In this document: positions 1-61,812 of the stretch, piece by piece
Layout: each line of letters begins with the position of its first letter
Numbering within the stretch: the stretch's first letter is position 1
From: a virus
DNA length: 61,812 bases
Direction: 5' to 3' (one strand)
Virus record (IMG/VR): IMGVR_UViG_3300045988_111035
Position numbers and translations under genes: made by a program
The notes under the pieces: generated by a model
What the model saw: only the letters and a program-made list of their open reading frames with translations
The model's database searches: none
Told to the model about the DNA's origin: nothing

Positions 1-50
1 ATATTGGTAACGGACTTGTCGGCTATCTTTTCCGTAGTTACCGAATTGTC
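1..50. repeat. Terminal 50-bp direct repeat, copy 1 (circular-assembly overlap)
   Basis: Bases 1-50 are identical to 61763-61812. A minus-strand ORF is in frame across the join. Confidence 0.9.
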
Positions 51-674
51 TGCCAACTTGATATTGGTGATACTGCCATCAGCAATTTTCTCAGAAGTAA
101 TAGCACCATTCTTTATCTGGTTGGTCTCTAGTTGGTCTGTCTTATTGACTTTCTTATTAAGTTCTTCTTTAACATCCTCCTCGTTGGCTTTTTTATTGAG
201 TTCAGAAGTCAAAATTTTCTGGCTAATGACCTTGTTTAGATTTTCTCCAAACTCCTGTGCCACTTCCAAAAGTATATGGCTTCTCCATAACTTTCCGTCT
301 TCCGTGTACAACACACTGATTCCCCATGGAATCAGGATGCTTCCGAAATTTACGTAAGTACCATTTTCCGTGGCAAAGTAAAACATTCTATCGCAAGCTG
401 TGCTAGGAACAGTATCAGGATGTGCCAATCCAAAATACGAGCCACCGAAGGCGTTAAATTTTTCTACGATACCAGCAATAACCTCATCCCAATAGGAGTC
501 ACGTCTGGCATTCACACACCATGTACCTCGGTCTGCATTCCAATAATGCGCCCAACCGTTAATTTCCACAAAGTCACCTTCAACACCACCTGTTGGGAAC
601 TTTTTGTTCACCTCATAGATGTTTCCGAACGTGCCCTTATAGTGCTCGCTATTCTTGTCTATATCATTTGCCAT
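1..674 (-). CDS. Tail fibre-like protein, N-terminal part; the ORF leaves the left edge and resumes at 61762
   Basis: ATG at 674..672. The reverse-complement translation is MANDIDKNSEHYKGTF...ITSEKIADGSITNIKLADNSVTTEKIADKSVTNI. 674 nt plus 385 nt (61378..61762) gives 1059 nt, which is 353 codons in frame. The plus-strand ORFs 4..357 and 420..683 are antisense to it. Confidence 0.8.
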   Translation of the reverse strand, partial: MANDIDKNSEHYKGTFGNIYEVNKKFPTGGVEGDFVEINGWAHYWNADRGTWCVNARRDSYWDEVIAGIVEKFNAFGGSYFGLAHPDTVPSTACDRMFYFATENGTYVNFGSILIPWGISVLYTEDGKLWRSHILLEVAQEFGENLNKVISQKILTSELNKKANEEDVKEELNKKVNKTDQLETNQIKNGAITSEKIADGSITNIKLADNSVTTEKIADKSVTN

Positions 675-679
675 ATACG

Positions 680-1402
680 TTAAAATTGAGATAATTGATT
701 AAATCTGTCAGCTAAATCTTCTTCCTTTTTGCTCGCCAAATAAATGGAAACAGCTCGATAAACAAGATACTTGCGACATTCATCAATGAGAGCAAGGTCT
801 AAAGCCGTTCCTATATAAATAGGTTTGTCATTCTTCTCGTCAGTAGAAAACACATCAACAACCTTTTGATAAGGTATATATGTAAAGACCTCAATCTCAT
901 GGTCGTACACCTTGCCTTGTGGTGCATGATTTGGCTCGTATTTACCAGCAGTCCAATATGTCAGCACTCGATTTCCCTGTGGAGACATCGTTATCATGCC
1001 TTTTGGTTTTTGGGGAGTTCCCCTAGTCCACCTGCTTGCTTGCATATAAGCTTCCTTGCTATCAGGACTCATTAATGTCCTAAGTGAGTTTTGCCAACTT
1101 TTCAGTCTAAGTTCAACTAGCCTCAGCCAGTCATCGGGAATGACAAGTTCACCATGCCCATCAGTATATTGAGTCTGAATGGCATCGTAATCTTGTACCC
1201 CTTCACTCAATGACACCTTTACCCTATGTGGCACAAGCATCTGTAGAGGAGCTTGCAACAACAACTGTTGTGCTGCCGTCTCTATCGCTTGTTTCATTTC
1301 AACATCGGAATCATCTGAAATGATGTCATTCACATCATCATGTAACACTTCATCCATGGCAATACGCATCTCTTTCACAAGGTCGCTCATCAATGCTTCC
1401 AT
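680..1402 (-). CDS. Hypothetical virion protein (head-tail adaptor/head completion candidate)
   Basis: 240-aa ORF packed between the capsid genes and the fibre gene. The call rests on position only. Confidence 0.35.
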   Translation of the reverse strand: MEALMSDLVKEMRIAMDEVLHDDVNDIISDDSDVEMKQAIETAAQQLLLQAPLQMLVPHRVKVSLSEGVQDYDAIQTQYTDGHGELVIPDDWLRLVELRLKSWQNSLRTLMSPDSKEAYMQASRWTRGTPQKPKGMITMSPQGNRVLTYWTAGKYEPNHAPQGKVYDHEIEVFTYIPYQKVVDVFSTDEKNDKPIYIGTALDLALIDECRKYLVYRAVSIYLASKKEEDLADRFNQLSQF

Positions 1403-1419
1403 ATCATATGCTTTAAATG

Positions 1420-1809
1420 TTAGAAATCTATCTCGATGCCATTCTTGCTCGCCTCGTCCTTCACGCTCTGCGGACTCTTCAACTTGCGTGTATCTACGCC
1501 GAAGGTCTTGGCAAGGTAGTTTTTCGCCTTGGTGATGTTGTCGAAGCGAAGTACGTTCCTGTCCTGTTTCTTCTTCTCCACCGCCTTGGCTACCTGCTCT
1601 TCCTCGGGTTGGCTCTTGTCTATGATTCGTCCGCTCCTTACGAGGGGATGGCGGCGGATAGCCTCAGCCACCTCCTTCTGCGAGGTCTGGAAACCATACA
1701 CGCCCTTGCCTGTCTCGTCAAACTCGATGTCCTTCACCAGTCCGCTGGCAAGCGTCACCGTGAAGATGAGCATACTGTGGGCAACAAACTCGTAATTCAT
1801 ATATGTCAT
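1420..1809 (-). CDS. Hypothetical protein downstream of the major capsid gene
   Basis: 129-aa ORF with an ATG at 1809, in the same-strand head operon. Confidence 0.5.
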   Translation of the reverse strand: MTYMNYEFVAHSMLIFTVTLASGLVKDIEFDETGKGVYGFQTSQKEVAEAIRRHPLVRSGRIIDKSQPEEEQVAKAVEKKKQDRNVLRFDNITKAKNYLAKTFGVDTRKLKSPQSVKDEASKNGIEIDF

Positions 1810-1892
1810 GGTGTTTATGGTAAGGAGATAGTGTCACCTTTCGGCTCTGCTATCCCCTTGGTTCATATATCTAGAAAACTATCAGTGCACCG

Positions 1893-3437
1893 TTAAGCCG
1901 CAATCTCCTCGTCGGTCACTGCGTCGGCATTGTCAAACACAGGGCGTGACACACGGGCATGGGCGTTCGGATAGGTAAGTACCCAACAACTGTATTCCTC
2001 CATGACCACACCGTTCGAGTTGCGAATGAGCAAGTCCTTCAAGTTGTACTCCTTGCGACTCCAAGCACCGAAGACGTACTTGTCAAGATAACGCTCGTCC
2101 AAGCAGAAGGCACGTCCGTCCATGCCCCACATGTTGAAGGAGTCGTGACGGTAGATGAGAATCTTGGTGCCCATGGAAGTGAAGGTCTCGAAGTCGAGCT
2201 TCCATCCTTGGTAGTCCTTCTCGGTCTCGGTGATGACACGTCTCGTTGAGCGAAGGTTTGCGAAAGCTTGGTAAATGAGGTTGTCAACGAAGAGCAACTT
2301 GGTACGGCTGGAGTTACCTGCGTCCTTCAAGATGGCTGAAATGAATCGGGTCAAGTCCTTCTCTGAAATGACGTACTCATACACCTTCTTTTCTACAGTT
2401 CCACCACTTCCGTTAGAGACTTTCGCCGTCACAGGAATCTTGTTGCCGTTCTCGTCAATCTCCATCTTAGGCTGCCAATGGCCCACGGTAATGTCCTTAC
2501 CTGCCATCCAGTAGATGCCGCCCATCGTATAGACCGCACCAATCTCCTTGTTTGGAGTAGATACGCTGCGATAACCGAACAAGCCGCTTCGCTCCTGACC
2601 GTAGCGCATATCGTCCATCGCCATCTTCTCCTGACGTGTGAACGTCCACTGCACTTGTGTCTTGCTCATACGGTCGATGATGGACTGCTCCACCATCATG
2701 ATGAAACGCTGGCAATACTGCCAAGACTTGTCGGGCATGGTGTAGTAAGAACCTGTCTCCACCTCTTTCTCACCTGCCGCTCTTCCCAATCGAAGGAGGG
2801 TCGTGCCCTTCTTGATGGCTGGGATGTCATAGCGGTTGCCCTTGCTGGTGTTCTTCTTGCCGTTCAAGGCATAGCAGATAGGGTTGTTATCGACATCGCT
2901 GTCAATGACACGCAACTGCAAAGGAACCATGGTGCTTCGGGTTGTACCATCGTCGTTATAGCCCATCACGCCATCCACCATGATGATGTCGCCAACGTCG
3001 AACGCCGTGCTGTTCACCACCTTCAAGGTCACGGTCGTACCCTTGCTGCTCTCGGCTAAGTCCTCCTCCAAGGTTGACTTGATTGGACGCTGGCCGATGC
3101 TGTAGAACTCCACACGGATGGAATCGACTGGCGTGACCTTCTTGGCGGCACGCAAAATCTGGTCGATAGGGCAACTCTCGAGTTTCAACTCCACGATGGA
3201 CGGATTCACATACGCCATGTAGTAGTCGAAGTTACCCATCTCCTCCTGTGCTTGGCGAGAACCTGCCTCGGTCTTCATGCCTGTTCCACCGATGCCAGGA
3301 CCCTCCACAGGTCCAGTTGTGCCACCGTCACCAGGCGAGGCTGGAGGTGTCTCAGCCATGGCATACATGCTGCCACCACTCAGAATCATGACGAGAATCG
3401 CCATCATGAAACCAAACCATTTCTTTAACTTTTTCAT
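1893..3437 (-). CDS. Major capsid protein (HK97-fold, SU10/DUF5309-like pattern)
   Basis: 514 aa, directly after the scaffold gene. Segments such as VEFYSIGQRP, YCQRFIMMVEQSI and TMGGIYWM, and the C-terminal FETFTSMGTKILIYRHDSF..CLDERYLDKYVF, resemble this MCP family from memory. The N-terminus carries a hydrophobic, signal-like extension. Confidence 0.7.
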   Translation of the reverse strand: MKKLKKWFGFMMAILVMILSGGSMYAMAETPPASPGDGGTTGPVEGPGIGGTGMKTEAGSRQAQEEMGNFDYYMAYVNPSIVELKLESCPIDQILRAAKKVTPVDSIRVEFYSIGQRPIKSTLEEDLAESSKGTTVTLKVVNSTAFDVGDIIMVDGVMGYNDDGTTRSTMVPLQLRVIDSDVDNNPICYALNGKKNTSKGNRYDIPAIKKGTTLLRLGRAAGEKEVETGSYYTMPDKSWQYCQRFIMMVEQSIIDRMSKTQVQWTFTRQEKMAMDDMRYGQERSGLFGYRSVSTPNKEIGAVYTMGGIYWMAGKDITVGHWQPKMEIDENGNKIPVTAKVSNGSGGTVEKKVYEYVISEKDLTRFISAILKDAGNSSRTKLLFVDNLIYQAFANLRSTRRVITETEKDYQGWKLDFETFTSMGTKILIYRHDSFNMWGMDGRAFCLDERYLDKYVFGAWSRKEYNLKDLLIRNSNGVVMEEYSCWVLTYPNAHARVSRPVFDNADAVTDEEIAA

Positions 3438-3479
3438 ACTTTTGAAAATTTGTTATTGATTAAACTTAAAAACTTATCG

Positions 3480-4274
3480 TCACATTCCTCTCATGCGCTC
3501 GTAGGCAAGTTCCGTATCAGACTTCTCACGTGGCAACGAGGCTGGACCGCCTCCACCGCTCACGCTCACGTTCTTGCCGCCCTTCGTACCGTCATGGAGT
3601 TTCTTCTGCTGGTCTATCTTCTCGTTGCGACCACGCTTGTAGCCCTTGTCCTCGGCATCGGCAACCGCCTTGTCGAAGTCCTTGATTTGCATCAGACGCT
3701 TGAAGTCATCCTTGGTGAGCTGGTACTTGGCGGCACGCCAGATGAAGCCCTCCTTGCCTTCCTCGTGACCATACATCCATTCTATCATAGACTTGATGTC
3801 CTCGGGCTTAATCTTTGCCTCCTTGATGAAGGCTTCCAGCTCGGCATCCTCCTTGTCCATGGCTGCGGCAAGCTCCTCGTTGCTCTTGGCTAGTTTCTCG
3901 CTAGCCTCCACCTCGTCCTTCTCCTTCTTCTTCAAGCGTGCCCTAGCCTCATCGTCGCCATTGATGGCATCGATGAAGTCCTGCCCTAGGTTGTCTATCA
4001 GATAGTCGGTGAAACTGAACTCGCTTCCGTCGGGGTTCTTTCGGGTTGACATGCCAGTGATAAGACCGGGTGCTTGCGGAAAATCCCTCAACATGTTGTT
4101 GAAGTCATCCATCCTTTGGTTATTCTGGTCAAACTGGTCGTAATCGGTCGAAAACTGACCATAAACGGCATCCTCATCATCCATGTTGATGTTGGGATAA
4201 CGCTTTGAAAAACGCTCCCTGAAAGCGTCTCTCTTCGATTTAACGTTTTGATTTTCAGTCGTTTCCTTTGCCAT
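3480..4274 (-). CDS. Scaffolding protein candidate
   Basis: 264 aa, highly acidic/basic with coiled-coil-like composition (D/E/K rich), immediately upstream of the MCP. Confidence 0.5.
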   Translation of the reverse strand: MAKETTENQNVKSKRDAFRERFSKRYPNINMDDEDAVYGQFSTDYDQFDQNNQRMDDFNNMLRDFPQAPGLITGMSTRKNPDGSEFSFTDYLIDNLGQDFIDAINGDDEARARLKKKEKDEVEASEKLAKSNEELAAAMDKEDAELEAFIKEAKIKPEDIKSMIEWMYGHEEGKEGFIWRAAKYQLTKDDFKRLMQIKDFDKAVADAEDKGYKRGRNEKIDQQKKLHDGTKGGKNVSVSGGGGPASLPREKSDTELAYERMRGM

Positions 4275-4300
4275 AGCACATATACATTAATAATTTGCGG

Positions 4301-4345
4301 TAAAATTAAAGAAAATTTCGCATTACTTTTTGATATTTTGCGCAA
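4301..4345 (-). promoter_or_regulatory. Late-type promoter unit 1: TTGCGCAA core (4338..4345) + 29 nt + -7 box TAATTTTA (4308..4301)
   Basis: Same core-spacer-box geometry as four other sites. It lies upstream of the scaffold/MCP operon (ATG at 4274). Confidence 0.65.
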
Positions 4346-4355
4346 CTCGCTGTAT

Positions 4356-4363
4356 TAACTTTG
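4356..4363 (+). promoter_or_regulatory. Bacteroidota -7 box TAACTTTG
   Basis: Perfect TAnnTTTG match 2 nt before the ATG at 4366, with TTTG at 4337..4340 upstream. This would imply a very short or absent leader. Confidence 0.4.
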
Positions 4364-4365
4364 CC

Positions 4366-4806
4366 ATGATGAAACACCTAAACTCCATATCGCAAATCAA
4401 CCTGGAGAGAGACCGCGAGATGCTTCGGCTCTATCGGAAGGCAAGGGAGGTGGCTACATACCCCACCACCTCAGTCAAGCTGTGCGAGATTGTCGCCTCG
4501 CTGCCCACGTCCTGCTACTACATATCCGACACGTCGGCGGCTAGGTACGTCTCCAACCGACTCAAAGGAAAGATTCCCAAGTTCGGGGCGGCGTTCGAGA
4601 AGAAACGGATGCTATACGAAGCCTTCTACACGGACTTCCTCAAAGTGAGGCAGATGGACGGAAACCAACGGAAGTGCATCAGCCAACTCGTTGACATTGC
4701 GTTGCTGCGACCTGCGCCCTGTCTGGGTCTCTCCTGCCGCTCCATTAGACAAAAGATTTCCGCCCACCTCAACAAGAGCAAGGGCAAGCTCATTCTCGCC
4801 AAATAA
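4366..4806 (+). CDS. Putative DNA-binding protein at the head of the packaging operon (small terminase or regulator candidate)
   Basis: First ATG of ORF 4330..4806. It has an HTH-like segment (VKLCEIVASLPTSCYYISDTSAARYVSNRL) and lies two genes upstream of TerL. Confidence 0.35.
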   Translation: MMKHLNSISQINLERDREMLRLYRKAREVATYPTTSVKLCEIVASLPTSCYYISDTSAARYVSNRLKGKIPKFGAAFEKKRMLYEAFYTDFLKVRQMDGNQRKCISQLVDIALLRPAPCLGLSCRSIRQKISAHLNKSKGKLILAK

Positions 4807-4818
4807 AAAATCATCCAC

Positions 4819-5298
4819 ATGCGTACATTATATATTACCATACTCCTCATCGCCTTGATGGCTCTCGCCATTCCGTTGCACGACAAGTTGGCGGTATCGC
4901 CGACCACACCGACATACACCCACCTCGTCTATATGTTCGGGCACGCTGGCTTCATCCATTGGGCGGTCAACTCATGGTGCATCCTCATGCTTCACCACCA
5001 GTTCAAGCCCCACCGTGTCATTGCCTCATGGCTAGGCTCGGTCGTGCTCTCCTTCCTATATTACCCATCGCTGCCAGTCTTGGGTGCGTCCGTCATAATT
5101 TCATTCTTCATGGGGATTACCTCGCCATGGCTCTACAGGTACAAGCGTCTTGCCTTCTGGCAGATGGTCGTGCTCCTTGCCATCGGCTGCGTCCTGCCGC
5201 ACATAGCTGGCACTTACCACCTCGTCCTCTTCGCCTTCGGTTTTCTCTACGCCAAGGTGGAGAGTTTCATCCATCACGCCAACAACCTAAAGATATAG
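4819..5298 (+). CDS. Rhomboid-family intramembrane serine protease-like protein (compact 6-TM core)
   Basis: FGHAGFIHWAVNSW matches the GlpG TM2 pattern H-x4-H-x3-N. LGASVII matches GxSx (catalytic Ser) and LPHIAG matches the AHxxG catalytic His helix. About six hydrophobic segments are present. Confidence 0.65.
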   Translation: MRTLYITILLIALMALAIPLHDKLAVSPTTPTYTHLVYMFGHAGFIHWAVNSWCILMLHHQFKPHRVIASWLGSVVLSFLYYPSLPVLGASVIISFFMGITSPWLYRYKRLAFWQMVVLLAIGCVLPHIAGTYHLVLFAFGFLYAKVESFIHHANNLKI

Positions 5299-5302
5299 CA
5301 TC

Positions 5303-7480
5303 GTGTCTGTAGCAAAGTCTTCATTGAAGGTCAAGCCTCAGCCAAGCATCTCTGAGAAAAAGCTAAGGGAGATACTTGACGAGAGTACGGAGAGATTGAG
5401 AAGTCTCTTCGCTACCTACCGTCCTATCACTGGAGAGAACGCCCCTGGCCTTCGGTTCGAGTGTACGATTTCCGACTTCCTCGACGGTAAGAAGCTATGG
5501 TTGCCTGTGGAGATGCTAAAGTCCAAGAAATTCTGCGCCATCGTCAACTGCGGCTCCATCGACAAGTTCTGCCAGAAGTTCCTGCCAAGCCAAGATGCTG
5601 AGAAGGCACGTGACGCTGTCTTCCGCTACATCATCAGGCTGCGCTGCAAGCACGACTTCTATTTCTTCGCATACGCCTACGCCCGAATCAAGAACAAGGA
5701 CGGTGGCAAGGACATTCCTTTCCTGCTGCGACCTGCACAGGTCAAGCTCGTCAAGGTGTTTGAGGAAATGCGGCTTCACGGCGAGTTCCATCACATACGA
5801 GTGATTCTGTTGAAGTGCCGCCAGTGGGGTGGCTCTACCGCTACAGACATCTACATGTCGTGGATTCAGATATTCTGGAAGACCAACTGGAACTCCAACA
5901 TCATCGGTCACCAGTCTTCGTCCGCCACACAGGTGTTCGACATGTACGAGAAACTGATAAACGCCATCCCTATGTGGCTCTTCTACGACATCGGTCAGCC
6001 TTTCAAGAACGACGCTCGCAAGTTGAAGACATCGGGCACCATCCAAAACATCAAGTATCTCCTTCCACGTGACTGCAAGATACAGACTGGCTCTGCACGA
6101 AACCCAGAGTCGTGTCGCTCGGGCGACGCTGCCATGGCTCACATCACGGAGGAGGCGTTCTTCCCGAACACAACGGAATGGACTCCTGCCAAGGTAATCA
6201 AGGCGGCTGCGTCTTCCATCCAGACGGACCCGCTCACCTTCATCGTGCGTGAGTCAACGCCTAACGGACGTGAGAACGAGTTCCACGACGCTTGGGTGAA
6301 GGCAAACTCCTTCGACAAGGACGGCAAGCGCATGTCGGCGTTTACCCCTGTCTTCGTGGCTTGGTTCGAGATTGAGAAATACACCCTTCCCTTCAAGAGC
6401 GAGGACGAGAAGGCGAACTTCGCCATCTGGCTTTGGGAGAATCGTGAGGACGAGCAATTCCACGGCAAATACTTCTGGTGGCTCTTCGACATCAAGGGGG
6501 CTACATTGGAAGGCATCCATTGGTACATCGAGAAGTCCAAGGAATACGAGTCATTGGACGATATGCGCCAAGAGTACCCTTCCGACGATGTGGAAGCCTT
6601 CCTGTTCTCGGGCACTACCGTCTTCGACCCATACAAGTTAAAGGAGATGGAGGAGGACTGCAAGGGCGTTGAGCCTATCATGGTGGGTGACATCGAGGGA
6701 GATTCCTACGATGCCGCCGACCCAACTTGCATGGACAACATCAGATTGGTGGAACGCTCGGGTGGCCCATTCAAGGTTTGGTCAGGACCCGACAATAGCG
6801 AGATTGTCAAGCACCGCTACATCGTCTCTTGCGATATTGGCGGCTCTCACAAGACTTCCGACTTCTCCGACATCGTTGTTCTTGATCGATATGATGAGAT
6901 ATACGGCGGCGTGCCTGAGTTGGTGGCTGAGTGGCACGGTCACTGCGACGCTGACCAACTCGCCATGAGGTGCGCACAGATTGCACACTTCTACAACGAC
7001 GCTCTGTTGGTGATTGAGAACAATACGGCATACTCTCGCATGAACAATACTGAGGGAAACCAGTCCGAACTGTTCTTCCCTATCCTCTTGCCACTGTACT
7101 CCAACCTTTACAGTGCCTCTCAGTCCAAGTTGAAGAAGGTGAAGAACATCGAGCAAAAATGGGGATTCAACACCAACAAGGCGACCAAGGTGGCGGTGGT
7201 GAAGACCATGGCACGCATCATCCGTGACGGCGGCTATATGGAGCGTGAGCCTGCCGCCATCGACGAAAGCACCTACTACCTCTACTATCAGCAAAACGAT
7301 TGCTACGGTGCGGTGGCTGGCAAGCACGATGACCGTGTCATGGCACGTGCCATCGCCCTCTACGTGGAGAAGGACATGCCTGTGCCTGAGATTGTTCCGT
7401 TCAAGAGCAAGGAAGAGAAGGAACGTGAGGCACTTCGCCGCAAGAGACCTGTCGTTGCTGAGCTGGCAGGAATGGGATAA
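5303..7480 (+). CDS. terL: Terminase large subunit
   Basis: 725 aa. It has a Walker-A-like KCRQWGGST, an RNaseH-like nuclease region (SCDIGGSHKTSDFSDIVVLD) and a C-terminal GKHDDRVMARAIAL typical of TerL. The start codon is GTG. Confidence 0.85.
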   Translation: MSVAKSSLKVKPQPSISEKKLREILDESTERLRSLFATYRPITGENAPGLRFECTISDFLDGKKLWLPVEMLKSKKFCAIVNCGSIDKFCQKFLPSQDAEKARDAVFRYIIRLRCKHDFYFFAYAYARIKNKDGGKDIPFLLRPAQVKLVKVFEEMRLHGEFHHIRVILLKCRQWGGSTATDIYMSWIQIFWKTNWNSNIIGHQSSSATQVFDMYEKLINAIPMWLFYDIGQPFKNDARKLKTSGTIQNIKYLLPRDCKIQTGSARNPESCRSGDAAMAHITEEAFFPNTTEWTPAKVIKAAASSIQTDPLTFIVRESTPNGRENEFHDAWVKANSFDKDGKRMSAFTPVFVAWFEIEKYTLPFKSEDEKANFAIWLWENREDEQFHGKYFWWLFDIKGATLEGIHWYIEKSKEYESLDDMRQEYPSDDVEAFLFSGTTVFDPYKLKEMEEDCKGVEPIMVGDIEGDSYDAADPTCMDNIRLVERSGGPFKVWSGPDNSEIVKHRYIVSCDIGGSHKTSDFSDIVVLDRYDEIYGGVPELVAEWHGHCDADQLAMRCAQIAHFYNDALLVIENNTAYSRMNNTEGNQSELFFPILLPLYSNLYSASQSKLKKVKNIEQKWGFNTNKATKVAVVKTMARIIRDGGYMEREPAAIDESTYYLYYQQNDCYGAVAGKHDDRVMARAIALYVEKDMPVPEIVPFKSKEEKEREALRRKRPVVAELAGMG

Positions 7481-7541
7481 TCGCCAATAGATTGAAAATA
7501 ACGACAAACAATTGAATTATTCATCAATAAAACTGCATATT

Positions 7542-8009
7542 ATGAAACAGACTTATTCCAATGGGCTTCGCAAGATTATGATTGCCTTCTATCAGCCCAT
7601 CATCACACGCATCGAGTTGTTCCGTGCCACAAGGATGTGGCGCAAGGGAGTGAAGGCGACCATCGCCAAGTACAAGGAGGGCGGTGCTCCACGCTTCTAC
7701 ATGCTCTTCGACTTATCGCACAAAGACTGGGCCATCATGACATACGACCCGAACCGAAAACGGCTGCTCTCCTACAGGCGACTGGTTCAACTAGGCAAGT
7801 GGAAGGCCTCACGCTACTTCAAGAACGTGGAGGACATCAAGAAGGCAAGCTTCTACTACACGCCGTCCAAGTGGGGTGCGCTCGGCTGCGACGAGGACAA
7901 CGGCGTGCGTGAGGAGAAACTGCGCTTGTGGCAGAAGTTCTACATGTTCAAGGTCTCCACCATGATGGAGAAGCTGCGTGCCTACAAACGCAAGCACCAC
8001 ATCAAGTAA
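7542..8009 (+). CDS. Hypothetical basic protein after terL
   Basis: First ATG in ORF 7512..8009, followed by the hairpin at 8016..8047. Confidence 0.5.
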   Translation: MKQTYSNGLRKIMIAFYQPIITRIELFRATRMWRKGVKATIAKYKEGGAPRFYMLFDLSHKDWAIMTYDPNRKRLLSYRRLVQLGKWKASRYFKNVEDIKKASFYYTPSKWGALGCDEDNGVREEKLRLWQKFYMFKVSTMMEKLRAYKRKHHIK

Positions 8010-8015
8010 ACGTAA

Positions 8016-8047
8016 GAAGGCAGAGGGCTTCACAGCTCCCTGCCTTC
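8016..8047. terminator. Hairpin between convergent genes (7542..8009 plus strand, portal minus strand)
   Basis: GAAGGCAGaGGG / CCCTGCCTTC forms a 10-bp stem with one bulge. Confidence 0.5.
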
Positions 8048-8135
8048 GACTTTTACCTTAAAACCTAATACAAATCTATTAACTAATATAACCTAAACTT
8101 AATTTTTATCGTTTTTGAACTAGAAGTATTTTTTT

Positions 8136-10187
8136 CTATGATGCCGATGGAAGCTCCGCCAATCCGTTAAGACTTGCGCCCGAATCCTTCAAGTGGGCTG
8201 CGCCCTGTGCGGACGGCTGTGGCATGTTGGCGGTCGGAACTTCACCATTGGCAGCTTGCTGCGCCGCAAGAGCCTCAGCCTTGTCCATCTGCTCTTTCAA
8301 GTACTTGCGTATGCGGTACGTGCCAGGGAAGTTTCCGTTGGTCAGCATGGTGTAAGCGTCTATCTTGCCCTGTGACATCAACTGCCATAGCAAGTCGTTG
8401 ATTTGGTCTCTGATGATGGCACTGTAGGAATCCAAGTCCATAGCCACGTCCAAGTCCATGTCTCGCATGGTCTCGGGATTGAACGCCGTGCGGAAGTTGT
8501 CGCCTGTCAGTTGGATGCTGTCGTGCTCGTCACAGAACTCCTGTATGAGATAAATCTTCTTCTTCGCCTCACGAAGCTTGAAACTGTTGAAACTCTCCGC
8601 GAAATCGGTCACTGAGGTCGATGCGGACTCTCTTTCAAATTGGTATTGCTTTCCGCTGGTGTTGTGGTGTACGCCCTGCAACGCTCCCTGCACGCCACTG
8701 CCCTCGCCCGACATCTGCTTTGCGAAGTTTATCATGAACTCCACACCTGCTGGTATGCTCTTGTTGACCAATACCTGAGGCGGCTTGCCTCCGTTCTTGG
8801 AGTTCCAGAAGACCGTTCCGTTGGTCTTCACGTAGTTGACCTGCATTTCCTCGAAGGACTGGCGTTCGCTCATGGCGTTCTCGTCAAAGACCATCGTGCC
8901 CTTTGCGCCGTTGGCTACGAGGAAGTTCACCATCATCATGTAGTGGTTCAGCGTGCGTTGGTTGTTCTCCATCCTCATCACGAAGCTGCGAACCTCGCCC
9001 TGCAAGGCTGGGTAGGCTAGGAAGGTGTACGGATGGATGTAGGTACGATAGCCACCTCTTAATATATAATAAGGTGATTCCCTCGCATCGAGCAAGTAAC
9101 CGTTCGGGGTGACATATCGGCGATACCAGAAGGTCTCCAACTGTTTCTCATACTCTATCAGTTCCAACTCGTCGGGGGCTACGTATGTGATTGGCTCGCC
9201 GTTCTCGTCAAGCACAGGCAAGCCGTTCTCGTCCTTCATGATGTTGTCCTGCTTGCGCTGCTCGTTCTCAGCGTCTATCGCCGCTTGGTCTGCCAACGCT
9301 CTGAAACCAGCCTCACCGCTCAGACGGTCATGCACCCATAGGGATTGGCGGCTCTCCTTCGTCCACGCCTCTATGACACGGTACTTGCCCACGATGGAAG
9401 AGTGCAAGAAGTCCTCCAAGCCACTCAGCTGCGCCTCGCCTGTGTAGGCATAGCCCTGTTCGGGAGCGTAATGGCTCTGCGTCTGGATGTAGATGGAGTT
9501 GAGTTCGTTCTTCTCTCTCTCGCTGCCGTCGGTGAACTTCTCCAGTATCTGCCGCCATGTGAGGTCGTGAGCCTCTGCGATAAACTCGATGTCGCTCAGG
9601 TCTGACTTGTAGAACGGCGGTATGGCAAGCTTGAATATGTCAACCTCGTCGTTGAAGATGGTCTCCCTGCCATCCCTTCGGTCGTGGACGGTCTTCAATC
9701 CTATCAATCCGAAGCAACAGAAAGCGTAGAACAGGCGTGCGTCTCGCTCCTGTCGGTCGTTGTTGTTGTCGTTCTGCCGTAGGTACTCGTTGAAGAAGGA
9801 GATATATTGCTCCTCGTTCGGGTCAACGGCACGGCACGAAGCCGTGGAACGCTGCTGGCGTACCAAGCCGACAAGGGAAATGAGTTTGTCGCTCAACGTG
9901 TCGTACTCCAGTATCGGCATACCCTGCAACTCCATGTACTTACGCAAGGGCATTTTCCTTCCATTGTACTCCACTGGCTCTTCCAACTGTCTTCCCATGA
10001 TGAAGTCATCGGCACGCTTCCACTTCTTGCGAAGCTCCGACATGTCATCGAAGTAACGGCACGCCCATTGCAGGATGCGAAGGCACGACTCACTCTGCTT
10101 GAACCTAGCCGTGCTCACGCCTTTCAGCGAGTCGGGTCCAGCCTCAGCATAGTTGGTTATATCATTTATGAGACGATAATCAGGCAT
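8136..10187 (-). CDS. Portal protein candidate
   Basis: 683 aa, divergent from the terL operon. The start is set at MPDYRLIND (ATG at 10187) because the promoter elements occupy 10206..10256. The call rests on size and position only. Confidence 0.55.
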   Translation of the reverse strand: MPDYRLINDITNYAEAGPDSLKGVSTARFKQSESCLRILQWACRYFDDMSELRKKWKRADDFIMGRQLEEPVEYNGRKMPLRKYMELQGMPILEYDTLSDKLISLVGLVRQQRSTASCRAVDPNEEQYISFFNEYLRQNDNNNDRQERDARLFYAFCCFGLIGLKTVHDRRDGRETIFNDEVDIFKLAIPPFYKSDLSDIEFIAEAHDLTWRQILEKFTDGSEREKNELNSIYIQTQSHYAPEQGYAYTGEAQLSGLEDFLHSSIVGKYRVIEAWTKESRQSLWVHDRLSGEAGFRALADQAAIDAENEQRKQDNIMKDENGLPVLDENGEPITYVAPDELELIEYEKQLETFWYRRYVTPNGYLLDARESPYYILRGGYRTYIHPYTFLAYPALQGEVRSFVMRMENNQRTLNHYMMMVNFLVANGAKGTMVFDENAMSERQSFEEMQVNYVKTNGTVFWNSKNGGKPPQVLVNKSIPAGVEFMINFAKQMSGEGSGVQGALQGVHHNTSGKQYQFERESASTSVTDFAESFNSFKLREAKKKIYLIQEFCDEHDSIQLTGDNFRTAFNPETMRDMDLDVAMDLDSYSAIIRDQINDLLWQLMSQGKIDAYTMLTNGNFPGTYRIRKYLKEQMDKAEALAAQQAANGEVPTANMPQPSAQGAAHLKDSGASLNGLAELPSAS

Positions 10188-10205
10188 ATTCTTAATATTT
10201 TTCGG

Positions 10206-10287
10206 TAAAATTACTGCATTTTGCCCTCTCGCTTGTGATAAGTTGCGCAACTTATCGTTGTTTTTCCACTTTTTATGTCTATTTTTG
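10206..10287. promoter_or_regulatory. Bidirectional late-type promoter unit 2: perfect 20-bp palindrome GATAAGTTGCGCAACTTATC (10237..10256) flanked by -7 boxes
   Basis: The core is at 10243..10250. TAATTTTA lies on the minus strand at 10213..10206 and TATTTTTG on the plus strand at 10280..10287, each exactly 29 nt from the core. Confidence 0.7.
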
Positions 10288-10314
10288 TTCCGCTTTAATT
10301 AAATACGTATTTTT

Positions 10315-10779
10315 ATGAGTAAACTAGTTGACGTTCATGAAGCCTGCGTCATCACCAAGGATGACAAGGGCAATCTGTCTCTTGTGGGGAAGGCGAAGGA
10401 AGCCTTGACCTCCATGAGCAAGCATAAGGTCTCCGTGTCCATCCTTGTCTGTGAAAACAAGAAAGAAGACGTGGAGAAGTTCCTAAAGGAAAACGACGTG
10501 CCTTTCGCATCCATCCGCTCCAAGGGAGAGGAAAGCAAGGGCGAGGACGGCAAGGAGTCGAAGGCTGACGTTGCCGTCATGCCTGGCTCGAAGGTGGTCA
10601 CGCTAGACGGCGACTGGCAATGGTGTCTTGACCGCATCGTCCAACGCCTGTGGGGTGAGAAGAAGAAGGAATCCCCGAAGAGTGAACAGCAGCGCATGGA
10701 TGCCGCCATGGACGATTACATCAAGTGGGCGAAGCCTACCAAGAAGACCACTGGCGACATGATTCAAAGCGGCGGCTGA
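10315..10779 (+). CDS. Hypothetical acidic protein
   Basis: 154-aa ORF driven by the plus arm of promoter unit 2. Confidence 0.55.
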   Translation: MSKLVDVHEACVITKDDKGNLSLVGKAKEALTSMSKHKVSVSILVCENKKEDVEKFLKENDVPFASIRSKGEESKGEDGKESKADVAVMPGSKVVTLDGDWQWCLDRIVQRLWGEKKKESPKSEQQRMDAAMDDYIKWAKPTKKTTGDMIQSGG

Positions 10780-10850
10780 TACTTCAAAAGGCAAAGTTTA
10801 TTTTAGATATTACTGTTTTTTTTATTTGGTTAGAATTTTACATAACTATC

Positions 10851-10882
10851 AAAGGCGACCCGTTGTGAAACGAGCCGCCTTT
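10851..10882. terminator. Bidirectional terminator hairpin
   Basis: AAAGGCG..CGTT gtga AACG..CGCCTTT followed by TTTTC, between convergent genes (10779 and 10908). Confidence 0.6.
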
Positions 10883-10907
10883 TTCTATATCTGGGAGCGA
10901 CGAGGGC

Positions 10908-13900
10908 TTACTCTAACTTCCTCACATGCTCCATTCCGTTCAAGTCCTTCAAGAGTTGCTGACGTGTCGAACGTATCTGTCTCAGCAGCTCCTTGTCCTC
11001 CTTTCCGCCCAACTTCTTCTTCAATCGGTTCATCTTGCTTGTGGCACGGCTGATGGCTTGGCGAGCCTTGAATATCCTTGCGTATGTCTCTCGGAACGAC
11101 TGAGCCTTGCCTGGGTCCGATTCCCTCAGCTCCGCCAATCGGTCGGCATATTGCTTGGTGCTGCTCTTGACACTCTGAATGCGCCAATCCTCGGTCACGT
11201 CCTTGGAGTCGGCAACCATCAGATACTTGTCATCCGCTTTCGTCAAGTCCTTGATGTCCTCGCCTTGCTGGTAAGCATCTACCATGTCCTTCGCCTCCTG
11301 CCAAGTAAATGCCTTGTACTCGCTTTGCGAGAGGAACTTTCTCATCTTTTCCCTCATCTTGCGTTTCTCGGTCACGCTCTTGGCTTCGTCAAAGCGTTGG
11401 GTGGCTATCTGCAACGAGGTTACACCGTCCTGCATTTCCTTCGATTCAAGTGCCTTGATGGAAGAGATTGCAGCTTGCAGTTGCTTCTCGGCATCAAGTC
11501 CATTTCGTTGGCAACTCTGATAGGTGAGGAACACGCCTTCCATGTCACCGCTTAGGATGAAGTTCTTGAAGTAGTCCTGTGCCTTCCAGTTGCTGAATCC
11601 CTTCGAGGATGGGAAGAAGAAGTCAACCGCCTTGAACTCCTTGTTTTCTTGGCTCGGAATCAAGAAAGGTGCCCAGTAGAGCGCATCCTTGTAAAGCAAA
11701 CCGATGGTCTTGCCATACTTGCGTTGTATCTCTTGGTCGGCATGGCTGGCTTGGAAGTCGCTCAAATAGTTGATGTCATCAAGCACCATTCTTGCCATTG
11801 GGTTAGCCTTACCTAGCATTCTCTGCACCATTGGGCCAGGGAACTCCAGTTCTCCCTTCGAGTTGAAAAGATACTCTGGAACCTCACGGAACTGCTTGCC
11901 ATGACGCACATACATTTCCGTGCCATCGGCATAGCGTCCTGCAAATATCTTGCTCTGCTGTCCTGCCGTGTTCCCTCTCATCAAATAGTCGTACCACTTC
12001 ATTCCGTCTGGATATGCCAATTCGTATGGACTCTTGTAACTAGGATTGGTCTTCCGTATCTCCTTGGCTTTCTCATTTTCCTTTTCCTCGTCCATCGCAC
12101 GGAAGGCGGTATTGATGCCATTGGCAAATGCCTCATAAAATCCAAAGCCTATCAAATAGCAGATTAATGCTGACACCTGTCTCTGCTTCCTACCAAAATA
12201 TTCAGGTGGAAGAGCTTCTTTCTTTCTAGCTGCTGCCCATACGTGGTTATAGTAATTCTTGAAGCTATCCAAGGTCGCCTCGTTCCAGATAGAGCCGAAA
12301 CCTGTAAGAGCCAAGAAATGGCGAGTCGTAGAGGCGTTCCAGTCTGGAGATAGAAGACAGCGACCAGCTATTTTCAAGGTTCGATGGCTTGCTCCCAGTA
12401 CATCCCAGTGCTGACCTCCAAACATATCGTTCACAAACTGACCATCCTCGTCCAAGGCTTTGCTTAGTTGCTCGCCCGTCCAACCGTATTTCTTGGCACG
12501 TTCTTTGGTTCTGTCCGCACGCATACGATAAGTGGCAAGTTTCAAACCATCATGCAAGAAGTCCCACAATGCCACGTCCATACCTTTATTGAGCATAGAA
12601 ACCATCTGCGTGGCTACCTCGAAAGGAATGGTTGCAGCACCTACTGCCGTTCCTATCTTGCCTCGCTCTCCCAATTTCTGTTGCAGTTTTTGGGCAAAAC
12701 CACGCCAGTTGTCAAACATATTCTGCACGTCCGCCGCCGCATAGTCGTTGGTCGCTCCAAACTTCACTAGGTGGGATGCCGCCTCCTGAAAGTCCTCGGG
12801 ATTGGCGAAACATGGCAACTGGTGCGTCCTCATGGTGTCAATGAAGATGTATTTCATAAAGTTGGCCATTGCCTTCTTGGGACCGAACTCTATCAGATTC
12901 TGGACCATATACACCTCGGTCAACGCTCCTGCATGGAATCCACTGAAACCAAGCTCAATCTTCTTGGCACTCGAAGCGGCGGTGTCGAACGCTCTCCAGA
13001 ATGGGGATGACTCATAAGTGTCGAACACCACCCCGAAACGGTCGGCTGCGCTCTTCTCGCTATATAGCACATACTCCTTGCCTGTGATTGGGTTCTTTAC
13101 CTTCACTTGCTTAGGGGAAACGTTATACACCCATACTGGACCTATGCCTGGAACCTCGAAGTACTTGTATTGCTCCAAGTTGAACGGTGCGACAGAAGAA
13201 AGAATCGGGTCGCTCGAAATGATGTCGCCGTTCTCGTCTCTCTCCACCACGTTCAAGCCGCTCACCTCTTGCAGCATGGTCTTGTTAGCCCACGCCTCGA
13301 TGTTGCTACGGCTGTAGTATGCCATCATCTTGGTGATGTCGGTGGTCTTCGGCACAAGTCCTAGGTTGATTCCCTCCATCAAGGTACTGATGGTTCTTGG
13401 CTTCTCGTTCGGGCTTTTCGTGCGCTGACGGTTCTCCACATACATCTTGTATGCCTCGGGATTGGACTTCTCCTTATCCCAGATGTGGTTTACGTAGTCG
13501 GCGGTGAAGCCAGTGTCCTCACGCAAGGTGTGGTTGTCCTTCAACCAGTCGTAGGTATAGTTGTACCAGTCGTGGATGGCATCAAGCGTTGACTTCATTT
13601 CCTCGGAAAGGTTCTCGTACTCGATACCCTTTGGAACGATTCTCGTATGGGCAATGAGCGGCTTCACTTGGTCTGTAAGGATGTCCGTGCCGTCAAGAGG
13701 AACAAAGCCAACGTCCAACTTGTGGTTCTCGTTGATGGCGTTCGCTATCTTGCTGGCTTGCTCGCTCACGGCGTGTACATCGTCGTACTCTGGCACAAGC
13801 TTCTCCTCGCCTCCCTTCTTCACCGTCTTGTAGTGGAATCTGCCTATCAATTCCTCGAAGTCATCGATGTAAGGTTGAATGTCTCTCACGTCCTTAGGAG

Positions 13901-16900
13901 TGATATGAATGTGCCCCTTGGCGAACACGCCTGTACTATTCAAGTCGAAAGCCAAGTCACGGATTCTTCTCGGTGCTTCTATTATATAAGGTATAGCCTC
14001 AGCGAGTGCATCTGCCTTAGAAGACTTCCCCTTATATTCCGAATAGAGCTTGTCGAAGACACCGCTTCCTGCCATGCCCTCGATGCGTCTCTTGATGTCG
14101 TTGATGTAGATGGCATCGTCGGCACTCGCCTCCTCCATGTTCTTTCGTCGGTGGATGACGGCATGTTTCACGGTTCGGGCTGCGCCTTCCTTGCTCACGT
14201 CCGTACTCGTCACCTCCGCCATGGCATCCATCACCCTCTTGTCAAGGTCTGCCGCCTCTGGTGAGGTCTCGGCTGGATATACCTTTCCCTCGTAAAGGTC
14301 TAGGTCGGCGGTCTCCTGCTCGTTCAGCTCATGTCGGGTCAGCCAATCCTCATAGCGTTGGGTTGCCTCCACTTGCTTCTGCTTCTCCCATGCGAACATG
14401 TCTGGCATAGGGTCTTCCTTGTCGTTGATGGCGTTCTGCCATTTCTCATATTCCTTGTAACGTGGGAAGAAGGATTCATCGCTCTCTCCTTCCTCTCGTT
14501 TTGGCAACGAAGGCATATCGTCGCCGACAAGTCCATGACGGTCACGCCAGTCCTTGTTGAGCTGTTCCCATTCCTTCTTGCCCTCCACGTCCTTGTCTAT
14601 GTCATAGAACTGAGGTGGCTCTGGGTCGTTGGTGTCCTCTCGGGCATCCTTCCACCGCTGCCACTCACGCACACGCTTCATGTATTGGATAGGACTCTCA
14701 CCCTTCTTCATGCGTGGTTTGCCACTGCCCTTGTCACTGAGCGCATTCTTGATGTCATCGCCTGTGGCTTGGCGCATGATGGCATCTTGCTTGTCCTTAG
14801 ACATGTTATCCCAAACGTGCAGAGCCTTCCCTGCCTTCATCAGGTAATAGCGCAAGTCCTTGTCGTTGAGAAGACCAGGAACACGGATTCCCAACTTCTT
14901 CAACGCCTTGATGAGATAGTGCTTCATCTTAGTCCAAAGGGTGAAGTCCTTTGCCGTCTTAGGGCCATCCTCCGCCAAGTGGGCGATGTATTCCTGGGTT
15001 GCCTCGTTGAGACGGTCGGCATTCTTCCATTCAGGGTCGTACTTGTTGGCGAAGTCGAGAATTTTGCCACGTGTGTCACCATCCACCGATTTATACACAA
15101 AGTTGGCGAAGTCTCTCACACCTTGCTCACCACCTAGAAGCACCTCCATGCCCTCGTGTCCCACCTTCTCATGGAAGACGGTGCGCTGCGCATCGTTGGC
15201 ATCCTCACAGTTAGGGAGATAGACATGAACGGTGTGGTTGCTTGGGTCGTACCATCCCTTTGCGCCACGTTCCACGTCCGCACGATACTCCTCAGGAACA
15301 CTCTCCACGGAAGCATAAACGTTAGCCTCAGCACCTCCAAGAGTGTTGGCTACATTCTTCACCACATCTAGTGTGTCCTTGCCGATAACAGAGCCATTGT
15401 TTCTCATGCCGTCGCCCAAGCGTGCCTTGGTCTTCTTTGCTTTCTTGCCATACACCTTGGAATAGTGAGTACCTGCATGTTCCCCTTCAAGAAGAACACC
15501 CTTGTTGTCGGTCTCGACAAAAGGAACGCCAAGTTTCTCCAACTCTTTTCTGAGACTTGGAGTTACCACGTTGGAAGGCATGATAACCTTTTTGTCCTTA
15601 AACATGTCGTTCACAATAACATCAGCTACCTCACTGTCAGGCACGATACGCACAGGTTTATCCCAACGAGAGAGAATCAGCTTACGTTTGCCTGTCAACT
15701 GTCCTTGGATAATACCTGCCTTCCACTCGACTTCACCCACAGCATCCTTGGCTTTGTCAGCCTTGTAACCACTGGTGAGCTCGCTCTTTGGCACCTCAAC
15801 CTCTACAGTTACAATGTTTGGACGATTCTGAGCCTCGCTAAACTGGTCATTCAGTGGGGTACGAGAAGTATGAAGGTAAGGATTGTAAGCAGCCTTTAGT
15901 GACTTACCGTTACCCTTGTTTAGGGTAAACATACCCTTATCGTCAGCAAGTTCTGGTCGCTCGTCTGCCTGTTCCCATTTACCAAGTTCGATAGGCTGCA
16001 CAAACTTGCCCTTCACCTTTGCAGCCATCGGTGGATAGAGTTTTCCATCATCACCAAGTTGCATGGCACGATACACTTTTACAGTGTCCTCATTATCAAG
16101 TTTCTTGATGGTCTTAGGGTCAGTCACAACTGAATAGCTGGCACCGCCTCCATCCATGACAATCTGGTCGCCTCTATCCACATCCTCTGTATCAGATGCC
16201 AATGAGTTTCTTCGTTCCTCGTCTGTCATGCCCATACGAGACATAACGTTTCGAGCCTCAACCTCTCCTGCAAGATTATAATAAAGTTCGTCATCAGAAA
16301 GATTCTTCAAGGCATCTTTCAGTTTGTTATTGATACCCAAGGCATCTTTGTTCCCCTTCGGAATCGAGTTCCAAACTTCGTCTGCCAAACGGTTGAGTTC
16401 ATTGATTGCCTCATCCACGTGATAGCCAGTTTCGGCAATTTGCTTGGCATTCAAGTCACTAAGTTGGTCATAGTCATTTACCAACTTCGAGTTTTCTTCA
16501 CCGTCCAATAGGTTCATGGCATCCCAATAGTACTCAATAGCCTTATCCTTAATGAAAGGATTGTCACTATTGATTAGCCCCTTGAACTTACCCAAATTCA
16601 ATGCTGTTTTTTTGAAGTCAACCCATGTCTTCATCTTTTGTAGGGCATAATCCGCATACTCAGAGTTTTCATCAATGATTTTCTGAATCCTCTTACGGAC
16701 ATCATTTGAGTTTCCACCCTTGGCAAAACCCTCGATATATTGGATTGCATGCTGCACTTCATGTGCAAGAACCTTTTTACCATAATCGTTCAATGAAATT
16801 TGTGTACCAAGGAACTTCACACCTTTTTCTAGAGGGATTGCATTTAATAGACGCACGACCTTAGCAACTTTCGGCATATCTTTCTCTATTTTATTAAAGA

Positions 16901-19900
16901 GTTCATCTGCCTTTAACTCATCCTCGGTATATCCACCAAACTGATCTATAGCATCATCCGCCCAACTTTTTGTATCATCAGGAAAGGAAGCACACGCATC
17001 CATAAATTTCTTTTTAGCAACCTCGATGTCCTTGAAATTAGATGGCTTAGAATATTTCTTCTCCACGGTAAACATATCCGTTCTTAACGCAATGTTATTG
17101 TGGAGATTATCATACATTCCTTGCAAATCCGTTTTCCCCACCATCTGAACATCAACGTTCTTTAGAGATGGATAAGCATCAAACAGCCCTTTATCATCAA
17201 TGAGGTCAGACAACTTACACAAAGGTTCGTTGTAAGGAGCATAAGGACCTACATGAACAATATTTATATCTTTATCTACAGTTATTGGCTTCTCTGATTT
17301 AAAATCAGGGATTTCATATCTCCATTTTCCATCAGCACCACGTTCCCAACCTGTTGCAAACTTTATGACTTTTGGTGTTAGAGCATTATTTTCCATCGCT
17401 TTTGCTACTTGCAGGTTATCCATGCGGATGGTTTGCTCCTCTGCCTTGTCAGCCTCAGCAGCTCCCTTCTCACCTGCAAACATGAAGCGAATGCCCTCAG
17501 AGTTATTGATGGCATCCATCGTAACCTTTTCACGTTCTTCCTTCCCATCATAAGTATGCACATCAATGCCAGCCTTCTTCAAGGCATCCACCACGTCCTT
17601 AGGAGTGTCCTTTGGCACAATAGCCTTCTCAAATTCATCAAGACCATAAGGACGCATGAACTTGGTCTCGAAATAGATGGAAGGCTTCTCATTCTTGACA
17701 GCATCAATCAATTCATTCAACTTGTCGATGTCCTCGTCAGTCAAGTCCACACCATACTCATCCTTAGCATATTTCTTTGGATTCTTCTGTGTGGCAGCCT
17801 CTTCCAATCTATCCATGCCATAGCTTTCAAATGGACCAGCATCAGGTTGCATCTTATCAGCCAACTCATCATAGACAGGTTGCCATTTTTCTTGGAACTT
17901 CTCAACGTCCTCATAGTTGTCGGTCAAATTGCCCTTCTTCTTGCGAATTTGGTCAAGAGTCCCCATAGGTTTCAATATGGATGCTACGAAATGACTGAAA
18001 GAAGCCGAACCAACGGAAGCATTCTTGCCATCTTGTTTCATTACCTTCACAGCATTCTCCACAGTGTTAGGCAGATACTTACGATTGCCATCTGGCTTAT
18101 ATCCAGCAAAGATAACCTCCTCCACATTATAGCGGTCATTAAGTTTTTCTTTCCATGAATCGAAGTCTTCCTTCATACTATTGTCCTGAATGTATTGTTG
18201 TGCAGCTTTCATCGTTGCATTCTCGTCCACCTTACCAGAAGTCTCTGCATCACGCAGTATGCCATCAACGAAACGAGACAAAGCCCCATAGTCATAGCCA
18301 TGTTCCTTCATCCAATCAACATCAAGTTGTTTGTTCTTGGCAATATTGGAGTTTGGTCTTTTTTTGATAAACTCCTCATCCTTCTTGATGAAGTTCTTGA
18401 TGTCATTGTCAAACTCCTCCCGATTACCATCATATACCTCACGAATGAACAAATCAAGAAGCTTTTCCTTCTGTTCATCAGTAGTTGAATAGATACTATC
18501 CAATTTTCCCAAGATGCCTTTCACCTCATCATGGAGTTCCTTTGGATATTTACCTTCCACATGCACCAACTCAGGAGCTTTTCCTTTCTCATGCAAATAG
18601 AGATAAGCCAAGCTGTTTGTATCACGACCATCCATGAAGCTGTTGATGGCATTTCTTGTGAGACTTTGCATTTCCTTTGGAACAGACTCGATGTCAATGT
18701 AAGCCACATCACTACCATTTCCGCCAAACTTTTTCTCTACAGGTGGATAGATAGGAGTCCACGCATCAGCAGCATAAGTACCGATGTTCTTGCCTGTTCT
18801 CTTGGCTATCTTTTCTGCCTTCGGTATCAGTGTAATCTCACCAAAGCCCGAATATATTCCGTTTTTGGAGTCTATTACACCCATGGAAGGAGCAGCAAAG
18901 CCACCTTGCTTGATAGCTTTGCGTAGCTTGTCAAGGCTGATGTTGTGCATACCAAACATGGTTTTGTCCGCATCCCTTGAAGCCTTAGCAGCCTTGGCAG
19001 CCTCTCGTGGGTCAATGCCATCGAGCAAGTCCTTCATCACACGGTCTGCTACCTCCTCAGCTGTGGTGAAGTGGATGTGAAGGAAGTCGGCAACCTTCTT
19101 CCAGAACTTGGCAAGAACCTTCTTCAACCGTTGAAGGGCATAGAGTGCCTTCGCCTTCTCCGTGACGCTACCATCACCGTCGAGGATGGCATCATACTCC
19201 TCACGGATTCGCTCCGCACCTCTCTTGCCTGAATATTGGGCAAGTACCTCGTCGGCGATGTCGCTGTCAGTCTCCAAGTGAGGATATTCCCTCCTCACCT
19301 TATCCCACACAGGCTTCAAGCCCTTCATGAGGTTCACGATGTTCTCCCACTCCTTAGAATTGCCAGAACGCACCGCCTCAGCCCACAAGTGGGCATATTC
19401 ATGGATAGGAGTTTCACTGTTCGCAATACGAGGGTCGATGTAAATCTTGCCATCTACGGTGTAACCGTATGCCTCACCGTTAGGAGTGCGGAAAAACTTC
19501 ACATGATTCTTTATCTGCATATCCTCTGGCTTGAAGATGACATAGTTAGTGTCACCTTCCTCTGCACCGCTACCATGATATACTCGCTGTTCACGAATGT
19601 AGTTGGCATTCACCTCCTGCTTCTCAGCAAGTCCAGTCGTGTCCTTGAACTCACCACTATACAGTGCTTGCTTGATAGAATTAGCGATGTCTGCCAAAGG
19701 TTTGCCCTCAGCCTTGCGCAACTTAATGGCATTATAGTAGAACTCAACGATATGAGCATCACCATCATTGGTAATACCTTTGTTGTCCTTATTGGTAACA
19801 ACGACACTGATAGCATCTGATTGTCCGTTTGTGTCTAGGTTGGAGACGGTTGCGTTATGGTCGCTGACACGGACAGTTACCACATTGCCATTCTTACACT

Positions 19901-22900
19901 CAAACGTGGCATACTTGCTAGACTTATCTTTCATGTCTATGCCAAGAGCGTCTGCCATTTCTCCTATGAAAGTTTTCGGCTGAGTTGGAGAGTTTTCTAA
20001 ATTCTTGACAAGACTATCAAGATTTTTTAGTATCTTTGCACCGTCAGCACTTGAAATGGCAGTTAATGACCTTGGATTTGCTCCAAGCGAGGCGGTTTCA
20101 AGTGCTCTCTTTTTCTTGGCACTCATTCTTACACCGTTCTCCATTTCAATCACTCTCTGCCCTTCTTCCACGTCGGTAATCACGTCCATGCCGCCCTCAC
20201 GTAATTTGTCGATGACGGCATCACGCAACACCTCTTCCTGACGTGTTGGTTTCAAGGCAGAGCTGCCCTTCTGATAACGCTCATCGGACTTGCGAGAGTT
20301 GAAACGTTGAGACAAAGGAATGACATTTCCCTTGTCATCGTATGTGACGGCATCAAGTAACTTTCGGTTGTTCTTGGTGTTCTTATAGGCAAAATCGGTG
20401 TCATTGGCATAGTCCTCTTCACGACCATAGCCCCATTCAGCTATATCGTTACCATCCCACCATATTTCATCAACAGGAACTTTCTGTTCAATAATATTGA
20501 AGTTATCACCCCAACCATGAACCTTAGCATTATCAACCGCATAAGCACGACTTGGAGTAACCCAATCACCATTTCTGAAAGAACCTTCCTTAACATCAGA
20601 AGGAACACTTCTATACATGGTAATAGTCTCACTCTTCTTCTGGATAGCGTTACGCACGTTATCAATAGCCTCCTTGCGCATAGGGTCAGCTGCACGATAA
20701 TTACGAGGGTCTAATGCTATGAAATCGAGATTCATCGCATCTATACCACGATGGATATAATCACCCAAAGTTTGGTCTCCGTCATATTCATCATTATCCC
20801 ACGCCTCCTTGCGCTCTTCCTTGGTCAAGAAGTAGCCATTGCCCCAAGGTGCAGAACCATTGAAGGCAGAAGTGCCCTGATAGCTGGAATCGGTAGAATA
20901 GCCAGCAGCCTCGGCAGCTTCATTCACCATTTTCTGAGCCTTTTCCATGTCGCCACGATTAACCGCATCAAGGTAATCTGCATCAAGCTGAGCCTGTTCG
21001 TCTGATACCTTGCTGAACCTAATCCTAGGATGTTGGTTCTCGTTCTCCTTGATTACCGCCTTGATGATAGCCGCCTCGTTAGGAGAAAGGATGATTTCTC
21101 CCTTCTCGTATGCGTTCCACAACGGCACACCACTCTTGTAGTCTTCCAACAAGGTTTCTATCATGTCACGCTCCGCCGTGGTAGAGCCATAACGATTCTT
21201 GCCGATAGTCCAAACCACGTCGTGACTTTCAGCATGTTTCTTTACTCTACCCCTGTATTTCTCTGGCTCACCAGTGGCATTCCACTTCTCACCCTTGATG
21301 ATTGAAGCCGCCTTGGGCTTCACCTCGCTCTTCACCATGGCATAGTTGGCAAACGGCTTTGTCTTGCGGTCTGAGGATTGCAGCCACTTGTCGAAGGTAG
21401 CCTTAGGCACGGAAGTAACCTCACCAAGACCTTTCCATCCTGGAGAATAGTTCTGCAAGTAAGCGTTCTTGGCATCCTCCTCGGAAGGATAGCCATACAT
21501 CACCTTGTGCTCGTCAAACTCGCCAGTCTGAGGATTCACTTGGTCGATGACGAACACGTTGCCGTCGAACGTGTCAAGGTCGGCGGCATCGTTGATGAAC
21601 ATGTCGATGTGGTCGCCATCAACACCTATCTTGCCAAGGACATAGCCATACGTGTCGTGCATGGTCACGCTCCAAGGCTTGCCACTCTCGTCCTTTCCGC
21701 TTCGGGTTACGCCCTTAGGTGTCTCCACCGTGAAATCATAGCCACCAAACTTCAAGTGACCTTTCTTGTAGTTGCCAGCCTTCTTCTGCGCCTCAGTAGG
21801 CTCAGTTTCCGTCTCGGCAATGGCGTTCTTTAGACGTTCTCCGAAGGATGCTTCTTGCGGTAGATGTGAAGTTCTATCAACTGTGCCTTCGCTAGATTCC
21901 ACGCTGCCAGTCTCTGGTCGCCTTTCGCTGACTTGATTAGATGTTGTTTCAGGCGAGGACTTATCAGAAACTTCTCGTCTGCCAGCTTCTTCGCCTTGGC
22001 TACTTCCTTCAACAACTCCTCTCCGTGCAGTGTCGCTATCCAGTCCACCGCCTCCTGCATTCTCTGCTTCTGTTCTTCTGTCATCATACTCTGATAGTTC
22101 TGGTAATATTGATTTTACGTAATCTTTATATTGATTCTCACGCTCCTGCTCAAACATGATTTGGTCATATTCCATACCATAGATGTTGTTCAGTTCGCTT
22201 TCAGATGGCAAAGATACTGCTTTATCTTGAATAAACGAATCAAACGCCTCTATTTCTGCCTGTCTTTCGTTAATTTCACGGTCTTTCTGAGCCTCATAAT
22301 ACTCTTCCTCAGTAGAAAGCTCGTTTTCCGCCTGTGCGATTCGATTAATCAAGGCGACATTCATCATGTCCTTCACGCTGTCGTATGTCTTGAACATATC
22401 AAGAAGTGCATTGCGAACATCTTGGTCAGTATAACCCATATTCTCCAAGTTTGGAGGAAGGTTCTCCCAAACACGCTTTGAAATGCTGGCTACAGTCTCA
22501 CCCTCGCCTTTCTTGGCCAAAAGATAATTGAACTTGTTGGAGTCATATCCCTTGCCTATGCCATACTTGAAGCTGTCCTTTCCAAGTTCCTGCTGCAAGG
22601 ATTCCGCATTGATGCCATGAACAGGAAGACGCTCGGATATGGCTTCTTCCAATGTCTGAGGTGTCAGGTCGGTAACATCAGTTGGAGCATCCTTGTAAAT
22701 TTGGGCGATGGCATTCATATCTCCCTTTGCCAAAGCCTTCTTGACTTGCTCACGTCTTTGCTCTGATGGGGTCATGCCTAAGTTTGACATTTCCGCCGCA
22801 TCAAGTTCATCCTTATAAAGCCTATTCAACTTGCTTGCTTGCGCCTTCAATTCCTTGGCAGAGTCGGTCAAGCCTTGCTGACGTGCCTCCAACTGAGCCT

Positions 22901-25900
22901 TGGTGGTGTTTATTTCCTTGATTTGCTCTGGCTCCAGCTCTATCTCACCGTTCTTGTATTGTTCCAACACATCCTTTATCCCATCTATCTGAGGTTGAAC
23001 CTCGTTGGATTGCAAGTCGTAGATACGCTTTCGCTCAGAGGCAATATGGTTGCTAGCCTCATCCAAAGTAGGATATTGCTTCTTCAATTCGTCATTTGAC
23101 AAAACAGAGACCTCACGCTCATCGGAAGGAGCGATGGCACTTTCATCCACACCAACGTCCTTGATTGTCTTGGTGCGCTCATCCTTCATCGCCCTGATTT
23201 CATCGGGAGTCATCACGGAATTGCGGATAGTGTTCCAATTTTTGTAGCGAGTGGAAAGGTCATCCATCTGCTCTTTCACAAGGTTCAGCTCGTCTGTCAC
23301 CTTCTGAGCCTTCGATGGGTCTAGGTCGGCATTGGTGTCAAGCCAGTCCTCGTACTCGGCTGCTTGCTTTCTCTTGTTGTCAAGTTGCTCCTTGATGTCG
23401 GCACGACTACCATTGATAAGGCTCAACAGTTTCCCATGATCCTCGCCATACTCGTCCTGCAAGTACTCAGCCACCACCTTAGGGTCTGACTCCTTGGATG
23501 AATAGTCCATCTTGCCGTCCTCATATCCCACGATTCCATCAGCGAAACGTTGTTTCTTCTCGGTCTCAGCCTTGGCAACGGCATCGTTCTCACGCTGCAC
23601 CTCCTCTGCGTCAAGTTCGGCATTGATGGACGCTTGCATGGCGTTGTTGCGCATTTGTGCGAACTCCTCCTTTGTGAGTGCTATTTGGTCTTTGCCATCG
23701 GAAAGCACAATACGCCCATCTTGGGTATATCCTGCAAACGACATGGAAATAGAGTCAGTTCCTGACTCCATGGCTATCTCCACGGTTTGCCCTGGTTGCA
23801 AGTTGCTTCCGTCAAACATGGAAGTGAACTTCTGGACAGTTGCAGCATGATTCTGCTCCGCCAGTTGGTTCACATAGTCTTGGAAAGGAATTGGGTTGCC
23901 TATTTCCTTGATTTCAGATGTATGTATCTGCCTAATCGTAGGTTGACCATTCTCGTCGGTGGTGGTTACGAAAGTGCCTCCATACTCGTTAGCCTTCTTC
24001 AAGAATGCCGTCGTACCATCCAAAAGGGTAACAGGAACAATGTTTCCGTCTTCGGTGGCGTATGGCCAAAGCTGCTCTGTCATAGCCTCGGCATAGCCAT
24101 CATCGGCGTGGTCAATACCATAGAGCACACCTTGCTTGGCTTGATGTGCGTCGGCATACTTGCGTATGGCATCACGCTGCACCTCATTGAGCATGTTGGC
24201 TTTCTGGGCGATAAACTGCTCCATGTCCTTACCTTCATCAATAGCATTGTATATCGTCTGTAGCAAGGTCTCGTTCCCCTTGAAGGCACGCTGCAACCTA
24301 GCCTCAGCCACATCGTCGGCATGGTATATTGCCGTCAAGGTCTCGCTATCTACATTGGCAACCGCATCCTGACCACGCTTGTACGCATCACTGACGGAAG
24401 GAGTTTCACCACCTACTGATGAAGAAGGTGGGGTTGGAGGTGTTGGCGGAGTCGTTGTAGGCTCTGTAGGAGGAACACCACTTGCTACCTCTTGGCTATT
24501 TTCGGCTATATTGCGGACATTTTCGGCTATTTTTTGACCGTTTTCTTCCACTGGAGTTGTTTGAGGTGTCGTTTCTGTTGGATTTTCTCCTTCTGCTGTA
24601 ACACCGCTTTTCCCGATTTGCTTCTGCCCTTCGCTATGAGACTGGCGGTAAAGGTCATCCACCGTCTGTTTCATTTCACGTTTCAGTACGATGTCGTTAT
24701 AGAGCTGCTTCTGGTATGCCTCAACAAGTTTCTGCTGCTTCTCGGTGCGTTTCTTGCCATCACCTTCCAAAGCCTCACGAAGTGTCCCATGTGGCACGCC
24801 TTGCGAATCCTCGAAGGTGCGCACATAGTCACGCATGATGCTGCTATTCTCGAAGGCACTGTCATAGAAGTGGCGATAGCCATTCAGAAGTTGTTGCTCC
24901 TGCTCGGTCAACTCCATACCACTCTGCTGCTTTTGCATGATGTCACCTATTGCATTGGCATTCTGGTGCAAGTAGATGGCTGCTTTGTCCTCGTCGGTCA
25001 AACCTTCGCCCATACCATATTTCTCCCTTGCCTTGGCATAGACATCATCCAAGTGCTCCTGCAAGGCATCGGTATGGTAGGCGTTTTCGTAAGCGGAAGT
25101 GAGATTGAGAGACTTTTCGTAGTCAAGGCTTTTCTCAGCCTTCTTGGCTTCATCGTATGAGGAGAATGATTTGCGGTCGATAATTCCACCGTCCTTGTTC
25201 AACGTCTCCAGATACACCTTGCCGTCCATCGGTTGCACGATGATGCTGTCTATGACTGGCGAGAAGGACTGAGGACGCTTGCCCTCGACCACCGCCATCA
25301 TCTTTGCCTTCAACACCTCAGGAACGGATTTGTCGCTCATCAAGTCCATGTACTTCTTAGTGAGTTGTCCCATCAATTCAGCATCACCATTGATACTGTT
25401 GCCGTTGATGCCCAAATCCTCGAAGGCGGTGCGTAGGTCATCGTAGCCGAATCGTCTCAACTGGGCTAAGTCCTCATCGTTGAAGTCATATTTGCGGTTG
25501 AACTCCCTCGCATCCTTGAAATGTGCGTACTTGCCCATCATGCCAGGAAGACCGATTGCCGTGAGGTTTGCCATGCTTTCCAAGAAACTCTCGGCGGCAT
25601 CCTTGCCTGTTGGCTTGAAATTAGGGTCTTGCGCCATGTGCTCAATCAACGCCTGACCTGTCATGATGCTGGAGTCAACGGCTTTCCCACCCACGTCTGC
25701 GAGAATGTTGGCTGCAAGACCTCTTCCCTTGCCTATCATGTTGGCAAGAGTGCCACCTGGCATGATAGTGCCAAGTGCAGCTCCCTTGGTCACCTCTCCT
25801 ATTGTTTTGGCGAGAACCTTTTCAACCGATGTATGGTATGGCTTTCCGTTCTCGTCAAACTGACCGTCACGGTAAACCTCATTGATAGGCGTGGAAATGG

Positions 25901-27698
25901 CAGACTGACCACCAAACGTTACCGCTCCATGGGCTGCCCCAGTCTTCAACGCCGTGGTCTTGCTTCTTCCGACGAGCATCTTGGCGGCACGCTCAGCCAT
26001 CTTGCGCTCCATGCCCTTTGCCATCAAGTCACCTGCAAGCTTGCCCTCAGCCTTGGCAATCATACTCTTGGTAATCTTGCCTCCTGCCGCACCTGGTAGC
26101 CAATAACTCCAAGCGTCACCTGCGAAGGTAAGAGCACCGCTAGCCACGTTCTCCCAAAATCCAGGCTGATACTGTTGGTTGGCCATGTCCTCCAACCAAT
26201 TCTGATAATCGGTCTGCATCAGTTTGCGTGACACCTTGCCAACGATAGTATTGCCCAAGCCAGTCTTCATGATGTACTCGAAACTGTTATGAGGAATGAG
26301 CTTCTTCATTTCCAAACGGTCAAGTTCTCCCTTGATAGAGGCGTTGAGCATAGGTTTCACGTATGTCTTGACAAAATCATCTATCTTGTCATAACTATAG
26401 CCACGTTTGTCCATCACCTTGACCAACGCCAAGGTGAAATCAGGGTCATCCACGATACCGCTCAACTGCTTGGTAAGCAAGTTGAGAACCTTCTGAGGGT
26501 CACGCATCTTGTTGTACTCACCCATAGCCGTTGCAGTCTGAGGTGAAGCCGCATCTACAGAATAGAATCCACTATAGGTGTCGTTGTACTTCTGTAAATA
26601 GCTGTTTGCCTCTGCCTCAGCCTTATTGATGGCATCAGCTACTGGTTGCTTGATGAATTGGTTGATGATGGACGCTGCATCATTGTAGTTGTCATTTTGC
26701 TCTAGCTGGCTATCCACATCACCCTCATGAGCATAAAGGCGTGTGGCAACGTCCTCGGCTATCTTTCGGTAGTTGCTGCCATACTTCTCCACAAGGCTCT
26801 CCACCATGGCTGGCTTCACGAAGTGGGCAATGTAGTCATCATAGCTGATACCCATGCGTGTAGCCTCGTCCTTCAAGTTGTCCTGCACGTCGTGGCTATA
26901 CCACTGGGAGTTTATGACATCACCCACATTGCCCGAATTGTCGGCGTTCAATGAGGAGACAAACTGATTGGTGGTCTGCTTCGCCAAGATGTCAGCCGTG
27001 CCAAACAAACCTTGCTTAGCCATTTCGATGGCTTCTTCTGGCGTTTTCGCCCTGCCATCAGCCAACAAGTCGGATGCGGTCTGCTGCAAGGCATCCACGT
27101 CACCGCCTTGGCTGAGATAGTTGCCATACTTGGCTACGATGTCGTTGGACGTATCGTTTGTCACCACGTCTGGCTTCACTTGTTGTGTTGGTGTCGCAAC
27201 CTCTTCCTGCTGATTTCCTTCCACAACCGACTGAGGAATGGAAGGAGAAGGTTGTAATGTTCCGTTGCTGGTCTGCACGCCCTTCGGAATCATTCCCATG
27301 GCTTGCGAAATGAGACCGATCTTTCCCTCCTCTGAGGATGGTTGCTCCACTTGATTGGTGGCAACAGGTGCGTTAACTGGCTTCTGTTGCACCGTTTGCT
27401 GTTGGGTTGGCAGTGTCTGAGGTTGCTGACCGCTAGCCACTGGTTGCCCACTCGTTGGAACGGAAGTAGAAGAAGGAGCTGCTTGCGAGGTGGAACTGGA
27501 AGGAGTAGGCTCCAACACCATATTGTCGAAGTCCTGCGAACTTCCCACATCGTAACCCATGCTCTTGGCTTCGTTATAGTACCAGTCACGGTCTTCCTTG
27601 TTATTCAAGTCTTTCTTGAAGTCATCATAGCTGCCTACTTGGTAGCCGTTCTTTTTGAACTCCTCATAGAAATACTTTCTGTCTTGCTCGTCATACAT
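10908..27698 (-). CDS. Giant polyvalent-type virion/ejection protein (5,596 aa)
   Basis: A single uninterrupted 16.8-kb ORF. It has a Gly-rich hydrophobic N-terminal region, an inorganic-pyrophosphatase-like segment, an R-S-E ART-like segment, two HExxH zincin motifs and a C-terminal hydrophobic/coiled-coil region. All other ORFs in this span are antisense or off-frame. Confidence 0.85.
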   Translation of the reverse strand: MYDEQDRKYFYEEFKKNGYQVGSYDDFKKDLNNKEDRDWYYNEAKSMGYDVGSSQDFDNMVLEPTPSSSTSQAAPSSTSVPTSGQPVASGQQPQTLPTQQQTVQQKPVNAPVATNQVEQPSSEEGKIGLISQAMGMIPKGVQTSNGTLQPSPSIPQSVVEGNQQEEVATPTQQVKPDVVTNDTSNDIVAKYGNYLSQGGDVDALQQTASDLLADGRAKTPEEAIEMAKQGLFGTADILAKQTTNQFVSSLNADNSGNVGDVINSQWYSHDVQDNLKDEATRMGISYDDYIAHFVKPAMVESLVEKYGSNYRKIAEDVATRLYAHEGDVDSQLEQNDNYNDAASIINQFIKQPVADAINKAEAEANSYLQKYNDTYSGFYSVDAASPQTATAMGEYNKMRDPQKVLNLLTKQLSGIVDDPDFTLALVKVMDKRGYSYDKIDDFVKTYVKPMLNASIKGELDRLEMKKLIPHNSFEYIMKTGLGNTIVGKVSRKLMQTDYQNWLEDMANQQYQPGFWENVASGALTFAGDAWSYWLPGAAGGKITKSMIAKAEGKLAGDLMAKGMERKMAERAAKMLVGRSKTTALKTGAAHGAVTFGGQSAISTPINEVYRDGQFDENGKPYHTSVEKVLAKTIGEVTKGAALGTIMPGGTLANMIGKGRGLAANILADVGGKAVDSSIMTGQALIEHMAQDPNFKPTGKDAAESFLESMANLTAIGLPGMMGKYAHFKDAREFNRKYDFNDEDLAQLRRFGYDDLRTAFEDLGINGNSINGDAELMGQLTKKYMDLMSDKSVPEVLKAKMMAVVEGKRPQSFSPVIDSIIVQPMDGKVYLETLNKDGGIIDRKSFSSYDEAKKAEKSLDYEKSLNLTSAYENAYHTDALQEHLDDVYAKAREKYGMGEGLTDEDKAAIYLHQNANAIGDIMQKQQSGMELTEQEQQLLNGYRHFYDSAFENSSIMRDYVRTFEDSQGVPHGTLREALEGDGKKRTEKQQKLVEAYQKQLYNDIVLKREMKQTVDDLYRQSHSEGQKQIGKSGVTAEGENPTETTPQTTPVEENGQKIAENVRNIAENSQEVASGVPPTEPTTTPPTPPTPPSSSVGGETPSVSDAYKRGQDAVANVDSETLTAIYHADDVAEARLQRAFKGNETLLQTIYNAIDEGKDMEQFIAQKANMLNEVQRDAIRKYADAHQAKQGVLYGIDHADDGYAEAMTEQLWPYATEDGNIVPVTLLDGTTAFLKKANEYGGTFVTTTDENGQPTIRQIHTSEIKEIGNPIPFQDYVNQLAEQNHAATVQKFTSMFDGSNLQPGQTVEIAMESGTDSISMSFAGYTQDGRIVLSDGKDQIALTKEEFAQMRNNAMQASINAELDAEEVQRENDAVAKAETEKKQRFADGIVGYEDGKMDYSSKESDPKVVAEYLQDEYGEDHGKLLSLINGSRADIKEQLDNKRKQAAEYEDWLDTNADLDPSKAQKVTDELNLVKEQMDDLSTRYKNWNTIRNSVMTPDEIRAMKDERTKTIKDVGVDESAIAPSDEREVSVLSNDELKKQYPTLDEASNHIASERKRIYDLQSNEVQPQIDGIKDVLEQYKNGEIELEPEQIKEINTTKAQLEARQQGLTDSAKELKAQASKLNRLYKDELDAAEMSNLGMTPSEQRREQVKKALAKGDMNAIAQIYKDAPTDVTDLTPQTLEEAISERLPVHGINAESLQQELGKDSFKYGIGKGYDSNKFNYLLAKKGEGETVASISKRVWENLPPNLENMGYTDQDVRNALLDMFKTYDSVKDMMNVALINRIAQAENELSTEEEYYEAQKDREINERQAEIEAFDSFIQDKAVSLPSESELNNIYGMEYDQIMFEQERENQYKDYVKSILPELSEYDDRRTEAENAGGGGLDSDTARRGVVEGSSQGEEAGRREVSDKSSPETTSNQVSERRPETGSVESSEGTVDRTSHLPQEASFGERLKNAIAETETEPTEAQKKAGNYKKGHLKFGGYDFTVETPKGVTRSGKDESGKPWSVTMHDTYGYVLGKIGVDGDHIDMFINDAADLDTFDGNVFVIDQVNPQTGEFDEHKVMYGYPSEEDAKNAYLQNYSPGWKGLGEVTSVPKATFDKWLQSSDRKTKPFANYAMVKSEVKPKAASIIKGEKWNATGEPEKYRGRVKKHAESHDVVWTIGKNRYGSTTAERDMIETLLEDYKSGVPLWNAYEKGEIILSPNEAAIIKAVIKENENQHPRIRFSKVSDEQAQLDADYLDAVNRGDMEKAQKMVNEAAEAAGYSTDSSYQGTSAFNGSAPWGNGYFLTKEERKEAWDNDEYDGDQTLGDYIHRGIDAMNLDFIALDPRNYRAADPMRKEAIDNVRNAIQKKSETITMYRSVPSDVKEGSFRNGDWVTPSRAYAVDNAKVHGWGDNFNIIEQKVPVDEIWWDGNDIAEWGYGREEDYANDTDFAYKNTKNNRKLLDAVTYDDKGNVIPLSQRFNSRKSDERYQKGSSALKPTRQEEVLRDAVIDKLREGGMDVITDVEEGQRVIEMENGVRMSAKKKRALETASLGANPRSLTAISSADGAKILKNLDSLVKNLENSPTQPKTFIGEMADALGIDMKDKSSKYATFECKNGNVVTVRVSDHNATVSNLDTNGQSDAISVVVTNKDNKGITNDGDAHIVEFYYNAIKLRKAEGKPLADIANSIKQALYSGEFKDTTGLAEKQEVNANYIREQRVYHGSGAEEGDTNYVIFKPEDMQIKNHVKFFRTPNGEAYGYTVDGKIYIDPRIANSETPIHEYAHLWAEAVRSGNSKEWENIVNLMKGLKPVWDKVRREYPHLETDSDIADEVLAQYSGKRGAERIREEYDAILDGDGSVTEKAKALYALQRLKKVLAKFWKKVADFLHIHFTTAEEVADRVMKDLLDGIDPREAAKAAKASRDADKTMFGMHNISLDKLRKAIKQGGFAAPSMGVIDSKNGIYSGFGEITLIPKAEKIAKRTGKNIGTYAADAWTPIYPPVEKKFGGNGSDVAYIDIESVPKEMQSLTRNAINSFMDGRDTNSLAYLYLHEKGKAPELVHVEGKYPKELHDEVKGILGKLDSIYSTTDEQKEKLLDLFIREVYDGNREEFDNDIKNFIKKDEEFIKKRPNSNIAKNKQLDVDWMKEHGYDYGALSRFVDGILRDAETSGKVDENATMKAAQQYIQDNSMKEDFDSWKEKLNDRYNVEEVIFAGYKPDGNRKYLPNTVENAVKVMKQDGKNASVGSASFSHFVASILKPMGTLDQIRKKKGNLTDNYEDVEKFQEKWQPVYDELADKMQPDAGPFESYGMDRLEEAATQKNPKKYAKDEYGVDLTDEDIDKLNELIDAVKNEKPSIYFETKFMRPYGLDEFEKAIVPKDTPKDVVDALKKAGIDVHTYDGKEEREKVTMDAINNSEGIRFMFAGEKGAAEADKAEEQTIRMDNLQVAKAMENNALTPKVIKFATGWERGADGKWRYEIPDFKSEKPITVDKDINIVHVGPYAPYNEPLCKLSDLIDDKGLFDAYPSLKNVDVQMVGKTDLQGMYDNLHNNIALRTDMFTVEKKYSKPSNFKDIEVAKKKFMDACASFPDDTKSWADDAIDQFGGYTEDELKADELFNKIEKDMPKVAKVVRLLNAIPLEKGVKFLGTQISLNDYGKKVLAHEVQHAIQYIEGFAKGGNSNDVRKRIQKIIDENSEYADYALQKMKTWVDFKKTALNLGKFKGLINSDNPFIKDKAIEYYWDAMNLLDGEENSKLVNDYDQLSDLNAKQIAETGYHVDEAINELNRLADEVWNSIPKGNKDALGINNKLKDALKNLSDDELYYNLAGEVEARNVMSRMGMTDEERRNSLASDTEDVDRGDQIVMDGGGASYSVVTDPKTIKKLDNEDTVKVYRAMQLGDDGKLYPPMAAKVKGKFVQPIELGKWEQADERPELADDKGMFTLNKGNGKSLKAAYNPYLHTSRTPLNDQFSEAQNRPNIVTVEVEVPKSELTSGYKADKAKDAVGEVEWKAGIIQGQLTGKRKLILSRWDKPVRIVPDSEVADVIVNDMFKDKKVIMPSNVVTPSLRKELEKLGVPFVETDNKGVLLEGEHAGTHYSKVYGKKAKKTKARLGDGMRNNGSVIGKDTLDVVKNVANTLGGAEANVYASVESVPEEYRADVERGAKGWYDPSNHTVHVYLPNCEDANDAQRTVFHEKVGHEGMEVLLGGEQGVRDFANFVYKSVDGDTRGKILDFANKYDPEWKNADRLNEATQEYIAHLAEDGPKTAKDFTLWTKMKHYLIKALKKLGIRVPGLLNDKDLRYYLMKAGKALHVWDNMSKDKQDAIMRQATGDDIKNALSDKGSGKPRMKKGESPIQYMKRVREWQRWKDAREDTNDPEPPQFYDIDKDVEGKKEWEQLNKDWRDRHGLVGDDMPSLPKREEGESDESFFPRYKEYEKWQNAINDKEDPMPDMFAWEKQKQVEATQRYEDWLTRHELNEQETADLDLYEGKVYPAETSPEAADLDKRVMDAMAEVTSTDVSKEGAARTVKHAVIHRRKNMEEASADDAIYINDIKRRIEGMAGSGVFDKLYSEYKGKSSKADALAEAIPYIIEAPRRIRDLAFDLNSTGVFAKGHIHITPKDVRDIQPYIDDFEELIGRFHYKTVKKGGEEKLVPEYDDVHAVSEQASKIANAINENHKLDVGFVPLDGTDILTDQVKPLIAHTRIVPKGIEYENLSEEMKSTLDAIHDWYNYTYDWLKDNHTLREDTGFTADYVNHIWDKEKSNPEAYKMYVENRQRTKSPNEKPRTISTLMEGINLGLVPKTTDITKMMAYYSRSNIEAWANKTMLQEVSGLNVVERDENGDIISSDPILSSVAPFNLEQYKYFEVPGIGPVWVYNVSPKQVKVKNPITGKEYVLYSEKSAADRFGVVFDTYESSPFWRAFDTAASSAKKIELGFSGFHAGALTEVYMVQNLIEFGPKKAMANFMKYIFIDTMRTHQLPCFANPEDFQEAASHLVKFGATNDYAAADVQNMFDNWRGFAQKLQQKLGERGKIGTAVGAATIPFEVATQMVSMLNKGMDVALWDFLHDGLKLATYRMRADRTKERAKKYGWTGEQLSKALDEDGQFVNDMFGGQHWDVLGASHRTLKIAGRCLLSPDWNASTTRHFLALTGFGSIWNEATLDSFKNYYNHVWAAARKKEALPPEYFGRKQRQVSALICYLIGFGFYEAFANGINTAFRAMDEEKENEKAKEIRKTNPSYKSPYELAYPDGMKWYDYLMRGNTAGQQSKIFAGRYADGTEMYVRHGKQFREVPEYLFNSKGELEFPGPMVQRMLGKANPMARMVLDDINYLSDFQASHADQEIQRKYGKTIGLLYKDALYWAPFLIPSQENKEFKAVDFFFPSSKGFSNWKAQDYFKNFILSGDMEGVFLTYQSCQRNGLDAEKQLQAAISSIKALESKEMQDGVTSLQIATQRFDEAKSVTEKRKMREKMRKFLSQSEYKAFTWQEAKDMVDAYQQGEDIKDLTKADDKYLMVADSKDVTEDWRIQSVKSSTKQYADRLAELRESDPGKAQSFRETYARIFKARQAISRATSKMNRLKKKLGGKEDKELLRQIRSTRQQLLKDLNGMEHVRKLE

Positions 27699-27722
27699 AG
27701 CTTGAATATCTTTTTGTTATAC

Positions 27723-29027
27723 TTATTTCTTTCGTCTCGAAGGTGGAACCTTGCTGTTGCCTCCTCCACCGTTTCTGCGAGAAGGTGGTGTCATGCGGCG
27801 TGTACGTGCAATCTGCTCCTTAGCCCACTTGGTCGCCTGTTGGCGGTTCTTCTCGTTAGCCCAAGTGCCACCCTTTCCATCATCCCGATTGTTGCCTACC
27901 GCCATGCCGTTGTTATTAGCCCATCGGTCTGCATGTTTCTTAAACTCTGGGTCGTTGGCGTATAGGTTGTTGAAGTCATCGGCATCCTTTTGGTTGGCGT
28001 TCTTCTGTTCCTGCCCTTCCGTCTGTGATTTGATGTGCTTGACTTGTGCGCCCTTGACGGCGATACCTGCCCGATGGTCGGCGGCGGCGGCGTTCTGATT
28101 GTTGGTCTGACCTTTGAGGAGATTCTTCTTGTCTGGTCGAAGTTCGTTCTCCGTCTTGGTCTTGGCGGTGCTCAGCCCTGCCAAAGCGTTCGAGGCGTTT
28201 TGCTTGGCTATCTCGGTGGCTACCTTCTGAGGTGTCAAGGCATCCACTTGGTTCTTCTGCGAACCATAGTATTCGGCTTGCGCTTGCTTTGCCTTGGCTG
28301 CTGCATCGGCTTGCATCTGTGCTTGCTTGTCCTGCCGCTCCTTCCAGATGTTCACCATCATCTGGTCGTAGCCTTTCTGACGAAGGGCATCGGTGGATTC
28401 ACGAATCTTGCGCTGACGTTCGGTTAGCTCCTTGGCGGATTCTATCTGCTGAGAAGGTGCACCGATTGCAGTACCGACAAAGTTTCCTATATGACTAAAA
28501 AGATTTCCTAGCTGTTCCCACTTGGCTTGACGCTCGGCTTTCTTCGCCAAAATGTCATTAGCCTCAACGGTCTTGTCGGGGTCTCCATACTTGCTAAGCC
28601 ATGGCATAAACTCAGACCACTTGCCATCACCATTCTTGGAGTAATCCTTCATGATGTCGTAAGGTGTCATCTGGCGCAAGATTGGATTCTGCTCTATCTG
28701 ACTGTAGGGCTTGCTCCAGTCTATCTGTATGCCTTGCCCAGGTGTTACCTGCGCCACTTCCGCCGTTGGCTGTTGCGTGAAACTCACGCCTTGCGTTCCG
28801 TTCTGAGGACTTGGCACGCTAGGAGAAGGCGTTGTGCTTTCTCCTGTTGGCGAAGGGGTCGCCACGCTTGAATCCGTTGGAGAATCAGAAGGGGTGGTTT
28901 GCAGCTCACTCGCCGCCTCCACTACAGGGGAAGGGGCGGACGTTCCGCCGTCGTTTGAAGGAAAGTCCGTCACTGGAGTTATCGGCGAGGACGATTGTCT
29001 CTCAAATATATTTTTGAATACTCCCAT
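27723..29027 (-). CDS. Low-complexity internal virion/ejection protein candidate
   Basis: 434 aa with a P/S/T-rich N-terminus, a Q/A/K-rich coiled-coil middle and a basic C-terminus (PPSRRNGGGGNSKVPPSRRKK). It lies just upstream of the giant ORF. Confidence 0.5.
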   Translation of the reverse strand: MGVFKNIFERQSSSPITPVTDFPSNDGGTSAPSPVVEAASELQTTPSDSPTDSSVATPSPTGESTTPSPSVPSPQNGTQGVSFTQQPTAEVAQVTPGQGIQIDWSKPYSQIEQNPILRQMTPYDIMKDYSKNGDGKWSEFMPWLSKYGDPDKTVEANDILAKKAERQAKWEQLGNLFSHIGNFVGTAIGAPSQQIESAKELTERQRKIRESTDALRQKGYDQMMVNIWKERQDKQAQMQADAAAKAKQAQAEYYGSQKNQVDALTPQKVATEIAKQNASNALAGLSTAKTKTENELRPDKKNLLKGQTNNQNAAAADHRAGIAVKGAQVKHIKSQTEGQEQKNANQKDADDFNNLYANDPEFKKHADRWANNNGMAVGNNRDDGKGGTWANEKNRQQATKWAKEQIARTRRMTPPSRRNGGGGNSKVPPSRRKK

Positions 29028-29042
29028 ATCTACCTCCTTCCC

Positions 29043-29546
29043 TTACCATGGCAAACTGTTGGCTGCGCTCGCCAACCCACCTGCCGCCTGACCGATTGCC
29101 TTAGCCTGACCTATGCCACGTTCCTTCTGCGTGGAAGCGATGTACTCCGTCATCTTGCCTATCTGGCTGTCGGCGTTGTTCCATACGTTCTCCTTGTTCT
29201 GAGCACCTTGAACCGCTGCGTCCTGCATCATCTTGCCCACCTGCTCCTGCGCCGCTTGCTTGCTGAGCGCAACCGACTCGTCGCTGCCACCTGTCACGAT
29301 GTTCGTGCCCTTGGCTTTCTTCGTGGCATCGTCAAGCACCTTCTGTGCGTTCGTCACCGCCACTTGGTTCTCTGCGCTCTGCGTCGGGTCTTGGTAGTAG
29401 AGGGCATCACGATGGTCCTTTACGTCCTGCATACGGTTCTGATATGTCTTCAAGGCTTGGTCGTATGCCTTGTTCATTGCTTTTGCTGAAAGAACGCCAC
29501 CCACTGCCGAGGTGAGTCCACCAGCTATACTTCCTATCAATCCCAT
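29043..29546 (-). CDS. Glycine-zipper membrane-active internal protein candidate
   Basis: 167 aa. The N-terminus is GLIGSIAGGLTSAVGGVLSA and the C-terminus is GQAAGGLASAANSLPW. It is the first gene after the minus arm of promoter unit 3. Confidence 0.5.
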   Translation of the reverse strand: MGLIGSIAGGLTSAVGGVLSAKAMNKAYDQALKTYQNRMQDVKDHRDALYYQDPTQSAENQVAVTNAQKVLDDATKKAKGTNIVTGGSDESVALSKQAAQEQVGKMMQDAAVQGAQNKENVWNNADSQIGKMTEYIASTQKERGIGQAKAIGQAAGGLASAANSLPW

Positions 29547-29579
29547 AATATCCGAATATAAAAATGTTTAAACATGCGT

Positions 29580-29661
29580 CAAAAGTAATGTGTTTTTCAC
29601 TATCTCTTGCGATATATTGCGCAACTCAGAGCACAACTATTGAAAGTTTTCGCTATATTTG
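29580..29661. promoter_or_regulatory. Bidirectional late-type promoter unit 3: TTGCGCAA core (29617..29624) flanked by -7 boxes
   Basis: TACTTTTG lies on the minus strand at 29587..29580 and TATATTTG on the plus strand at 29654..29661. Both are perfect TAnnTTTG matches and both lie 29 nt from the core. Confidence 0.7.
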
Positions 29662-29690
29662 CACTCGATTTCACATAAACACCGAAGCAA

Positions 29691-30074
29691 ATGAAGAAAG
29701 AAGAAGGAAACAACAAGACTCCAAAGGAGAAAAGGAAGAAGACTGGAGGACGCAAGGCTGGAACGCCAAACAAGGTGACGAAGGCGGTGCGTGAGAGCTT
29801 GAAGGATGCCATCACTGGTTATCTCAACGGCATGAACGAGAAAGGTTTCTCGCTCGCACAGGACTTGTACGCCATCGAGGAGCCTGCTGGAAGGCTGGCG
29901 ATGATTGCCAAGTTCCTGCCATACGTCGCTCCTAAGCTACAGTCCATATCGTTCAACAGTGACGATACGAGAAGCCTCACGGTCGAGGAGACTTTGATGA
30001 AGCTGGATGAGAACTTCAAGAAGGAGGAGACCACCATCAACATCAAGAACCTCAAGATTGTTAACAATGGCTAA
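29691..30074 (+). CDS. Basic N-terminal DNA-binding-like protein (small terminase or regulator candidate)
   Basis: 127 aa. The N-terminus KEKRKKTGGRKAGTPNKVTKAVRESL resembles GRPxGxxNK-type DNA-binding arms. Confidence 0.3.
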   Translation: MKKEEGNNKTPKEKRKKTGGRKAGTPNKVTKAVRESLKDAITGYLNGMNEKGFSLAQDLYAIEEPAGRLAMIAKFLPYVAPKLQSISFNSDDTRSLTVEETLMKLDENFKKEETTINIKNLKIVNNG

Positions 30075-30082
30075 CTACGCAA

Positions 30083-30133
30083 AAAGGGTAGCCCTCTCTA
30101 AAATTTTCGCTTGTTTAGAGAAGACTACCCTTT
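30083..30133. terminator. Long bidirectional hairpin between 29691..30074 and the integrase gene
   Basis: AAAGGGTAG/CTACCCTTT (9 bp) plus an inner CTCTAAA/TTTAGAG (7 bp). Confidence 0.6.
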
Positions 30134-30218
30134 GGAATGATATGTTGGGAATGCGTACCGAAATAAAACTATTTTAACACAATTTACACAATAAGCGTAC
30201 CAAAAACATCTTAATCCG

Positions 30219-31715
30219 TCATTTTTGTGTGTTTAAGGTGTCACGAACTCTCTCAAAGTACTTGGTCTGTCCTTTGGTCATGTTCACCACCTTGATTTGG
30301 ATGGTGCATTTGTCGGGCACGCCGTCCTTGATGGAGTCCATGAGCTGGTCAATAATCTCATCAGTGTCGTGGTAGCCCTTGCCATCCACATGAGCCACCA
30401 CCTCACCCATGAAGTAAGCGTCCGCACACAACTCAAACTTTTCCTCCACCTTGTCAAAGGTTGGAAGATGGTGCTCCTCCAGTCGCTTGCTCTTGTCGTT
30501 GGTGAAGAAAATCTTCTCCACCACCCTCTCGTTTAGTTCCCACGCCCGAGAGAAATCAGGCTTCACGTAGCCCATCGTCACCTTGTGTGTGCTGATGTGG
30601 TTCATGGCAAAGCCAATCTCCTCGTAGCTTGCCCCCAAGTCGTTCTGTGCGATGGTCGCCCAAGTATGCCTAAAGGTGTAAGGAGTGTATTGGCTACCAG
30701 TTATATGTAAAATCTCGCATAGTTCCTTCAAACTACGGCTCAACTTGGAAGTAAGCGTTCCTAAAGGATTTCGCTTATGAAAGTAAAACAGAAACTCGTC
30801 ATCCTGGGTGGAAAAATATTTTTCCATGGTAGGCAGAAGCATGTCGGGCACTTTCATTTCAATATAGGCATGGTCTTCCCTTTTTGTCCTCGTCTTTCTT
30901 CTCTCATAGTGGAGAATCCCATCAAAGTAATCTTTCTTTTTCATTGAATATAGGTCTGCTACATTGATTCCTGCCAAACACAAAATCATCTTGCATACAT
31001 CAATCGTGAGTATCAAGGACTTTTTCTTGGGCATCAAGGAAAAGAACACACGGCATTCCTCCATGGTAATGGCTTTCTTTTCAGGTCTTTCCAACTTGGG
31101 AATCACAATTTTCTGCCAAGGATTGTTTTTGACAAGTATAATGTCATTGTCGTAGTCATTGTACTTCTTCAATCCCTCGTTGAATATGCGCTTGATATAA
31201 AGTGGATATACAAACTTGCAGGAACGAAAATCTTTTAGGGATTTAATCCAGTTTGAAACAAGAAGCGTTGTCAGTTGTCTAAACATTATTTTACTGGAGC
31301 CAGTGAAAGCTTCCAAACTATTCAAGGAGTTTTCGTAATTTAGGATTGAACGAGGTTGCAACGAGTCTCGCAAGGAATCGATGTATTCTCTAGCAAAGGC
31401 GGAGAAATCTATATCCTCGTTCTCTTGTTGGAGATATTTATGCACTTCCGACACTGACCATTTGGAACAATCAACCTTGTTCAGTTTGTCGTACCACTTG
31501 TTGATAATGGGCATCAGCTCATTGACGACAAATGTATCTTTGACATCTTTAGTTCCCTTCACGATACCTTTGTCATTAACCATTTTGTCCGTCTTTACGA
31601 ACATAACCTTTCGATTATGGGTCAGCCTGATGTAAACTGTATAAAAGCCATCTGAACGCTTATACTGTACGACTACCTTAAATGTTGCCATATTTCCTAA
31701 ACTATTTATAAACAT
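30219..31715 (-). CDS. int: Tyrosine recombinase/integrase (Bacteroidota phage-type with N-terminal arm-binding domain)
   Basis: The N-terminus FKVVVQYKRSDGFYTVYIRLTHNRK is arm-domain-like. The catalytic region has YTFRHTWAT (HxxR box) and NHISTHKVTMGYV (H...Y). About 100 aa of extra C-terminal sequence follow. An alternative start lies at 31691. Confidence 0.85.
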   Translation of the reverse strand: MFINSLGNMATFKVVVQYKRSDGFYTVYIRLTHNRKVMFVKTDKMVNDKGIVKGTKDVKDTFVVNELMPIINKWYDKLNKVDCSKWSVSEVHKYLQQENEDIDFSAFAREYIDSLRDSLQPRSILNYENSLNSLEAFTGSSKIMFRQLTTLLVSNWIKSLKDFRSCKFVYPLYIKRIFNEGLKKYNDYDNDIILVKNNPWQKIVIPKLERPEKKAITMEECRVFFSLMPKKKSLILTIDVCKMILCLAGINVADLYSMKKKDYFDGILHYERRKTRTKREDHAYIEMKVPDMLLPTMEKYFSTQDDEFLFYFHKRNPLGTLTSKLSRSLKELCEILHITGSQYTPYTFRHTWATIAQNDLGASYEEIGFAMNHISTHKVTMGYVKPDFSRAWELNERVVEKIFFTNDKSKRLEEHHLPTFDKVEEKFELCADAYFMGEVVAHVDGKGYHDTDEIIDQLMDSIKDGVPDKCTIQIKVVNMTKGQTKYFERVRDTLNTQK

Positions 31716-31980
31716 TTCGCTTCATTCTACGCAAAAAGTGATAATTCTGCATAGTTCTTATTACTGATGGATTGGATGCGAAAACCTTGACAAATACCTA
31801 TATATCGGTACTTTGGGCGTTTTTTGAACTTAAAATGACGATTTTTATAACGTTGATACTGCAAAGATACAAACATCTTATTTATCGGACTTTCAGCAAT
31901 CTTTTCTAAACAATTCATTAATTTTTATCAGTCATTATAGTCCATTTTACCCTTATAATGAGCCTTTATTTCGTAACAAC

Positions 31981-32085
31981 TTAGAGACTGTCTATCCATT
32001 TCTGGCCAGACTTGGTATTAAACCAAATAGCCATTCCTCCACCTATAGCAAGAGCTATAGAGAATATAAATGTCATTAAATCCAT
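31981..32085 (-). CDS. Small single-TM protein (34 aa)
   Basis: MDLMTFIFSIALAIGGGMAIWFNTKSGQKWIDSL. It is not in the ORF track (under 60 aa) and is packed 5 nt after the upstream gene. Confidence 0.35.
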   Translation of the reverse strand: MDLMTFIFSIALAIGGGMAIWFNTKSGQKWIDSL

Positions 32086-32090
32086 AACTA

Positions 32091-32321
32091 TTAATATTTA
32101 TCGTTATACTTCATTATTCTATTGGCACAATACGCAAACACAATAGCCGCCAACGAGCCTATTGCCGCACAAATATAATTGGAGGTTGTCATCTCTTTTC
32201 CCGTTATCAATGGGGACAAGCCTCCGATTCCTACACCACTTATGAGCAAGTTCGATACGCCGTACAAGTAATCGCTTAACTTAGAACGCCTATCGTGCTC
32301 TTTCACAGACTTACTTACCAT
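32091..32321 (-). CDS. Small two-TM membrane protein (moron)
   Basis: 76 aa with two Gly-rich hydrophobic helices, in the AT-rich lysogeny-module region. Confidence 0.55.
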   Translation of the reverse strand: MVSKSVKEHDRRSKLSDYLYGVSNLLISGVGIGGLSPLITGKEMTTSNYICAAIGSLAAIVFAYCANRIMKYNDKY

Positions 32322-32403
32322 TATTTTGCAAATTTACGATTTTTATTTTAATTTCAACAACGCTTCGGCGAAAAGATTGCATCCGTAGCCTCAGCAAAGA
32401 ATG

Positions 32404-33030
32404 CTATTCCTTAGAGAAGTCAAAGACGTAAGTGTTTCCATTTACAGGAACTTTGACTATCATATTCTGTGCCTTTGGGTTCTTTGCCACAATCATGCCC
32501 TGCTGCGTCTGCCTTGCAAGAATTGTAACACGCTTGAAATATTTAGCATTAATATTCGCCTCAGCCTCAGCACGTGCCTCATCATTAGCCCCTGTCCTTA
32601 TATTAGCTTTTGTTTCTATTGTCGTATTCTGCCCATTTGAGCTACTAACCTCTGTCTTCACAGTTTGAGTCTCAGTATTGTTCGGACCCCAAAGAAGGAT
32701 TCTTGTCTTTTCCTTTTTCACCCACTCATCACAAGTATAAACTGCACATGATTCCACCTTACCCTTATTCGTAGCCTCAACTATAATTTTGGTTGGGTCG
32801 AAATTAAAAGTACTTTGTCCATTATTAACAACCATAACATGAAGTTCCTGGTGCTTCAACACCTTGTTGTCATCTTTCTTTGAGACAACAACTGAGATTC
32901 CATTGTCGCCTTCAACACATACAGCCTTTTGACCATAACTGTAGCCAACAACACACTTGTCAAATGTTTTCTGAGCCATTGATGAAACACTACCTAGTAG
33001 CATTACCATCGAAAGTAAAATCATTTTCAT
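32404..33030 (-). CDS. Secreted/periplasmic protein with signal peptide (moron)
   Basis: MKMILLSMVMLLGSVSSMAQK looks like a signal peptide. 208 aa, beta-rich. Confidence 0.6.
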   Translation of the reverse strand: MKMILLSMVMLLGSVSSMAQKTFDKCVVGYSYGQKAVCVEGDNGISVVVSKKDDNKVLKHQELHVMVVNNGQSTFNFDPTKIIVEATNKGKVESCAVYTCDEWVKKEKTRILLWGPNNTETQTVKTEVSSSNGQNTTIETKANIRTGANDEARAEAEANINAKYFKRVTILARQTQQGMIVAKNPKAQNMIVKVPVNGNTYVFDFSKE

Positions 33031-33033
33031 AAT

Positions 33034-33378
33034 CTACAAACTAAATATTAAGAAAAGAACCCCCAAAATTAATACAGCAATATTTGCAAAAGCAAGATAT
33101 AGCCAATATCCGACAGTCCTTTTATCATTTGTTTTTATATGCTCCCCAATAATGCCTCCTATGCTTCCACCTACAAAAAGAGACAAGATTAAGCTTAGAT
33201 TCCAACTTAGTATAATACTAAGGGCATCATTCATTTTAGCTAGGAAAGATAAATAATAACAAAAACAAAGTTGAATCAAGAAAGCCCCTACGATTTGGCT
33301 ATCCCTGTTCTTTATATGACATGCTGCTATAACAGCATATATAAAAGAAATTATTGTCAGTACTATAAATGTTTCCAT
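33034..33378 (-). CDS. Four-TM membrane protein (moron)
   Basis: 114 aa, almost entirely hydrophobic helices, starting 10 nt after the repressor stop codon. Confidence 0.6.
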   Translation of the reverse strand: METFIVLTIISFIYAVIAACHIKNRDSQIVGAFLIQLCFCYYLSFLAKMNDALSIILSWNLSLILSLFVGGSIGGIIGEHIKTNDKRTVGYWLYLAFANIAVLILGVLFLIFSL

Positions 33379-33388
33379 TGCATTTTAA

Positions 33389-33721
33389 TTATCCGACACG
33401 TTTCTGACTTCTTGCAGATAGACCTTGCATTTCTCTCAAAAGATTGTTCTCAGCTTTTAATGCAATGTTTTCTTTCTCCAACTCCAACAAGTCAGTTGGA
33501 GTTGAAGCATTTTTTATCACTGGAGTTTGAACAGCGGAATCGAAGAACTCCGCTACACTTACTCCCAAAACATCAGCAAGACTTTCTACAGTGCTAACTT
33601 TTACATCAGCACCATTCAATAGATTGTCAAGCGTAGTTCTGCTGACTTTCATCTTAGCAGCAATATCTATCTTGCTAAGTTTATTAGACACAATAATGTC
33701 CACTATTCTTTGCACATTCAT
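33389..33721 (-). CDS. CI-like repressor, XRE-family HTH
   Basis: KIDIAAKMKVSRTTLDNLLNGADVKVSTVESLADVLGVSVAEFF is a typical HTH_3 motif. The gene is divergent from the early plus-strand operon. Confidence 0.7.
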   Translation of the reverse strand: MNVQRIVDIIVSNKLSKIDIAAKMKVSRTTLDNLLNGADVKVSTVESLADVLGVSVAEFFDSAVQTPVIKNASTPTDLLELEKENIALKAENNLLREMQGLSARSQKRVG

Positions 33722-33807
33722 AGCAAATATATCTTAAATGTTCAACAAAGTGGGTTAATAATTCTTAATATTGTCCACTAAACCATACATATACAAAAAG
33801 TTTATTG

Positions 33808-33815
33808 TACTTTTG
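33808..33815 (+). promoter_or_regulatory. Early rightward promoter -7 box TACTTTTG
   Basis: Perfect TAnnTTTG match 52 nt upstream of the ATG at 33868. Confidence 0.5.
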
Positions 33816-33823
33816 CACCGTAA

Positions 33824-33844
33824 AGTTAGTAAATTAGTTAGTAA
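33824..33844. promoter_or_regulatory. Operator candidate: AGTTAGTAA direct repeat x2 (33824..33832, 33836..33844)
   Basis: Two exact 9-mers separated by 3 nt, just downstream of the early -7 box in the repressor/early divergent region. Confidence 0.4.
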
Positions 33845-33867
33845 CTACCAAATAAAAAAGAAGAAAA

Positions 33868-34401
33868 ATGAAAGAAATCTGCAAAAATTCAGAAATCGCA
33901 TCTTTCCTTGATGCTGCCTGGCACGACCCAATCAAGGAGACACCAAGCAAGGACGGAGCACTTTGCATCGTTTGCTACGGAGTTGACGAGAACGGCAAGG
34001 ACACCTACGACCTCTTCACTTGGGATGAGAAAATGAAGGCGTTCGACACTGGCGTTGGACACTACATAGACGAAGACCTAAAGGGAAAGCACGCATGGAT
34101 TTGCCCCGAGGGATGCACAAGATGGTGCTACATCGAAGACCTGCTGCCAGAGACCAAGGAGTTGGGAGATTGCGAGGATGCAGACCCGAACAAGCTTGCA
34201 AAGCGGTTCTGGCTTAGAACTGAACTTTACAAATATTATGGCGCACCGCACATCAAGGAAATGGAAGAAGCATTCTTCTGGATATACAATGCGCCACTAG
34301 AGGACTGGGAAAACATGCTGCTGTGTATTACACATCCAGACAACAAAACGTTTCCTAAGCCATTAGAGGATGCCAAGAAGCTATTCGACCTTCTCAGTTA
34401 G
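33868..34401 (+). CDS. Hypothetical early protein, paralogous motifs with 44146..44517 (DUF551-like)
   Basis: AWHDPIKETP and RWCYIEDLLPETKE match LWHDAKEEP and RWLYIEDLLPKKGG in the other gene. Confidence 0.55.
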   Translation: MKEICKNSEIASFLDAAWHDPIKETPSKDGALCIVCYGVDENGKDTYDLFTWDEKMKAFDTGVGHYIDEDLKGKHAWICPEGCTRWCYIEDLLPETKELGDCEDADPNKLAKRFWLRTELYKYYGAPHIKEMEEAFFWIYNAPLEDWENMLLCITHPDNKTFPKPLEDAKKLFDLLS

Positions 34402-34572
34402 CAAGGTCACGGAAATATAAGGATTGCCATTCCGCGCAAAGGTGTTTTGGAAGACTTGCTTAATAACCCAACCTTGGTTAGTGATGTTGGAAACTTCCTC
34501 ACTAAAGTCAAAGGTCACAGAGGCTGCAACCTTATCAACTTTCTTGCAAATTGTAAATACATTTTGCACCAT
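34381..34572 (-). CDS. Possible small ORF (63 aa) convergent on 33868..34401
   Basis: ATG-initiated ORF with TAATTTTA-like boxes upstream on the minus strand. No recognisable motif. Confidence 0.3.
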   Translation of the reverse strand: MVQNVFTICKKVDKVAASVTFDFSEEVSNITNQGWVIKQVFQNTFARNGNPYISVTLLTEKVE

Positions 34573-34580
34573 AATCCGTA

Positions 34581-34662
34581 AAATTTAAAATTAAGTCGGT
34601 GCAAAGATAAACAAAAATAATTAATCGGGCAACGATGGGAAGATGAAATTTAAAATTAAGTC
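34581..34662. repeat. Two exact 17-bp direct repeats AAATTTAAAATTAAGTC (34581..34597, 34646..34662)
   Basis: Exact copies 65 bp apart in the 150-bp gap before 34723. The 8-bp inverted pair CGATGGGA/TCCCATCG (34633..34640, 34686..34693) brackets the second copy. Confidence 0.8.
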
Positions 34663-34722
34663 ACGTAAATACATCTGTCTCGGAATCCCATCGCCCCGAT
34701 TCCAAAAGAAAGGAAATGAATC

Positions 34723-35124
34723 ATGAAAGAGAAACTACATGCCATCCTCCATTACGTTAGTGAAGCCAAGACTTCATTAAAAGAAATAGATGCGTTCAAT
34801 GCCTTCGACCGTTCGGCAACCAAAGACACCGTGCTTTACTACCTTAACAATGCCATCACAGACATCGAAGCCGCAATAAAGGAAGACGAGGAAGAGCCAA
34901 CCGAACGCTTCGAGGTCAGAAAGAAGCTCGTCCAGATACTTGGATTACCTTCAACCAAAGACGAATGCCATAGATTTGAAGAAGCCTTTGACTGGGTAAT
35001 GGACGGAAAGAAGGTTGACCGAGACGGCAAGCTGTTCTGCCTAGAATATGCAAGAAAGCATGAAAGCCCCAATTCCGCAAGCGTATTGGAAAAGGCTAAG
35101 AGCATCTTCAATGTTTTACTCTAA
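34723..35124 (+). CDS. Hypothetical early protein
   Basis: 133-aa ATG ORF in the early operon. Confidence 0.55.
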   Translation: MKEKLHAILHYVSEAKTSLKEIDAFNAFDRSATKDTVLYYLNNAITDIEAAIKEDEEEPTERFEVRKKLVQILGLPSTKDECHRFEEAFDWVMDGKKVDRDGKLFCLEYARKHESPNSASVLEKAKSIFNVLL

Positions 35125-35136
35125 AACTTTAGAATC

Positions 35137-35412
35137 ATGGAGATTACAAAAACCGTAGAACAATATTTTGAGACTGACGTGACGGTGGACGTTGACCCAG
35201 AGGACGTGCTTGACGAAATGACAACCAAGGATATTGAAGACTACCTCAACAAAAGAAAAAAGGAAGACTTGCAATATTCAAAGCCAAACGGAGACGAGGG
35301 CTACTTCATCCTGATGGCTTGCAAAGGTCACATTCCTCGCAACGTCATTCCTTCCAACAAGGATGTCAAGGAGGCAATCAACAGCATCATCGACATGGTG
35401 TTTCCATCGTAA
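35137..35412 (+). CDS. Hypothetical acidic early protein
   Basis: 91-aa ORF, tightly packed. Confidence 0.5.
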   Translation: MEITKTVEQYFETDVTVDVDPEDVLDEMTTKDIEDYLNKRKKEDLQYSKPNGDEGYFILMACKGHIPRNVIPSNKDVKEAINSIIDMVFPS

Positions 35413-35430
35413 GACAAAAAATCCAAAGAC

Positions 35431-35622
35431 ATGAAAGAAGAAAAGTTACCAATCCTGCCACGGCTGAGAAAGATGAAGGTGGGCGAAAAGATAAACTTCC
35501 CCATCATACAACTCAACTCGGTCAAGAATGCCTGTTCCAACATCGGGCTTCTATACGAGCGCAAGTACAAGACCATGCTCTGCCGAAAGGAAAAGACAAT
35601 AATCGTTACACGCATTAAATAA
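35431..35622 (+). CDS. Hypothetical small basic protein
   Basis: 63-aa ORF, tightly packed. Confidence 0.45.
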   Translation: MKEEKLPILPRLRKMKVGEKINFPIIQLNSVKNACSNIGLLYERKYKTMLCRKEKTIIVTRIK

Positions 35623-35630
35623 ACATAGTC

Positions 35631-35906
35631 ATGAGCCAAGTAGCACAAATCCAATTCCAAGACAAGATGATTTCATTCGCCACGTTCATGGATGCCATCC
35701 GAAACGTGGTGAGGGAAGAGGTGTCCAACATCGTCGGGGTGAGCGACACCATGTCACAGAGGCAAGCTTACTCCAAGTACGGTCAGGCACGTGTCAACCA
35801 CTGGAAACAGAAGGGGCTTCTCCATCCATCCAAGACACGTGGCAAGGTACTCTACAAGCTGTCGGAGTTGGAGACGTGCAAGCTTCGCATACAGGACTAT
35901 CTATGA
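35631..35906 (+). CDS. Excisionase/MerR-like HTH DNA-binding protein candidate
   Basis: SQRQAYSKYGQARVNHWKQKGLLHPSKTRGKVLYKLSELE resembles excisionase-family HTH_17. It is adjacent to the tRNA-like fragment. Confidence 0.4.
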   Translation: MSQVAQIQFQDKMISFATFMDAIRNVVREEVSNIVGVSDTMSQRQAYSKYGQARVNHWKQKGLLHPSKTRGKVLYKLSELETCKLRIQDYL

Positions 35907-36212
35907 CATACGATGAAGCTCATATATTAATGATTATAATGTATTGTTTAAATTAGGATTAGTCATTTTACCGTGAAGTAAGGTTGCTTTCTAAGCATGG
36001 ACTGCATGGGGAAATATCACTGCGAAGACTGGTGCTCTACAGGCGCAAGACATCTTCGTTTTGTCAAACCAAATAAGCATTTGCGCCGCTCCCATGCCTC
36101 CCTTTCCTTTAACTACATTGCACAAGGCGCACGGATGCCCAAGCCACACGGCGTGGCAACGACCCATAACAATAATCAAATTACAACTCAATCGATGTAT
36201 TATATACGAGAA

Positions 36213-36233
36213 TTTCCGTTCCGTTATTTCCGT
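36213..36233 (+). repeat. Short direct repeats TTTCCGT (36213..36219, 36227..36233) with TCCGTT between
   Basis: ATTTCCGTTCCGTTATTTCCGTG lies immediately upstream of the tRNA-like 3' fragment. These are possible recombinase arm sites. Confidence 0.35.
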
Positions 36234-36260
36234 GAAAAAGGGTCTCTGCGGATGAGGGCT

Positions 36261-36285
36261 GAGGGTTCGACTCCCTCCTGCGCCA
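36261..36285 (+). other. tRNA 3'-end-like fragment (T arm + acceptor 3' strand): attP core candidate
   Basis: GAGGG-TTCGACT-CCCTC followed by CTGCGCC-A. No matching 5' acceptor strand (GGCGCAG), D arm or anticodon arm lies within 100 nt upstream. Confidence 0.45.
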
Positions 36286-36316
36286 CTAATTTACAAACAT
36301 TTAAAGATTTACAAAC

Positions 36317-36538
36317 ATGAAGAAATTCAAGACATTATCCTGCATCGCCGTTTGGGCGATTCTCATTTGGATGGGACTGAGCAAGCTATCGACCGCCATA
36401 CATGACGAGAACGTGGTGGCACAAATGTCGCAATCCACCTACGACGAGATTGTGGACACGCTCACCATCAACAACAACGGCTTTGCCCCTAGCGAGCACC
36501 AGATAGTGACATACTATTATGAACGCTACGCCAAGTAA
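36317..36538 (+). CDS. Small membrane protein
   Basis: 73 aa with an N-terminal TM segment (LSCIAVWAILIWMGL). Confidence 0.5.
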   Translation: MKKFKTLSCIAVWAILIWMGLSKLSTAIHDENVVAQMSQSTYDEIVDTLTINNNGFAPSEHQIVTYYYERYAK

Positions 36539-36674
36539 GCCCTACATTCATGCGGAGTGCAACCTATGCGAGCATGGGCGCAACTGCATCAACGGCAAGT
36601 ACTGCCTTGCACACAAGATGTACGTCCAGCTCATAGAGAAACTTCCGTGCAAACAACAACAAACAATCAAGTGA
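36519..36674 (+). CDS. Small Cys-rich (zinc-ribbon-like) protein, 51 aa
   Basis: MNATPSKPYIHAECNLCEHGRNCINGKYCLAHK... It overlaps the previous stop codon, ends 3 nt before the MTase start, and is not in the ORF track. Confidence 0.45.
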   Translation: MNATPSKPYIHAECNLCEHGRNCINGKYCLAHKMYVQLIEKLPCKQQQTIK

Positions 36675-36677
36675 TAT

Positions 36678-37934
36678 ATGAATCACGCAAGTTTATTCAG
36701 CGGAATCGGTGGGGCTGAGGTAGCCGCATCTTGGATGGGATGGCACAACGCCTTCCACTGCGAGATACAGGAGTTTCCCCGAAAGGTCCTGGAATACTGG
36801 TTCCCAAACTCAGAAAGTTATGAAGACATTACCAAAACAGACTTCACAAAGTGGCACGGCAAGGTCGATGTTCTCACAGGAGGATTCCCCTGCCAACCTT
36901 TCTCCCTCGCTGGTCGAAGAAAGGGAGCGGACGATAACCGCTACCTCTGGCCGCACATGCTTCGGGCGATTCGGGAAATTCAGCCCACTTGGGTCGTTGG
37001 TGAGAACGTTGCTGGAATCAAGACGATGGTGGAGTCCTGCCAAGTCGCTAAGTTGGGGCGTTCAGACGATATATTCGAGGAGAATCACATATACCGAGAG
37101 GAAAGCAAGTTCACACTCGACAAAATCTGCCAAGACCTTGAAGAAGCTGGATATTCCGTCCAACCGCTTGTTATTCCAGCTTGTGCCGTCGGAGCACCGC
37201 ACAGAAGAGACAGGGTTTGGATTGTTGCCCACCGTGCAGACGCAAGGGCTGAAACAATGCAACAAGGACGGCAAGACGGAGTTCATGCCGCTAGACCTTC
37301 TGCCGACTCCCAATGCAATGGACTTTCCACACAAGGGAATGGAAATCAACGAGAAGGGAAGAAGGAATCCCAAGAAGGGCAAGACAGACCACAGCCTAGG
37401 TCTAGAAGACATGGCAGTGGCACAACTCCTTCCTACGCCCACGGCACTCGACAAAGGAGGAGGAAGAATAAACAAGAGCCTTTCACCGAATGCAGCAGAA
37501 CGCCCAACCTTGGCACTCGCCGCTCGAAAAGGCTTGCTTCCCACTCCTACAGCAATGGAAGCCACGAAGTTCACCAAGACCATCAATCCCAATTCCCAGA
37601 TGGGGCAAGGACTAACAGCCTTGGCGGTCAACGGTCTTCTCCTCATTCCAAGTGCAACAGATGGTCTCAGAAGTACAATGACAATGGATTCTTTGAAGAG
37701 CCACAACAAGGAGAATGCCAACCTAGCGGAGCAGATAGCCCACAAAGTAGGTGGCGGAACTTCCCAACTCAATCCCCTGTTTGTAGAGGAAATGATGGGA
37801 TTCCCTTTGATGTGGACAGCCTTACCATTTCTTTCCCCAAGTGGCGACAAGAATCCATAAAGGCATACGGCAACGCATGGGTGCCACAAGTGGCATACGA
37901 GATATTCCGTGCCATAGAGGAAATATCCCTCTAA
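36678..37934 (+). CDS. DNA (cytosine-5)-methyltransferase, frame 0
   Basis: Motif I is LFSGIGG. Motif IV is GGFPCQPFS (PCQ at 36888..36896). Motif VI is GENV (37002..37010). Motif VIII is APHRRDRVWIVA. Motif X is YGNAWVPQVAYEIF. The middle ~190 codons are R/Q/S/G/H-rich low complexity. Confidence 0.9.
   Translation: MNHASLFSGIGGAEVAASWMGWHNAFHCEIQEFPRKVLEYWFPNSESYEDITKTDFTKWHGKVDVLTGGFPCQPFSLAGRRKGADDNRYLWPHMLRAIREIQPTWVVGENVAGIKTMVESCQVAKLGRSDDIFEENHIYREESKFTLDKICQDLEEAGYSVQPLVIPACAVGAPHRRDRVWIVAHRADARAETMQQGRQDGVHAARPSADSQCNGLSTQGNGNQREGKKESQEGQDRPQPRSRRHGSGTTPSYAHGTRQRRRKNKQEPFTECSRTPNLGTRRSKRLASHSYSNGSHEVHQDHQSQFPDGARTNSLGGQRSSPHSKCNRWSQKYNDNGFFEEPQQGECQPSGADSPQSRWRNFPTQSPVCRGNDGIPFDVDSLTISFPKWRQESIKAYGNAWVPQVAYEIFRAIEEISL
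36820..37860 (+). CDS. Overlapping +1-frame ORF (346 codons) with LLPTPxAxD repeats and an MGFPxxW motif
   Basis: Five spaced repeats: LLPTVQTQG (37222), LLPTPNAMD (37297), LLPTPTALD (37426), LLPTPTAME (37534) and LLLIPSATDG (37636). NPLFVEEMMGFPLMWT also occurs, with MMGFPLMWT at 37792..37818. Internal ATGs lie at 36820 and 36868. Confidence 0.5.
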   Translation: MKTLPKQTSQSGTARSMFSQEDSPANLSPSLVEERERTITATSGRTCFGRFGKFSPLGSLVRTLLESRRWWSPAKSLSWGVQTIYSRRITYTERKASSHSTKSAKTLKKLDIPSNRLLFQLVPSEHRTEETGFGLLPTVQTQGLKQCNKDGKTEFMPLDLLPTPNAMDFPHKGMEINEKGRRNPKKGKTDHSLGLEDMAVAQLLPTPTALDKGGGRINKSLSPNAAERPTLALAARKGLLPTPTAMEATKFTKTINPNSQMGQGLTALAVNGLLLIPSATDGLRSTMTMDSLKSHNKENANLAEQIAHKVGGGTSQLNPLFVEEMMGFPLMWTALPFLSPSGDKNP

Positions 37935-37966
37935 GTTATGCAAATTGACTAACCAAGTAAAGAACA

Positions 37967-39331
37967 ATGAAATCAGACGGCTACATCATCACTCCCGAGC
38001 TGTTGCAGTGGAGATACTTCCATCGCCCAGTGGTCGTGCAGGTGCTCATCCATGTGCTCCTGTCTTCCACCCACAACGAGGCATCCGCTGCGACCCTCTC
38101 CTACCGTGACCTTGCCTTGCAGCTCCATGCGACGGTGAAGGCGGTACGCTGCGCCATTGACGTGCTCGTAGCCGAGAGAATCATCACCAAATGCACCTCC
38201 CCAAGGTCTTCCACCAAACTCTATATTAACAGTTCACACCCTCTATCCCACTGCGTCATACCATGGCAAAATGACATTAGGGCACAAGCCACGGCACAGA
38301 TTGGGGCACAACAAGGGGCACAGTTTTCACATTTACAACACGCTGACAATCAAGGTTGTAAGGTGTATTACCAAGACGGTAGGGGCACAGATAGGGGCAC
38401 GGCTACGGCACACATTAGGGCACAGCAAAAACGTGGGGCACAAGCTACGGCACAGATTGGGGCACAGATTTCACACTCCAAAACCCCTTTAAATAAAGGT
38501 GTTCCCGAGGATTTTGAGCCAAGCAAGGGCACAGATGAGGACACAAGCAAGGGCACAGGAGTAAGAGGAAAGAAACAAAGAAAAGAAAACACTTCCCCTG
38601 AAACCCCTATAAAAGAAAACAAACAAAGAAAGCAGAAAGCCCCCACCCAAACACCCAAAAAAGAAAAAAAAAAAAAGTTGGTGGATGCCGAAGCTCAGTT
38701 CTTGGAAGTGCTAAGGCTCTTCAACCGCCTGTTCATGGGCACGCAAGTAAAGTCAATCTCGAAGATGACACCCGACCGCAAGAAGCTGGTCGCCAAGTTT
38801 ATCTCAGATTACTCCTACGAGGACATAGAGCCAATGCTTCGGAAGGCACTCAATTCCGACCTTCTTTCTGGGCGCAAGGATGGAGACTGCTACATTTCCT
38901 TCAACTGGCTCTTCAATCCCAAGAACTACGAGCCTCTGATGGAAGGCACATTCGACAACCCGAAGGTTGCAGCCTCAGCGAGAAAGAAGGCATCAGCCAT
39001 GGCTCAACCCACAGTCTCAGCACCGTCTCCACCTTCCGAGCCTCAGCGACAACTGAGCTACGAGGAGTCCGAGGCGTTGAAGACCAAGCTGAGGGAAGAC
39101 AAGGAGAAGGCTGACAAGGAGAAGCTAAGGCAAAGGTATCTGGACTACATCGAGGCAAGCAAGGACAATCCAAACGGCACGATGGCGAAGATTGTGCGCC
39201 AAGCCTACCAAGACGGCACGCTGGCAAACCTAGGAATCGTGTGGAATCCGTCCATCGAGGAAGAAAACCAGTCGCTCCTAGACTTGGATGACCAGACACA
39301 GAGTTACCTACAGAGCATTTTATCAGATTGA
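37967..39331 (+). CDS. Replication initiator/replisome-organiser-like protein with internal iterons
   Basis: 454 aa. It has an N-terminal wHTH-like region, a central AQ-rich tandem repeat, a K-rich linker, and a C-terminal ...CYISFNWLFNPKNYEPLMEGTFDN typical of phage replication-organiser C-termini (from memory). Confidence 0.5.
   Translation: MKSDGYIITPELLQWRYFHRPVVVQVLIHVLLSSTHNEASAATLSYRDLALQLHATVKAVRCAIDVLVAERIITKCTSPRSSTKLYINSSHPLSHCVIPWQNDIRAQATAQIGAQQGAQFSHLQHADNQGCKVYYQDGRGTDRGTATAHIRAQQKRGAQATAQIGAQISHSKTPLNKGVPEDFEPSKGTDEDTSKGTGVRGKKQRKENTSPETPIKENKQRKQKAPTQTPKKEKKKKLVDAEAQFLEVLRLFNRLFMGTQVKSISKMTPDRKKLVAKFISDYSYEDIEPMLRKALNSDLLSGRKDGDCYISFNWLFNPKNYEPLMEGTFDNPKVAASARKKASAMAQPTVSAPSPPSEPQRQLSYEESEALKTKLREDKEKADKEKLRQRYLDYIEASKDNPNGTMAKIVRQAYQDGTLANLGIVWNPSIEEENQSLLDLDDQTQSYLQSILSD
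38276..38560. repeat. Iteron-like array: 13 GGCAC(A/G) units at about 12-bp phasing in three clusters
   Basis: Units start at 38281, 38293, 38305, 38316, 38382, 38394, 38406, 38418, 38435, 38447, 38459, 38527 and 38551. There is also a 31-nt near-repeat GGCACAAGC(C/T)ACGGCACAGATTGGGGCACA at 38281 and 38435. Confidence 0.8.
38664..38676 (+). repeat. A13 homopolymer inside the replication gene
   Basis: AAGAAAAAAAAAAAAAGTTGG, encoding a KKKK stretch about 100 bp after the iteron array. Confidence 0.9.
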
Positions 39332-39352
39332 CAACTTAAAAATTTCATCATC

Positions 39353-39904
39353 ATGAACAAAGAACAATTACAGCAGCTCCTCAACGGAAAGATGGAGCAA
39401 GAGAAAAAGCCTCATCAGAGGAAGGTTCAGCGTGAGGGCGGTTTGCAAATCGCATGTGTGCAGTGGTTTCGCTACCAGTACCCATCATTTGCCAAGCTTC
39501 TCTTCCATCCCAAGAACGAGGCTGACGGAGCACAAGGCAAGAAGATTGCCATCAATGCCGCCGCTGGTGTGGTGGCTGGCGTTCCAGACCTCATCCTTGC
39601 GCTACCTGCAATCACGGTTGACGGAAACGATTACGACTACGTGCATGGCTTGGGCATCGAACTGAAATACGGTCACACCAATAACCAGTCCTTCCATCAG
39701 AAGCAGTTCCAGGAGCATTGGGAGACCGCTGGCTACGTCTATAAGCTATGCCGCTCGTTGGAGGACTTCCAAGAGGTTGTCAACGCCTACATGAAGGAAG
39801 TGCCAAAGCTGACGAAGGAATGTCTATGCGAACTGCACCGCAAGGACGAGGACACCGAATCCAACAAACTATTGTTGAAGAAAATCACAAGAAAGGAGGC
39901 ATGA
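39353..39904 (+). CDS. VRR-NUC domain nuclease (PD-(D/E)xK)
   Basis: GVPDLILAL ... GIELKYG gives the D...ExK motif. The N-terminal QIACVQWFRYQYP is typical of VRR-NUC. Confidence 0.65.
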   Translation: MNKEQLQQLLNGKMEQEKKPHQRKVQREGGLQIACVQWFRYQYPSFAKLLFHPKNEADGAQGKKIAINAAAGVVAGVPDLILALPAITVDGNDYDYVHGLGIELKYGHTNNQSFHQKQFQEHWETAGYVYKLCRSLEDFQEVVNAYMKEVPKLTKECLCELHRKDEDTESNKLLLKKITRKEA

Positions 39905-39905
39905 C

Positions 39906-40175
39906 ATGGAACTAGGATTCATCATGGCAATGGCTTGTCTAGTCACGGTAGGTTGCATATACCTCTGCCTCATTGTCAAGAACGAACGCCGAAAATGCGG
40001 TTCATGCAAGTTCTTCACGCCCAAAGGCAAGTATTGCGGCACATGCAACGGATTCGGCGAATCCCGATTCAAGTGGGAACTCTGCGGACATTGGAAACGC
40101 ATCCCGAAAGAAGAAAGCAAGGAGGAGAGTTTCAAAAAAAGGAGATTGGGTAAGAATTGTTGCGTATCACAATGA
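39906..40175 (+). CDS. TM + Cys-rich (CxxC..CxxC) small protein
   Basis: 89 aa: MELGFIMAMACLVTVGCIYLCLIV then RKCGSCKFFTPKGKYCGTCNGFG. Confidence 0.55.
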   Translation: MELGFIMAMACLVTVGCIYLCLIVKNERRKCGSCKFFTPKGKYCGTCNGFGESRFKWELCGHWKRIPKEESKEESFKKRRLGKNCCVSQ

Positions 40176-40398
40176 CTACATCTTATCCTGGGTAGGTCCA
40201 ATAAAGAACAGCTCTGAGTATTGCATCCTTTTCGACTTCTGTATCTGTGGTGGATATGATGTAAGAATGAATTTTATTGTCAAACTTACAGACATGGGAG
40301 ACGAGCGTTTTGCATACAAGATTCCGAAGGAAGAAATCGAGATAATAAAAAAATACCTTGCCATGACTGTCATGAGCAAGAAACAAATGAGAAAGTAA
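40141..40398 (+). other. Protein-like open frame (+1 relative to 39906 ORF) lacking its own start until 40267; possible frameshift continuation at the A7 run
   Basis: GDWVRIVAYHNDYILSWVGPIKNSSEYCILFDF... is open from the A7 tract (40134..40140). The first in-frame ATG after the tract is at 40267. Confidence 0.35.
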
Positions 40399-40442
40399 CG
40401 CAAGAAGCTGCCAGGGGCGTATGGTATTGAGTAATTAACCAA

Positions 40443-40471
40443 TCCTCTCCTTGGTGACAGCAGGGAGAGGA
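40443..40471 (+). terminator. Hairpin at the left boundary of the AT-rich SD-bearing island
   Basis: TCCTCTCC / GGAGAGGA forms an 8-bp stem with a 13-nt loop, 45 nt after the stop codon at 40398. Confidence 0.5.
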
Positions 40472-40486
40472 ATAATAAAGAAGAAT

Positions 40487-40633
40487 ATGAATGTAGATAA
40501 AGCAAAGAGAAACATCAGAAAAGTATATAAAGATATTCAGACAGAATCTGCTTATGGCAGTGCAGCTAGTGTTAGCAAGATGAATGAATGGGCAGAAATA
40601 CTTGATGATGCACTTGCATTCTTAGGAGACTGA
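40487..40633 (+). CDS. Small helical protein (48 aa)
   Basis: ATG within ORF 40451..40633, in the AT-rich island. Confidence 0.45.
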   Translation: MNVDKAKRNIRKVYKDIQTESAYGSAASVSKMNEWAEILDDALAFLGD

Positions 40634-40727
40634 CTTATGAATAAAATGTATCAGATAGACCAAGACCTCAAAGACAAGCTAGTCAAAATGAGTTAGCCTT
40701 GGCAATTAAGGAATTAGGGGATTGATT

Positions 40728-41015
40728 ATGAAGAAAATTTATATGATTATAAGAATTTTAACTTGTAAGAAAGTTATTCTTATCTCAGAGTTAAGTGAAA
40801 AATTCTATAAAATATCTTTTGATGGTTTAGACGAGATTGAAGCAACCAGAATTATTAAAAATATTATTGTAACAATGAATAGTATGAATAAAGAATTTAT
40901 AAAAGGTCAGCTTAAAGGTGCTTTGTATTGGCTTAATAAGTCAAATACAGAGAAAGACGTCTTGCACGCTAAAGATAGTATAAATATGGCACTTAAAGAA
41001 TTGGAGGAAGAATAA
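40728..41015 (+). CDS. Small hypothetical protein (95 aa)
   Basis: ATG preceded by AGGGGATTGATT (SD-like). The C-terminus is ..MALKELEEE. Confidence 0.5.
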   Translation: MKKIYMIIRILTCKKVILISELSEKFYKISFDGLDEIEATRIIKNIIVTMNSMNKEFIKGQLKGALYWLNKSNTEKDVLHAKDSINMALKELEEE

Positions 41016-41146
41016 TGAGTAAGGAAAAAGCTATCGAGAAAATCCATAAAAGTATTGACATACTTAAATGGTATCGTGTGTCAAAGAATGAGAAGAATAA
41101 AGCTATTTGTTTTTTGCGTGAGGCAATTAACGAGTTGGAGGAGTAA
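41015..41146 (+). CDS. Small hypothetical protein (43 aa)
   Basis: TAATG overlap with the previous gene and the SD TTGGAGGAAG 5 nt upstream. The C-terminus is ..REAINELEE. Not in the ORF track. Confidence 0.45.
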   Translation: MSKEKAIEKIHKSIDILKWYRVSKNEKNKAICFLREAINELEE

Positions 41147-41149
41147 ATT

Positions 41150-41338
41150 ATGGCTACATCAAGAAAGAAACAACTATGGTATCTTTGGATAGCGAGAGAT
41201 AAACGTCAACTACACCCAAAATACCATGATGAATTGGAGCTACATGGTAAGCTCCATGTATTTTATGACTCACCAATATTAAAAAATGGCAAATGGACAT
41301 CTGCGAGACAATTAGGCGGAGAGATCCGTCTTAAATGA
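41150..41338 (+). CDS. Small hypothetical protein (62 aa)
   Basis: SD GTTGGAGGAG 6 nt upstream. Confidence 0.5.
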   Translation: MATSRKKQLWYLWIARDKRQLHPKYHDELELHGKLHVFYDSPILKNGKWTSARQLGGEIRLK

Positions 41339-41343
41339 TAAAT

Positions 41344-41514
41344 ATGACAAGAGAAGAATTATAAAATGAACTTGGCGATGCTGTCTGTGAGTATTGCAAT
41401 AAGAACATCATTTCAGCCTATAACCTTGGTATAGGCTGGCTTTGTGAAGGGCATTATTGTGAAGAAGCACAAGATGGCTACGCAGATGAAAATAATATAG
41501 AGTTGGAGGATTGA
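41344..41514 (+). pseudogene. Zinc-ribbon-like small gene interrupted by an in-frame TAA (41362..41364)
   Basis: ATG ACA AGA GAA GAA TTA TAA AAT GAA CTT.. translates as MTREEL*NELGDAVCEYCNKNIISAYNLGIGWLCEGHYCEEAQDGYADENNIELED. There is no in-frame start codon after the stop. Confidence 0.4.
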
Positions 41515-41516
41515 TT

Positions 41517-41897
41517 ATGGATAGAAATCAAGCAAAAGAGCTACTGCCTATTATTACGGCATACAGCGAAGGAAAGGAAATACAAATACAGCATATTGAT
41601 GGTACGTGGCAAGATGCTAAATATCTCAACCTTGGCAGAGGTTTGATTTACCGCATCAAGCCAGAGCCTACCTACCGCCCTTTTGCCAACGCAGAAGAGT
41701 GCTGGCATGAAATAAGAAAACATGAGCCGTTCATTAAATACAAGACCATAGAAAGTAGTAAGGACGTTTATCTCATTATTCAAAGAATAAAGACTGACGG
41801 AATCGAAACAGATGTTGAACGGCTTGATTTTGAAACGGCTTTTGAATGTTTTACATTTGCTGATGGAACACCATTTGGAATTTTAGAGGAGGAATAG
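41517..41897 (+). CDS. Hypothetical prophage protein (126 aa)
   Basis: SD GTTGGAGGATTG upstream. KPEPTYRPFANAEECWHE...FTFADGTPFG is a pattern common in prophage accessory proteins (from memory). Confidence 0.55.
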   Translation: MDRNQAKELLPIITAYSEGKEIQIQHIDGTWQDAKYLNLGRGLIYRIKPEPTYRPFANAEECWHEIRKHEPFIKYKTIESSKDVYLIIQRIKTDGIETDVERLDFETAFECFTFADGTPFGILEEE

Positions 41898-41899
41898 AT

Positions 41900-42133
41900 A
41901 TGACAAAAACCAAGATAGTAAGAAGTTGGGATAAGGAGAAAAAGGAAGAGGTATATACTTTCTATGAGTACTTCCAATGTATTTTCTTTCCTTTTGTTGG
42001 TAGTTGGGTTAAAGACCCAATGAGAACAAATGTGAATGGTAAAAGAATGGTAGAGTTAGCTTCTATTCTTCTTAATATGGATGAAGAAACTATTATTACA
42101 GAAGTTGACTATAAATCTTATAAGGAGGAATAG
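41900..42133 (+). CDS. Small hypothetical protein (77 aa)
   Basis: SD AGAGGAGGAA upstream. Confidence 0.5.
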   Translation: MTKTKIVRSWDKEKKEEVYTFYEYFQCIFFPFVGSWVKDPMRTNVNGKRMVELASILLNMDEETIITEVDYKSYKEE

Positions 42134-42135
42134 TT

Positions 42136-42526
42136 ATGAGAGAAATCAAGTTTAAGGCTAAACGCCTCGATAACGGAGAATGGTGTGAAGGCTATTTCTA
42201 CGAAGAAAATGGCAATACATACATCATCGAGAACCGACAGAAAGAAAGTATGCTAAACCGGTATGCTAAACCGAAATGTTGTCCATCAGGTTGACCGTTC
42301 TACGGTCTGCCAGTTCACAGGGCTGAAAGACTGCGATGGAACGGACATCTTTGAGGGAGACCTTCTGGCAGAAAAAAGATTTCCTATGTATGAAGTAGGA
42401 TATGTCGATAGTGAATTTGCGGCTTCTTACATTGGAGAAAACACATTTATATTCAAACTCCCTGCTTTAAGCAAGGACTGTGTGGTCTGTGGCTCAATAT
42501 ACGACAGAAAGGAAGGTGAAAAATGA
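42136..42526 (+). pseudogene. yopX: YopX-family gene disrupted by a 13-bp tandem duplication
   Basis: The N-terminus MREIKFKAKRLDNGEWCEGYFYEENGNTYII is in one frame. The C-terminus VHQVDRSTVCQFTGLKDCDGTDIFEGDLL (the YopX hallmark) is in another. GTATGCTAAACCG occurs at 42248..42260 and again at 42261..42273, and removing one copy restores the frame. Confidence 0.75.
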
Positions 42527-42675
42527 TAAAGCAAGTTTATTTAGTCACATATAATGAACGCTTTGGGTATGCTGATACACTTGAAAAAGCAAAAGCATTG
42601 GAAAGTCAATTTATTTCATCTTTTAGCCCTCCTTGTGAGGCAAGAACTTGCAGTAGAAAGGAAGGTGAAAAATGA
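42523..42675 (+). CDS. Small hypothetical protein (50 aa) bounded by 21-bp repeats
   Basis: ATGA overlaps at both ends. The exact repeat AGAAAGGAAGGTGAAAAATGA occurs at 42506..42526 and 42655..42675. Confidence 0.45.
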   Translation: MIKQVYLVTYNERFGYADTLEKAKALESQFISSFSPPCEARTCSRKEGEK

Positions 42676-42905
42676 AGAAAGTAACTGTAAATATTATATT
42701 TTCCATTGTAATTTTCTTTATGGTGGTGGCAATACCATTCTTCTTAGTATCTTGTATTTTCTATAGAATTGCAGGGTTCTTCGTGAGATTTATAATACCA
42801 TCTATAGGTATTTTACATGAGTGGCAAAAAAATCTTGTGTTAAGTTTAGATAAACTATTATTGGTTTGTCTGTATTCACAGAGAAAGGACACGATTATCT
42901 GGTAG
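42672..42905 (+). CDS. Small membrane protein (77 aa)
   Basis: Two hydrophobic helices and the SD AAGGAAGGTG upstream. Confidence 0.5.
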   Translation: MKKVTVNIIFSIVIFFMVVAIPFFLVSCIFYRIAGFFVRFIIPSIGILHEWQKNLVLSLDKLLLVCLYSQRKDTIIW

Positions 42906-42973
42906 TGGACACGAAACACGGAGTTTGTGTTATTCACGCAAGAAGTTGTCCTTGTCATAAAAAGAAGTAGTGT

Positions 42974-43123
42974 ATGAAGGTTAGATTAGCAAAGAAGATA
43001 AATAAAGGATTAGACAAGTTATCTCCCTATTGGCTGCATCAATCTCTTATTTATATTGCAGGGAATGGAGATAAGGGAGACCACCGCATCATCAAGGCGA
43101 TAAGTTTAACTAAAAATAAGTAG
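42974..43123 (+). CDS. Small hypothetical protein (49 aa)
   Basis: MKVRLAKKINKGLDKLSPYW... It is bounded by TAG(T/C)GTATG junctions. Not in the ORF track. Confidence 0.4.
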   Translation: MKVRLAKKINKGLDKLSPYWLHQSLIYIAGNGDKGDHRIIKAISLTKNK

Positions 43124-43126
43124 CGT

Positions 43127-43351
43127 ATGAAAAAGTTAATATTAGTAGTACTTGCAACTATTCTAATAGTAGGTTGCAGAGAGAACGGAACTCCAGTTAA
43201 AACAACTGATTCCGAATACAACTTTAATGTTGTTAAGCTATTTGAGATTGATGGAGTTTCAGTGTACCGTTTTTATGATGGTGGTAAATATGTATATTTC
43301 ACGAATAGCAATGGTAAAGTACAATCTATAAGCAGACATACACATTATTAG
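43127..43351 (+). CDS. Small lipoprotein (74 aa)
   Basis: MKKLILVVLATILIVGC has a lipobox (LIVGC). Confidence 0.6.
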   Translation: MKKLILVVLATILIVGCRENGTPVKTTDSEYNFNVVKLFEIDGVSVYRFYDGGKYVYFTNSNGKVQSISRHTHY

Positions 43352-43453
43352 CGTATGCCATAAGACGGACTACAAGCCGAACCTAAGAGATAAGCGAAAG
43401 TTTAACGCTGAGTTAAGAAGAGACAGAAATATAATGATTAAAACATTCTGAGT

Positions 43454-43765
43454 ATGGAAAATCTAGAAGACATTAAGGTAGGAGACAAGGTTATCCTATA
43501 CTTTGACAATGTGCAATCTATGTGTGAGGTCAAGCGACTGTTCAAGAATATTGTCTGCACCATTGGTGGCGACAAGTTCCGAAAGAAAGACGGAACTATG
43601 GTAGGTGCCATAAGCAATCCTCCACCATACATACGTGAGGCTACACAAGAACGTATTTTAGAGTTCGAGCACAGAAAAGAACTTTTATGTAAAATACACG
43701 ACTACCCTTTTGGAAAGCTATCAACCGAGGTGCTTGAAAAAGTGTATAAACTGATTAAAAAATAA
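43454..43765 (+). CDS. Hypothetical protein (103 aa)
   Basis: ATG ORF in the accessory plus-strand operon. Confidence 0.5.
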   Translation: MENLEDIKVGDKVILYFDNVQSMCEVKRLFKNIVCTIGGDKFRKKDGTMVGAISNPPPYIREATQERILEFEHRKELLCKIHDYPFGKLSTEVLEKVYKLIKK

Positions 43766-43769
43766 GCGT

Positions 43770-44144
43770 ATGGAAAAGAAAGTACTGACCCTATCGGTCA
43801 AAAAGGAATGGTTTGACAAAATCGTGTCGAACGAAAAGACGGAAGAGTATCGGGAGATTAAGCCGTATTGGGTAGCACGATTGTTTCAAGACAATAGCAA
43901 TATTGTTGATGTGCAATATTTAGCTTCAGGTTTAATAGGGCGCACGGATTTGCTTAAAGGCTATATTGACGCACATAGAATAGTACCAAAGCCTTATACT
44001 CACGTCCTCTTCATCAATGGCTACCGCAAGGATAGCCCACGAATTAAGAAGGAGATTGAGAGCATCGCCATCGGCAAGCCAAAGAAAGGACTTTGCCCTT
44101 ACAAGTGGCTAGATAAGGAATTTTTCATCATTAAATTTAAGTAG
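43770..44144 (+). CDS. ASCH-domain-like protein
   Basis: LTLSVKKEWFDKIVSNEKTEEYREIKPYW resembles the ASCH/PUA-like N-terminal motif. Confidence 0.45.
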   Translation: MEKKVLTLSVKKEWFDKIVSNEKTEEYREIKPYWVARLFQDNSNIVDVQYLASGLIGRTDLLKGYIDAHRIVPKPYTHVLFINGYRKDSPRIKKEIESIAIGKPKKGLCPYKWLDKEFFIIKFK

Positions 44145-44145
44145 T

Positions 44146-44517
44146 ATGATAACAGACAAACAGATAGAAAAAGCTGCAATCGCATGTGCTGATGAATATT
44201 ATGCCATTGATTTAGGTAAAGATAGGGAAGAAACCAACAGAGAACTATTCACAAGAGGTGCTCACTGGGCAATCGAGCAATTCTTGAAGGACTTGTGGCA
44301 TGATGCAAAGGAAGAGCCTATAAATGGAGATATTTTAGTGGAATCCACATACACATCTGATGGGTTTTCTCAAAAGTGCTATTCTGTAGAATATATTGCT
44401 GATTTTGACATTACATATTACGATTGGAAAGAATATGTAGAACAGAATTGTGTCACTCGTTGGCTATACATCGAAGACCTCTTGCCAAAGAAAGGAGGCT
44501 CTGATGGGAAGACGTAA
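44146..44517 (+). CDS. Hypothetical protein, paralogue-like of 33868..34401 (DUF551-like)
   Basis: Shared WHDxxEEP and RW(C/L)YIEDLLP motifs. Confidence 0.55.
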   Translation: MITDKQIEKAAIACADEYYAIDLGKDREETNRELFTRGAHWAIEQFLKDLWHDAKEEPINGDILVESTYTSDGFSQKCYSVEYIADFDITYYDWKEYVEQNCVTRWLYIEDLLPKKGGSDGKT

Positions 44518-45232
44518 GAAGACTGACGAGGAGATACGAGAGTACCACAAGAAGTACTACCGTGAGCACAAGGAGCATCTTTTGGCACAGATGGCCATAT
44601 ACCGAGAGGCCAACGCCGAGAGAATCAAAGCCAACAAAAAGTACAACAGTAAAAAGAACAAGAGGCTAAGAGCCTTGAAGAAACTAAACTTACAGACAAT
44701 GGAAAAATTAAGCAAGAAGACAGTGTTGTTCATCGACTTGGACGGCACGCTAATCAAGACGGTATCGGGCAAGACGTTCCCCGAGGACTGCACCGACTTC
44801 CGAATCAGAAAGGAAGTGCTCGACAAAATCGCAAAGGTGTTCACCAAGCTTGAACTTGTCGGCATCGTGACAAATCAAGGAGGAATACCAGAGTACGTTT
44901 CCAAAAACGACTTTTGGGCGAAGTTCCAAAGCATCATGCAGTTCTTAAGTGCTTACTTGATTGACAAGTACCAAGACGGAAAGTTGTTCCGTCCTGAGGT
45001 GGATGGTTGGTACTGCATTTCAACCGACATGGAAGACCCTCTCCGCAAACCAAACGTGGGAATGCTGGAGAAAATCCTAGAGTTTCATCCTAACAACAAA
45101 CATTCCAAGAAAGAAATGGTCATGATTGGGGATGCCAGTGGAAAGCCAGGGCAATTCTCCGACTCAGACAAGAAATGTGCCGAAAATTTCGGTATCGACT
45201 ACATAGACGTGGAAGACTTCATCAACCTATAG
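44504..45232 (+). CDS. HAD-superfamily polynucleotide 3'-phosphatase (PNK3P-like) with a basic N-terminal extension
   Basis: Motif I is FIDLDGTLI. Motif II is IVTNQGG. Motif III is MIGDASGKPGQFSDSDKKCAENFGIDYIDVEDF, which matches the PNK3P pattern GDAAGR..DFS..D..FA.N.G. Confidence 0.6.
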   Translation: MGRRKKTDEEIREYHKKYYREHKEHLLAQMAIYREANAERIKANKKYNSKKNKRLRALKKLNLQTMEKLSKKTVLFIDLDGTLIKTVSGKTFPEDCTDFRIRKEVLDKIAKVFTKLELVGIVTNQGGIPEYVSKNDFWAKFQSIMQFLSAYLIDKYQDGKLFRPEVDGWYCISTDMEDPLRKPNVGMLEKILEFHPNNKHSKKEMVMIGDASGKPGQFSDSDKKCAENFGIDYIDVEDFINL

Positions 45233-45236
45233 CACC

Positions 45237-45479
45237 ATGGGTAATAGAATACAGAACCAAGTCGCCAACGTCTCCCGAGAGGAACAGGCGAGGAAAAAGA
45301 TTGAGGAGGCGAGAATCCGAATCACAGAGAGGGAGAAGGACGCACACTACAAGTACGTCAAGGTGAGCAACGGACTATCCAAGCTCACCCTGCTCTGCAA
45401 GACGGACGATGAAGGAAACCTCGTTCCATCAGAGGTAAAGAGAATCAACAGACTAAAGAAAATACTGGGAATAAAATGA
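45237..45479 (+). CDS. Hypothetical protein (80 aa)
   Basis: ATG ORF with a 4-nt overlap with the next gene. Confidence 0.5.
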   Translation: MGNRIQNQVANVSREEQARKKIEEARIRITEREKDAHYKYVKVSNGLSKLTLLCKTDDEGNLVPSEVKRINRLKKILGIK

Positions 45480-46012
45480 GTGAAGAATCAGCAAAAGCAT
45501 TCCACAAGCTAGTGAGTGCCATGCGCACGTCACAGAAGGAGTTCTGGAGAACACGGAACAAGTACGCCCTCAAACAGTCCATCGAGCTGGAGAAGCAAGT
45601 GGACGAGACCATCATGGAGGCGAGCGCATCCGATGTTCCCGACAACGAGAACGGCAAATTCTTTTTGGAGGTGGCGCAACTACGCACCACCACCAAGCTC
45701 TACTTCGCCGAGAAGAAGAAATGTGATGCCGACAAGGAGAAAATCAACGCTTGGTTCAAGTCCATCAAGGAGGGGGAAACCAAGGTTGACAAGATGCTGG
45801 TCAAGTGGTTCGACGAGCTGGCAATCAAGGAAGGCAAGCGCATCGTCTGGCACGTCATGGAGAGATTCCCCAACGCCAAGGAGGCAAGGAGCATCTTCGA
45901 CAACACCGACGAGCAAATGGCGAGAATCGAGCTTAACGACCACCTCAGGAAACCAGCCTGTCCTGGCACCATGTACTTCATAGCCAAGGAATACAAGGAG
46001 GTCAAGAAATGA
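45476..46012 (+). CDS. Hypothetical protein (178 aa)
   Basis: ATG ORF with ATGA overlaps on both sides. Confidence 0.55.
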   Translation: MSEESAKAFHKLVSAMRTSQKEFWRTRNKYALKQSIELEKQVDETIMEASASDVPDNENGKFFLEVAQLRTTTKLYFAEKKKCDADKEKINAWFKSIKEGETKVDKMLVKWFDELAIKEGKRIVWHVMERFPNAKEARSIFDNTDEQMARIELNDHLRKPACPGTMYFIAKEYKEVKK

Positions 46013-46593
46013 TACATACAGTAACAATCAAAAATCACAAGATTATGGAAAAGAAACAAGATGCTCCTGCAAAGGAGAAGTTCACCGACAAGGGTGACGG
46101 TAAATCATTGCGCTCACGCACTGGCACATGGTTCGAGTGCAAGGTGAAGTACGAGAAGACACAGGAAGACGGAACGAAAAAGCCTGTACTGGAGGCATAC
46201 ACCGTGGATGCCCTCTCCTTCACCGAGGCAGAGGCACGCATCTTAGACGAAATGAGCGTCTATGTGTCTGGAGAGTTCAGAATCATCAACATCGACCCTG
46301 CCAAGTATGGGGAGATATTCTTCTCCGACATCGACGATGATGACCTTTGGTTCAAGGCGAAGCTAGCCTTCATCACCATCGACGAGAAGACACAGAAGGA
46401 AAAACGCTCCTACAACAACTTCCTTGTTCAAGCCAAGTCACTGGAGCGTGCAAGAAGATACGTGGACACCGTCATGGGCAAAACCATGATAGACTATGAA
46501 ATCAAGAGCCTCATCGAGACCAAAATCATGGACGTGTTCGAGCATGACTTGAAAGTGAGCATCAACGTCTGTGACAAGGGCGACAACAAGTAA
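46009..46593 (+). CDS. DUF4494-like conserved Bacteroidota protein
   Basis: WFECKVKYEKTQEDGTKKPVLEAYTVDALSFTEAEARI...FITIDEKTQKEKRS..LVQA...IMDVF matches the DUF4494 pattern recalled from memory. Confidence 0.5.
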   Translation: MIHTVTIKNHKIMEKKQDAPAKEKFTDKGDGKSLRSRTGTWFECKVKYEKTQEDGTKKPVLEAYTVDALSFTEAEARILDEMSVYVSGEFRIINIDPAKYGEIFFSDIDDDDLWFKAKLAFITIDEKTQKEKRSYNNFLVQAKSLERARRYVDTVMGKTMIDYEIKSLIETKIMDVFEHDLKVSINVCDKGDNK

Positions 46594-46602
46594 CCATCTT
46601 TG

Positions 46603-46634
46603 GCGCAATTCGGCTATACGTAACCGAGTTGCGC
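46603..46634 (+). terminator. Hairpin after 46009..46593 that overlaps the left half of late-promoter core 4
   Basis: GCGCAATTCGG / CCGAGTTGCGC forms an 11-bp stem (one G-U pair) with a 10-nt loop. Confidence 0.5.
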
Positions 46635-46673
46635 AACTTATCAACACTACCCCACTTAAAACATGTAACTTAG
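46629..46673 (+). promoter_or_regulatory. Late-type promoter unit 4: TTGCGCAA core (46629..46636) + 29 nt + TAACTTAG (46666..46673)
   Basis: GAGTTGCGCAACTTATC is 16/17 identical to unit 2 and has the same 29-nt spacing. The ATG at 46678 follows 4 nt later. Confidence 0.6.
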
Positions 46674-46677
46674 CGAC

Positions 46678-47004
46678 ATGAAAAAGATTAAGAGATACCT
46701 CATTTACCTGCGCCTCTGGTTCATCAAGCGCATGGGCTACAAGCTCCCCTCGCTGAGAGAAGCCGAATACATAGTTCCTGGTCAACTCTATGACCACTTC
46801 GCATACGTCGTACGTGCCGTTTATGACAAGAAGAGGCTTCCCCTACAGAATAATCCAGCATTAGCCCAAGACCCAAAATGTTATTTTTGCGACTTCCACA
46901 GAAAGGGAATACCTTGCAACTTCTGCCACAAGATGGCGAACGGAAGCGACATCTGCGACAAGCATGTGTTCGAGATTATCTGCAAGAATACCGACAATAT
47001 ATAA
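46678..47004 (+). CDS. Hypothetical Cys/His-containing protein (108 aa)
   Basis: First ORF after promoter unit 4. An alternative start lies at 46732. Confidence 0.5.
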   Translation: MKKIKRYLIYLRLWFIKRMGYKLPSLREAEYIVPGQLYDHFAYVVRAVYDKKRLPLQNNPALAQDPKCYFCDFHRKGIPCNFCHKMANGSDICDKHVFEIICKNTDNI

Positions 47005-47016
47005 TAATGTATAGCT

Positions 47017-47745
47017 ATGAAGAAAGAAAAGCCCAATTACAAGATTGACAAGAAGACTGGTCACGTCCTCGAAGTACCCACGTCCAAGCAAGTGCGTGAG
47101 AAGGTCAAGAAGGCACGTGAGAAGAAAACCGCCGATGCCAAGACCGAGGAACAGCCTCAGCAACAGAAGAAGGTCTTCAACAAGAAGGCGTTCGACAAGA
47201 TGCAAGCGGTCATAGACCGTATGCACGCCAAGGCGAAACTCCCCGACTGCCTCACAATGGCTAGTAGAAAGTACCTATCCACCGTATGCGTCATCAACAA
47301 GGACGGAAAGAAGCGTGAATTGCTCCCCGACAAGAAAGGTCGCCACGTCATGCTCTGCCATGGCAAGATGGCACGCATCTTCACCAATGATTTCTGCCAG
47401 ATAGTGAAAATCCAAAAGTCCTTCTCCAACGATAAAACAAAACGTGAACTATGGAACGATGGAAGCTGGGCGATTGTACCATGTCGTGTGGAAATCTCCA
47501 ACAGCACCACCATACAGGAGGTACGCCGCCGTCCGTGGTTCTTCCTGCACCGCTACTGGTATGAGATAACCTTCGATGGTCATGTGCAACCTGCCATGAT
47601 GATGGTCGATTACAACCTGCACCCCGAGCGCAAGAAACAACACTTCTGGGTCACACGTGAGTACATCAAGGTAAGGAACACGGATGCAGAGAACGACTAT
47701 TTGCGATTCTGGTACAACAAACCTACCGCCTATGGAAACGAATGA
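47017..47745 (+). CDS. Hypothetical protein (242 aa), basic N-terminus
   Basis: ATG ORF in the plus-strand late-type operon. Confidence 0.55.
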   Translation: MKKEKPNYKIDKKTGHVLEVPTSKQVREKVKKAREKKTADAKTEEQPQQQKKVFNKKAFDKMQAVIDRMHAKAKLPDCLTMASRKYLSTVCVINKDGKKRELLPDKKGRHVMLCHGKMARIFTNDFCQIVKIQKSFSNDKTKRELWNDGSWAIVPCRVEISNSTTIQEVRRRPWFFLHRYWYEITFDGHVQPAMMMVDYNLHPERKKQHFWVTREYIKVRNTDAENDYLRFWYNKPTAYGNE

Positions 47746-48133
47746 TGTCATCATCCTCAACCGTCCACGCCAACAGAAGCGTGGACTCTCCATCAACGTC
47801 AACGGTCGCATTACCCTTCGCTCCGCCCCCTGCAAGCTGTTGGGGCTAAAGCCAGGCGATTTCCTCTCCTTCGCCAGTCGTGGCTCACAGACCTACATCA
47901 TCAAGTGTGGAGACATAGAGAATGCAATCAGGCTCTTTGGAAGACCAGGACAACTACACGGCAACAGTACCGCAACGGCAAAGTACCTGTTCATGGTTAT
48001 CTACAATATGCCGATAGCCGCCAAGGAAGTTGATTTGGTTGTCTCCAGACAAGTGGAAAGCATACAGATAGGAGATACATCCTACCCTGCGCTGGCTTTC
48101 ATCAATAGGTGCGACAAGGAACATTATAGATAG
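47732..48133 (+). CDS. AbrB/SpoVT-like DNA-binding protein candidate
   Basis: GRITLRSAPCKLLGLKPGDFLSF resembles the looped-hinge-helix motif of AbrB/MazE. The ATG lies within ORF 47684..48133. Confidence 0.4.
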   Translation: METNDVIILNRPRQQKRGLSINVNGRITLRSAPCKLLGLKPGDFLSFASRGSQTYIIKCGDIENAIRLFGRPGQLHGNSTATAKYLFMVIYNMPIAAKEVDLVVSRQVESIQIGDTSYPALAFINRCDKEHYR

Positions 48134-48164
48134 ATTCTTCATTTTTTTATAACAACATACAAGC

Positions 48165-51047
48165 ATGCAACAGTTAATCAGATTCAAGGGGCTGAGCCTC
48201 ACACCTGATGAAATGGCGGTCGAGAACGGTGCGTTGTCCTTGTGCGGCAACTTGGAGCTGCACGACGGCGCACTGCGACCTTCCATCCTACAGGGGACGA
48301 AACTTCCCTCTCCATTGGTCGTAAGCGGCACCGTGGCAAGACTCACCTACGTACACGAGACTTCGGAATACAAGCACCTCATCGCCATCAGTGGCTCAGA
48401 TGTCTATTGGTTCAACCAAGAGGGAGTCCTTGGCTCCTCATCCCCCATCAAGTACTTCGACTACCAAGCCACCGTGCTCTCCATCAACTCCAGCGGCAAC
48501 ACGCTCGTCATCGTGGCTACCGATGGGCTTCACTATGTACTATGGTTGGAAGGTAGCTATCACTATCTGGGGCAAAAGCCACCGTTCATTGATATTTCCT
48601 TCAATATTTCAGTGGCTGACTACTATGAGGACTATGACACTGGTGGTGTGGATGCTGACGGAAGTAAATACGGTTTCGACCATGCCTTTCAACAAACCAC
48701 GCTTTCTTGTGGTGACGCTTACAGTAAAGTGGCAGGAACAAGTTGGAATCCTGGCGATTTGTGCGTAAATATCAAGGAAGACAAGCAATCGGACTTGACG
48801 CAAAGCATTTACGCCTTGGTAAATCGCACAAACAACTTGATTGCTCGCAAAGGACGTTTCTATGCAAACTTCTTCATTCGATATTGCTACCGAATGTATG
48901 ATGGAACCATGTTCATGCACTCATGCCCTGTTTTCATTCCTGTGCAAGTGCCAAACAACTACGATGTATATGCAGCGAACTTCTATTTTCCAAAATCATC
49001 AATACAAGACAATGGAAGTATTAAGAATGCGGAAGTCAATTGGAAAGATAAGCTCAACTTCAAACGTCCAGATGCTTCTGGCACAACATTGAACGTGAAA
49101 GTCTCAAATGCCACGTTCTACTATCATCCCAGAAATGTTTCCTTGTCATATTTTATGAGAACAGTCAACAATGACACGTTTACAGAGCTCGAGAAATGGA
49201 AGGACATAATTAAATCCGTGGATTTCTTTATAACTCCCCCTATCACAAACGTAGATACATCTGAGAAAATATCAAATCTGCAAATCGCAGACGCTAATTA
49301 TTCTCTTGGATATGGCGAACGAAAATTTCAATACGCTACTGACGATGATACATATGGCTACGTCAAGGTAAAATTCCCGGCAACAGCAGAAGACACGTAC
49401 AGAAAGAAACTCCTCAACTCTTCCTCATATTTCAAGGTATGCTCTATCCAAACCAATGAGATTAGAACGAAAAGCTCAGGCGAACTTCCTGTAGATAAAA
49501 ATGCAGTCTATCAAGTCTCATTGCAGGAGCAAATGAAGGATGATTATAAGACGCACAACCACCTTTACGCACAGGGAAGTTATGTGTATAATCATCGCCT
49601 CAACTTATACGGTTGCAAGGAGAAACTCTTTGAGGGCTTTTCCAATCTAACATTACTCCCAAATGCTAGTTTCATTAAGAAGCCTGTTTTTAATAATCCC
49701 ATCTTTGGAAATGGGGAACAAAGCTATAGTATTAAAAAGATAGTCGTTCGGTTAAATACCACTTCGGGGACGAAGTATGTGGAGAAAGAAAGATTTTACC
49801 TCGCTGGCATATTTTCTGGTGGAATGGAACAATACATGCTTTGCAATTGCTCAAAGTTTTACCCAGACACAAGGGCTGACAAAATGGTGTTCTTCACGGT
49901 AGATGGGGATGGAAAAGAAGTAATCTTCGCCTTCGACCTCACTGAGTGCGACGAGTTGAATGGAGCAATCCACATGGGAACCTTCGAGGATGACGGCAGC
50001 CAATACAAAGTAAGCTCATTTGATTACACCGTGGATGACATCGTGGCCCTAAACAACAAAATCTACACCTCTGAGGCAGACAATCCCTATTATTTCCCTG
50101 TCAACGCCATCAACACCGTGGGAATAGGAACTATCCTAGGCATAGCCTCATCGACAAGGGCACTCAGCCAAGGTCAGTTTGGACAATATCCTTTGATGGC
50201 TTTCACCACCGATGGTGTCTGGGCTCTCAATGTGTCGGCAAATGGCACGTACTCCAACATCCACCCTATTTCGAGGGAAGTGTGCTCCAACGTCAAGTCC
50301 ATCACCCAACTGGACCAGTCCGTGCTCTTCACCACCGACCGTACGCTCAACAAGATTGTGGAATCTCAGATAGCGTCCTTCTCAGATGTCTTGGATGGCC
50401 CATACTTCAACATAGCGTCCATGATGCCAGAGGCGTTCGATTGGATAAAGGAGAACACCACGCTGCAAAAGCTAATTGATTTCGACAAGTCGCCGATTTC
50501 CTTCTTCCAGGATTGCCAGTTCATCTACGACTACAAGAACTCACGCATCTTCTGCATCGACACAGACACGGCTTCCACCAATGACAAGACCACGGTCGCC
50601 CTCTGTTACTCGCTGCGTGACGGCACATGGAGCACGCTACTCGTCGGTTCTCCGCTTGTCGCCCTCAACTCCTACCCACATCCTTACATACAGTACAAGG
50701 ACGGTAGCGTCACCTGCCTCGACAAGGGGTACGACTACAACGACGGGAACGCCTATGACGGCATCATCGTCACCCGAACGCTCAAACTTGACGAGGACGA
50801 ATGCCCCGACTCCATCACTGGCTACGTCCACTCGCTCACCTCTAAGACGATTCCGCTGATGTGGCTGTATGGGAGCAACGACAATCAAAACTGGCACTAC
50901 ATCGGTCGTGTGGGAGGTTACAAGTCCAACTACATGGCGACCAAGAGCTACCGATATTTCCGCATCGGCATCTTCATGAGGATGCTCGCCAAGTCGCAAT
51001 ACATGGCAACTCGCCTTAACTTCGTTCGCAAGTTCGGCAAGATATAA
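48165..51047 (+). CDS. Large (960 aa) structural protein candidate (tail/baseplate-like), function unknown
   Basis: Long beta-rich ORF at the end of the operon driven by late-type promoter unit 4, with an AT-richer central part. Confidence 0.45.
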   Translation: MQQLIRFKGLSLTPDEMAVENGALSLCGNLELHDGALRPSILQGTKLPSPLVVSGTVARLTYVHETSEYKHLIAISGSDVYWFNQEGVLGSSSPIKYFDYQATVLSINSSGNTLVIVATDGLHYVLWLEGSYHYLGQKPPFIDISFNISVADYYEDYDTGGVDADGSKYGFDHAFQQTTLSCGDAYSKVAGTSWNPGDLCVNIKEDKQSDLTQSIYALVNRTNNLIARKGRFYANFFIRYCYRMYDGTMFMHSCPVFIPVQVPNNYDVYAANFYFPKSSIQDNGSIKNAEVNWKDKLNFKRPDASGTTLNVKVSNATFYYHPRNVSLSYFMRTVNNDTFTELEKWKDIIKSVDFFITPPITNVDTSEKISNLQIADANYSLGYGERKFQYATDDDTYGYVKVKFPATAEDTYRKKLLNSSSYFKVCSIQTNEIRTKSSGELPVDKNAVYQVSLQEQMKDDYKTHNHLYAQGSYVYNHRLNLYGCKEKLFEGFSNLTLLPNASFIKKPVFNNPIFGNGEQSYSIKKIVVRLNTTSGTKYVEKERFYLAGIFSGGMEQYMLCNCSKFYPDTRADKMVFFTVDGDGKEVIFAFDLTECDELNGAIHMGTFEDDGSQYKVSSFDYTVDDIVALNNKIYTSEADNPYYFPVNAINTVGIGTILGIASSTRALSQGQFGQYPLMAFTTDGVWALNVSANGTYSNIHPISREVCSNVKSITQLDQSVLFTTDRTLNKIVESQIASFSDVLDGPYFNIASMMPEAFDWIKENTTLQKLIDFDKSPISFFQDCQFIYDYKNSRIFCIDTDTASTNDKTTVALCYSLRDGTWSTLLVGSPLVALNSYPHPYIQYKDGSVTCLDKGYDYNDGNAYDGIIVTRTLKLDEDECPDSITGYVHSLTSKTIPLMWLYGSNDNQNWHYIGRVGGYKSNYMATKSYRYFRIGIFMRMLAKSQYMATRLNFVRKFGKI

Positions 51048-51124
51048 AAACAAGCCCTCTCCTCCAAGGATTTCTCCAAGGGGCGAGGGCTTTTCCATAA
51101 ACACCTAAACTAACAATGAAGTCA

Positions 51125-51763
51125 TCAAGAAAAACTTGGGCGTCTCATCGTGTAGTTGTCACGACTTAGGAGGTCTGACTGAATGTTTCCATAGTCATCA
51201 GCCACCCTTTGGGCATACTGTCCAGCCTTGTCCGCATATTGGTCTTGTAGGAACTGGCTCATCACATAATCTACAATATAGCGGTGCATGTGGCTCTTCA
51301 AACCATCTGTCACAGCGATATTCCAATTTGGAATATACAAGACAAGGGTAACCACCTCATAGATTGTTTCATCACGTTCCTCACCTTTCTTGGTTACGAT
51401 GGTTGTCTCTTCTGAAACTTCTCCATCTTTGGTAACCTTTACAACTTCCGTCCAAGTACCGTTTTTATTGTCGATGTAAGAATACGAATTGACTCTATTA
51501 ACCAATCGTTCCAAGTTGTTGTTGTCTTCTGTACGTCCAACGGTCAAATATCGTTGTGCCGCAATCTTTAAATTTCCAAAAGCTTCCGTGACAGCACGGT
51601 TAATTATGCTCTGAGTTTCCTTTGCATCAGGACTTTCTATCGCTGCCCGAATGTCTTTTTGCGCATCCTCCACCAAACTTTGGCTTACAACATAGCACCT
51701 AGCAAGTATATCATTGCATACTTGCCCCAAGTCAAACTTTAACGTAATTTCCTTTTTATCCAT
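51125..51763 (-). CDS. Hypothetical late protein (212 aa)
   Basis: ATG ORF at the end of the minus-strand late block. Confidence 0.55.
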   Translation of the reverse strand: MDKKEITLKFDLGQVCNDILARCYVVSQSLVEDAQKDIRAAIESPDAKETQSIINRAVTEAFGNLKIAAQRYLTVGRTEDNNNLERLVNRVNSYSYIDNKNGTWTEVVKVTKDGEVSEETTIVTKKGEERDETIYEVVTLVLYIPNWNIAVTDGLKSHMHRYIVDYVMSQFLQDQYADKAGQYAQRVADDYGNIQSDLLSRDNYTMRRPSFS

Positions 51764-51787
51764 AATTGCTGCTTGTTTTGAAAAGTA

Positions 51788-52537
51788 TTATTTTAACCTA
51801 TAAGGTGGTCTTCCACCACTCCAATCCACCTTTTCATGTCGAAAGTGCTGTCGGGCAAAATCCTTCGACCTACTCGAAACCACCGTCACATTGTCCCCCT
51901 TACTTCTTCCATCACCCAAACGAGATAAAGAATCTAATTTATTGCCATCTTTTTTCTCCCCCTCCTTCTCTCTATCAAAAAATCGTTGACCGACATCAGA
52001 CTTTGCATCAGAATCACCGTCACGATTTGCCAAGTCTCTTTCCAAAAGCACATTTTTAAGTCCGCCGTCTTCATGCCTAGCATCTTCTAAAAACGTGAAA
52101 TCTTTCTTCAATAAAATTTCCTTGACTGCTTGCAAATCAGAAACACCCATGGAGGCATAGTCCATTGCCTTTATGTCAGGAAAATCAGACAACCAACCAG
52201 ACATGACTGCATGAACAAGATAGTTTTGAATCTGATTGGTCAGAAGTCCAGACAATCGAGTTGGCCAATAGGCCAAAGTCTCTATTACCAAACTAAAATC
52301 ATCAGCCAAGGATTGAAGGTCAAACTTTTCCATTGTTGACGCAGAGAAACTAGACAGTTCATTTTCCAAGTCTGTAATGGCTTCCCTATAGTATATGTCA
52401 AGTTTTGGCTCTTCGCTATCACTCGCCCAGATAGTTTCAAAATCCACATCTGGATTATGCGCAGCAATGGTTGTTGTCAACCCCTCGACAACTCCCATTA
52501 CGCTTTTCTTTAATATATTTATTTTTATTGTATTCAT
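51788..52537 (-). CDS. Hypothetical late protein (249 aa)
   Basis: ATG ORF with a 4-nt overlap with the spanin gene. Confidence 0.55.
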   Translation of the reverse strand: MNTIKINILKKSVMGVVEGLTTTIAAHNPDVDFETIWASDSEEPKLDIYYREAITDLENELSSFSASTMEKFDLQSLADDFSLVIETLAYWPTRLSGLLTNQIQNYLVHAVMSGWLSDFPDIKAMDYASMGVSDLQAVKEILLKKDFTFLEDARHEDGGLKNVLLERDLANRDGDSDAKSDVGQRFFDREKEGEKKDGNKLDSLSRLGDGRSKGDNVTVVSSRSKDFARQHFRHEKVDWSGGRPPYRLK

Positions 52538-53106
52538 AAGCTATTTTTACACTTTTTCCAAACAAAGAATACAATTATCGATACTACATACAGGACGATA
52601 GGCACACCCAGCAACTTCTCCAAGGTGTCACACCGTTCCAGGAACGTGGTCACGTTCTTCCTCAACTCGTTGATAGAATCCTTGCTAGCAACCAGTAAGG
52701 AATCCTTGCTAGCTCGCAACTCCTGCAAACTGTCCACCGTCTGCCTCAGCACCGATACAGAATCCCTCAGTTTGGTCGTTTCCTTGCTTTCCTTGTTGGT
52801 CACTTCCGAATGCCAACGCTCGGTCTTTATCGGCTTTCCATCGGCATCCACCGTGGTAGATACGCTGTCCTTCACTTGGCTCATCTCCCTCACGCTCGCC
52901 TCACGTAGGCTGCTCTGGTATCTCGCCATCTGCTCGAACGCTTGGATGAAACGGCTCTGCAAGGTCGTGTCTGTGTGGCTGCTGGTTCGGTCGTAGGCTA
53001 CATATCTGTCCATCGCCACAGTCCGTGTCCTGCAACTCGTAAGGAACAGGATGAACAGGAACATCATCCATATTCCAATATAGTATATGATATGTCTCAG
53101 TCTCAT
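52534..53106 (-). CDS. Unimolecular spanin candidate (N-terminal lipoprotein signal + C-terminal TM)
   Basis: The lipobox FLTSC follows a hydrophobic leader. The middle is coiled-coil and the C-terminus is VPIVLYVVSIIVFFVW. It lies immediately downstream of the endolysin. Confidence 0.5.
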   Translation of the reverse strand: MRLRHIIYYIGIWMMFLFILFLTSCRTRTVAMDRYVAYDRTSSHTDTTLQSRFIQAFEQMARYQSSLREASVREMSQVKDSVSTTVDADGKPIKTERWHSEVTNKESKETTKLRDSVSVLRQTVDSLQELRASKDSLLVASKDSINELRKNVTTFLERCDTLEKLLGVPIVLYVVSIIVFFVWKKCKNSL

Positions 53107-53630
53107 GCTATTCCCAATGTTTTCTTTGCCCTTTCAAGATATTTCTTTCTGTCCTCCAGACCATTGTAACCACCATTTATCTTTCGTGTCACCTTGCGTA
53201 TATCGTTCTGGTCTGCAAGCTCGTTGCAGCCGTGCGTGCACCAGTACCACATGGATGAGCGAACCGCCCCGAGGGGTCTCTCGAGTAGTTCGGGGTTGCT
53301 TACAACGTCAAAGCCGCAATATCGGGCATATGCCTGATAATTGGCACAACCTGTTATCTGTATCAACCCACGCCCCTTGTAGCGCACGCCATCGCCCTTG
53401 TGGGTGTTCCCTAGGTCGGCACGCCACTCGTATGCCTTTCCACTCGCTATCTCCTTTGTATATCGTAACTCTTCGCTCTCATGGGCTATCTGAGCCAAGT
53501 AGTGAGCCATGCGCAAGGGCGTTGTGATTCCAAACTCCTTGGCATAGCCGTTGATGTAACCGATGTATTGCTCTGCCCTGCTCTTGGCATTAGGCATTAT
53601 TGCCGTCAGGTGTTCCTTCGTTATCGTCAT
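53103..53630 (-). CDS. Endolysin, glycoside hydrolase family 19 (chitinase-like)
   Basis: AHYLAQIAHESEEL, YKGRGLIQITGCANY and KINGGYNGLEDR are GH19 hallmark segments. Confidence 0.85.
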   Translation of the reverse strand: MTITKEHLTAIMPNAKSRAEQYIGYINGYAKEFGITTPLRMAHYLAQIAHESEELRYTKEIASGKAYEWRADLGNTHKGDGVRYKGRGLIQITGCANYQAYARYCGFDVVSNPELLERPLGAVRSSMWYWCTHGCNELADQNDIRKVTRKINGGYNGLEDRKKYLERAKKTLGIA

Positions 53631-54111
53631 GGTTCTCTGTGTTTGGTTTGTCGTTCGATTCCTTTCTCTTGTACTCCTGGTAACTCTTGAAATACGGTAT
53701 GTCCTCTATGAACTTCGCCGACAAGATGTAATACAGGAAGTCAACCAACTTGTACCATGTAGAGTCAGGCTTCAAGATGTTGCGCCAGTTCCGCAAGATG
53801 TTCGTACCGAAGAAGTATGTGGTCGCCCAACATACATATTGCACGGCACTCACCGCCCTATCGTCACAGTGCAGCCACTTGCCAATAACAAAGATGCTCA
53901 CCACTATCACGAAGAACACGGCGGCAAAGATGAAGCACATCCCTGCCTTCTTCCAATCCCACTTCTCGCCATTGAGCCGTGCAGCCACAAGGCCGAATAT
54001 AAAATTCAGCCCCAGGAGCAACAGCATGGCAAAGATAAAGTCCATGATGGGGCTTAGCATGGCAAGCACCGCCCCAATCGCCATTACGACATAACTACGA
54101 ATATCATTCAT
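53590..54111 (-). CDS. Holin candidate
   Basis: 173 aa with 3-4 TM helices and a charged C-terminal tail. It overlaps the endolysin start and is the first gene after promoter unit 5. Confidence 0.55.
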   Translation of the reverse strand: MNDIRSYVVMAIGAVLAMLSPIMDFIFAMLLLLGLNFIFGLVAARLNGEKWDWKKAGMCFIFAAVFFVIVVSIFVIGKWLHCDDRAVSAVQYVCWATTYFFGTNILRNWRNILKPDSTWYKLVDFLYYILSAKFIEDIPYFKSYQEYKRKESNDKPNTENHDDNEGTPDGNNA

Positions 54112-54155
54112 ACCTTCTTGTTTTGTTACGTACCCACTCCGTTGTGGTCACAATG

Positions 54156-54200
54156 CAAATATAGCGGATTATCCACTCCCATTTGTGATAATTTGCGCAA
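54156..54200 (-). promoter_or_regulatory. Late-type promoter unit 5: TTGCGCAA core (54193..54200) + 29 nt + TATATTTG (54163..54156)
   Basis: GAGTTGCGCAAATTATC lies on the minus strand with a perfect -7 box, 44 nt upstream of the holin ATG. Confidence 0.65.
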
Positions 54201-54214
54201 CTCATGACGAAAAA

Positions 54215-54247
54215 GGGAACGCAAGCCCTTCCCATGGCTGCGTTCCC
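54215..54247 (-). terminator. Strong hairpin between 54292..54786 and the lysis-cassette promoter
   Basis: GGGAACGCA/TGCGTTCCC (9 bp) plus an inner GCC/GGC with an 8-nt loop. Confidence 0.6.
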
Positions 54248-54291
54248 ATTCGATAGTCTTCTTATTCTGTCCTTTAGGTGTTATGGTTATC

Positions 54292-54786
54292 TCACTTGTG
54301 GTTGAAGTAGCCCCACGCCTTGCAGTTGCCGTATGGGTTATCATCGTCATTGAGCCAACTGACCGCCATGTCAACCACCTTGTCGGTCATCTGCTCGTCC
54401 GTGGCTTCTGGAAACCACTTGCTCAGCAGATTGTGGTTGTCGCTATAGACCATGTTCAGCACCACGGCGAAGTCGTGTTGGTTATATGGGCGCACCTCGT
54501 CCTTCACGGTCTCGTATATCTCCAATGTCCTTGCATCGGTGAAGTACGGCGCATGTCGTTCCACTCCCTTCTCGTCCTCAAATCGCATGTTCTTGATTTG
54601 AGCCTCGGCGAAGTAGTCGTTGAAGTGTCCGTTGCCGACCACTCCGTAAATGTCCTTGTACAGCTTTAGCAATTCATCCTCCGTGGCGTGTATCGCCACG
54701 AACTCGCCGATTACCTTGGTCACGGCCAACATCTGTTCGTCCGTTGCGTCGGCTTGGTATTTCTTGATTAGCTCCAATAAGTTCAT
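54292..54786 (-). CDS. Hypothetical late protein (164 aa)
   Basis: The start is set at MNLLELIKKYQ (ATG at 54786). The upstream part of ORF 54292..54957 overlaps the preceding gene. Confidence 0.5.
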   Translation of the reverse strand: MNLLELIKKYQADATDEQMLAVTKVIGEFVAIHATEDELLKLYKDIYGVVGNGHFNDYFAEAQIKNMRFEDEKGVERHAPYFTDARTLEIYETVKDEVRPYNQHDFAVVLNMVYSDNHNLLSKWFPEATDEQMTDKVVDMAVSWLNDDDNPYGNCKAWGYFNHK

Positions 54787-54790
54787 AGTC

Positions 54791-55285
54791 TTACGTTTTT
54801 GATTTGACAAATTTGAGGAGCTCTGCCATTCCCTCCTCCAACTTCGACAATCTCTTGTCGGTTGCCTGTTGCTCACGAAACGAGGTGTCGAGCGTTTCCA
54901 ACAGTTTGTTGCAGTCCTCCACGGTCTTCTCAAACTCTGGCACCTTGCCAAGCACATCCTCAGCCTGCGTCTTTAATGCGTTCACCTCATTGATGATGTT
55001 CTCCTTGCTACAGGAGATGACCAAGGTGTTGTGGTACGCCGATTGCTCCGTATCTACGACCAAGTAGGTGTTTTGGTTGCCGTCCTCCGTCTGTACGCAA
55101 ACATCTACATACAACTTGTTGTAGTTCGGCATCCCTGGCATGGGTGGCATCATGCTAGGCTTCTTGGTGGTGTCCATGTCGGGGTGAGGTGGGCTTACGC
55201 TCATCACCTTGCCCTGCTTATATTGTCGGGTCGCCCTATCAAACAGATGGACAGGGAAACCGCTCTTCAAGTCCTTGAATAACAT
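54791..55285 (-). CDS. Hypothetical late protein (164 aa) with C-terminal coiled coil
   Basis: ATG ORF with tight packing. Confidence 0.5.
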   Translation of the reverse strand: MLFKDLKSGFPVHLFDRATRQYKQGKVMSVSPPHPDMDTTKKPSMMPPMPGMPNYNKLYVDVCVQTEDGNQNTYLVVDTEQSAYHNTLVISCSKENIINEVNALKTQAEDVLGKVPEFEKTVEDCNKLLETLDTSFREQQATDKRLSKLEEGMAELLKFVKSKT

Positions 55286-55361
55286 AGTCTTCTATTTTTA
55301 AGTTGTGATTCGGCGAGGGAAACGGTAGCCTCAACACCACCATTTCCCCCTATGTTCGATA

Positions 55362-55799
55362 CTAAGCTGTAGTCAATGCTACTGTTAGGGAATCGTGTAT
55401 GTCAAGCACACGTGCCTTGCCACACACCACATCGTTCGCCTGTTGCATCCTGCCGACACTGGTGATTGTCACCGCCGTAGGAAGTGCCGTCTGACCTTGG
55501 AAAGCCGCCACGAACCGCTCTGAGTAAATCATCGGTTGCGCCCTCGTCACGTTGCGCACGCTTGTTGGCGTTATGATGGATATGGTCGCCACGATTGGAA
55601 CAAACACGGTCGTTCCGTTTAAATAAGGGGTCTCATACCTGTACGTGATGGTCGCCTGAGGTTGTACGGTCGATGTCACACAGAATGGTCGGCAAAGTCT
55701 CTCGCTGAAAGTCGCCAAAACTGAAACTTGGTTTGCTACCAACGCTGTAGCAGACAAACCTACTGGAGATATTTTGTTCATACTACGCTTCTGTTTCAT
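55362..55799 (-). CDS. Hypothetical beta-rich late protein (145 aa)
   Basis: ORF 6 nt downstream of the Cys-rich gene. Confidence 0.5.
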   Translation of the reverse strand: MKQKRSMNKISPVGLSATALVANQVSVLATFSERLCRPFCVTSTVQPQATITYRYETPYLNGTTVFVPIVATISIITPTSVRNVTRAQPMIYSERFVAAFQGQTALPTAVTITSVGRMQQANDVVCGKARVLDIHDSLTVALTTA

Positions 55800-55805
55800 A
55801 CGACA

Positions 55806-56672
55806 TTACTGATAACCGCCTCCCATGGCTGCGCCACATCCACAACCGCCGTTATAGAGGTTGTACATGAAAAGGTTCTGCTGCAACTGGGAGTTCTTAA
55901 ACTTCAAGTCCTGAATCTCGTCGGCTTGCTCCTGTCTCCAATGACCGTTCAAGGTATCGATGATTCGCTGTGCGTTATTCTCACCTGCACGGATGATGTC
56001 ACACTTGTCGGTGCTCATCTGATAGCCAAGACTCGATGCCGCTCTCTCGACACTTCTATTGTTGAAGTCGAAGCCTCGCTGCATGTTGTTGATGATGTCC
56101 TTCTGCCCTAGCTGGTTCTCGTACCCCATCTTGATAATCTGCTGTTGCGTTTGGCAGCAACAGTCCTTCAAGTTCTGAATGAGGTTCAAGTTACCACGCT
56201 CCACGGCGTTGATGACACGTTCTGCGCTGAACCCTACCTGACCGCCTACCTGCTGAATTGCAGCTTGGATGCCACAGACGGAAGTCTGCAAGGCGTTGAA
56301 GTCACAGTTCAAGTTGCTGGCAAGCATCTTCAAGTCGTTGCCGTTGCCTTGGATGGCACCCATCAACAAGTTACTGTTCTGGTTGTCAGCCATCTGGTTG
56401 CGAAGGCTCTCTATCTGGCTCTGAATCTCCGCACGTTGAACGTCTGCGCCGTTGTCACGGTTGTTCCAGTTGTCACCGTACATCCATTTCATCACGCCCA
56501 TCATCATCATGTAGGCAAATGGATTGTTCCACATGTCGGCATCGTCACGGTCACGCATAGCCGCCATCAATGCCAAAGGGTCATTGTTGTTGCGATTTGC
56601 CATCGCTCCTAGCATACCACCCATCATTGCGTCATTGCAACAGGAAGTGGTCTTGATTACTTCTTCTGCCAT
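55806..56672 (-). CDS. Cys/Met/Asn/Gly-rich protein of unknown function (288 aa)
   Basis: The start is set at MAEEVIKTTSCCNDAMMGGM (ATG at 56672). It contains CC, CCC and GGCGCG clusters and ends ..LYNGGCGCGAAMGGGYQ. Confidence 0.55.
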   Translation of the reverse strand: MAEEVIKTTSCCNDAMMGGMLGAMANRNNNDPLALMAAMRDRDDADMWNNPFAYMMMMGVMKWMYGDNWNNRDNGADVQRAEIQSQIESLRNQMADNQNSNLLMGAIQGNGNDLKMLASNLNCDFNALQTSVCGIQAAIQQVGGQVGFSAERVINAVERGNLNLIQNLKDCCCQTQQQIIKMGYENQLGQKDIINNMQRGFDFNNRSVERAASSLGYQMSTDKCDIIRAGENNAQRIIDTLNGHWRQEQADEIQDLKFKNSQLQQNLFMYNLYNGGCGCGAAMGGGYQ

Positions 56673-56856
56673 AATTCCTAAAGAATAAAAAGTTAAACAA
56701 TAATGATAACACACATGTAACCGATTACGACGGCAAAATTAAGGAATAAATAGCAACATGATGATAACTTACCCAAAGATTGTTTAACTCACAGATTATC
56801 AGAACCTAGCGATTTCGTTAAACGGCGAAGCCAAAAGCCTCAACTACAAAATATAA

Positions 56857-56879
56857 GGGAAGTCCACCAAGAACTTCCC
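56857..56879 (-). terminator. Hairpin after 56901..57275
   Basis: GGGAAGT/ACTTCCC forms a 7-bp stem with a 9-nt loop. Confidence 0.5.
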
Positions 56880-56900
56880 CTATCCTACATTTATTTCTCC

Positions 56901-57275
56901 TTACAACAAGCCATATTTCTTCGCTTGCTTGCGAAAGAATCGCTTCTTGTTGGCGATATACTCTATCAAGGCACGATTCCAACGCTGGGCATGCCCATGC
57001 TTCTCCTCCATGCCTTGCGGTATCGTTCCGTCTGCCACATATTTCTCCACCATGCGAGGAGACTTGCCTAATATCTCAGCCACCATGCCCTTGTTGATTG
57101 TTCCATCGTTCAACATGGCTAGTTGCAACACCATCAATTCCATGTCAACGCCCTTGATTCCACAACTACGTGGCTCGCCATTGTCTATGGCGTTAGCCTC
57201 TGCCTCGGCTTGGTCTGCCAAAGTCCGAAGGCTCGCTGCCACTATCCTATATTCGCTTGATTCCAACATAGACAT
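56901..57275 (-). CDS. HTH DNA-binding protein (regulator candidate)
   Basis: GMVAEILGKSPRMVEKYVADGTIP is HTH-like. 124 aa. Confidence 0.45.
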   Translation of the reverse strand: MSMLESSEYRIVAASLRTLADQAEAEANAIDNGEPRSCGIKGVDMELMVLQLAMLNDGTINKGMVAEILGKSPRMVEKYVADGTIPQGMEEKHGHAQRWNRALIEYIANKKRFFRKQAKKYGLL

Positions 57276-57687
57276 ACAATAATAAGGTTAGACCAATGAG
57301 GATGAAATCGAAATAAACCATATCCATGGTGATAATGATGGAGTCATAGAAAAGATGCTCCACGTTAAGTGAGAAAAGATACACCATAGGTATCTTCCAT
57401 CGGAAACAAAGCTCATGGGTGACCGCCTTATCCCACATGTAATAAGGCAGGAATATGTATGCGATGGTATAGAACCACATCACGCAAAACTCATTATCAC
57501 GGTAGTCCATGAATATCTCCCTAGGGTTTGAATAAAAGTCAAACGTGCCATACCATCTTACCAACATGACTATGACTGGCAACCACTTGGCTTTCCACAA
57601 AGAGTTTTCAACTCTCTTTCTCCGACCGCCAAAGCTCATTATGCGATGCAATGCGGTCTTGATTTCTTTTTCGTCATCTTTTTTCAT
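57247..57687 (-). CDS. Membrane protein (146 aa)
   Basis: Four hydrophobic, aromatic-rich segments. Confidence 0.5.
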   Translation of the reverse strand: MKKDDEKEIKTALHRIMSFGGRRKRVENSLWKAKWLPVIVMLVRWYGTFDFYSNPREIFMDYRDNEFCVMWFYTIAYIFLPYYMWDKAVTHELCFRWKIPMVYLFSLNVEHLFYDSIIITMDMVYFDFILIGLTLLLYVYVGIKRI

Positions 57688-57935
57688 TACTGTTCTTCAT
57701 GTTTAACTTATACAATGTTATTATTACGAATGACGCAAACGTACAAAATTATTCATTATCATGCAAGTATTCTGCAAAATTATAGCGTTAAACTATACTA
57801 ACAGTTACAATTTATCACAAAATGGGGGGGTAAATTTTGGTTATTCTTACAATCTGAAAGTAAAATCACAGACAAAACCAATATGCAAAGAGGTGACAAT
57901 GAAACAAAATCCACCATCACCTCATATCCTTTCCA

Positions 57936-58538
57936 TCATATCCACTTAATAACGGTATTACCTTGATACTCCTTATTCCATACAAACCACGCATAACTTA
58001 CTGCGCTTCCTCCACCATCCTTCATCCTCTGAAACTCTCCGTTCTTCGCACAGAGCACCCTTCTGGAAAATTGCAGAACATAATGAGGCGGATTCTTGCT
58101 GAACAGCTCATCATATCTCTTCTGTCCTTCCAAAAAGGTGGTCTTTAGAAACATGATGCAAAGACCATTTTCTGGAAGAAGGTCTAGACTATGCTTGATG
58201 AAGTCCAGGGCATACTTGTATGGCGGATTGGTAAGGATGCAAGTACACCCATTTGGCATTTCCTCTGTTTTCAAGAAGTCTCTTATCCCCCCATATCCCC
58301 TGTTTACAAGGTCGGTGGATATTACTTCATGCCCGAAGTGTTTCAGTCGCTCCGACAAGCAACCTGTGCCACAAGCGCACTCCCATATCTTGTGAGGAAG
58401 TGACATGACACCTACCAACTTGTCTATGGCTATAGGGTCGGTAGCGTAAAAGTCATTGCTCTAACGCTCCTTGTCCGTGTGGTTGGATGCTCCCAACGTC
58501 ACGAACATACTCTTTCCGTTTCCAGTCCAATCTTTCAT
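57936..58538 (-). pseudogene. N6-adenine DNA methyltransferase (NPPY) with an in-frame TAG at 58463..58461
   Basis: The ATG is at 58538. The translation is MKDWTGNGKSMFVTLGASNHTDKER*SNDFYATDPIAIDKLVGV.. and then IWECACGTG (SAM site) and TNPPYKY. The 25 codons upstream of the stop match the conserved N-terminus of this phage MTase family (from memory). Confidence 0.75.
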
Positions 58539-58581
58539 ACTGTTGTTTTTTAGAAAATTTGAAAGTTAACTAACAATATGC

Positions 58582-59199
58582 TTACCTTATGTCTATGAAG
58601 TCCACAAACAAGCAATCCTTATCCGTACCCTTTCGGAAGTTCCTCTTATTGTTCAACCTAGCATACAACCAAGGAAACAAGTCATCAAGGACTGCCAAGA
58701 AACGGCTGTCAGACTCGAAGAGGGAAGTGGTAGATGAATACTTATCATCGAGGGTTGGCTCTGCACCCTTGAAATGATAGAGAACTTTCCAATCATACTT
58801 TCTGTTGCCACCAAAGAAACGAATGCGTTGAAAATGGCACTCCCAGATGCCACAGAGATTTTTAAACTGTTCCTCCTTCAACGTTACCTGCTTGTCTTTC
58901 TTGGTGAAATTGTCCTCCTCTAGGATTATCCTCACATAACAATCCCCCTTGCCATTGAGATACTGCAAGAAATCCACCACGAAAGTTGTGCTTGACTTGA
59001 ACGCCATCAAGCCATGCCTGACTTCCATATTGAGGTTGTCATCAAGCCATACCCTTAGGTCGAAGAGTCTCACTCCGTATTTCTCGTATTGCTCCATATA
59101 GTTTACTCCCTGGCACCTAGCCATGAAGTGAAAGGGCACTTGCCACCACTTCCTTGGTCTTAGGTATGTAAGGGAGTTGTGTGAACCTAGCATCGTCAT
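58582..59199 (-). CDS. PI-PLC X-domain-like phosphodiesterase
   Basis: LGSHNSLTY and GVRLFDLRVWLDDNLNMEVRHG match the catalytic His motifs and the R.lDlRv...HG pattern of PLC-like phosphodiesterases. Confidence 0.55.
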   Translation of the reverse strand: MTMLGSHNSLTYLRPRKWWQVPFHFMARCQGVNYMEQYEKYGVRLFDLRVWLDDNLNMEVRHGLMAFKSSTTFVVDFLQYLNGKGDCYVRIILEEDNFTKKDKQVTLKEEQFKNLCGIWECHFQRIRFFGGNRKYDWKVLYHFKGAEPTLDDKYSSTTSLFESDSRFLAVLDDLFPWLYARLNNKRNFRKGTDKDCLFVDFIDIR

Positions 59200-60485
59200 A
59201 CTATACTAAAACCACCCGAGCCTTCCTGAACACTATTGGTACAATAGAAAGCACCATTATAGTAGATAAACCTCGCACTGCCAACGCTGCTTGAAATACC
59301 GACACTGTGATTTTGCTCTGATCCGTAGAAAATGTAACCACTGAAAGAAGCACTACATCCGCTGCCAACCGGTAGCACTTCCACGATGTCTCCGTCTTCG
59401 TATGTACCACCACTTAGGTTTATGTCTCCATGACCGCCTCCAGTGTTGATAACGACAAGGTGGCTGTAATGCCCTATGCCCGCAGGAAGGCTTCCGTTAC
59501 AAACCATCGGTTTCGTTGCAGTACTGTTAAGTTTGGTTTTATCGGATGCTGTCATAAGACCAGCACTTGATGTAGTAGCACCATCAAAAAATACTACATA
59601 AGGTTTAGGTTGTGATACTTTATATATATTCATAACACCACTATCCGCACCTACTTTAAATTCCATATATTCTATGGTATCTATCTTCCTGGCAAGGGTG
59701 TTTGCGTTAAGAACAGAGCCGTCTGCCACAAGCAACTGATTGGATGTGCCATCATTCTTGATGATACGAGAGGCATAAATATCTACACATGAAAAATCAT
59801 TGCCATCAAGGTCAAGTGAAGTTGTCAAATAAAGTTTTATGTTTTCTTCATCAAATTGAACATAATCAAAAGGAAACTTGTCTATATTTTCTTGTATGGT
59901 CTTAATGACTTCTTGCACTGACTTCACTTTTTTATTTAGTTGCGTACCATTACTGTCTGTAAAAAGATTAGTGCCATCATATCCACCAAGACCAATAAGG
60001 TATTTGCAGCCGTTATTTTCATTATCCACCACAGAATCGCCCGATAGATTACAATAGATTTCCTCAGCGTTTTTTCTACTATAGCCACCACTTCCTATAC
60101 CAATTTGATGAATCGTATGTTTTGAAGGTTTGTTGTAAGCCCCTTGTGCATGTGAGGCAAAACCATTTGCTATAGTATCAGCACCTTCTGAATGTGAAGA
60201 ATTTCCACTTGCAGAAGTGTTTTCACCCTCGGAATGTGAGCAGTTGCCATTTGCATTACTATTACTACCCTCAGCATGAGAATAGTCACCATTTGCTTTA
60301 CTAAACAAACCTTCTGCAAAAGAACCTACTCCTTTTGCATTGCAGCTATTCATCTGCAAGCTATTGTCTCCACTTCCTTTGCTCAACAACGATGAAAGAA
60401 GGAATTTCTCATTACACCATTTCTTCAACGTACCCACTACCTTGGTAAGTCCTGCCGCATCTAAAAATTTACTCATAATCTTCAA
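59196..60485 (-). CDS. Tail fibre protein with YadA/Hep_Hag-like head repeats
   Basis: The N-terminus is FLDAAGLTKVVGTLKKW. The repeats SFAEG..SHAEG..SHSEG..SHSEG..SHAQG lie at 60132..60353. The motif AGLMTASDKTKLN lies at 59527..59565. Confidence 0.6.
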   Translation of the reverse strand: MKIMSKFLDAAGLTKVVGTLKKWCNEKFLLSSLLSKGSGDNSLQMNSCNAKGVGSFAEGLFSKANGDYSHAEGSNSNANGNCSHSEGENTSASGNSSHSEGADTIANGFASHAQGAYNKPSKHTIHQIGIGSGGYSRKNAEEIYCNLSGDSVVDNENNGCKYLIGLGGYDGTNLFTDSNGTQLNKKVKSVQEVIKTIQENIDKFPFDYVQFDEENIKLYLTTSLDLDGNDFSCVDIYASRIIKNDGTSNQLLVADGSVLNANTLARKIDTIEYMEFKVGADSGVMNIYKVSQPKPYVVFFDGATTSSAGLMTASDKTKLNSTATKPMVCNGSLPAGIGHYSHLVVINTGGGHGDINLSGGTYEDGDIVEVLPVGSGCSASFSGYIFYGSEQNHSVGISSSVGSARFIYYNGAFYCTNSVQEGSGGFSIV

Positions 60486-60544
60486 ATTTTAAAATAAATC
60501 CTCCCCTTATGTTGCAAAGAGGAGGACAAATGAAACAATTTGTT

Positions 60545-61360
60545 TTATGCGTCTGCGATAGCAGCCTCGATGTCCTCGTCTGACATTGCACTATCTGCCG
60601 TAGCACTCTCAGCCACTGCGTCAAGCTTAGACTTGTCTTCCTTTGACATCAAGCCGTCAACAGAGGATGAAGCCACTTGGTAGGTGGTGTTCTCCCAAGG
60701 AACATTGACGTATGCCTTGCCGTTTGCATCGACAGCCACAGGATAGTTCTTGCCTGTTGCGGAATAACCGAGCATAATACCACCAAGTACCGTGGTGGTA
60801 GCCTTTGGAAGAGTATAGTTGCTGAGACCGTTGAGCTTGGTCTTGTCTGAAGCCGACATGAGACCTGCGGCTGTTGTTGTGGCAGTAAGAAGGAGAACTG
60901 CCGTTCCTTGTGTGCCGTCTGCCTTGGTGTAAGGGATGCTTACGTTTGTCGCTGTGGTCGTAGGTGTGCCGATAGCACTGACGGCATCGGTCTTCTTGGC
61001 ATAGCCTGAGAGGTCTATGCTACCCTTGTATTCGCCCAGTTGCTCCCACTTACTCTCGTCATAGGCAGCGGAAACATCGCCAGTATATACATACTCCTTG
61101 TAGATGTTCTTGTCGCTTGTCTCATCGGACGGAATCATGTAGATATGTTTCTTGATGCCAGAGGTAGGAAGAGACATGACCACCTCCGCAACCGTTGTGT
61201 CAAGGTTGCCAAGCTGTGCCAATGGGATAAAGCCACTTGCATCAAGTGTAGCCACACCGTTCTTAGCACCCTTCTCCGTTGCTGATATGCGCTTTGCGTC
61301 CTCAGCCTTGACCTTTTTCCACAAGAGGGTGACACCCTTCGAATCTAAATACTTTGCCAT
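60545..61360 (-). CDS. Tail fibre/collar fibre protein
   Basis: The N-terminus is MAKYLDSKGVTLLWKKVK. AGLMSASDKTKLN lies at 60831..60869 and DGLMSKEDKSKLDA at about 60619..60658. Confidence 0.6.
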   Translation of the reverse strand: MAKYLDSKGVTLLWKKVKAEDAKRISATEKGAKNGVATLDASGFIPLAQLGNLDTTVAEVVMSLPTSGIKKHIYMIPSDETSDKNIYKEYVYTGDVSAAYDESKWEQLGEYKGSIDLSGYAKKTDAVSAIGTPTTTATNVSIPYTKADGTQGTAVLLLTATTTAAGLMSASDKTKLNGLSNYTLPKATTTVLGGIMLGYSATGKNYPVAVDANGKAYVNVPWENTTYQVASSSVDGLMSKEDKSKLDAVAESATADSAMSDEDIEAAIADA

Positions 61361-61377
61361 AATGAATAAAATTTAAA

Positions 61378-61762
61378 TTAATTATTGGTATTGTTAAAAA
61401 TATTATCTATATCGTCTTCCGTGATTGGCACACACCCACAAGTACAAGGCTCTATCTCGCCACCGCCTGTGTAAGTGCCATCCAAGATGGAAGCTATTAC
61501 CTCGTCCGCAATAGGAACGCAGCAAGGCTCAGTCTTGGCTATCTCGTCTAGTTCTTCGTCCGTGATGGGAAGGGCTACGCTTCCGTCTGCTTCAAGTAAC
61601 TCATAATCCTTTCCACCAGTCTTGATGAGCCTCTGAGCCTCCAAGTCACCTGTCACCACACCACCAGAACGTGGAACGAAGTCTTCCGTCAAGTCTTCTA
61701 CCAGCTCATCCTTAACTTCGGGGGAAAACTTATCCATAGAGACAGAACCATCCGCCAACTTG
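61378..61762 (-). CDS. Tail fibre-like protein, C-terminal part of the junction-spanning ORF
   Basis: It continues the xEKIADxSVTNIKLAD repeats (..KLADGSVSMDKFSPEV..) and ends in a Cys-rich tip (EPCCVPIADE...EPCTCGCVPI). Confidence 0.8.
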
Positions 61763-61812
61763 ATATTGGTAACGGACTTGTCGGCTATCTTTTCCGTAGT
61801 TACCGAATTGTC
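61763..61812. repeat. Terminal 50-bp direct repeat, copy 2 (circular-assembly overlap)
   Basis: Exact copy of bases 1-50. Confidence 0.9.

Follow-up and report, generated by a model that had tools for sequence, protein, structure and literature searches.

A palindromic element at a fixed distance from Bacteroidota-type -7 boxes precedes the virion and lysis transcription units of a Segatella copri prophage family and probably forms the upstream half of activator-dependent late promoters

Seven units, each comprising the 8-bp palindromic core TTGCGCAA and a Bacteroidota-type -7 box exactly 29 nt away, stand before the virion and lysis transcription units of the phage genome analysed here (IMG/VR record IMGVR_UViG_3300045988_111035; the window is the whole stretch of 61,812 nt) and, as judged from their geometry and conservation, are a real, selected cis-regulatory signal. 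We consider it probable that the element is the upstream half of activator-dependent late promoters in a family of Segatella copri prophages; the transcription starts, activation over repression, expression at a late stage and a binder encoded by the phage are what we infer in this reading.

By its gene content, the window is a temperate, podovirus-like phage. The minus strand encodes a P22-like portal (8136-10187), an SU10-like capsid protein behind a scaffold-like gene (1893-3437), an integrase (30219-31715), a CI-like repressor (33389-33721) and a 5596-aa 'polyvalent' protein with InPase, PBECR5 and LPD23 domains (10908-27698), and the plus strand encodes the large terminase (5303-7480), a C5 DNA methyltransferase (36678-37934) and a replication initiator (37967-39331). 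Structural genes on the minus strand continue past each end of the window, so that the genome is probably circularly permuted. A megablast search of bases 1-25000 against GenBank phages gave no match. The nearest cultured relatives are the Bacteroides phages BF1-TP2, BS-TP4 and BKO1-TP3, with portal identities of 26-34% and the same backbone as in the window, the giant gene included. The unit is present in Segatella (Prevotella) copri chromosomes and MAGs, and this species is the host; a prophage of the family is found, for instance, in S. copri strain G8 (NZ_CP146523).

In the genome-wide scan with a shuffled control that a preliminary description of this DNA had proposed, six copies of TTGCGCAA were found in the 61.8-kb window (1.46 expected), and none of 100 shuffles reached six. 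Five copies are intergenic (4338, 10243, 29617, 46629 and 54193). The sixth (19714..19721, no strand assigned) lies within the 5596-aa ORF, has neither a TATC flank nor a box in either direction and looks like a chance copy outside the regulon; the core had been described as always intergenic, which is true of the five copies listed at the time but not of this coding one. In seven of the ten directions of the intergenic copies, a Bacteroidota-type -7 box (TAHHTT..) follows the core at a distance of exactly 29 nt. When offsets 0-60 were scanned, offset 29 was used seven times and every other offset at most once, and at least seven of twelve directions would share a given offset by chance with a probability of about 8e-20. 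In 200 first-order Markov simulations the composite pattern, observed seven times in the window, never occurred, and the coding DNA of the window contained no match to it (core, 29 nt and box), so that motif plus spacing is found neither in coding nor in randomised sequence. A relaxed scan (up to two core mismatches, spacing of 28-30 nt) added no further credible site in the window. Wherever an intergenic core faces a gene start a box follows at 29 nt, with the terminase operon (box at 10 nt) as the sole exception; at 10243 and 29617 this results in a symmetric divergent layout of 29 + 8 + 29 nt. Six of the seven spacers start with nnTATC, and bases 10237-10256 at site 2 form a perfect 20-bp palindrome (GATAAGTTGCGCAACTTATC). 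The coordinates of the five cores and seven boxes in the preliminary description were all correct when re-read in both directions, and its statements on the exact 29-nt spacing in seven directions, on the nnTATC spacers and on the palindrome at site 2 were confirmed.

Unit 1 (4301..4348, minus strand), the putative promoter of the scaffold/major-capsid operon, consists of a distal GAG, the core (4338-4345), the flank AATATCAA (4330-4337) and the box TAATTTTA (4308-4301), with a predicted start at about 4296 and the first gene at 3480-4274. The putative portal promoter, unit 2a (10206..10250, minus strand), has its core at 10243-10250, the flank CTTATCAC (GTGATAAG on the plus strand, 10235-10242), the box TAATTTTA at 10213-10206 and a predicted start at about 10201, ahead of the portal gene (8136-10187). 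The same core belongs to unit 2b (10243..10287, plus strand), the predicted divergent promoter of a 154-aa gene (10315-10779), with the flank CTTATCGT and the box TATTTTTG (10280-10287); on this side relatives carry CTTAACAT. Unit 3a (29580..29624, minus strand; core 29617-29624, flank TATATCGC, box TACTTTTG at 29587-29580) heads an operon of the genes 29043-29546 and 27723-29027 and the gene for the polyvalent protein (10908-27698), all on the minus strand. Its divergent counterpart, unit 3b (29617..29661, plus strand, with the core of 3a), precedes a 127-aa gene (29691-30074) and has the box TATATTTG (29654-29661) but no TATC flank (CTCAGAGC); relatives have CTTGAACA in this position. Unit 4 (46629..46673, plus strand; core 46629-46636, flank CTTATCAA, box TAACTTAG at 46666-46673) is located directly after the last gene of the long early operon (33868-46593) and before the operon 46678-51047, the mRNA of which would be leaderless, its predicted start at about 46678 being the A of the ATG. 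Unit 5 (54156..54200, minus strand; core 54193-54200, flank ATTATCAC, box TATATTTG at 54163-54156) precedes the lysis cassette, with genes for a holin-like protein (53590-54111) and a GH19 endolysin (53103-53630) and further genes, all on the minus strand. An intrinsic terminator 14 nt before core 5 (54210..54247, minus strand; GGGAACGCAGCC...GGCUUGCGUUCCC and then UUUUU) ends the upstream structural operon and marks the operon boundary.

The distance from the seven boxes to the downstream gene starts is 4-44 nt. For the terminase operon (4369-8009, plus strand), the -7 box TAACTTTG (4356..4363, plus strand) lies 10 nt from core 1 and 5 nt before the ATG at 4369, with core 1 at about -30..-23 of this promoter, and relatives keep this arrangement, with TAATTTTG 5-6 nt ahead of the ATG. 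Since the boxes of unit 4, of the terminase operon and of the CI gene are only 2-6 nt before an ATG, leaderless mRNAs are predicted for them. The earlier placement of the units at the head of the scaffold/capsid, portal, polyvalent-protein (then called ejection-protein), lysis and 46678-51047 units and of two small genes proved right, and so did the symmetric service of divergent promoters by sites 2 and 3, which have boxes at 29 nt on both sides.

In Flavobacterium johnsoniae, the -7 element extends from T-12 to G-5, lies 4-5 nt from the start and excludes G at -10/-9, the -33 element is weak, and the Bacteroidota -7 consensus is given as TAnnTTTG or TAHHTTTG (PMC6847099). All seven boxes in the window obey TAHH (H at -10/-9). 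Four are exact matches to TAHHTTTG and three have a single deviation (TTTA, TTTA and TTAG); the deviations sit at the nearly invariant T-6/G-5, and many boxes in relatives deviate too (TACCTTTA, TAACTTAG, TACTTTAG). Such sub-consensus boxes suggest weak intrinsic promoters. With the published box-to-start distance, the core, the centre of which is 33 nt upstream of the box, occupies -49..-42 with its dyad at about -45.5 of the predicted start, the TTATCAC flank occupies -40..-34, the usual place of the -33 element, and the full palindrome and the stretch (A/G)AG-TTGCGCAA-nTTATCAC extend over about -57..-34 and -52..-34, respectively. A TTTG -33 element would be expected about 19-21 nt upstream of the box, but none was found at spacings of 15-24 in five units or in the spacers of the other two. 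This absence is not diagnostic, because the presumed early promoters also have no TTTG -33 element. The preliminary description had noted that the core centre, about 33 nt upstream of the box, is not at the canonical -33 TTTG position; it is the TTATCAC flank that takes that position.

The family consensus can be written as (A/G)AG-TTGCGCAA-(C/G)TTATCAC-N21-TAHHTT(T/A)(G/A). Searching related phages, as had been recommended, a pattern scan found the unit on at least 118 IMG/VR viral-contig stretches, almost all of them on contigs of ~60 kb, and clustering the units of the fetched loci by the protein encoded downstream recovered the same seven positions, i.e., the same seven gene starts. In a sister clade (portal ~73% identical, scaffold 65-70%), the portal site has the 20-bp palindrome and both boxes unchanged and diverged spacers, and one relative (L003) retains unit 2a at 73% portal identity, also with a diverged spacer. 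At 65-75% protein identity, the core, the flank, the boxes and the 29-nt spacing are kept and the spacers differ, and the family-wide conservation profile at the portal site peaks on the palindrome and the two boxes. The main promoters have the TTATCAC arm, the two secondary divergent promoters the weaker arms TTAACAT and TTGAACA. Covariation of flank variant and genome was tried as a pointer to the binder and abandoned, the three variants following the site and not the genome.

In the sister clade, the scaffold promoter has a degenerate core (ATGCAGAA or TTGCTGAA) next to a perfect or near-perfect arm and box at 21 nt (CTTATCAC-N21-TAATTTTA is retained), whereas in the window it is the core that is perfect and the arm that is weaker. 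It follows from this trade-off that the core and the proximal arm would act as one recognition unit, in which the arm appears to matter at least as much as the palindrome. Since this promoter of the sister clade has a degenerate core, the factor may not need an intact palindrome and could recognise the site as a monomer or asymmetrically.

A scan for the strict composite pattern, which looser host sites could escape, in one genome each of 185,579 species gave 18 matches, of which 16 are in prophages of this family and two are chance matches in genomes of ~23% GC. The unit is thus restricted to the prophage family, and a host regulon behind the element is therefore unlikely. The same flank and box with changed central core bases had only three, chance-like, matches in IMG/VR, where no sister phage was found to combine this flank and box with a different core. 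The unit is absent from the cultured relatives BS-TP4 and BF1-TP2, which have the same backbone. These two phages seem to have other recurrent upstream motifs.

We propose that the late promoter would be made up of a host primary-sigma -7 box (about -12..-5) and a phage-specific element (about -52..-34). A phage-encoded factor, most likely a dimer encoded in the early operon, would bind to the palindromic core and the proximal arm, adjoin the position of sigma region 4 in a class II-like manner and recruit host RNA polymerase to, or stabilise it on, the sub-consensus boxes (TTTA, TTAG). The core reads the same on both strands, so that a single bound factor could serve two symmetric promoters at 10243 and at 29617, and the symmetric use of the core at the two divergent pairs fits a dimeric factor. 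The seven units would be switched on together, and with them the scaffold/capsid genes, the portal, the polyvalent-protein operon, the operon 46678-51047, the lysis cassette and the two small genes. Of the earlier proposal, a dimeric activator or repressor site that defines a late regulon, the real, selected signal at virion and lysis units is retained and the symmetry fits a dimer, but the unit is longer than the palindrome and asymmetric, namely (A/G)AG-TTGCGCAA-nTTATCAC.

Dyad sites centred at about -41 to -45 are used by Mu C, lambda cI at PRM, class II CRP/FNR and LuxR/TraR, and the likeness of the present element to these systems can be taken as functional analogy only. In phage Mu, a few late promoters share a dyad site that is centred at about -43.5 and overlaps the -35 region; the dyad here is predicted at -45.5, in a site that would span -55..-34. 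Mu late promoters have a downstream element that can be used and lack a good one upstream, and their activator is produced as the preceding transcription phase ends. In contrast to Mu, no Mor/C protein (PF08765) is encoded in the window, the downstream element is of the Bacteroidota -7 type, the site has an unrelated sequence and there are two divergent pairs. Class II sites are centred at -41.5 (CRP/FNR, a 22-bp palindrome) or at -42.5/-44.5 (LuxR/TraR), and TraR and CRP can serve divergent promoters. The element resembles them in that a palindrome of 20-24 bp abuts or overlaps the sigma region-4 contact with strict helical phasing, and differs in its predicted dyad (-45.5), its unrelated sequence (GTGATAAGTTGCGCAACTTATCAC), its -7 box promoter, the lack of a linked cNMP-binding, LuxR or lambda-repressor-type protein and the conservation of only the promoter-proximal outer arm at unidirectional promoters. 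Compared with promoters of the Bacteroidota primary sigma, the downstream box fits TAHHTTTG and its place before the genes fits the 4-5 nt to the start, but TTATCAC and the upstream TTGCGCAA palindrome are found at -33 instead of TTTG. An inverted repeat that replaces the -35 element, with one phage activator, is also established for P1 (Lpa) and P2/P4 (Ogr/Delta); however, the P1 repeat is 9 bp long and near -22, upstream of a -10 element (here about -45.5), and P2 uses TGT-N12-ACA near -55, whereas our phage has another motif and no PF04606 match. As in T4 with MotA/AsiA, a phage element replaces the upstream promoter element and a host-type downstream element is kept, but the MotA box lacks symmetry and has its centre at -30, and the present element is symmetric and further upstream, in a genome with no MotA/AsiA homologues.

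Searches of ~60 ORFs against Pfam, PHROG and NCBIfam revealed no homologue of Mor/C (PF08765), Ogr/Delta, sigma factors, CRP or LuxR, and, except for the CI-like repressor, no encoded protein matched a known late activator or a classical DNA-binding family. PDB sequence searches with four candidates gave no match, and the two candidates that were modelled had no recognisable DNA-binding fold. The 178-aa, DUF4494, 146-aa, 108-aa and 47732-48133 proteins are present in all 33 spanning loci, so that their distribution across the family favours none of them over the others. Three binders had been named in the preliminary description. One of them, the HTH protein 56901-57275 (minus strand; weak HTH_17 and terminase-small-subunit matches), was rejected, because 11 of 14 spanning sister-clade loci lack a homologue, one has a homologue of 27% identity, and those sister-clade phages carry the identical motif. 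The other two, 4366..4806 and 47732..48133, are conserved and are no more than candidates. The 146-aa protein (4366/4369-4806) has, on reading its sequence, a helix-turn-helix-like segment at the N-terminus, and its gene adjoins site 1; since the position upstream of the large terminase is kept in BS-TP4 and BF1-TP2, the protein fits a small terminase equally well and may be one. Protein 47732-48133 has a 33-residue AbrB-like stretch in common with a BS-TP4 protein annotated as AbrB by its authors, and Pfam gave no support for AbrB.

A basic 178-aa protein (45476..46012, plus strand), encoded by the second-to-last gene of the early operon, the end of which overlaps the start of the next gene, is a candidate for the factor. 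Its 58 homologues are all at least 50% identical and all in this phage family. An AF2 model (pLDDT 93) combines a four-helix bundle with a small alpha/beta domain; it matches no fold in the PDB, shows none of a DNA-binding type and does not bear out a faint RHH_1 match (E = 0.22). The last early gene (46009..46593, plus strand; Pfam 4e-56), which ends 35 nt before core 4, encodes a DUF4494 protein. DUF4494 proteins are acidic (family median pI 4.9) and form ~2,500 clusters, including those of lytic crAss-like and Tenacibaculum phages; they are also present in BS-TP4 (in the replication module) and BF1-TP2, both without the motif. Neither TTGCGCAA nor any different palindrome recurring at a constant distance from a box was seen at other DUF4494 loci, and a confident AF2 model yielded only weak eL20-like matches and no informative structural neighbour. 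As a direct binder the DUF4494 protein was rejected, being acidic, widespread and present in phages without the motif; it is unlikely to bind DNA sequence-specifically and could be a co-factor. The 108-aa protein (46678-47004), Cys-rich and the first product of unit 4, has no Pfam family match and could take part in a positive feedback loop. Further conserved candidates are the genes 45237-45479, 47017-47745 and 29691-30074, the last being the 127-aa gene behind unit 3b.

An element of this kind might have no promoter role at all and be a terminator hairpin, a packaging/replication or recombination site or a restriction/methylation target. At site 4, a degenerate second core, TTGGCGCAA (46600..46608, plus strand), precedes core 4 by 20 nt; in relatives the second TTGCGCAA, exact in many of them or else near-exact, stands 21 nt upstream, and the two copies can pair into a stable hairpin (46603-46634, 11-16 bp, z = -3.3 to -5.8) right after the last early gene. 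This hairpin is almost without covariation and missing in some relatives, and because the covariation for an RNA structure is weak, we prefer the simpler reading of the second core as an auxiliary operator. Among the five sites only site 2 has an extended palindrome, and its hairpin is weak (-7.1 kcal/mol, z = -1.7); in a test for intrinsic terminators, the cores had no U run, and the real terminator adjoins unit 5 and is not inside it. The core does contain GCGC in its centre, the one G/C-only 4-mer palindrome not avoided in this genome, and a C5 methyltransferase is among the phage proteins, but only the catalytic motifs of this enzyme align with M.HhaI and M.HaeIII, so that its target cannot be inferred. 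As any such role would leave the exact 29-nt distance to seven boxes unexplained, we regard it as extremely improbable. The site could also be bound by a host transcription factor that couples late expression to host physiology, since host regulators of the CRP/FNR type typically use palindromes of 20-24 bp near -41..-45 and the searches for a phage-encoded binder identified none; against this, the strict composite occurs only in prophages of this family among the 185,579 species, and a host factor appears very improbable.

More weight must be given to two readings in which the binder acts on the promoter in another way, although both seem unlikely. A site at -52..-34 could equally block the polymerase, and a phage repressor bound there, produced in the lysogen or soon after induction, would keep the late promoters shut until removed; the site overlaps the -33 region, core 1 lies at -30..-23 of the terminase-operon promoter, the classical position for occlusion, and a single repressor acting at many scattered operators is known from P1 (C1). 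Rigid 29-nt phasing is, however, typical of an activator that touches the polymerase and not of a steric block, many boxes are sub-consensus, and the immunity region beside the CI-like gene (33722-33867) contains no TTGCGCAA, which leaves repression distinctly unlikely. Alternatively, a core promoter might be read by a modified polymerase, by means of a phage sigma-like protein or a MotA/AsiA-like pair, with TTATCAC in place of the -33 element. Such a pair would consist of a DNA-binding adaptor and an acidic, putatively sigma-binding protein such as DUF4494, and TTGCGCAA would be an extended upstream contact. The reading accounts for TTATCAC-N21-box as the most stable part of the unit, kept where the core is degenerate, and for the flank exactly at the -33 position, and the overlapping genes for the basic 178-aa and the acidic DUF4494 proteins lie directly upstream of unit 4. 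It is nevertheless unlikely, as no homology to sigma, MotA or AsiA was found, the -7 box is of the housekeeping type, and a symmetric dimer accounts better for a palindromic core that is used in both directions. Its specific form, in which the 178-aa protein would read TTGCGCAA/TTATCAC and DUF4494 would bind the host polymerase in a MotA/AsiA-like appropriation of the Bacteroidota sigma, is decidedly improbable, and so is the additional idea that methylation of the central GCGC by the phage C5 methyltransferase would time the switch.

Activator-dependent late promoters, with a phage factor bound upstream of a host-type -7 box, are thus the reading that we prefer. In the literature searched, we found no description of a late-promoter signal of any Bacteroidota phage. 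Segatella/Prevotella copri is among the most abundant and least tractable bacteria of the human gut, and to our knowledge almost nothing is known about the timing of gene expression in Bacteroidota phages. The sequence of the element, the type of host promoter and the factor are new, and the mode is like that of known activator-dependent late promoters. The finding provides a testable definition of a late regulon for a very common prophage family (more than 100 IMG/VR contigs; several S. copri lineages), a 24-bp bait with which the activator could be fished out and a compact, possibly inducible, bidirectional promoter module for genetic tools in Prevotellaceae; and if the binder is a fold-orphan protein, this would, if true, be the first function assigned to that protein.

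The palindromic core TTGCGCAA does not mark every structural-gene promoter, because a promoter-like site without it, TATCAT-N19-TAATTTTG, lies on the minus strand before the gene at 55806-56714 and after a terminator-like hairpin with a 13-bp stem downstream of gene 56901-57275 (hairpin and site jointly at 56741-56790 and 56853-56883). Units built on TTGCGCAA are absent from the related cultured Bacteroides phages BS-TP4 and BF1-TP2, which carry recurring sequences of their own near -7 boxes. BS-TP4 has two copies of AAAAGATAA(A)CAT-N20/21-box (23400-23440 and 37480-37520; raw count), and in BF1-TP2 AACGATAAATCTTACCCG occurs twice and AAGTTTTATCG three times (raw counts), the two sequences being located at 39170, 46090, 15975, 42155 and 61000. 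GATAA/TTATC is present in all of these recurring sequences.

The centre of the core, GCGC, is retained in the window (95 copies). Other 4-mers are very strongly avoided across the whole window: CGCG (3 versus 182 expected), CCGG (4 versus 182), GATC (6 versus 238) and GGCC (22 versus 182). The phage encodes a C5 methyltransferase (36678-37934, plus strand), which is alignable to M.HhaI and M.HaeIII in the catalytic motifs only. The small plus-strand genes at 40700-45230, which come after the replication genes and before the three conserved genes that close the early region, are mostly missing from related contigs and include YopX-like, ProQ-C-like, DUF4884 and PNK3P-phosphatase genes; this looks like an accessory region. 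A 178-aa gene (45476-46012, plus strand), the product of which is confined to the phage family of the window, overlaps the gene of an acidic DUF4494 protein with two repeats (46009-46593, plus strand). With 53% identity the latter is the best-conserved non-structural protein between the window phage and BS-TP4, the portal, capsid protein and terminase showing 26-39%; its modelled fold has no neighbour in the PDB. A single minus-strand ORF of 5596 aa (10908-27698) takes up 27% of the window length and is recognized as a 'large polyvalent protein' by its InPase (PF18823), PBECR5 nuclease (PF18814) and LPD23 (PF18838) domains, with equivalents of giant size in BS-TP4 (gp3) and BF1-TP2 (gp68).

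At unit 4, the predicted promoter of the operon 46678-51047, core 4 is preceded, at a distance of 20 nt, by a degenerate second core copy, TTGGCGCAA (within 46600-46636, plus strand). In the window the two copies can pair over 11 bp (stem energy -18 kcal/mol, z = -3.3), and the stem reaches 14-16 bp in relatives; covariation is weak, and the upstream copy is missing from some relatives. The start codon follows the -7 box by only 2-6 nt at three promoters, namely those of unit 4 (46666-46680), of the CI-like repressor gene (33721-33731) and of the gene that opens the terminase operon (4356-4371; arrangement kept in relatives), and their mRNAs are therefore predicted to be leaderless. Some relatives have a 33-nt leader at unit 4; others share the leaderless form of the window. 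Core 1 is situated inside the divergent promoter of the terminase operon (4338-4363, plus strand), downstream of its -33 and upstream of its -7 position, and a factor bound to this core would therefore be expected to occlude the promoter.

Follow-up and report, generated by a model that had tools for sequence, protein, structure and literature searches.

Introduction

The DarB and DdrB proteins of phage P1 are large, capsid-borne antirestriction proteins, which are packaged into the head and, once injected, protect the incoming DNA. Polyvalent proteins are regarded as the first weapons of a phage to reach the cell interior, and very few of them have been studied experimentally. [quoted passage not shown] The N4 vRNAP (gp50, 3,500 aa) is a giant, loosely connected multi-domain protein, which is packed in the podovirus capsid and expelled through the tail, accompanied by two smaller ejection proteins, gp51 and gp52 (PMC13434306). 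A further large protein is gp47 of the Stx-converting temperate phage phi24B (2,811 aa, with LPD5, LPD1, LPD38 and a MuF-C peptidase). Proteomics of purified virions detected gp47, which could not be seen in the reconstruction, and the authors propose that it is an encapsidated ejection protein (bioRxiv 10.64898/2026.04.10.717836).

Closer in layout are giant proteins of two cultured phages of PMC12694917: gp55 of the Bacteroides phage BKO1-TP3 (XPO94969.1; 5,553 aa), annotated as 'DarB-like antirestriction', and gp68 of BF1-TP2 (3,633 aa), annotated as 'hypothetical protein'. The text of PMC12694917 reached by a term search makes no mention of the giant gene. The 61,812-bp stretch of viral DNA analysed here (the window) belongs to a temperate phage whose host is the gut bacterium Segatella (Prevotella) copri, and a single ORF occupies 27.2% of it.

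The giant open reading frame

The giant ORF (10908..27698, minus strand, as are all of its parts described below) starts with ATG and comprises 5,596 codons and one terminal stop, without an internal stop. The predicted protein has a computed mass of 629 kDa and a pI of 5.2. The homologous frame was open across all of the sequence obtained, at least 13.2 kb, in 79 of 80 related IMG/VR loci, and formed a single ORF of 5,501-6,347 aa in 19 of the 21 contigs that were rebuilt from N- and C-terminal loci. It is also open for at least 4,431 codons in Segatella copri G8, whose chromosome is complete. The frame was split in the other two rebuilt relatives and in two more distant contigs, one split coinciding with a scaffold gap of Ns. 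Conservation at the protein level is strong along the entire length. The giant ORF is real and not an assembly artefact, and the single uninterrupted minus-strand ORF of 5,596 codons described in an earlier note on this DNA stands, given that the frame is open in the relatives and in S. copri G8.

Similarity to 74 relatives stops at aa ~2125 and restarts at aa ~4092. The alignments thus give the overall architecture of the predicted protein as two conserved end blocks flanking a fast-swapping central cassette of putative enzyme modules.

Gene neighbourhood

On this strand, the next gene downstream encodes a P22-like portal (8136..10250, minus strand; Pfam P22_portal, E 8e-37; PHROG 156). Because a plus-strand ORF (10315-10779) intervenes, the giant gene and the portal gene need not be co-transcribed. 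The TerL gene (5303-7480) and the gene for an SU10-type capsid protein (1893-3437) lie further on. The phage is probably short-tailed, the matches to SU10-type capsid and P22-type portal models being only suggestive of the tail type. The phage is found integrated in S. copri chromosomes, and the giant-gene cluster adjoins the integrase end of the prophage.

Two genes precede the giant ORF on the same strand. The nearer one (27723..29027, ending 25 nt before the giant ORF) encodes a 434-aa protein of low complexity, S/T/P-rich and then Q/A/K-rich, which has weak similarity to BF1-TP2 gp69 and gave no match in Pfam, PHROGs or the phage database. The other (29043..29546, 16 nt before the 434-aa gene) encodes a 167-aa protein with Gly-rich hydrophobic N- and C-termini and has homologues at the same position in BF1-TP2 (gp70, 41%), BKO1-TP3 (gp57, 31%) and BS-TP4. 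The earlier note had listed two low-complexity genes for internal proteins at this place. The genes exist and the low complexity applies to the 434-aa protein, the designation as internal proteins being an interpretation. A Bacteroidetes-type -7 box, TACTTTTG (29580..29587, minus strand), located 34 nt before the ATG start codon of the 167-aa gene, is a candidate operon promoter; it is a consensus match only, and the motif is barely enriched in the window (52 observed against 36 expected).

The trio of a small, a medium and a giant gene (167, 434 and 5,596 aa here) is kept in BF1-TP2 and BKO1-TP3. BKO1-TP3 has the same layout of integrase, small gene, medium gene, giant gene and portal, and BF1-TP2 has a variant in which the portal is located elsewhere. 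Three adjacent genes for a small, a medium-sized and a very large protein also characterize the podovirus ejection sets (T7 gp14/15/16; N4 gp50/51/52), and it is the gene order that suggests an N4-like partnership of the 167-aa and 434-aa proteins with the giant protein. As regards homology to ejection proteins, sequence searches of the PDB returned only an InPase domain borne by a portal protein, and the fold search with the C-terminal domain described below gave no similarity to solved ejection proteins either.

The conserved end blocks

The N-terminal block, or N-chassis (aa 1-2125; 21324..27698), is ~60% identical to its relatives and ends sharply at aa ~2125 in 73 of the 74 loci. It begins with two copies of the motif GYxVGSxxDF (aa 18-27 and 48-57; 27528..27647), found by motif search where the earlier note had placed a duplication; N-termini of this doubled type occur in some relatives only. 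The most conserved stretch of the whole giant protein is a Gly/Ala-rich segment (aa 480-730; 25509..26261), in which nearly all columns are invariant (alignment A7) and conservation is 0.75-0.89 per 100-aa bin. It gave no match in Pfam, PHROGs or the PDB. This segment had been called Gly-rich and hydrophobic; the Gly-richness was confirmed at aa ~480-730, whereas no Kyte-Doolittle window of at least 1.3 was found and strong hydrophobicity has to be dropped. It is followed at a distance by a charge-rich, probably helical region (aa ~1400-1900; 21999..23501), as judged by composition and a crude check for 3.5-residue (heptad-type) periodicity, the same check by which the long coiled coils of the earlier note were assessed.

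The final element of the N-chassis is an InPase domain of the type I inorganic-pyrophosphatase-like kind (aa 1969-2107; 21378..21794). It matches Pfam PF18823 with E 8e-51 and 171.9 bits against a cut-off of 26.8, covering profile positions 1-135 of 135, which bears out the pyrophosphatase-like segment of the earlier note. The DGDHID motif, its flanks and further acidic positions are invariant or nearly so in 20 relatives; the acidic residues expected to bind metal in this family are kept, and activity is predicted. The domain also matches residues 636-763 of PDB 9b41_L ('gp19 portal', E 1e-23) and is homologous to the C-terminal domain of this solved portal protein.

The C-terminal block, or C-chassis (aa 4092-5596; 10911..15425), begins sharply at aa ~4092 and was found in 80 of 80 relatives with 73% identity. 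Near its start lies a GWYD...HExxxH domain (aa ~4140-4313; 14760..15281) with an invariant motif (HEKVGH at aa 4176), which matches PHROG 14770 and is common to BF1-TP2 gp68 (37%) and BKO1-TP3 gp55 (30%). The block ends in a domain of ~1,060 aa (aa 4501-5596; 10911..14198), for which an AlphaFold2 model was obtained (pLDDT 73.8, pTM 0.65). This C-terminal domain was found in 2,562 protein clusters at E<=1e-3, in proteins of up to 7,483 aa, and in all of the 147 best-scoring matches it lies at most 80 residues from the C-terminus. Among these 147 are 43 proteins of at least 3,000 aa, 25 of which have InPase at a similar position.

The C-terminal domain gave no match in Pfam or PHROGs, and Foldseek found none in the PDB at E<0.1. 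In BFVD, 22 matches were obtained at E<1e-3, and all but one are non-first pieces (_2 to _4) of other phage giants, including phage entries named 'large polyvalent protein'. A protein of Flavobacterium phage vB_FspP_elemoC_14-1A named 'structural protein' was also matched by Foldseek, and BFVD matches to tape-measure proteins were weak, at E>0.2 only. The model is mostly alpha-helical, with a single, weakly hydrophobic helix (aa 5174-5195), where the earlier note had a hydrophobic/coiled-coil C-terminal part.

The hypervariable cassette

Between the end blocks lies a hypervariable effector cassette (aa 2126-4091; 15426..21323), whose length among the relatives varies from 1,081 to 2,741 aa. 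Its modules differ among relatives: each was found in a subset of them and in differing order, so that modules have been gained, lost and reordered, with breakpoints that are discrete and recurrent. GC falls to 0.40-0.44 at 16308-18707, and the rare modules coincide with this dip. In the central region of relatives, Pfam matches were found to ART-PolyVal, Kinase-PolyVal, PBECR2, PBECR5, LPD3, LPD23 and C5 DNA methylase; with a wider set of homologues, SprT-like, NTP_transf_2 and methyltransferase domains are found as well. Many homologues of the modules are located on large, apparently chromosomal contigs.

The cassette of the window protein opens with two mobile domains. Module A (aa 2232-2476; 20271..21005; YRSVP..GDWVTPS..WWDGND..E, alignment A2) has homologues at 45-74% identity in many other proteins, and its core (aa 2336-2428) matches PHROG 2579. 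It is probably the segment described in the earlier note as ART-like with an R-S-E signature, a description that did not hold: module A has no match in Pfam, including the ART models, or in the PDB, and with a model of aa 2200-2705 the ART-like Foldseek matches in the PDB were insignificant (IcmQ, E 1.2; PARP13, E 3). Module X (aa 2485-2702; 19593..20246; ..YATFExxNG..TxRxSDHNA..) is accompanied in some homologues by a Pfam LPD3 match, and in the window protein it gave no Pfam match.

Directly after module X, gaps in the alignment with relatives mark the scar of a deleted ART-PolyVal domain (aa 2703-2728; 19515..19592; RVYHGSGA|EEGDTNYVIF). There is a clean gap of ~190 aa relative to P0070, and the nearest relative, L002, which is 91-96% identical, has 236 additional residues at this position that match ART-PolyVal (E 1.5e-7, 32.7 bits against a cut-off of 31.2). 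As judged from these alignments, ART-PolyVal has been lost from the window protein by an in-frame deletion of 236 aa, a recent module loss. An ART-PolyVal (PF18760) identity for the window protein itself was rejected on account of the missing Pfam match, the insignificant Foldseek result and this deletion relative to L002.

Two further modules are zincin-like by the conservation of their motifs. Module B (aa 2730-2905; 18984..19511) has HEYAH at aa 2766. Across 20 homologues of 26-48% identity (alignment A3), the H, E and H residues are invariant, as is a D-E pair ~50 residues downstream, and the HEY.H motif is kept in 50 database homologues. No match to module B was found in Pfam or the PDB in the window protein. 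Module E (aa 3519-3805; 16284..17144), identified by motif search, contains the second HExxH (HEVQH at aa 3646) and is present in 7 of 80 relatives. AHEVQHAIQ is kept in P0070 and P0092, the latter of which has a precomputed SprT-like Pfam match, and HEVQH is kept in 4 homologues. Two HExxH motifs in the window protein compare with 0.11 expected by chance. The two zincin motifs proposed earlier, at aa 2766 and 3646, are accordingly conserved in homologues, and HExxH with a conserved downstream acidic ligand is the pattern expected of putative zincins. Neither the Pfam peptidase models nor a PDB sequence search gave a match for them in the window protein; they are recognised by conserved motifs only.

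The remaining modules include two domains with Pfam matches, both overlooked in the earlier note. The PBECR5 module (aa 2909-3405, with the Pfam match at 2910-3130; 17484..18974) matches PF18814 (E 2.5e-16, 60.7 bits against a cut-off of 25), a predicted RNase of the Barnase-EndoU-ColicinE5/D-RelE type; it is present in 12 of 80 relatives and is 44% identical to BF1-TP2 gp68. It is followed by an LPD23 domain (aa 3406-3465; 17304..17483; PF18838, E 1.5e-11, 44.3 bits against a cut-off of 27), found in 44 of 80 relatives. Module F (aa 3806-4088; 15435..16283), at the end of the cassette, is ~87% identical where present and gave no Pfam match. No fold could be recognised for four of the cassette modules or for most of the chassis.

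Relation to known proteins

The sequence features support the assignment of the giant protein to the phage polyvalent proteins, a known kind, as the earlier note had proposed. InPase, PBECR5 and LPD23 match above curated cut-offs and, with the two HExxH modules, place several unrelated predicted activities on one polypeptide. The gene resides in a portal-terminase phage among virion genes (TerL, portal, SU10-type capsid), and the homologues have variable combinations and orders of domains. The protein resembles those described by Iyer et al. (PMC5512222) in its unrelated enzymatic and LPD domains of the InPase, PBECR and LPD families; it differs in being much larger than most of them, and in its fixed N- and C-terminal chassis of ~3,600 aa around a variable part. 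Most of this chassis gave no match in the Pfam and PHROG scans that were run.

Among the cultured phages, BKO1-TP3 gp55 and BF1-TP2 gp68 have in common with the window protein the neighbourhood, an InPase at a similar position and the HExxxH domain. In addition, gp55 has the doubled N-terminal GY..(D/E)F motif and gp68 the PBECR5 block. The similarity is, however, confined to islands of 30-44% identity, and the remainder of gp55 or gp68 was not detected with profiles of the N- and C-chassis of the clade. phi24B gp47 is likewise a large polyvalent protein of a temperate phage, but it is half the size and has other LPD domains, and no variable cassette is seen in its description in the preprint. 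The window protein differs from N4 vRNAP in having no RNA polymerase domain.

A P1 DarB-like identity was also considered and rejected. PHROG 10089 ('DarB-like antirestriction') matches the window protein, but only at aa ~1309-2125 and most strongly across the InPase region, and the helicase and methyltransferase domains of DarB were not found in Pfam scans of the window.

Discussion

We consider it likely that this temperate S. copri phage makes a giant polyvalent multi-effector protein from an operon with the two small genes, and that the protein is packaged and expelled with the DNA. From the gene context and the analogues we infer packaging, ejection, proteolytic processing and a role in anti-defence or host takeover. 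The giant gene would most likely share one operon transcript with the 167-aa and 434-aa genes, and the protein would be loaded into the capsid and then ejected into the host alongside the DNA. The N- and C-terminal blocks would form a constant chassis which, with the 167-aa and 434-aa proteins, may serve for incorporation into the capsid and for passage through, or building of, a trans-envelope channel. The cassette would be an exchangeable payload of autonomous modules, here two mobile domains, two zincin-like modules, the PBECR5 RNase, LPD23 and module F, which may target the host at the onset of infection, and the zincin modules could possibly cleave the polyprotein into active pieces. A protein of 629 kDa would be a very large cargo for a capsid with a genome of ~62 kb.

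The giant protein could instead be primarily an ejection or conduit protein, comparable to T7 gp16 or phi24B gp47, that forms a trans-envelope channel for DNA and uses its modules for penetration of the wall or envelope. This overlaps with the explanation we favour, the main difference being the purpose of the modules, and we regard it as rather improbable. It would agree with the resemblance of the small/medium/giant gene layout to known ejection sets (PMC13434306), with the podovirus-associated types of the portal and capsid proteins, with a widespread C-terminal domain that is terminal in all 147 best matches, and with the role proposed for gp47 in the preprint (bioRxiv 10.64898/2026.04.10.717836). 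However, the predicted RNase and pyrophosphatase, and the ART, kinase and DNA methylase of relatives, are cytoplasmic activities that act on nucleic acids or modify proteins and do not degrade envelopes; the searches revealed no cell-wall domain such as a lysozyme or transglycosylase, there is just one weakly hydrophobic helix, and the quick turnover of modules better suits an arms race than a structural role.

We think it quite unlikely that the protein is left unpackaged and acts within the cell that makes it or within a lysogen, where it might, for instance, exclude superinfecting phages or manipulate the host from the prophage, a role comparable to that suggested by Iyer et al. for polyvalent genes kept in host genomes (PMC5512222). 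In its favour are the temperate nature of the phage, its integration in S. copri chromosomes and the position of the cluster next to the integrase end, and the apparently chromosomal location of many module homologues points the same way. On the other hand, the giant gene adjoins the portal gene in the same orientation, InPase is common to a portal protein, and the virions of phi24B contain a comparable polyvalent protein (bioRxiv 10.64898/2026.04.10.717836). Moreover, the gene, at 27% of the genome, is conserved universally and its ORF is intact in nearly all relatives, which argues for a core function and not for a moron-type accessory.

An ordinary tape-measure or fibre protein without enzymatic domains, which the earlier note had named as the alternative to its reading, is very improbable: the great length, the Gly-rich and charge-rich helical stretches and the weak tape-measure matches in BFVD stand against three polyvalent-specific domains, the lack of any such family match in Pfam or PHROGs, neighbours that are portal and integrase-side genes and not tail genes, and a tail of ~0.8 um that 5,596 aa of tape measure would mean. 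The chance of an assembly chimera or a decaying pseudogene, to which the few split frames might point, is negligible given the open frame in independent loci, reconstructions and a complete isolate chromosome, the split at a run of Ns and the strong conservation of the protein throughout.

For the packaged multi-effector protein that we favour, a more specific and tentative extension, which we would not yet bet on, is that the constant parts (the Gly-rich segment and the ~1,060-aa C-terminal domain) are no enzymes but a dedicated device for protein delivery. They would cooperate with the 167-aa and 434-aa proteins in loading the capsid with a 'beads-on-a-string' cargo of ~630 kDa and in threading this cargo into the cell, with a hot-swappable cassette. 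If such a delivery device with a payload bay exists, it would represent a class of phage effector carriers that is widespread and has so far escaped recognition, and phages of gut Bacteroidales would re-equip the bay over short time scales.

The family offers a natural experiment, as more than 150 related genomes from the human gut have a constant carrier and differing payload, including the loss of an ADP-ribosyltransferase between phages that are 91-96% identical. The prophage in the complete genome of an S. copri isolate and the cultured Bacteroides relatives that share the layout are tractable entry points, and the C-terminal domain, very widespread and without a Pfam or PHROG match, could become a handle with which to search for giant cargo proteins of phages. 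If the division into carrier and payload is true, it would help to explain host range and defence evasion in the phages of a major gut bacterium, and would point to a scaffold by which engineered proteins might be delivered along with phage DNA.

Continuity of the giant gene

The giant gene (10908-27698, minus strand) is a single unbroken ORF of 5,596 codons with an ATG start and one stop, at its end, which occupies 27.2% of the 61,812-bp window and encodes an acidic protein of 629 kDa. It had been described as uninterrupted in the earlier note, and its relatives bear this out. When IMG/VR was scanned with the last 1,096 residues, 153 relatives came up, and in 79 of the 80 loci that were kept the frame is open across all of the available sequence (at least 13.2 kb). 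By joining N- and C-terminal loci from shared contigs, 21 genes were rebuilt, 19 of which are single ORFs of 5,501-6,347 aa. Prophage copies with at least 4,311-4,431 open codons were found in the complete Segatella copri G8 chromosome (NZ_CP146523, around 3.12-3.14 Mb) and in MAGs of S. copri and Prevotellaceae, which identifies the host lineage as well. With the frame open in the IMG/VR loci, the rebuilt genes and the G8 chromosome, the ORF is real, neither chimeric nor interrupted, and an artefact is unlikely.

In two distant relatives, the loci L133 (915-15502) and L125 (78-15337), whose C-terminal domain is 38-39% identical, the giant falls into two ORFs, one of ~3,000-3,300 aa and another, in the -1 frame, of ~1,800 aa. 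A programmed -1 frameshift was considered for them and dropped, because L125 is broken by Ns at a scaffold gap, and L133, where both frames are open for 85 nt and the two ORFs share 55 nt, has no slippery heptamer. The L133 split may be real or an error.

Outside the giant gene, the window carries the genes of a temperate tailed phage, with a large terminase (5303-7480, plus strand), a P22-type portal (8136-10250, minus strand), an SU10-type major capsid protein (1893-3437, minus strand), a tyrosine integrase (30219-31715, minus strand) and, at 36.7-39.3 kb, a DNA methyltransferase and a replication initiator. No tRNA genes were found in the window. A 960-aa protein (48165-51047, plus strand) matching PHROG 32516, whose function is not known, with E 4.5e-107 lies on the strand opposite to the adjoining structural-looking genes. 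Two low-GC islands (30000-34000 and 40000-44000; 0.36-0.40 vs ~0.50 elsewhere), the second with strongly positive GC skew, may be accessory or early regions.

Domains of the giant protein

Three Pfam families were matched above their curated cut-offs, InPase (aa 1969-2107, E 8e-51), PBECR5 (aa 2910-3130, E 2.5e-16) and LPD23 (aa 3406-3465, E 1.5e-11), all of them families that were defined in polyvalent proteins of phages and plasmids (PMC5512222). The middle regions of four relatives contain Kinase-PolyVal, ART-PolyVal, PBECR2, PBECR5, LPD3, LPD23 and C5 DNA methylase domains by Pfam. The three families and the PolyVal-type domains of the relatives support the classification of the giant as a phage polyvalent protein, and an ordinary tape-measure or fibre protein, named in the earlier note as the alternative lacking enzymatic domains, is unlikely. 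PHROGs matches lie around InPase, among them a 'DarB-like antirestriction' family that matches only over aa ~1309-2125. No match was obtained in NCBIfam, nor in the phage collection for the giant gene (megablast) or its last 996 aa (tblastn). When 32 module sequences, taken from the window and its relatives, were scanned with Pfam, LPD23 was returned and nothing further, and profiles of modules A (aa 2232-2476) and B (aa 2730-2905) and of the N-terminal chassis (aa 1-2125) gave only noise against PDB sequences. Searches for homologous proteins were run with segments of 785-1,100 aa of the giant protein.

Among the motifs noticed earlier, the doubled N-terminal GYxVGSxxDF and two HExxH motifs are present, the latter against 0.11 expected by chance. 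Both HExxH motifs, HEYAH in module B and HEVQH in module E (aa 3519-3805), are conserved in homologues of 26-48% identity, and in module B so is a D-E pair lying about 50 residues further on; by sequence, these modules of the window matched neither a peptidase model nor a solved structure. A third conserved motif, GWYD...HExxxH, opens the C-terminal block at aa 4176 and is common to the Bacteroides phage giants. The proposed Gly-rich hydrophobic region proved to be Gly-rich, and is the most conserved stretch of the giant protein, without being markedly hydrophobic.

Constant ends and a variable cassette

By BLASTP, aa ~600-2125 are about 60% identical to relatives, and in 73 of 74 loci this similarity stops within a few residues of aa 2125, immediately past InPase. 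The C-terminal block, aa 4092-5596, is found in 80 of 80 loci at 73% identity. Between these conserved ends lies a cassette of 1,966 aa in the window vs 1,081-2,741 aa in relatives, with recurrent breakpoints at aa 2208/2237, 2475, 2708-2741, 2898-2909, 3379/3403, 3518/3541, 3806, 3855 and 4088/4092. Its modules differ in order among relatives and are present in subsets of them (PBECR5 block in 12/80, aa 3519-3805 in 7/80, LPD23 in 44/80). A dip in GC inside the gene at 16308-18707 (0.40-0.44 vs 0.50-0.53 in the conserved ends) corresponds to the rare modules, that is the PBECR5 block and aa 3519-3805, and suggests recent acquisition from a lower-GC source. Some 200 other database proteins contain the cassette modules at 45-80% identity, in altered orders and with other polyvalent-protein domains, an example being a Prevotella pallens protein named 'ADP-ribosyltransferase-containing protein'.

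Module F (15435-16283, aa 3806-4088) shows ~87% identity in the 44-62 relatives having it vs 73% for the adjoining universal C-terminal block, which hints at recent exchange of the module between phages or at stronger constraint. At several module borders an x-[RK]-[FY] motif was seen (IRF, ERY, VKF and IRF at aa 2226, 2473, 2733 and 3403; nt ~21021, 20280, 19500 and 17490), and junctions of this kind occur in homologues from other proteins (DPRF, DIRY, KPRF). As a conserved junction motif, [IVE][RK][FY] was rejected, with 4 of about 11 cassette occurrences near breakpoints vs about 2 expected, which is not significant. Comparison of window 27324-27698 (aa 1-125) with the related loci L090-L124 showed two alternative N-termini, GYxVGSxxDF as in the window and MADKDNKSKL.YHVWDKDNNEYDIP, whose mutual similarity starts only at about aa 126.

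Loss of an ART-PolyVal domain

At aa 2703-2728 the giant protein carries both ends of an ART-PolyVal domain, RVYHGSGA directly followed by EEGDTNYVIF, with the core absent. An Alloprevotella homologue has about 190 extra residues at this point, and the nearest relative, 91-96% identical on either side, has 236, which match ART-PolyVal above the Pfam cut-off. Judged from the domain ends left in the window and the insert of the nearest relative, the window genome has evidently lost in frame an effector which its closest relative kept.

The 'R-S-E ART-like' segment proposed earlier is most probably module A, and its ART character was left unconfirmed. Module A has no Pfam match, a homologue with module A but without the ART core has no precomputed ART match, and an AlphaFold2 model of aa 2200-2705 (pLDDT 74.8) found no significant PDB match by Foldseek, ART-like matches being far below significance.

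A widespread C-terminal domain

The AlphaFold2 model of aa 4501-5596 (pLDDT 73.8, pTM 0.65) is mainly helical with two small sheets. Foldseek found no PDB match for it, and matched it with probability 1.0 and E down to 4e-15 to pieces other than the first (suffix _2 to _4) of proteins from uncultured phages that bear the name 'large polyvalent protein associated domain-containing'; among the weaker matches were a 'structural protein' of Flavobacterium phage vB_FspP_elemoC_14-1A and a Cellulophaga phage protein. A profile search over 1.84 billion representative proteins placed the domain in 2,562 clusters at E<=1e-3, of which 445 reach E<=1e-30. In all of the 147 best matches it ends at most 80 residues from the C-terminus; 43 of these proteins are at least 3,000 aa long, the longest having 7,483 aa, and InPase stands at a similar position in 25 of those 43. 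Nine divergent short members matched nothing in Pfam or PHROGs. Given the number of clusters and these protein sizes, the window's giant is of average size within a large family of giants that share a terminal domain unmatched in Pfam and PHROGs.

Neighbouring genes and cultured relatives

Directly upstream on the same strand lie two small genes, the first encoding 167 aa with Gly-rich hydrophobic termini and the second 434 aa of low complexity, which are followed by 16 and 25 nt, respectively, before the next gene. A Bacteroidetes-type -7 box (TACTTTTG) stands 34 nt ahead of the 167-aa gene. The giant gene and the portal are 657 nt apart, and between them lies a 154-aa ORF (10315-10779, plus strand) with a TAnnTTTG box ahead of it (10280-10287); the ORF had no PHROG match, and no terminator-like site was found in this interval.

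Searched against the phage collection, the portal is matched best by three cultured temperate phages of Bacteroides (PMC12694917). One of them, BKO1-TP3, repeats the gene order of the window: its integrase is followed by a homologue (159 aa) of the 167-aa gene, a gene of 371 aa, the giant gene (5,553 aa, annotated 'DarB-like antirestriction') and the portal. Its giant shares InPase, the HExxxH domain and the doubled N-terminal GY..(D/E)F motif with that of the window. A second, BF1-TP2, has a 3,633-aa giant with InPase, PBECR5 and HExxxH islands. The corresponding parts of both giants (BF1-TP2 gp68 and BKO1-TP3 gp55) were not detected by the N- and C-chassis profiles of the clade. A term search of PMC12694917 found no mention of the giant gene. 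No morphology is reported for BF1-TP2 and BKO1-TP3, so that the tail type of the phage is inferred.

A small opposite-strand ORF (29691-30070, plus strand) between the integrase and the 167-aa gene stands in the same place as BKO1-TP3 gp58. The window's large terminase (PHROG 2) shares 42% identity with BF1-TP2 gp60 (17818-19845 of its locus, L001), which is nevertheless labelled 'tail spike protein' in GenBank. The same label is borne by BKO1-TP3 gp51 (1-1987 of L135) at the corresponding position, and, going by label and position for gp51, both are probably mis-annotations.

Proposed role of the giant protein

These comparisons establish the architecture and evolution of the giant protein. 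As to its role, the protein probably travels in the phage head and is expelled along with the DNA, the conserved ends serving packaging and translocation and the cassette modules acting on host nucleic acids and proteins early in infection. This reading draws on the place of the gene among virion genes, on InPase, which is homologous to a solved portal protein's C-terminal domain and is known fused to portals (PMC5512222), and on two analogues. Temperate phage phi24B has a 2,811-aa polyvalent protein that was found in virions by proteomics and for which ejection was proposed (bioRxiv 10.64898/2026.04.10.717836), and N4 expels a 'beads-on-a-string' protein of 3,500 aa together with two smaller ones (PMC13434306). 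The main rival, a chiefly structural role as a conduit, partly overlaps with that of a packaged effector; a cytoplasmic role of a protein that is not packaged is unlikely. The zincin modules are candidate self-processing enzymes.

Polyvalent proteins have been on record since 2017, databases already contain a gene of similar size and identical neighbourhood from a cultured Bacteroides phage, and dozens of database clusters hold relatives larger than the giant of the window. To our knowledge, no description exists of the sharp division into carrier and cassette, of the terminal domain with its very wide distribution, or of the conserved arrangement of three genes. These three features make the clade a good system in which to test the delivery of giant phage cargo proteins.

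Follow-up and report, generated by a model that had tools for sequence, protein, structure and literature searches.

Two-chain C5-methyltransferases have been treated as two exceptions, M.AquI and M.EcoHK31I (PMC3404938). M.AquI is composed of two polypeptides, one containing motifs I-VIII and a small subunit providing the rest of the variable region together with motifs IX and X (PMC3404938). In M.EcoHK31I from E. coli HK31 (Lee, Kam and Shaw 1995) the beta gene is located wholly within the alpha gene in another reading frame; alpha contains motifs I-VIII and X, beta contains motif IX, and both chains are needed for activity (PMC2836561, PMC3404938). Silent removal of the beta starts abolished activity of this enzyme (PMC2836561), and N-terminal truncation of beta weakens its association with alpha (PMC2836561, PMC3404938). 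Naturally split methyltransferases have also been regarded as starting points for targeted-methylation tools (PMC2836561).

In the present study we analysed a C5-methyltransferase locus in a viral DNA stretch of 61,812 nucleotides (IMG/VR record IMGVR_UViG_3300045988_111035), which as a whole is called the window below. Our main reading, to which we assign a probability of roughly 0.78, is that the locus encodes a two-subunit C5-methyltransferase from two nested reading frames of one mRNA. This layout is already known from one E. coli enzyme; here it is found across many phyla, where annotation has mostly missed it. Literature searches on LLPTP-type motifs and on overlapping or nested phage methyltransferases returned no account of the family.

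Organization of the locus

The features are listed below, with positions given in the window.

36678..37934, plus strand, alpha ORF (frame 0, 418 aa): C5-methyltransferase large-domain chain with motifs I-VIII, low-complexity linker and motif X
36820..37860, plus strand, beta ORF (+1 frame, 346 aa, wholly within alpha): N-terminal extension, LLPTP target-recognition modules and motif IX
37062..37967, minus strand, antisense ORF (301 codons): by-product, not a gene
36820..36822, plus strand, beta ATG, formed from the alpha codons TAT-GAA (Tyr-Glu of SYEDIT)
36678..37232, plus strand, alpha residues 1-185: motifs I (FSGIGG), IV (GGFPCQPFS), VI (ENV) and VIII (GAPHRRDRVWIVA)
37029..37082, plus strand, element constrained in the beta frame (beta WSPAKSLSWGVQTIYSRR) within the catalytic part of alpha: belongs to a beta-hairpin predicted for the N-terminal extension of beta
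37233..37748, plus strand, alpha linker, residues 186-357 in frame 0 (linker peptide HGSGTTPSYAHGTR): the same DNA encodes beta recognition modules in frame +1
37222..37665, plus strand, five LLPTP-type beta modules starting at 37222, 37297, 37426, 37534 and 37636
37749..37860, plus strand, segment constrained in both frames: motif IX of beta over pre-X of alpha WRNFPTQSPVCRGNDGIPFDVD
37771-37818, plus strand, beta motif IX NPLFVEEMMGFPLMWT in the +1 frame
37861..37934, plus strand, alpha-only C-terminus with motif X IKAYGNAWVPQV in frame 0

The original prediction, made from this DNA alone, proved accurate as a description: the three ORFs (418, 346 and 301 aa) are present exactly as it gave them, each motif in both frames is found at the coordinate claimed for it, the middle of frame 0 is of low complexity as stated (R, Q, S, G and H make up 51% of residues 186-357), and motif IX is indeed located in the +1 frame with motif X back in frame 0.

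Membership of alpha in the C5-methyltransferases is visible in its translation, which displays motifs I (FxGxG), IV (PCQ), VI (ENV), VIII (QxRxR-like) and X (GNxV). In profile searches alpha matched PF00145 of Pfam (E 9e-41), TIGR00675 dcm with 117.6 bits at a cut-off of 100.65, and phrog_363 of PHROG, and its residues 1-185 align to residues 16-124 and 132-174 of M.HhaI. A target-recognition domain (TRD) and motif IX are absent between motifs VIII and X of the alpha polypeptide, motif IX being seen only in the +1 frame. Residues 186-357 are 8.7% hydrophobic, as against 32% in the catalytic core, and nothing is conserved from motif VIII to motif X, so that alpha has no recognisable TRD or motif IX. 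An AF2 model of alpha, based on a shallow alignment of 38 close homologues, reached a mean pLDDT of only 32, and the missing secondary structure at residues 187-369 is therefore no evidence.

The antisense ORF, 301 codons long and pointed out in the original prediction, is real in the window, but it is not conserved and adds nothing to the interpretation of the locus. Its codons are in register with those of frame 0, and it ends at the last frame-0 TCA codon, at 37062. The longest antisense open stretch in homologues varies from 83 to 307 codons, antisense stops are observed close to shuffled counts, and comparison with Pfam and PHROG returned zero matches. As a gene it was thus ruled out by non-conservation, shuffle-like stops and lack of a family match.

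The beta chain

The beta ATG is located 142 nt into the alpha gene, and Met17 of beta is at 36868. The Tyr codon of SYEDIT is TAT in all 129 loci compared, which keeps this ATG. Tyr sites in alpha-only sequence are mostly TAC (97 TAC and 22 TAT in AYGNA; 93 and 41, respectively, in YWF), and the RYLW Tyr site, which lies in the overlap, has 97 TAC and 48 TAT. Nearly all of the 143 loci compared have an in-frame ATG 21 or 25 codons 5' of motif IV. The position of the beta N-terminus is nevertheless less certain than the existence of beta, because the extension mostly shadows alpha and, in individual sequences, its openness is only modestly supported (mean P(0) 0.057, see below).

No match to beta was found among Pfam or NCBIfam models, while it matched phrog_1008 with E 1.9e-23. 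Beta homologues amount to 2433 gene calls, and a Pfam domain is present in none of the best 120 of these 2433; clustering of beta at 50% identity gave 3731 clusters. Four of the modules are also visible as 30-nt DNA repeats at 37293, 37422, 37530 and 37632, spaced by 129, 108 and 102 nt. Among homologues the number of modules ranges from 1 to 8, always by whole-codon changes, and module indels occur even between close relatives.

In 90 diverse beta proteins W70, L77 and W79 are at least 90% conserved. The AF2 model built with 90 diverse homologues has a mean pLDDT of 59 and a pTM of 0.25, its best-scored part being a hairpin at beta residues 76-123 (pLDDT 68-85); a Foldseek search of this model against the PDB returned zero matches at E <= 0.001. 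Once motif IX of beta is linked to motif X of alpha, the two can be aligned to residues 266-314 of M.HhaI, and this alignment is collinear with those of motifs I-VI and VII-VIII; the joined 60-mer matches PF00145 positions 279-323, which alpha alone does not. In the joined alpha-beta-alpha sequence G397, N398 and P402 (alpha G398, N399 and P403) are invariant, also in the single-chain relative gp66 of Mycobacterium phage DillTech15.

These alignments bear on the possibility that alpha is self-sufficient and beta is an unrelated overprinted protein, or one that also has an alpha-independent role. Such an interpretation would fit a chain with neither a Pfam nor an NCBIfam family, whose N-terminal hairpin has no known counterpart and which is intact beside a degenerate alpha in several Bacteroides chromosomes. 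Against it, alpha is devoid of conserved sequence between motifs VIII and X, motif IX ends beta at the canonical spacing from alpha motif X, gp66 carries the beta modules in frame between motifs VIII and X, and the loci with degenerate alpha are given little weight, since they are small in number and consist of nearly identical copies whose TRD is mosaic. We consider this interpretation improbable.

Selection by frame along the gene

Judged from the divergence of aligned homologues, the selected frame runs from alpha (motifs I-VIII) to beta (LLPTP modules), then to both (motif IX over pre-X) and again to alpha (motif X). In the segment 36678..37232 divergence peaks at the third codon position of alpha, with 0.315 ahead of the overlap and 0.249 inside it. 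Over the LLPTP modules (37233..37748) the highest divergence, 0.43, is at alpha position 1, which corresponds to beta position 3, and amino-acid difference equals 0.50 for alpha versus 0.35 for beta. In 37749..37860 all three codon positions are suppressed (0.13, 0.04 and 0.09), and synonymous variation falls to 0.09 (alpha) and 0.13 (beta), compared with 0.28-0.34 in singly coding parts. Finally, alpha position 3 is again the most divergent in 37861..37934 (0.367).

The +1 frame had been predicted to read like a protein already over motifs IV-VI. For the most part this is a shadow of frame 0, the third positions of which vary most there; what stands of the claim is a short element at 37029-37082, where sliding-window divergence was 0.34 and 0.23 at alpha position 1 (beta position 3) versus 0.22 and 0.15 at alpha position 3. 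The frame-specific comparison across homologues suggested in the original prediction found the +1 ORF continuous, and constrained over the modules and motif IX.

Openness of the frames was evaluated by shuffling synonymous codons with the beta protein and codon content kept. Over the modules about 7 frame-0 stops are expected in the window and about 8 on average over 43 homologues, and 0 were observed; the linker is free of frame-0 stops in 43/43 sequences, with P(0) <= 0.003 for each. In the +1 frame over the catalytic part of alpha the shuffles predict approximately 2.1 stops (mean P(0) 0.057), and all 43 sequences (43/43) are free of them. The third frame and the antisense frames contain stops as expected from shuffles, and in the comparison of homologues the third sense frame is open for at most <=106 codons. 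The alpha linker is thus, by these counts and by the divergence given above, selected for openness with its sequence unconserved.

A frame-switching profile of this kind is also what would be needed by programmed double frameshifting, with a +1 shift after motif VIII (~37220-37290) and a -1 shift after motif IX (~37820-37860), giving one chain of motifs I-VIII, TRD, IX and X; the virtual joined sequence is moreover collinear with M.HhaI and with single-chain gp66. The openness of the linker in the alpha frame is, however, strongly selected, which would be pointless if ribosomes left that frame. The presumed shift is also preceded by the beta-constrained element and, at 400 nt upstream, by the beta ATG, which an invariant synonymous site maintains. 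A slippery heptamer was not seen by eye at either junction in the window sequence, and synonymous variation shows no dip right behind motif VIII, the value for beta position 3 remaining at 0.40 there. Natural fused alleles, described below, join at many positions and are mostly singletons, and M.EcoHK31I is inactive once its beta starts are silently removed (PMC2836561). Programmed recoding, one of the explanations listed in the original prediction, is in our opinion very unlikely, given that frame 0 is kept open, the beta ATG is kept and no slippery heptamer was visible.

Conservation and distribution

The related phage loci compared were 81, of which 79 came from IMG/VR and two from the Bacteroides phages BS-TP4 and BKO1-TP3, both with the nested +1 layout. 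Of these 81 loci 72 have the two-frame layout intact, as do 58 of 80 GTDB bacterial genomes. The layout is also present in Paenibacillus and Lacticaseibacillus phages and on plasmids of Citrobacter, Leptospira and Rhodoplanes, and in elements from Firmicutes, Proteobacteria and Leptospira beta is always in the +1 frame. In total the layout was found in about 150 independent loci (assemblies and isolates) with beta identity from 32% to 96%, which cover five or more phyla; the family is represented in Bacteroidota, Firmicutes, Proteobacteria and Spirochaetota. All length changes among the loci are multiples of three, and both frames stay open. In RefSeq records only alpha is annotated.

Lesions (nonsense or indel) are present in about 10% of metagenomic alleles. 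With the joined alpha-beta-alpha sequence as a query the search yielded plain alpha proteins and sporadic fused alleles, but no close relative that is single-frame throughout. In the fused alleles, which have lost motif X, alpha runs into beta through a 1-nt indel whose position varies. These are mostly singletons and are read as mutant or erroneous rather than as a selected form. In some Bacteroides chromosomes beta is intact and alpha degenerate. In one pair of loci the core is nearly identical (pS 0.03) and the TRD divergent (pS 0.50), a divergence that reflects recombination.

The original prediction had put forward two compensating frameshifts. Two compensating indels, arisen by sequencing error or in a pseudogene, in an ordinary single-frame LLPTP-type gene would be in line with the existence of a single-frame relative, DillTech15 gp66, and with the lesions in about 10% of metagenomic alleles. 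This explanation is refuted by the two-frame layout being the conserved norm: it is identical in about 150 independent assemblies and isolates over the whole range of 32% to 96% beta identity, both allegedly wrong-frame stretches are open against expectation, and the joined query revealed no fully single-frame close relative. The probability left for it is negligible.

Discussion

Under the two-subunit reading, translation from ATG 36678 would yield alpha with a complete large catalytic domain bearing motifs I-VIII as well as motif X, in which a 172-residue, compositionally disordered linker, selected for openness only, would tether motifs I-VIII to motif X. Beta, probably initiated independently in the +1 frame from the internal ATG 36820, would form a complete small domain, composed in order of an N-terminal extension, which probably acts as a docking element for alpha with residues ~56-123 as the candidate part, four to five LLPTP modules and motif IX. 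The two chains, with expected sizes of about 47 kDa (alpha) and 38 kDa (beta), would then associate into a heterodimer, by which the canonical enzyme would be rebuilt. In the M.HhaI structure of Cheng et al. (1993) the large domain reportedly comprises the N-terminal part and motif X, and the small domain the TRD and motif IX, a division that is exactly the alpha/beta split. The rebuilt enzyme most likely methylates the DNA of the temperate phage and of its host, and its role would thereby be protection from restriction.

A split or heterodimeric methyltransferase was among the explanations originally proposed. The heterodimer is supported, but M.AquI, named as its precedent, is the wrong one, and it is M.EcoHK31I that matches. 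An overprinted gene, proposed separately, here amounts to the same thing as the heterodimer and is supported by selection in both frames.

More tentatively, and in our judgement with less than even odds, beta may be an exchangeable specificity subunit, encoded apart from the catalytic chain and similar in function to HsdS of Type I systems, with the LLPTP modules as swappable target-recognition units. Modules would then be gained, lost and recombined in whole-codon blocks with the alpha core constant, which could allow phages and mobile elements from many phyla to retune their methylation specificities or to multiply them. Support offered for the specificity-subunit reading consists of the range of 1 to 8 modules, the indels between close relatives and the pair of loci with pS 0.03 and 0.50. 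If it is true, the nested layout and not the monomer would be normal for a clade of thousands of enzymes with an unannotated recognition subunit.

Obtained results indicate that in a very large family, encoded by phages, prophages and plasmids, nesting is the norm. The recognition domain of this family is invisible to annotation, and predictions of specificity would make use of a "variable region" that is of low complexity and has no meaning; if alpha and beta do form a heterodimer, the annotated product expressed alone would probably be inactive. The same-strand overlap is about 1 kb long, selection is clear in both frames and an experimental precedent is available. Long prokaryotic overlapping genes are otherwise contentious, and therefore the locus is a clean reference case. 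The stretch that must stay open but is free in sequence represents a distinct kind of constraint.

Comparison with known systems

Unlike the phage enzyme, M.HhaI (PDB 1MHT and others) consists of one chain, and the LLPTP modules have no relation to its TRD. M.AquI is split in another way: the phage motif X is in frame with motifs I-VIII after the beta stop, and beta is nested in alpha instead of following it. Gp66 of Mycobacterium phage DillTech15 contains motifs I-VIII, four LLPTP modules, motif IX FPEWMMGWPAGWVT and motif X in one frame, and was matched by the beta TRD with tblastn E 2e-9. The gp66 gene includes a 102-aa +1 ORF with sequence like the beta N-terminus and may therefore derive from a nested ancestor.

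M.EcoHK31I has in common with the phage locus the nested small subunit and the division of motifs, the two being likened by described layout and not by sequence; comparison of the catalytic region with E. coli genomes by blastn gave no match. In M.EcoHK31I the TRD was predicted in alpha, with "only motif IX" in beta, whereas at the phage locus the modules are in beta and their alpha counterpart is the linker. The M.EcoHK31I chains are about 309 and 176 aa long, and those of the phage are longer (418 and 346 aa). M.EcoHK31I is part of a restriction-modification system, while for the phage gene no nuclease was noticed among the scanned neighbouring genes.

The two genes gp62/gp63 of Paenibacillus phage BN12 (GenBank MG727695) are both annotated as DNA-cytosine methyltransferase and are listed in the corresponding paper without comment on their overlap (PMC6070908). 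They form the same nested +1 pair, with an alpha of 356 aa and a beta of 234 aa, the latter containing WPTP/ATPTAS modules and NPDWVECLMGFPIGWT; the modules are fewer and the host belongs to Firmicutes. The BN12 beta ATG is preceded, at a distance of 10 nt, by the Shine-Dalgarno-like GGGAGGTG.

Two overlapping reading frames in the methyltransferase gene

The original prediction described a C5-methyltransferase gene that is protein-like in two sense frames and open in an antisense one. The three ORFs are present at precisely the coordinates claimed, and the LLPTP-type repeats (modules, the candidate target recognition domain, TRD) and the motif IX element were found in the +1 frame where it had put them:

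36678..37934, + strand: alpha ORF, frame 0, 418 aa
36820..37860, + strand: beta ORF, +1 relative to alpha, 346 aa
37062..37967, - strand: antisense ORF, 301 aa
37222, 37297, 37426, 37534 and 37636 (starts), + strand: five LLPTP-type modules, +1 frame
37771-37818, + strand: NPLFVEEMMGFPLMWT, motif IX of beta, +1 frame

Family searches with both translations identified alpha as a C5-methyltransferase (Pfam PF00145, E 9e-41; also TIGR00675 and phrog_363); beta matched no family in Pfam or NCBIfam and did match phrog_1008 ('DNA methyltransferase', E 1.9e-23). Composition bears out the low-complexity middle ascribed to frame 0, as R/Q/S/G/H make up 51% of alpha residues 186-357 and hydrophobic residues 8.7%, against 32% hydrophobic in the catalytic core. 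Four of the modules correspond to 30-nt DNA repeats spaced by 129, 108 and 102 nt. The G+C content is 51.4% in the methyltransferase gene (36678-37934) and 46.7% across the window, a difference that may stem either from dual coding or from a foreign origin.

The antisense ORF exists, but it is a by-product and not a meaningful feature. Because it shares its codon register with alpha, its only possible stops are opposite TTA, CTA or TCA codons of alpha; alpha has these solely at 36693, 36810 and 37062, the last being where the ORF ends. It is unconserved in homologues, with stops as predicted by synonymous shuffling.

Two neighbouring features were also recorded. A small ORF just upstream (36317-36538; 73 aa, hydrophobic N-terminus, MKKFKTLSCIAVWAILIWMGL...) is kept at the same place in a relative (L063, upstream of 2338) whose alpha N-terminus is deleted. 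Inside the replication-initiator gene (37967-39331), imperfect 12-nt tandem repeats (38380-38425 and 38520-38557) are translated as AQATAQIGAQ-type repeats and also create a spurious 73-aa ORF in a different frame (38271-38492); an origin may lie within that gene, with the repeats as its iterons.

Distribution of the nested arrangement

The same nested pair was found in Bacteroides phages BS-TP4 and BKO1-TP3 at only 70-75% DNA identity. In both, the name 'DNA methyltransferase' has been given to the frame-0 ORF, whose middle makes no more sense than it does here. Scanning IMG/VR yielded 79 loci (+1 protein identity 46-96%), nearly all with end-to-end tblastn matches for both frames. In 72 of these 81 phage loci both ORFs are intact, the length of the middle varying from 825 to 1233 nt, and the third sense frame is open for at most 106 codons in all of them. 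Lesions in the other nine are single nonsense mutations, a 1-nt indel or 5' deletions, and represent the usual decay of an accessory gene. Among 80 GTDB species genomes (+1 protein identity down to 32%; mostly Bacteroidota, few Firmicutes and Proteobacteria), 58 have an open alpha frame that retains motifs IV, VI and X, together with a beta frame uninterrupted as far as motif IX. These comparisons exclude two compensating frameshifts, whether from sequencing error or in a pseudogene.

The same +1 nesting is found in Paenibacillus phage BN12, with both ORFs annotated as DNA-cytosine methyltransferase, in Lacticaseibacillus phage R9.1, and in Citrobacter, Leptospira and Rhodoplanes plasmids, where annotation covers the frame-0 gene only. 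The beta family comprises 3731 clusters at 50% identity.

Several variants were noticed. On the Rhodoplanes serenus plasmid (L167 1057-2757) no stop follows motif IX in the beta frame, which continues into a downstream gene annotated as 'site-specific DNA-methyltransferase' (1858-2757), giving one 566-aa ORF that may be beta fused to a second methyltransferase. A BS-TP4-like alpha protein (P0331, 562 aa) has an internal duplication of ~115 residues over motifs IV-VI, with YWFPNSKSYEDIT...DLEREGY present twice. Roughly 10% of the metagenomic alleles are damaged by a nonsense mutation or 1-nt indel (L004, L005, L022, L041, L043, L080, L081); gene callers then output chimeric 'proteins' that leave the alpha frame for the beta frame at arbitrary positions (P0271-P0304 and similar), now present in protein databases.

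Selection in both frames

Frame-specific conservation, proposed at the outset as a check, revealed selection in both frames, switching along the gene, and the overlap shows three distinct constraint regimes. The module region is read as beta coding because the most variable alpha position 1 is beta position 3.

Table. Mean pairwise divergence among 43 homologues at alpha codon positions 1 / 2 / 3
Before beta start: 0.157 / 0.094 / 0.315; alpha coding
Motifs IV-VIII: 0.151 / 0.075 / 0.249; mainly alpha
Module region: 0.434 / 0.249 / 0.266; beta coding
Last 110 nt of beta: 0.127 / 0.038 / 0.095; both frames constrained
After beta stop: 0.131 / 0.117 / 0.367; alpha coding

Synonymous variation agrees: alpha values are 0.28-0.31 where no other frame codes and 0.23 where the beta N-terminus overlaps, and beta has 0.34 across its modules. 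Where both frames are constrained, the values are 0.09 for alpha and 0.13 for beta. In a sliding window, the beta third position is also the most variable one at 37029-37082 (beta WSPAKSLSWGVQTIYSRR), inside the alpha variable loop between motifs VI and VIII; beta W70, L77 and W79 are at least 90% conserved among 90 diverse members.

When beta synonymous codons in the module region were shuffled, keeping protein and codon content, a mean of 8.0 alpha-frame stops per sequence was expected (range 4-14), whereas none was observed in 43/43 sequences (P(0) <= 0.003 for every sequence). Stop counts in the third frame and in every antisense frame were close to those of the shuffles. Alpha is therefore read through the linker (the module DNA in frame 0), a stretch free to vary in amino acids (difference 0.50). 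Conversely, shuffling alpha over motifs IV-VIII gave ~2.1 expected beta-frame stops (mean P(0) 0.057), with none in 43/43. The two-frame layout noticed at the outset lies well outside chance.

Independent initiation of beta is strongly suggested. Its start codon is formed by alpha Tyr-Glu (TAT GAA), and this Tyr codon is TAT in 129/129 loci, whereas alpha-only Tyr sites are mostly TAC (AYGNA, 97 TAC and 22 TAT; YWF, 93 and 41); the RYLW Tyr, within the overlap, has 97 and 48. Of 143 loci, nearly all have an in-frame beta ATG 21 or 25 codons before motif IV, and in BN12, a Firmicutes phage, GGGAGGTG is located 10 nt upstream of the beta ATG, within alpha codons.

Programmed recoding, in which ribosomes would shift frame twice, is unlikely. 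It would need neither the selected openness of the alpha linker, nor the conserved beta ATG, nor the upstream beta-constrained element, and no slippery heptamer was seen by eye at either junction in the window. Natural fused alleles, mostly singletons and all without motif X, join the frames at scattered points: after motif V, between VI and VIII, at VIII or anywhere in the linker.

Beta as the probable small domain

A 60-residue join of beta motif IX and alpha motif X matches PF00145 positions 279-323 (E 0.18), a part that the alpha C-terminus by itself does not match. A profile of joined sequences aligned with the canonical monomer M.HhaI in three collinear pieces: motifs I-VI (M.HhaI residues 16-124, 71.7 bits), VII-VIII (132-174) and IX-X (266-314, conditional E 9e-5). 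In the M.HhaI structure of Cheng and co-workers from 1993, the N-terminal part and the motif-X helix reportedly form the large domain, into which a small domain of TRD and motif IX is inserted; the division between alpha and beta would thus be a clean domain split. Judged from sequence, alpha corresponds to the large domain, with the linker replacing the insertion, and beta to the small one.

In Mycobacterium phage DillTech15, gp66 has all of these elements in one frame: motifs I-VIII, LLPTP modules (four), FPEWMMGWPAGWVT and IIGNGVCP. When gp66 was aligned with the joined sequence, the invariant residues of motifs IX and X proved common to both. The gp66 gene still contains a 102-aa +1 ORF (L083 1196-1504) with beta-N-terminus-like sequence and an LLPTPDTG module, at the position that beta occupies in nested loci, which suggests descent of the one-frame gene from a nested ancestor through fusion of the two frames.

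A function of beta independent of alpha is possible but improbable. A few Bacteroides chromosomes (L123-L125, L129-L131, L136; e.g. L124 1401-2520 and L130 1401-2466) have an intact beta of 330-348 aa next to a degenerate alpha, without motif I, with a stop in the linker and ending short of motif X. Little weight attaches to these loci, which are almost identical to one another and have a mosaic TRD. L124 and L130 differ by pS 0.03 in the N-terminal part and 0.50 in the TRD and motif IX part, which indicates exchange of the recognition region by recombination.

Proposed mechanism and comparison with known enzymes

We infer that alpha and beta form a heterodimer; of the options in the original prediction, the split or heterodimeric enzyme and the overprinted gene are the supported ones. 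One mRNA would be read in both frames, with starts at 36678 and 36820 giving alpha (about 47 kDa) and beta (about 38 kDa). The N-terminal extension of beta probably docks on alpha, and the modules with motif IX would complete the DNA-binding cleft. AF2 predicted disorder for beta residues 1-50, then a helix, and then a long hairpin (76-123) that was the sole well-scored part; neither structure prediction nor fold comparison yielded a usable result. The source is a temperate Bacteroidota phage, with an integrase at 30219-31715 and a replication initiator adjoining the methyltransferase gene, and self-protection from restriction is the likely role.

A 2012 paper described C5-methyltransferases as monomers in the vast majority, with M.AquI and M.EcoHK31I as exceptions (PMC3404938). 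M.AquI, the precedent first offered, is the wrong one of the two, since its small subunit comprises motifs IX and X (PMC3404938), while here motif X is on alpha. The architecture is already known from one characterised enzyme, M.EcoHK31I, and is annotated without comment in Paenibacillus phages; what is new is that this supposedly exceptional layout is widespread and that the recognition domain lies in an unannotated frame. In M.EcoHK31I, whose beta is nested in another frame of alpha, activity needs both chains, silent removal of the beta start codons abolishes it, and N-terminal truncations of beta weaken its association with alpha (PMC2836561). The TRD of M.EcoHK31I is placed in alpha by its published description, an apparent difference from this locus, in which the linker stands for the alpha variable region and the modules are in beta.
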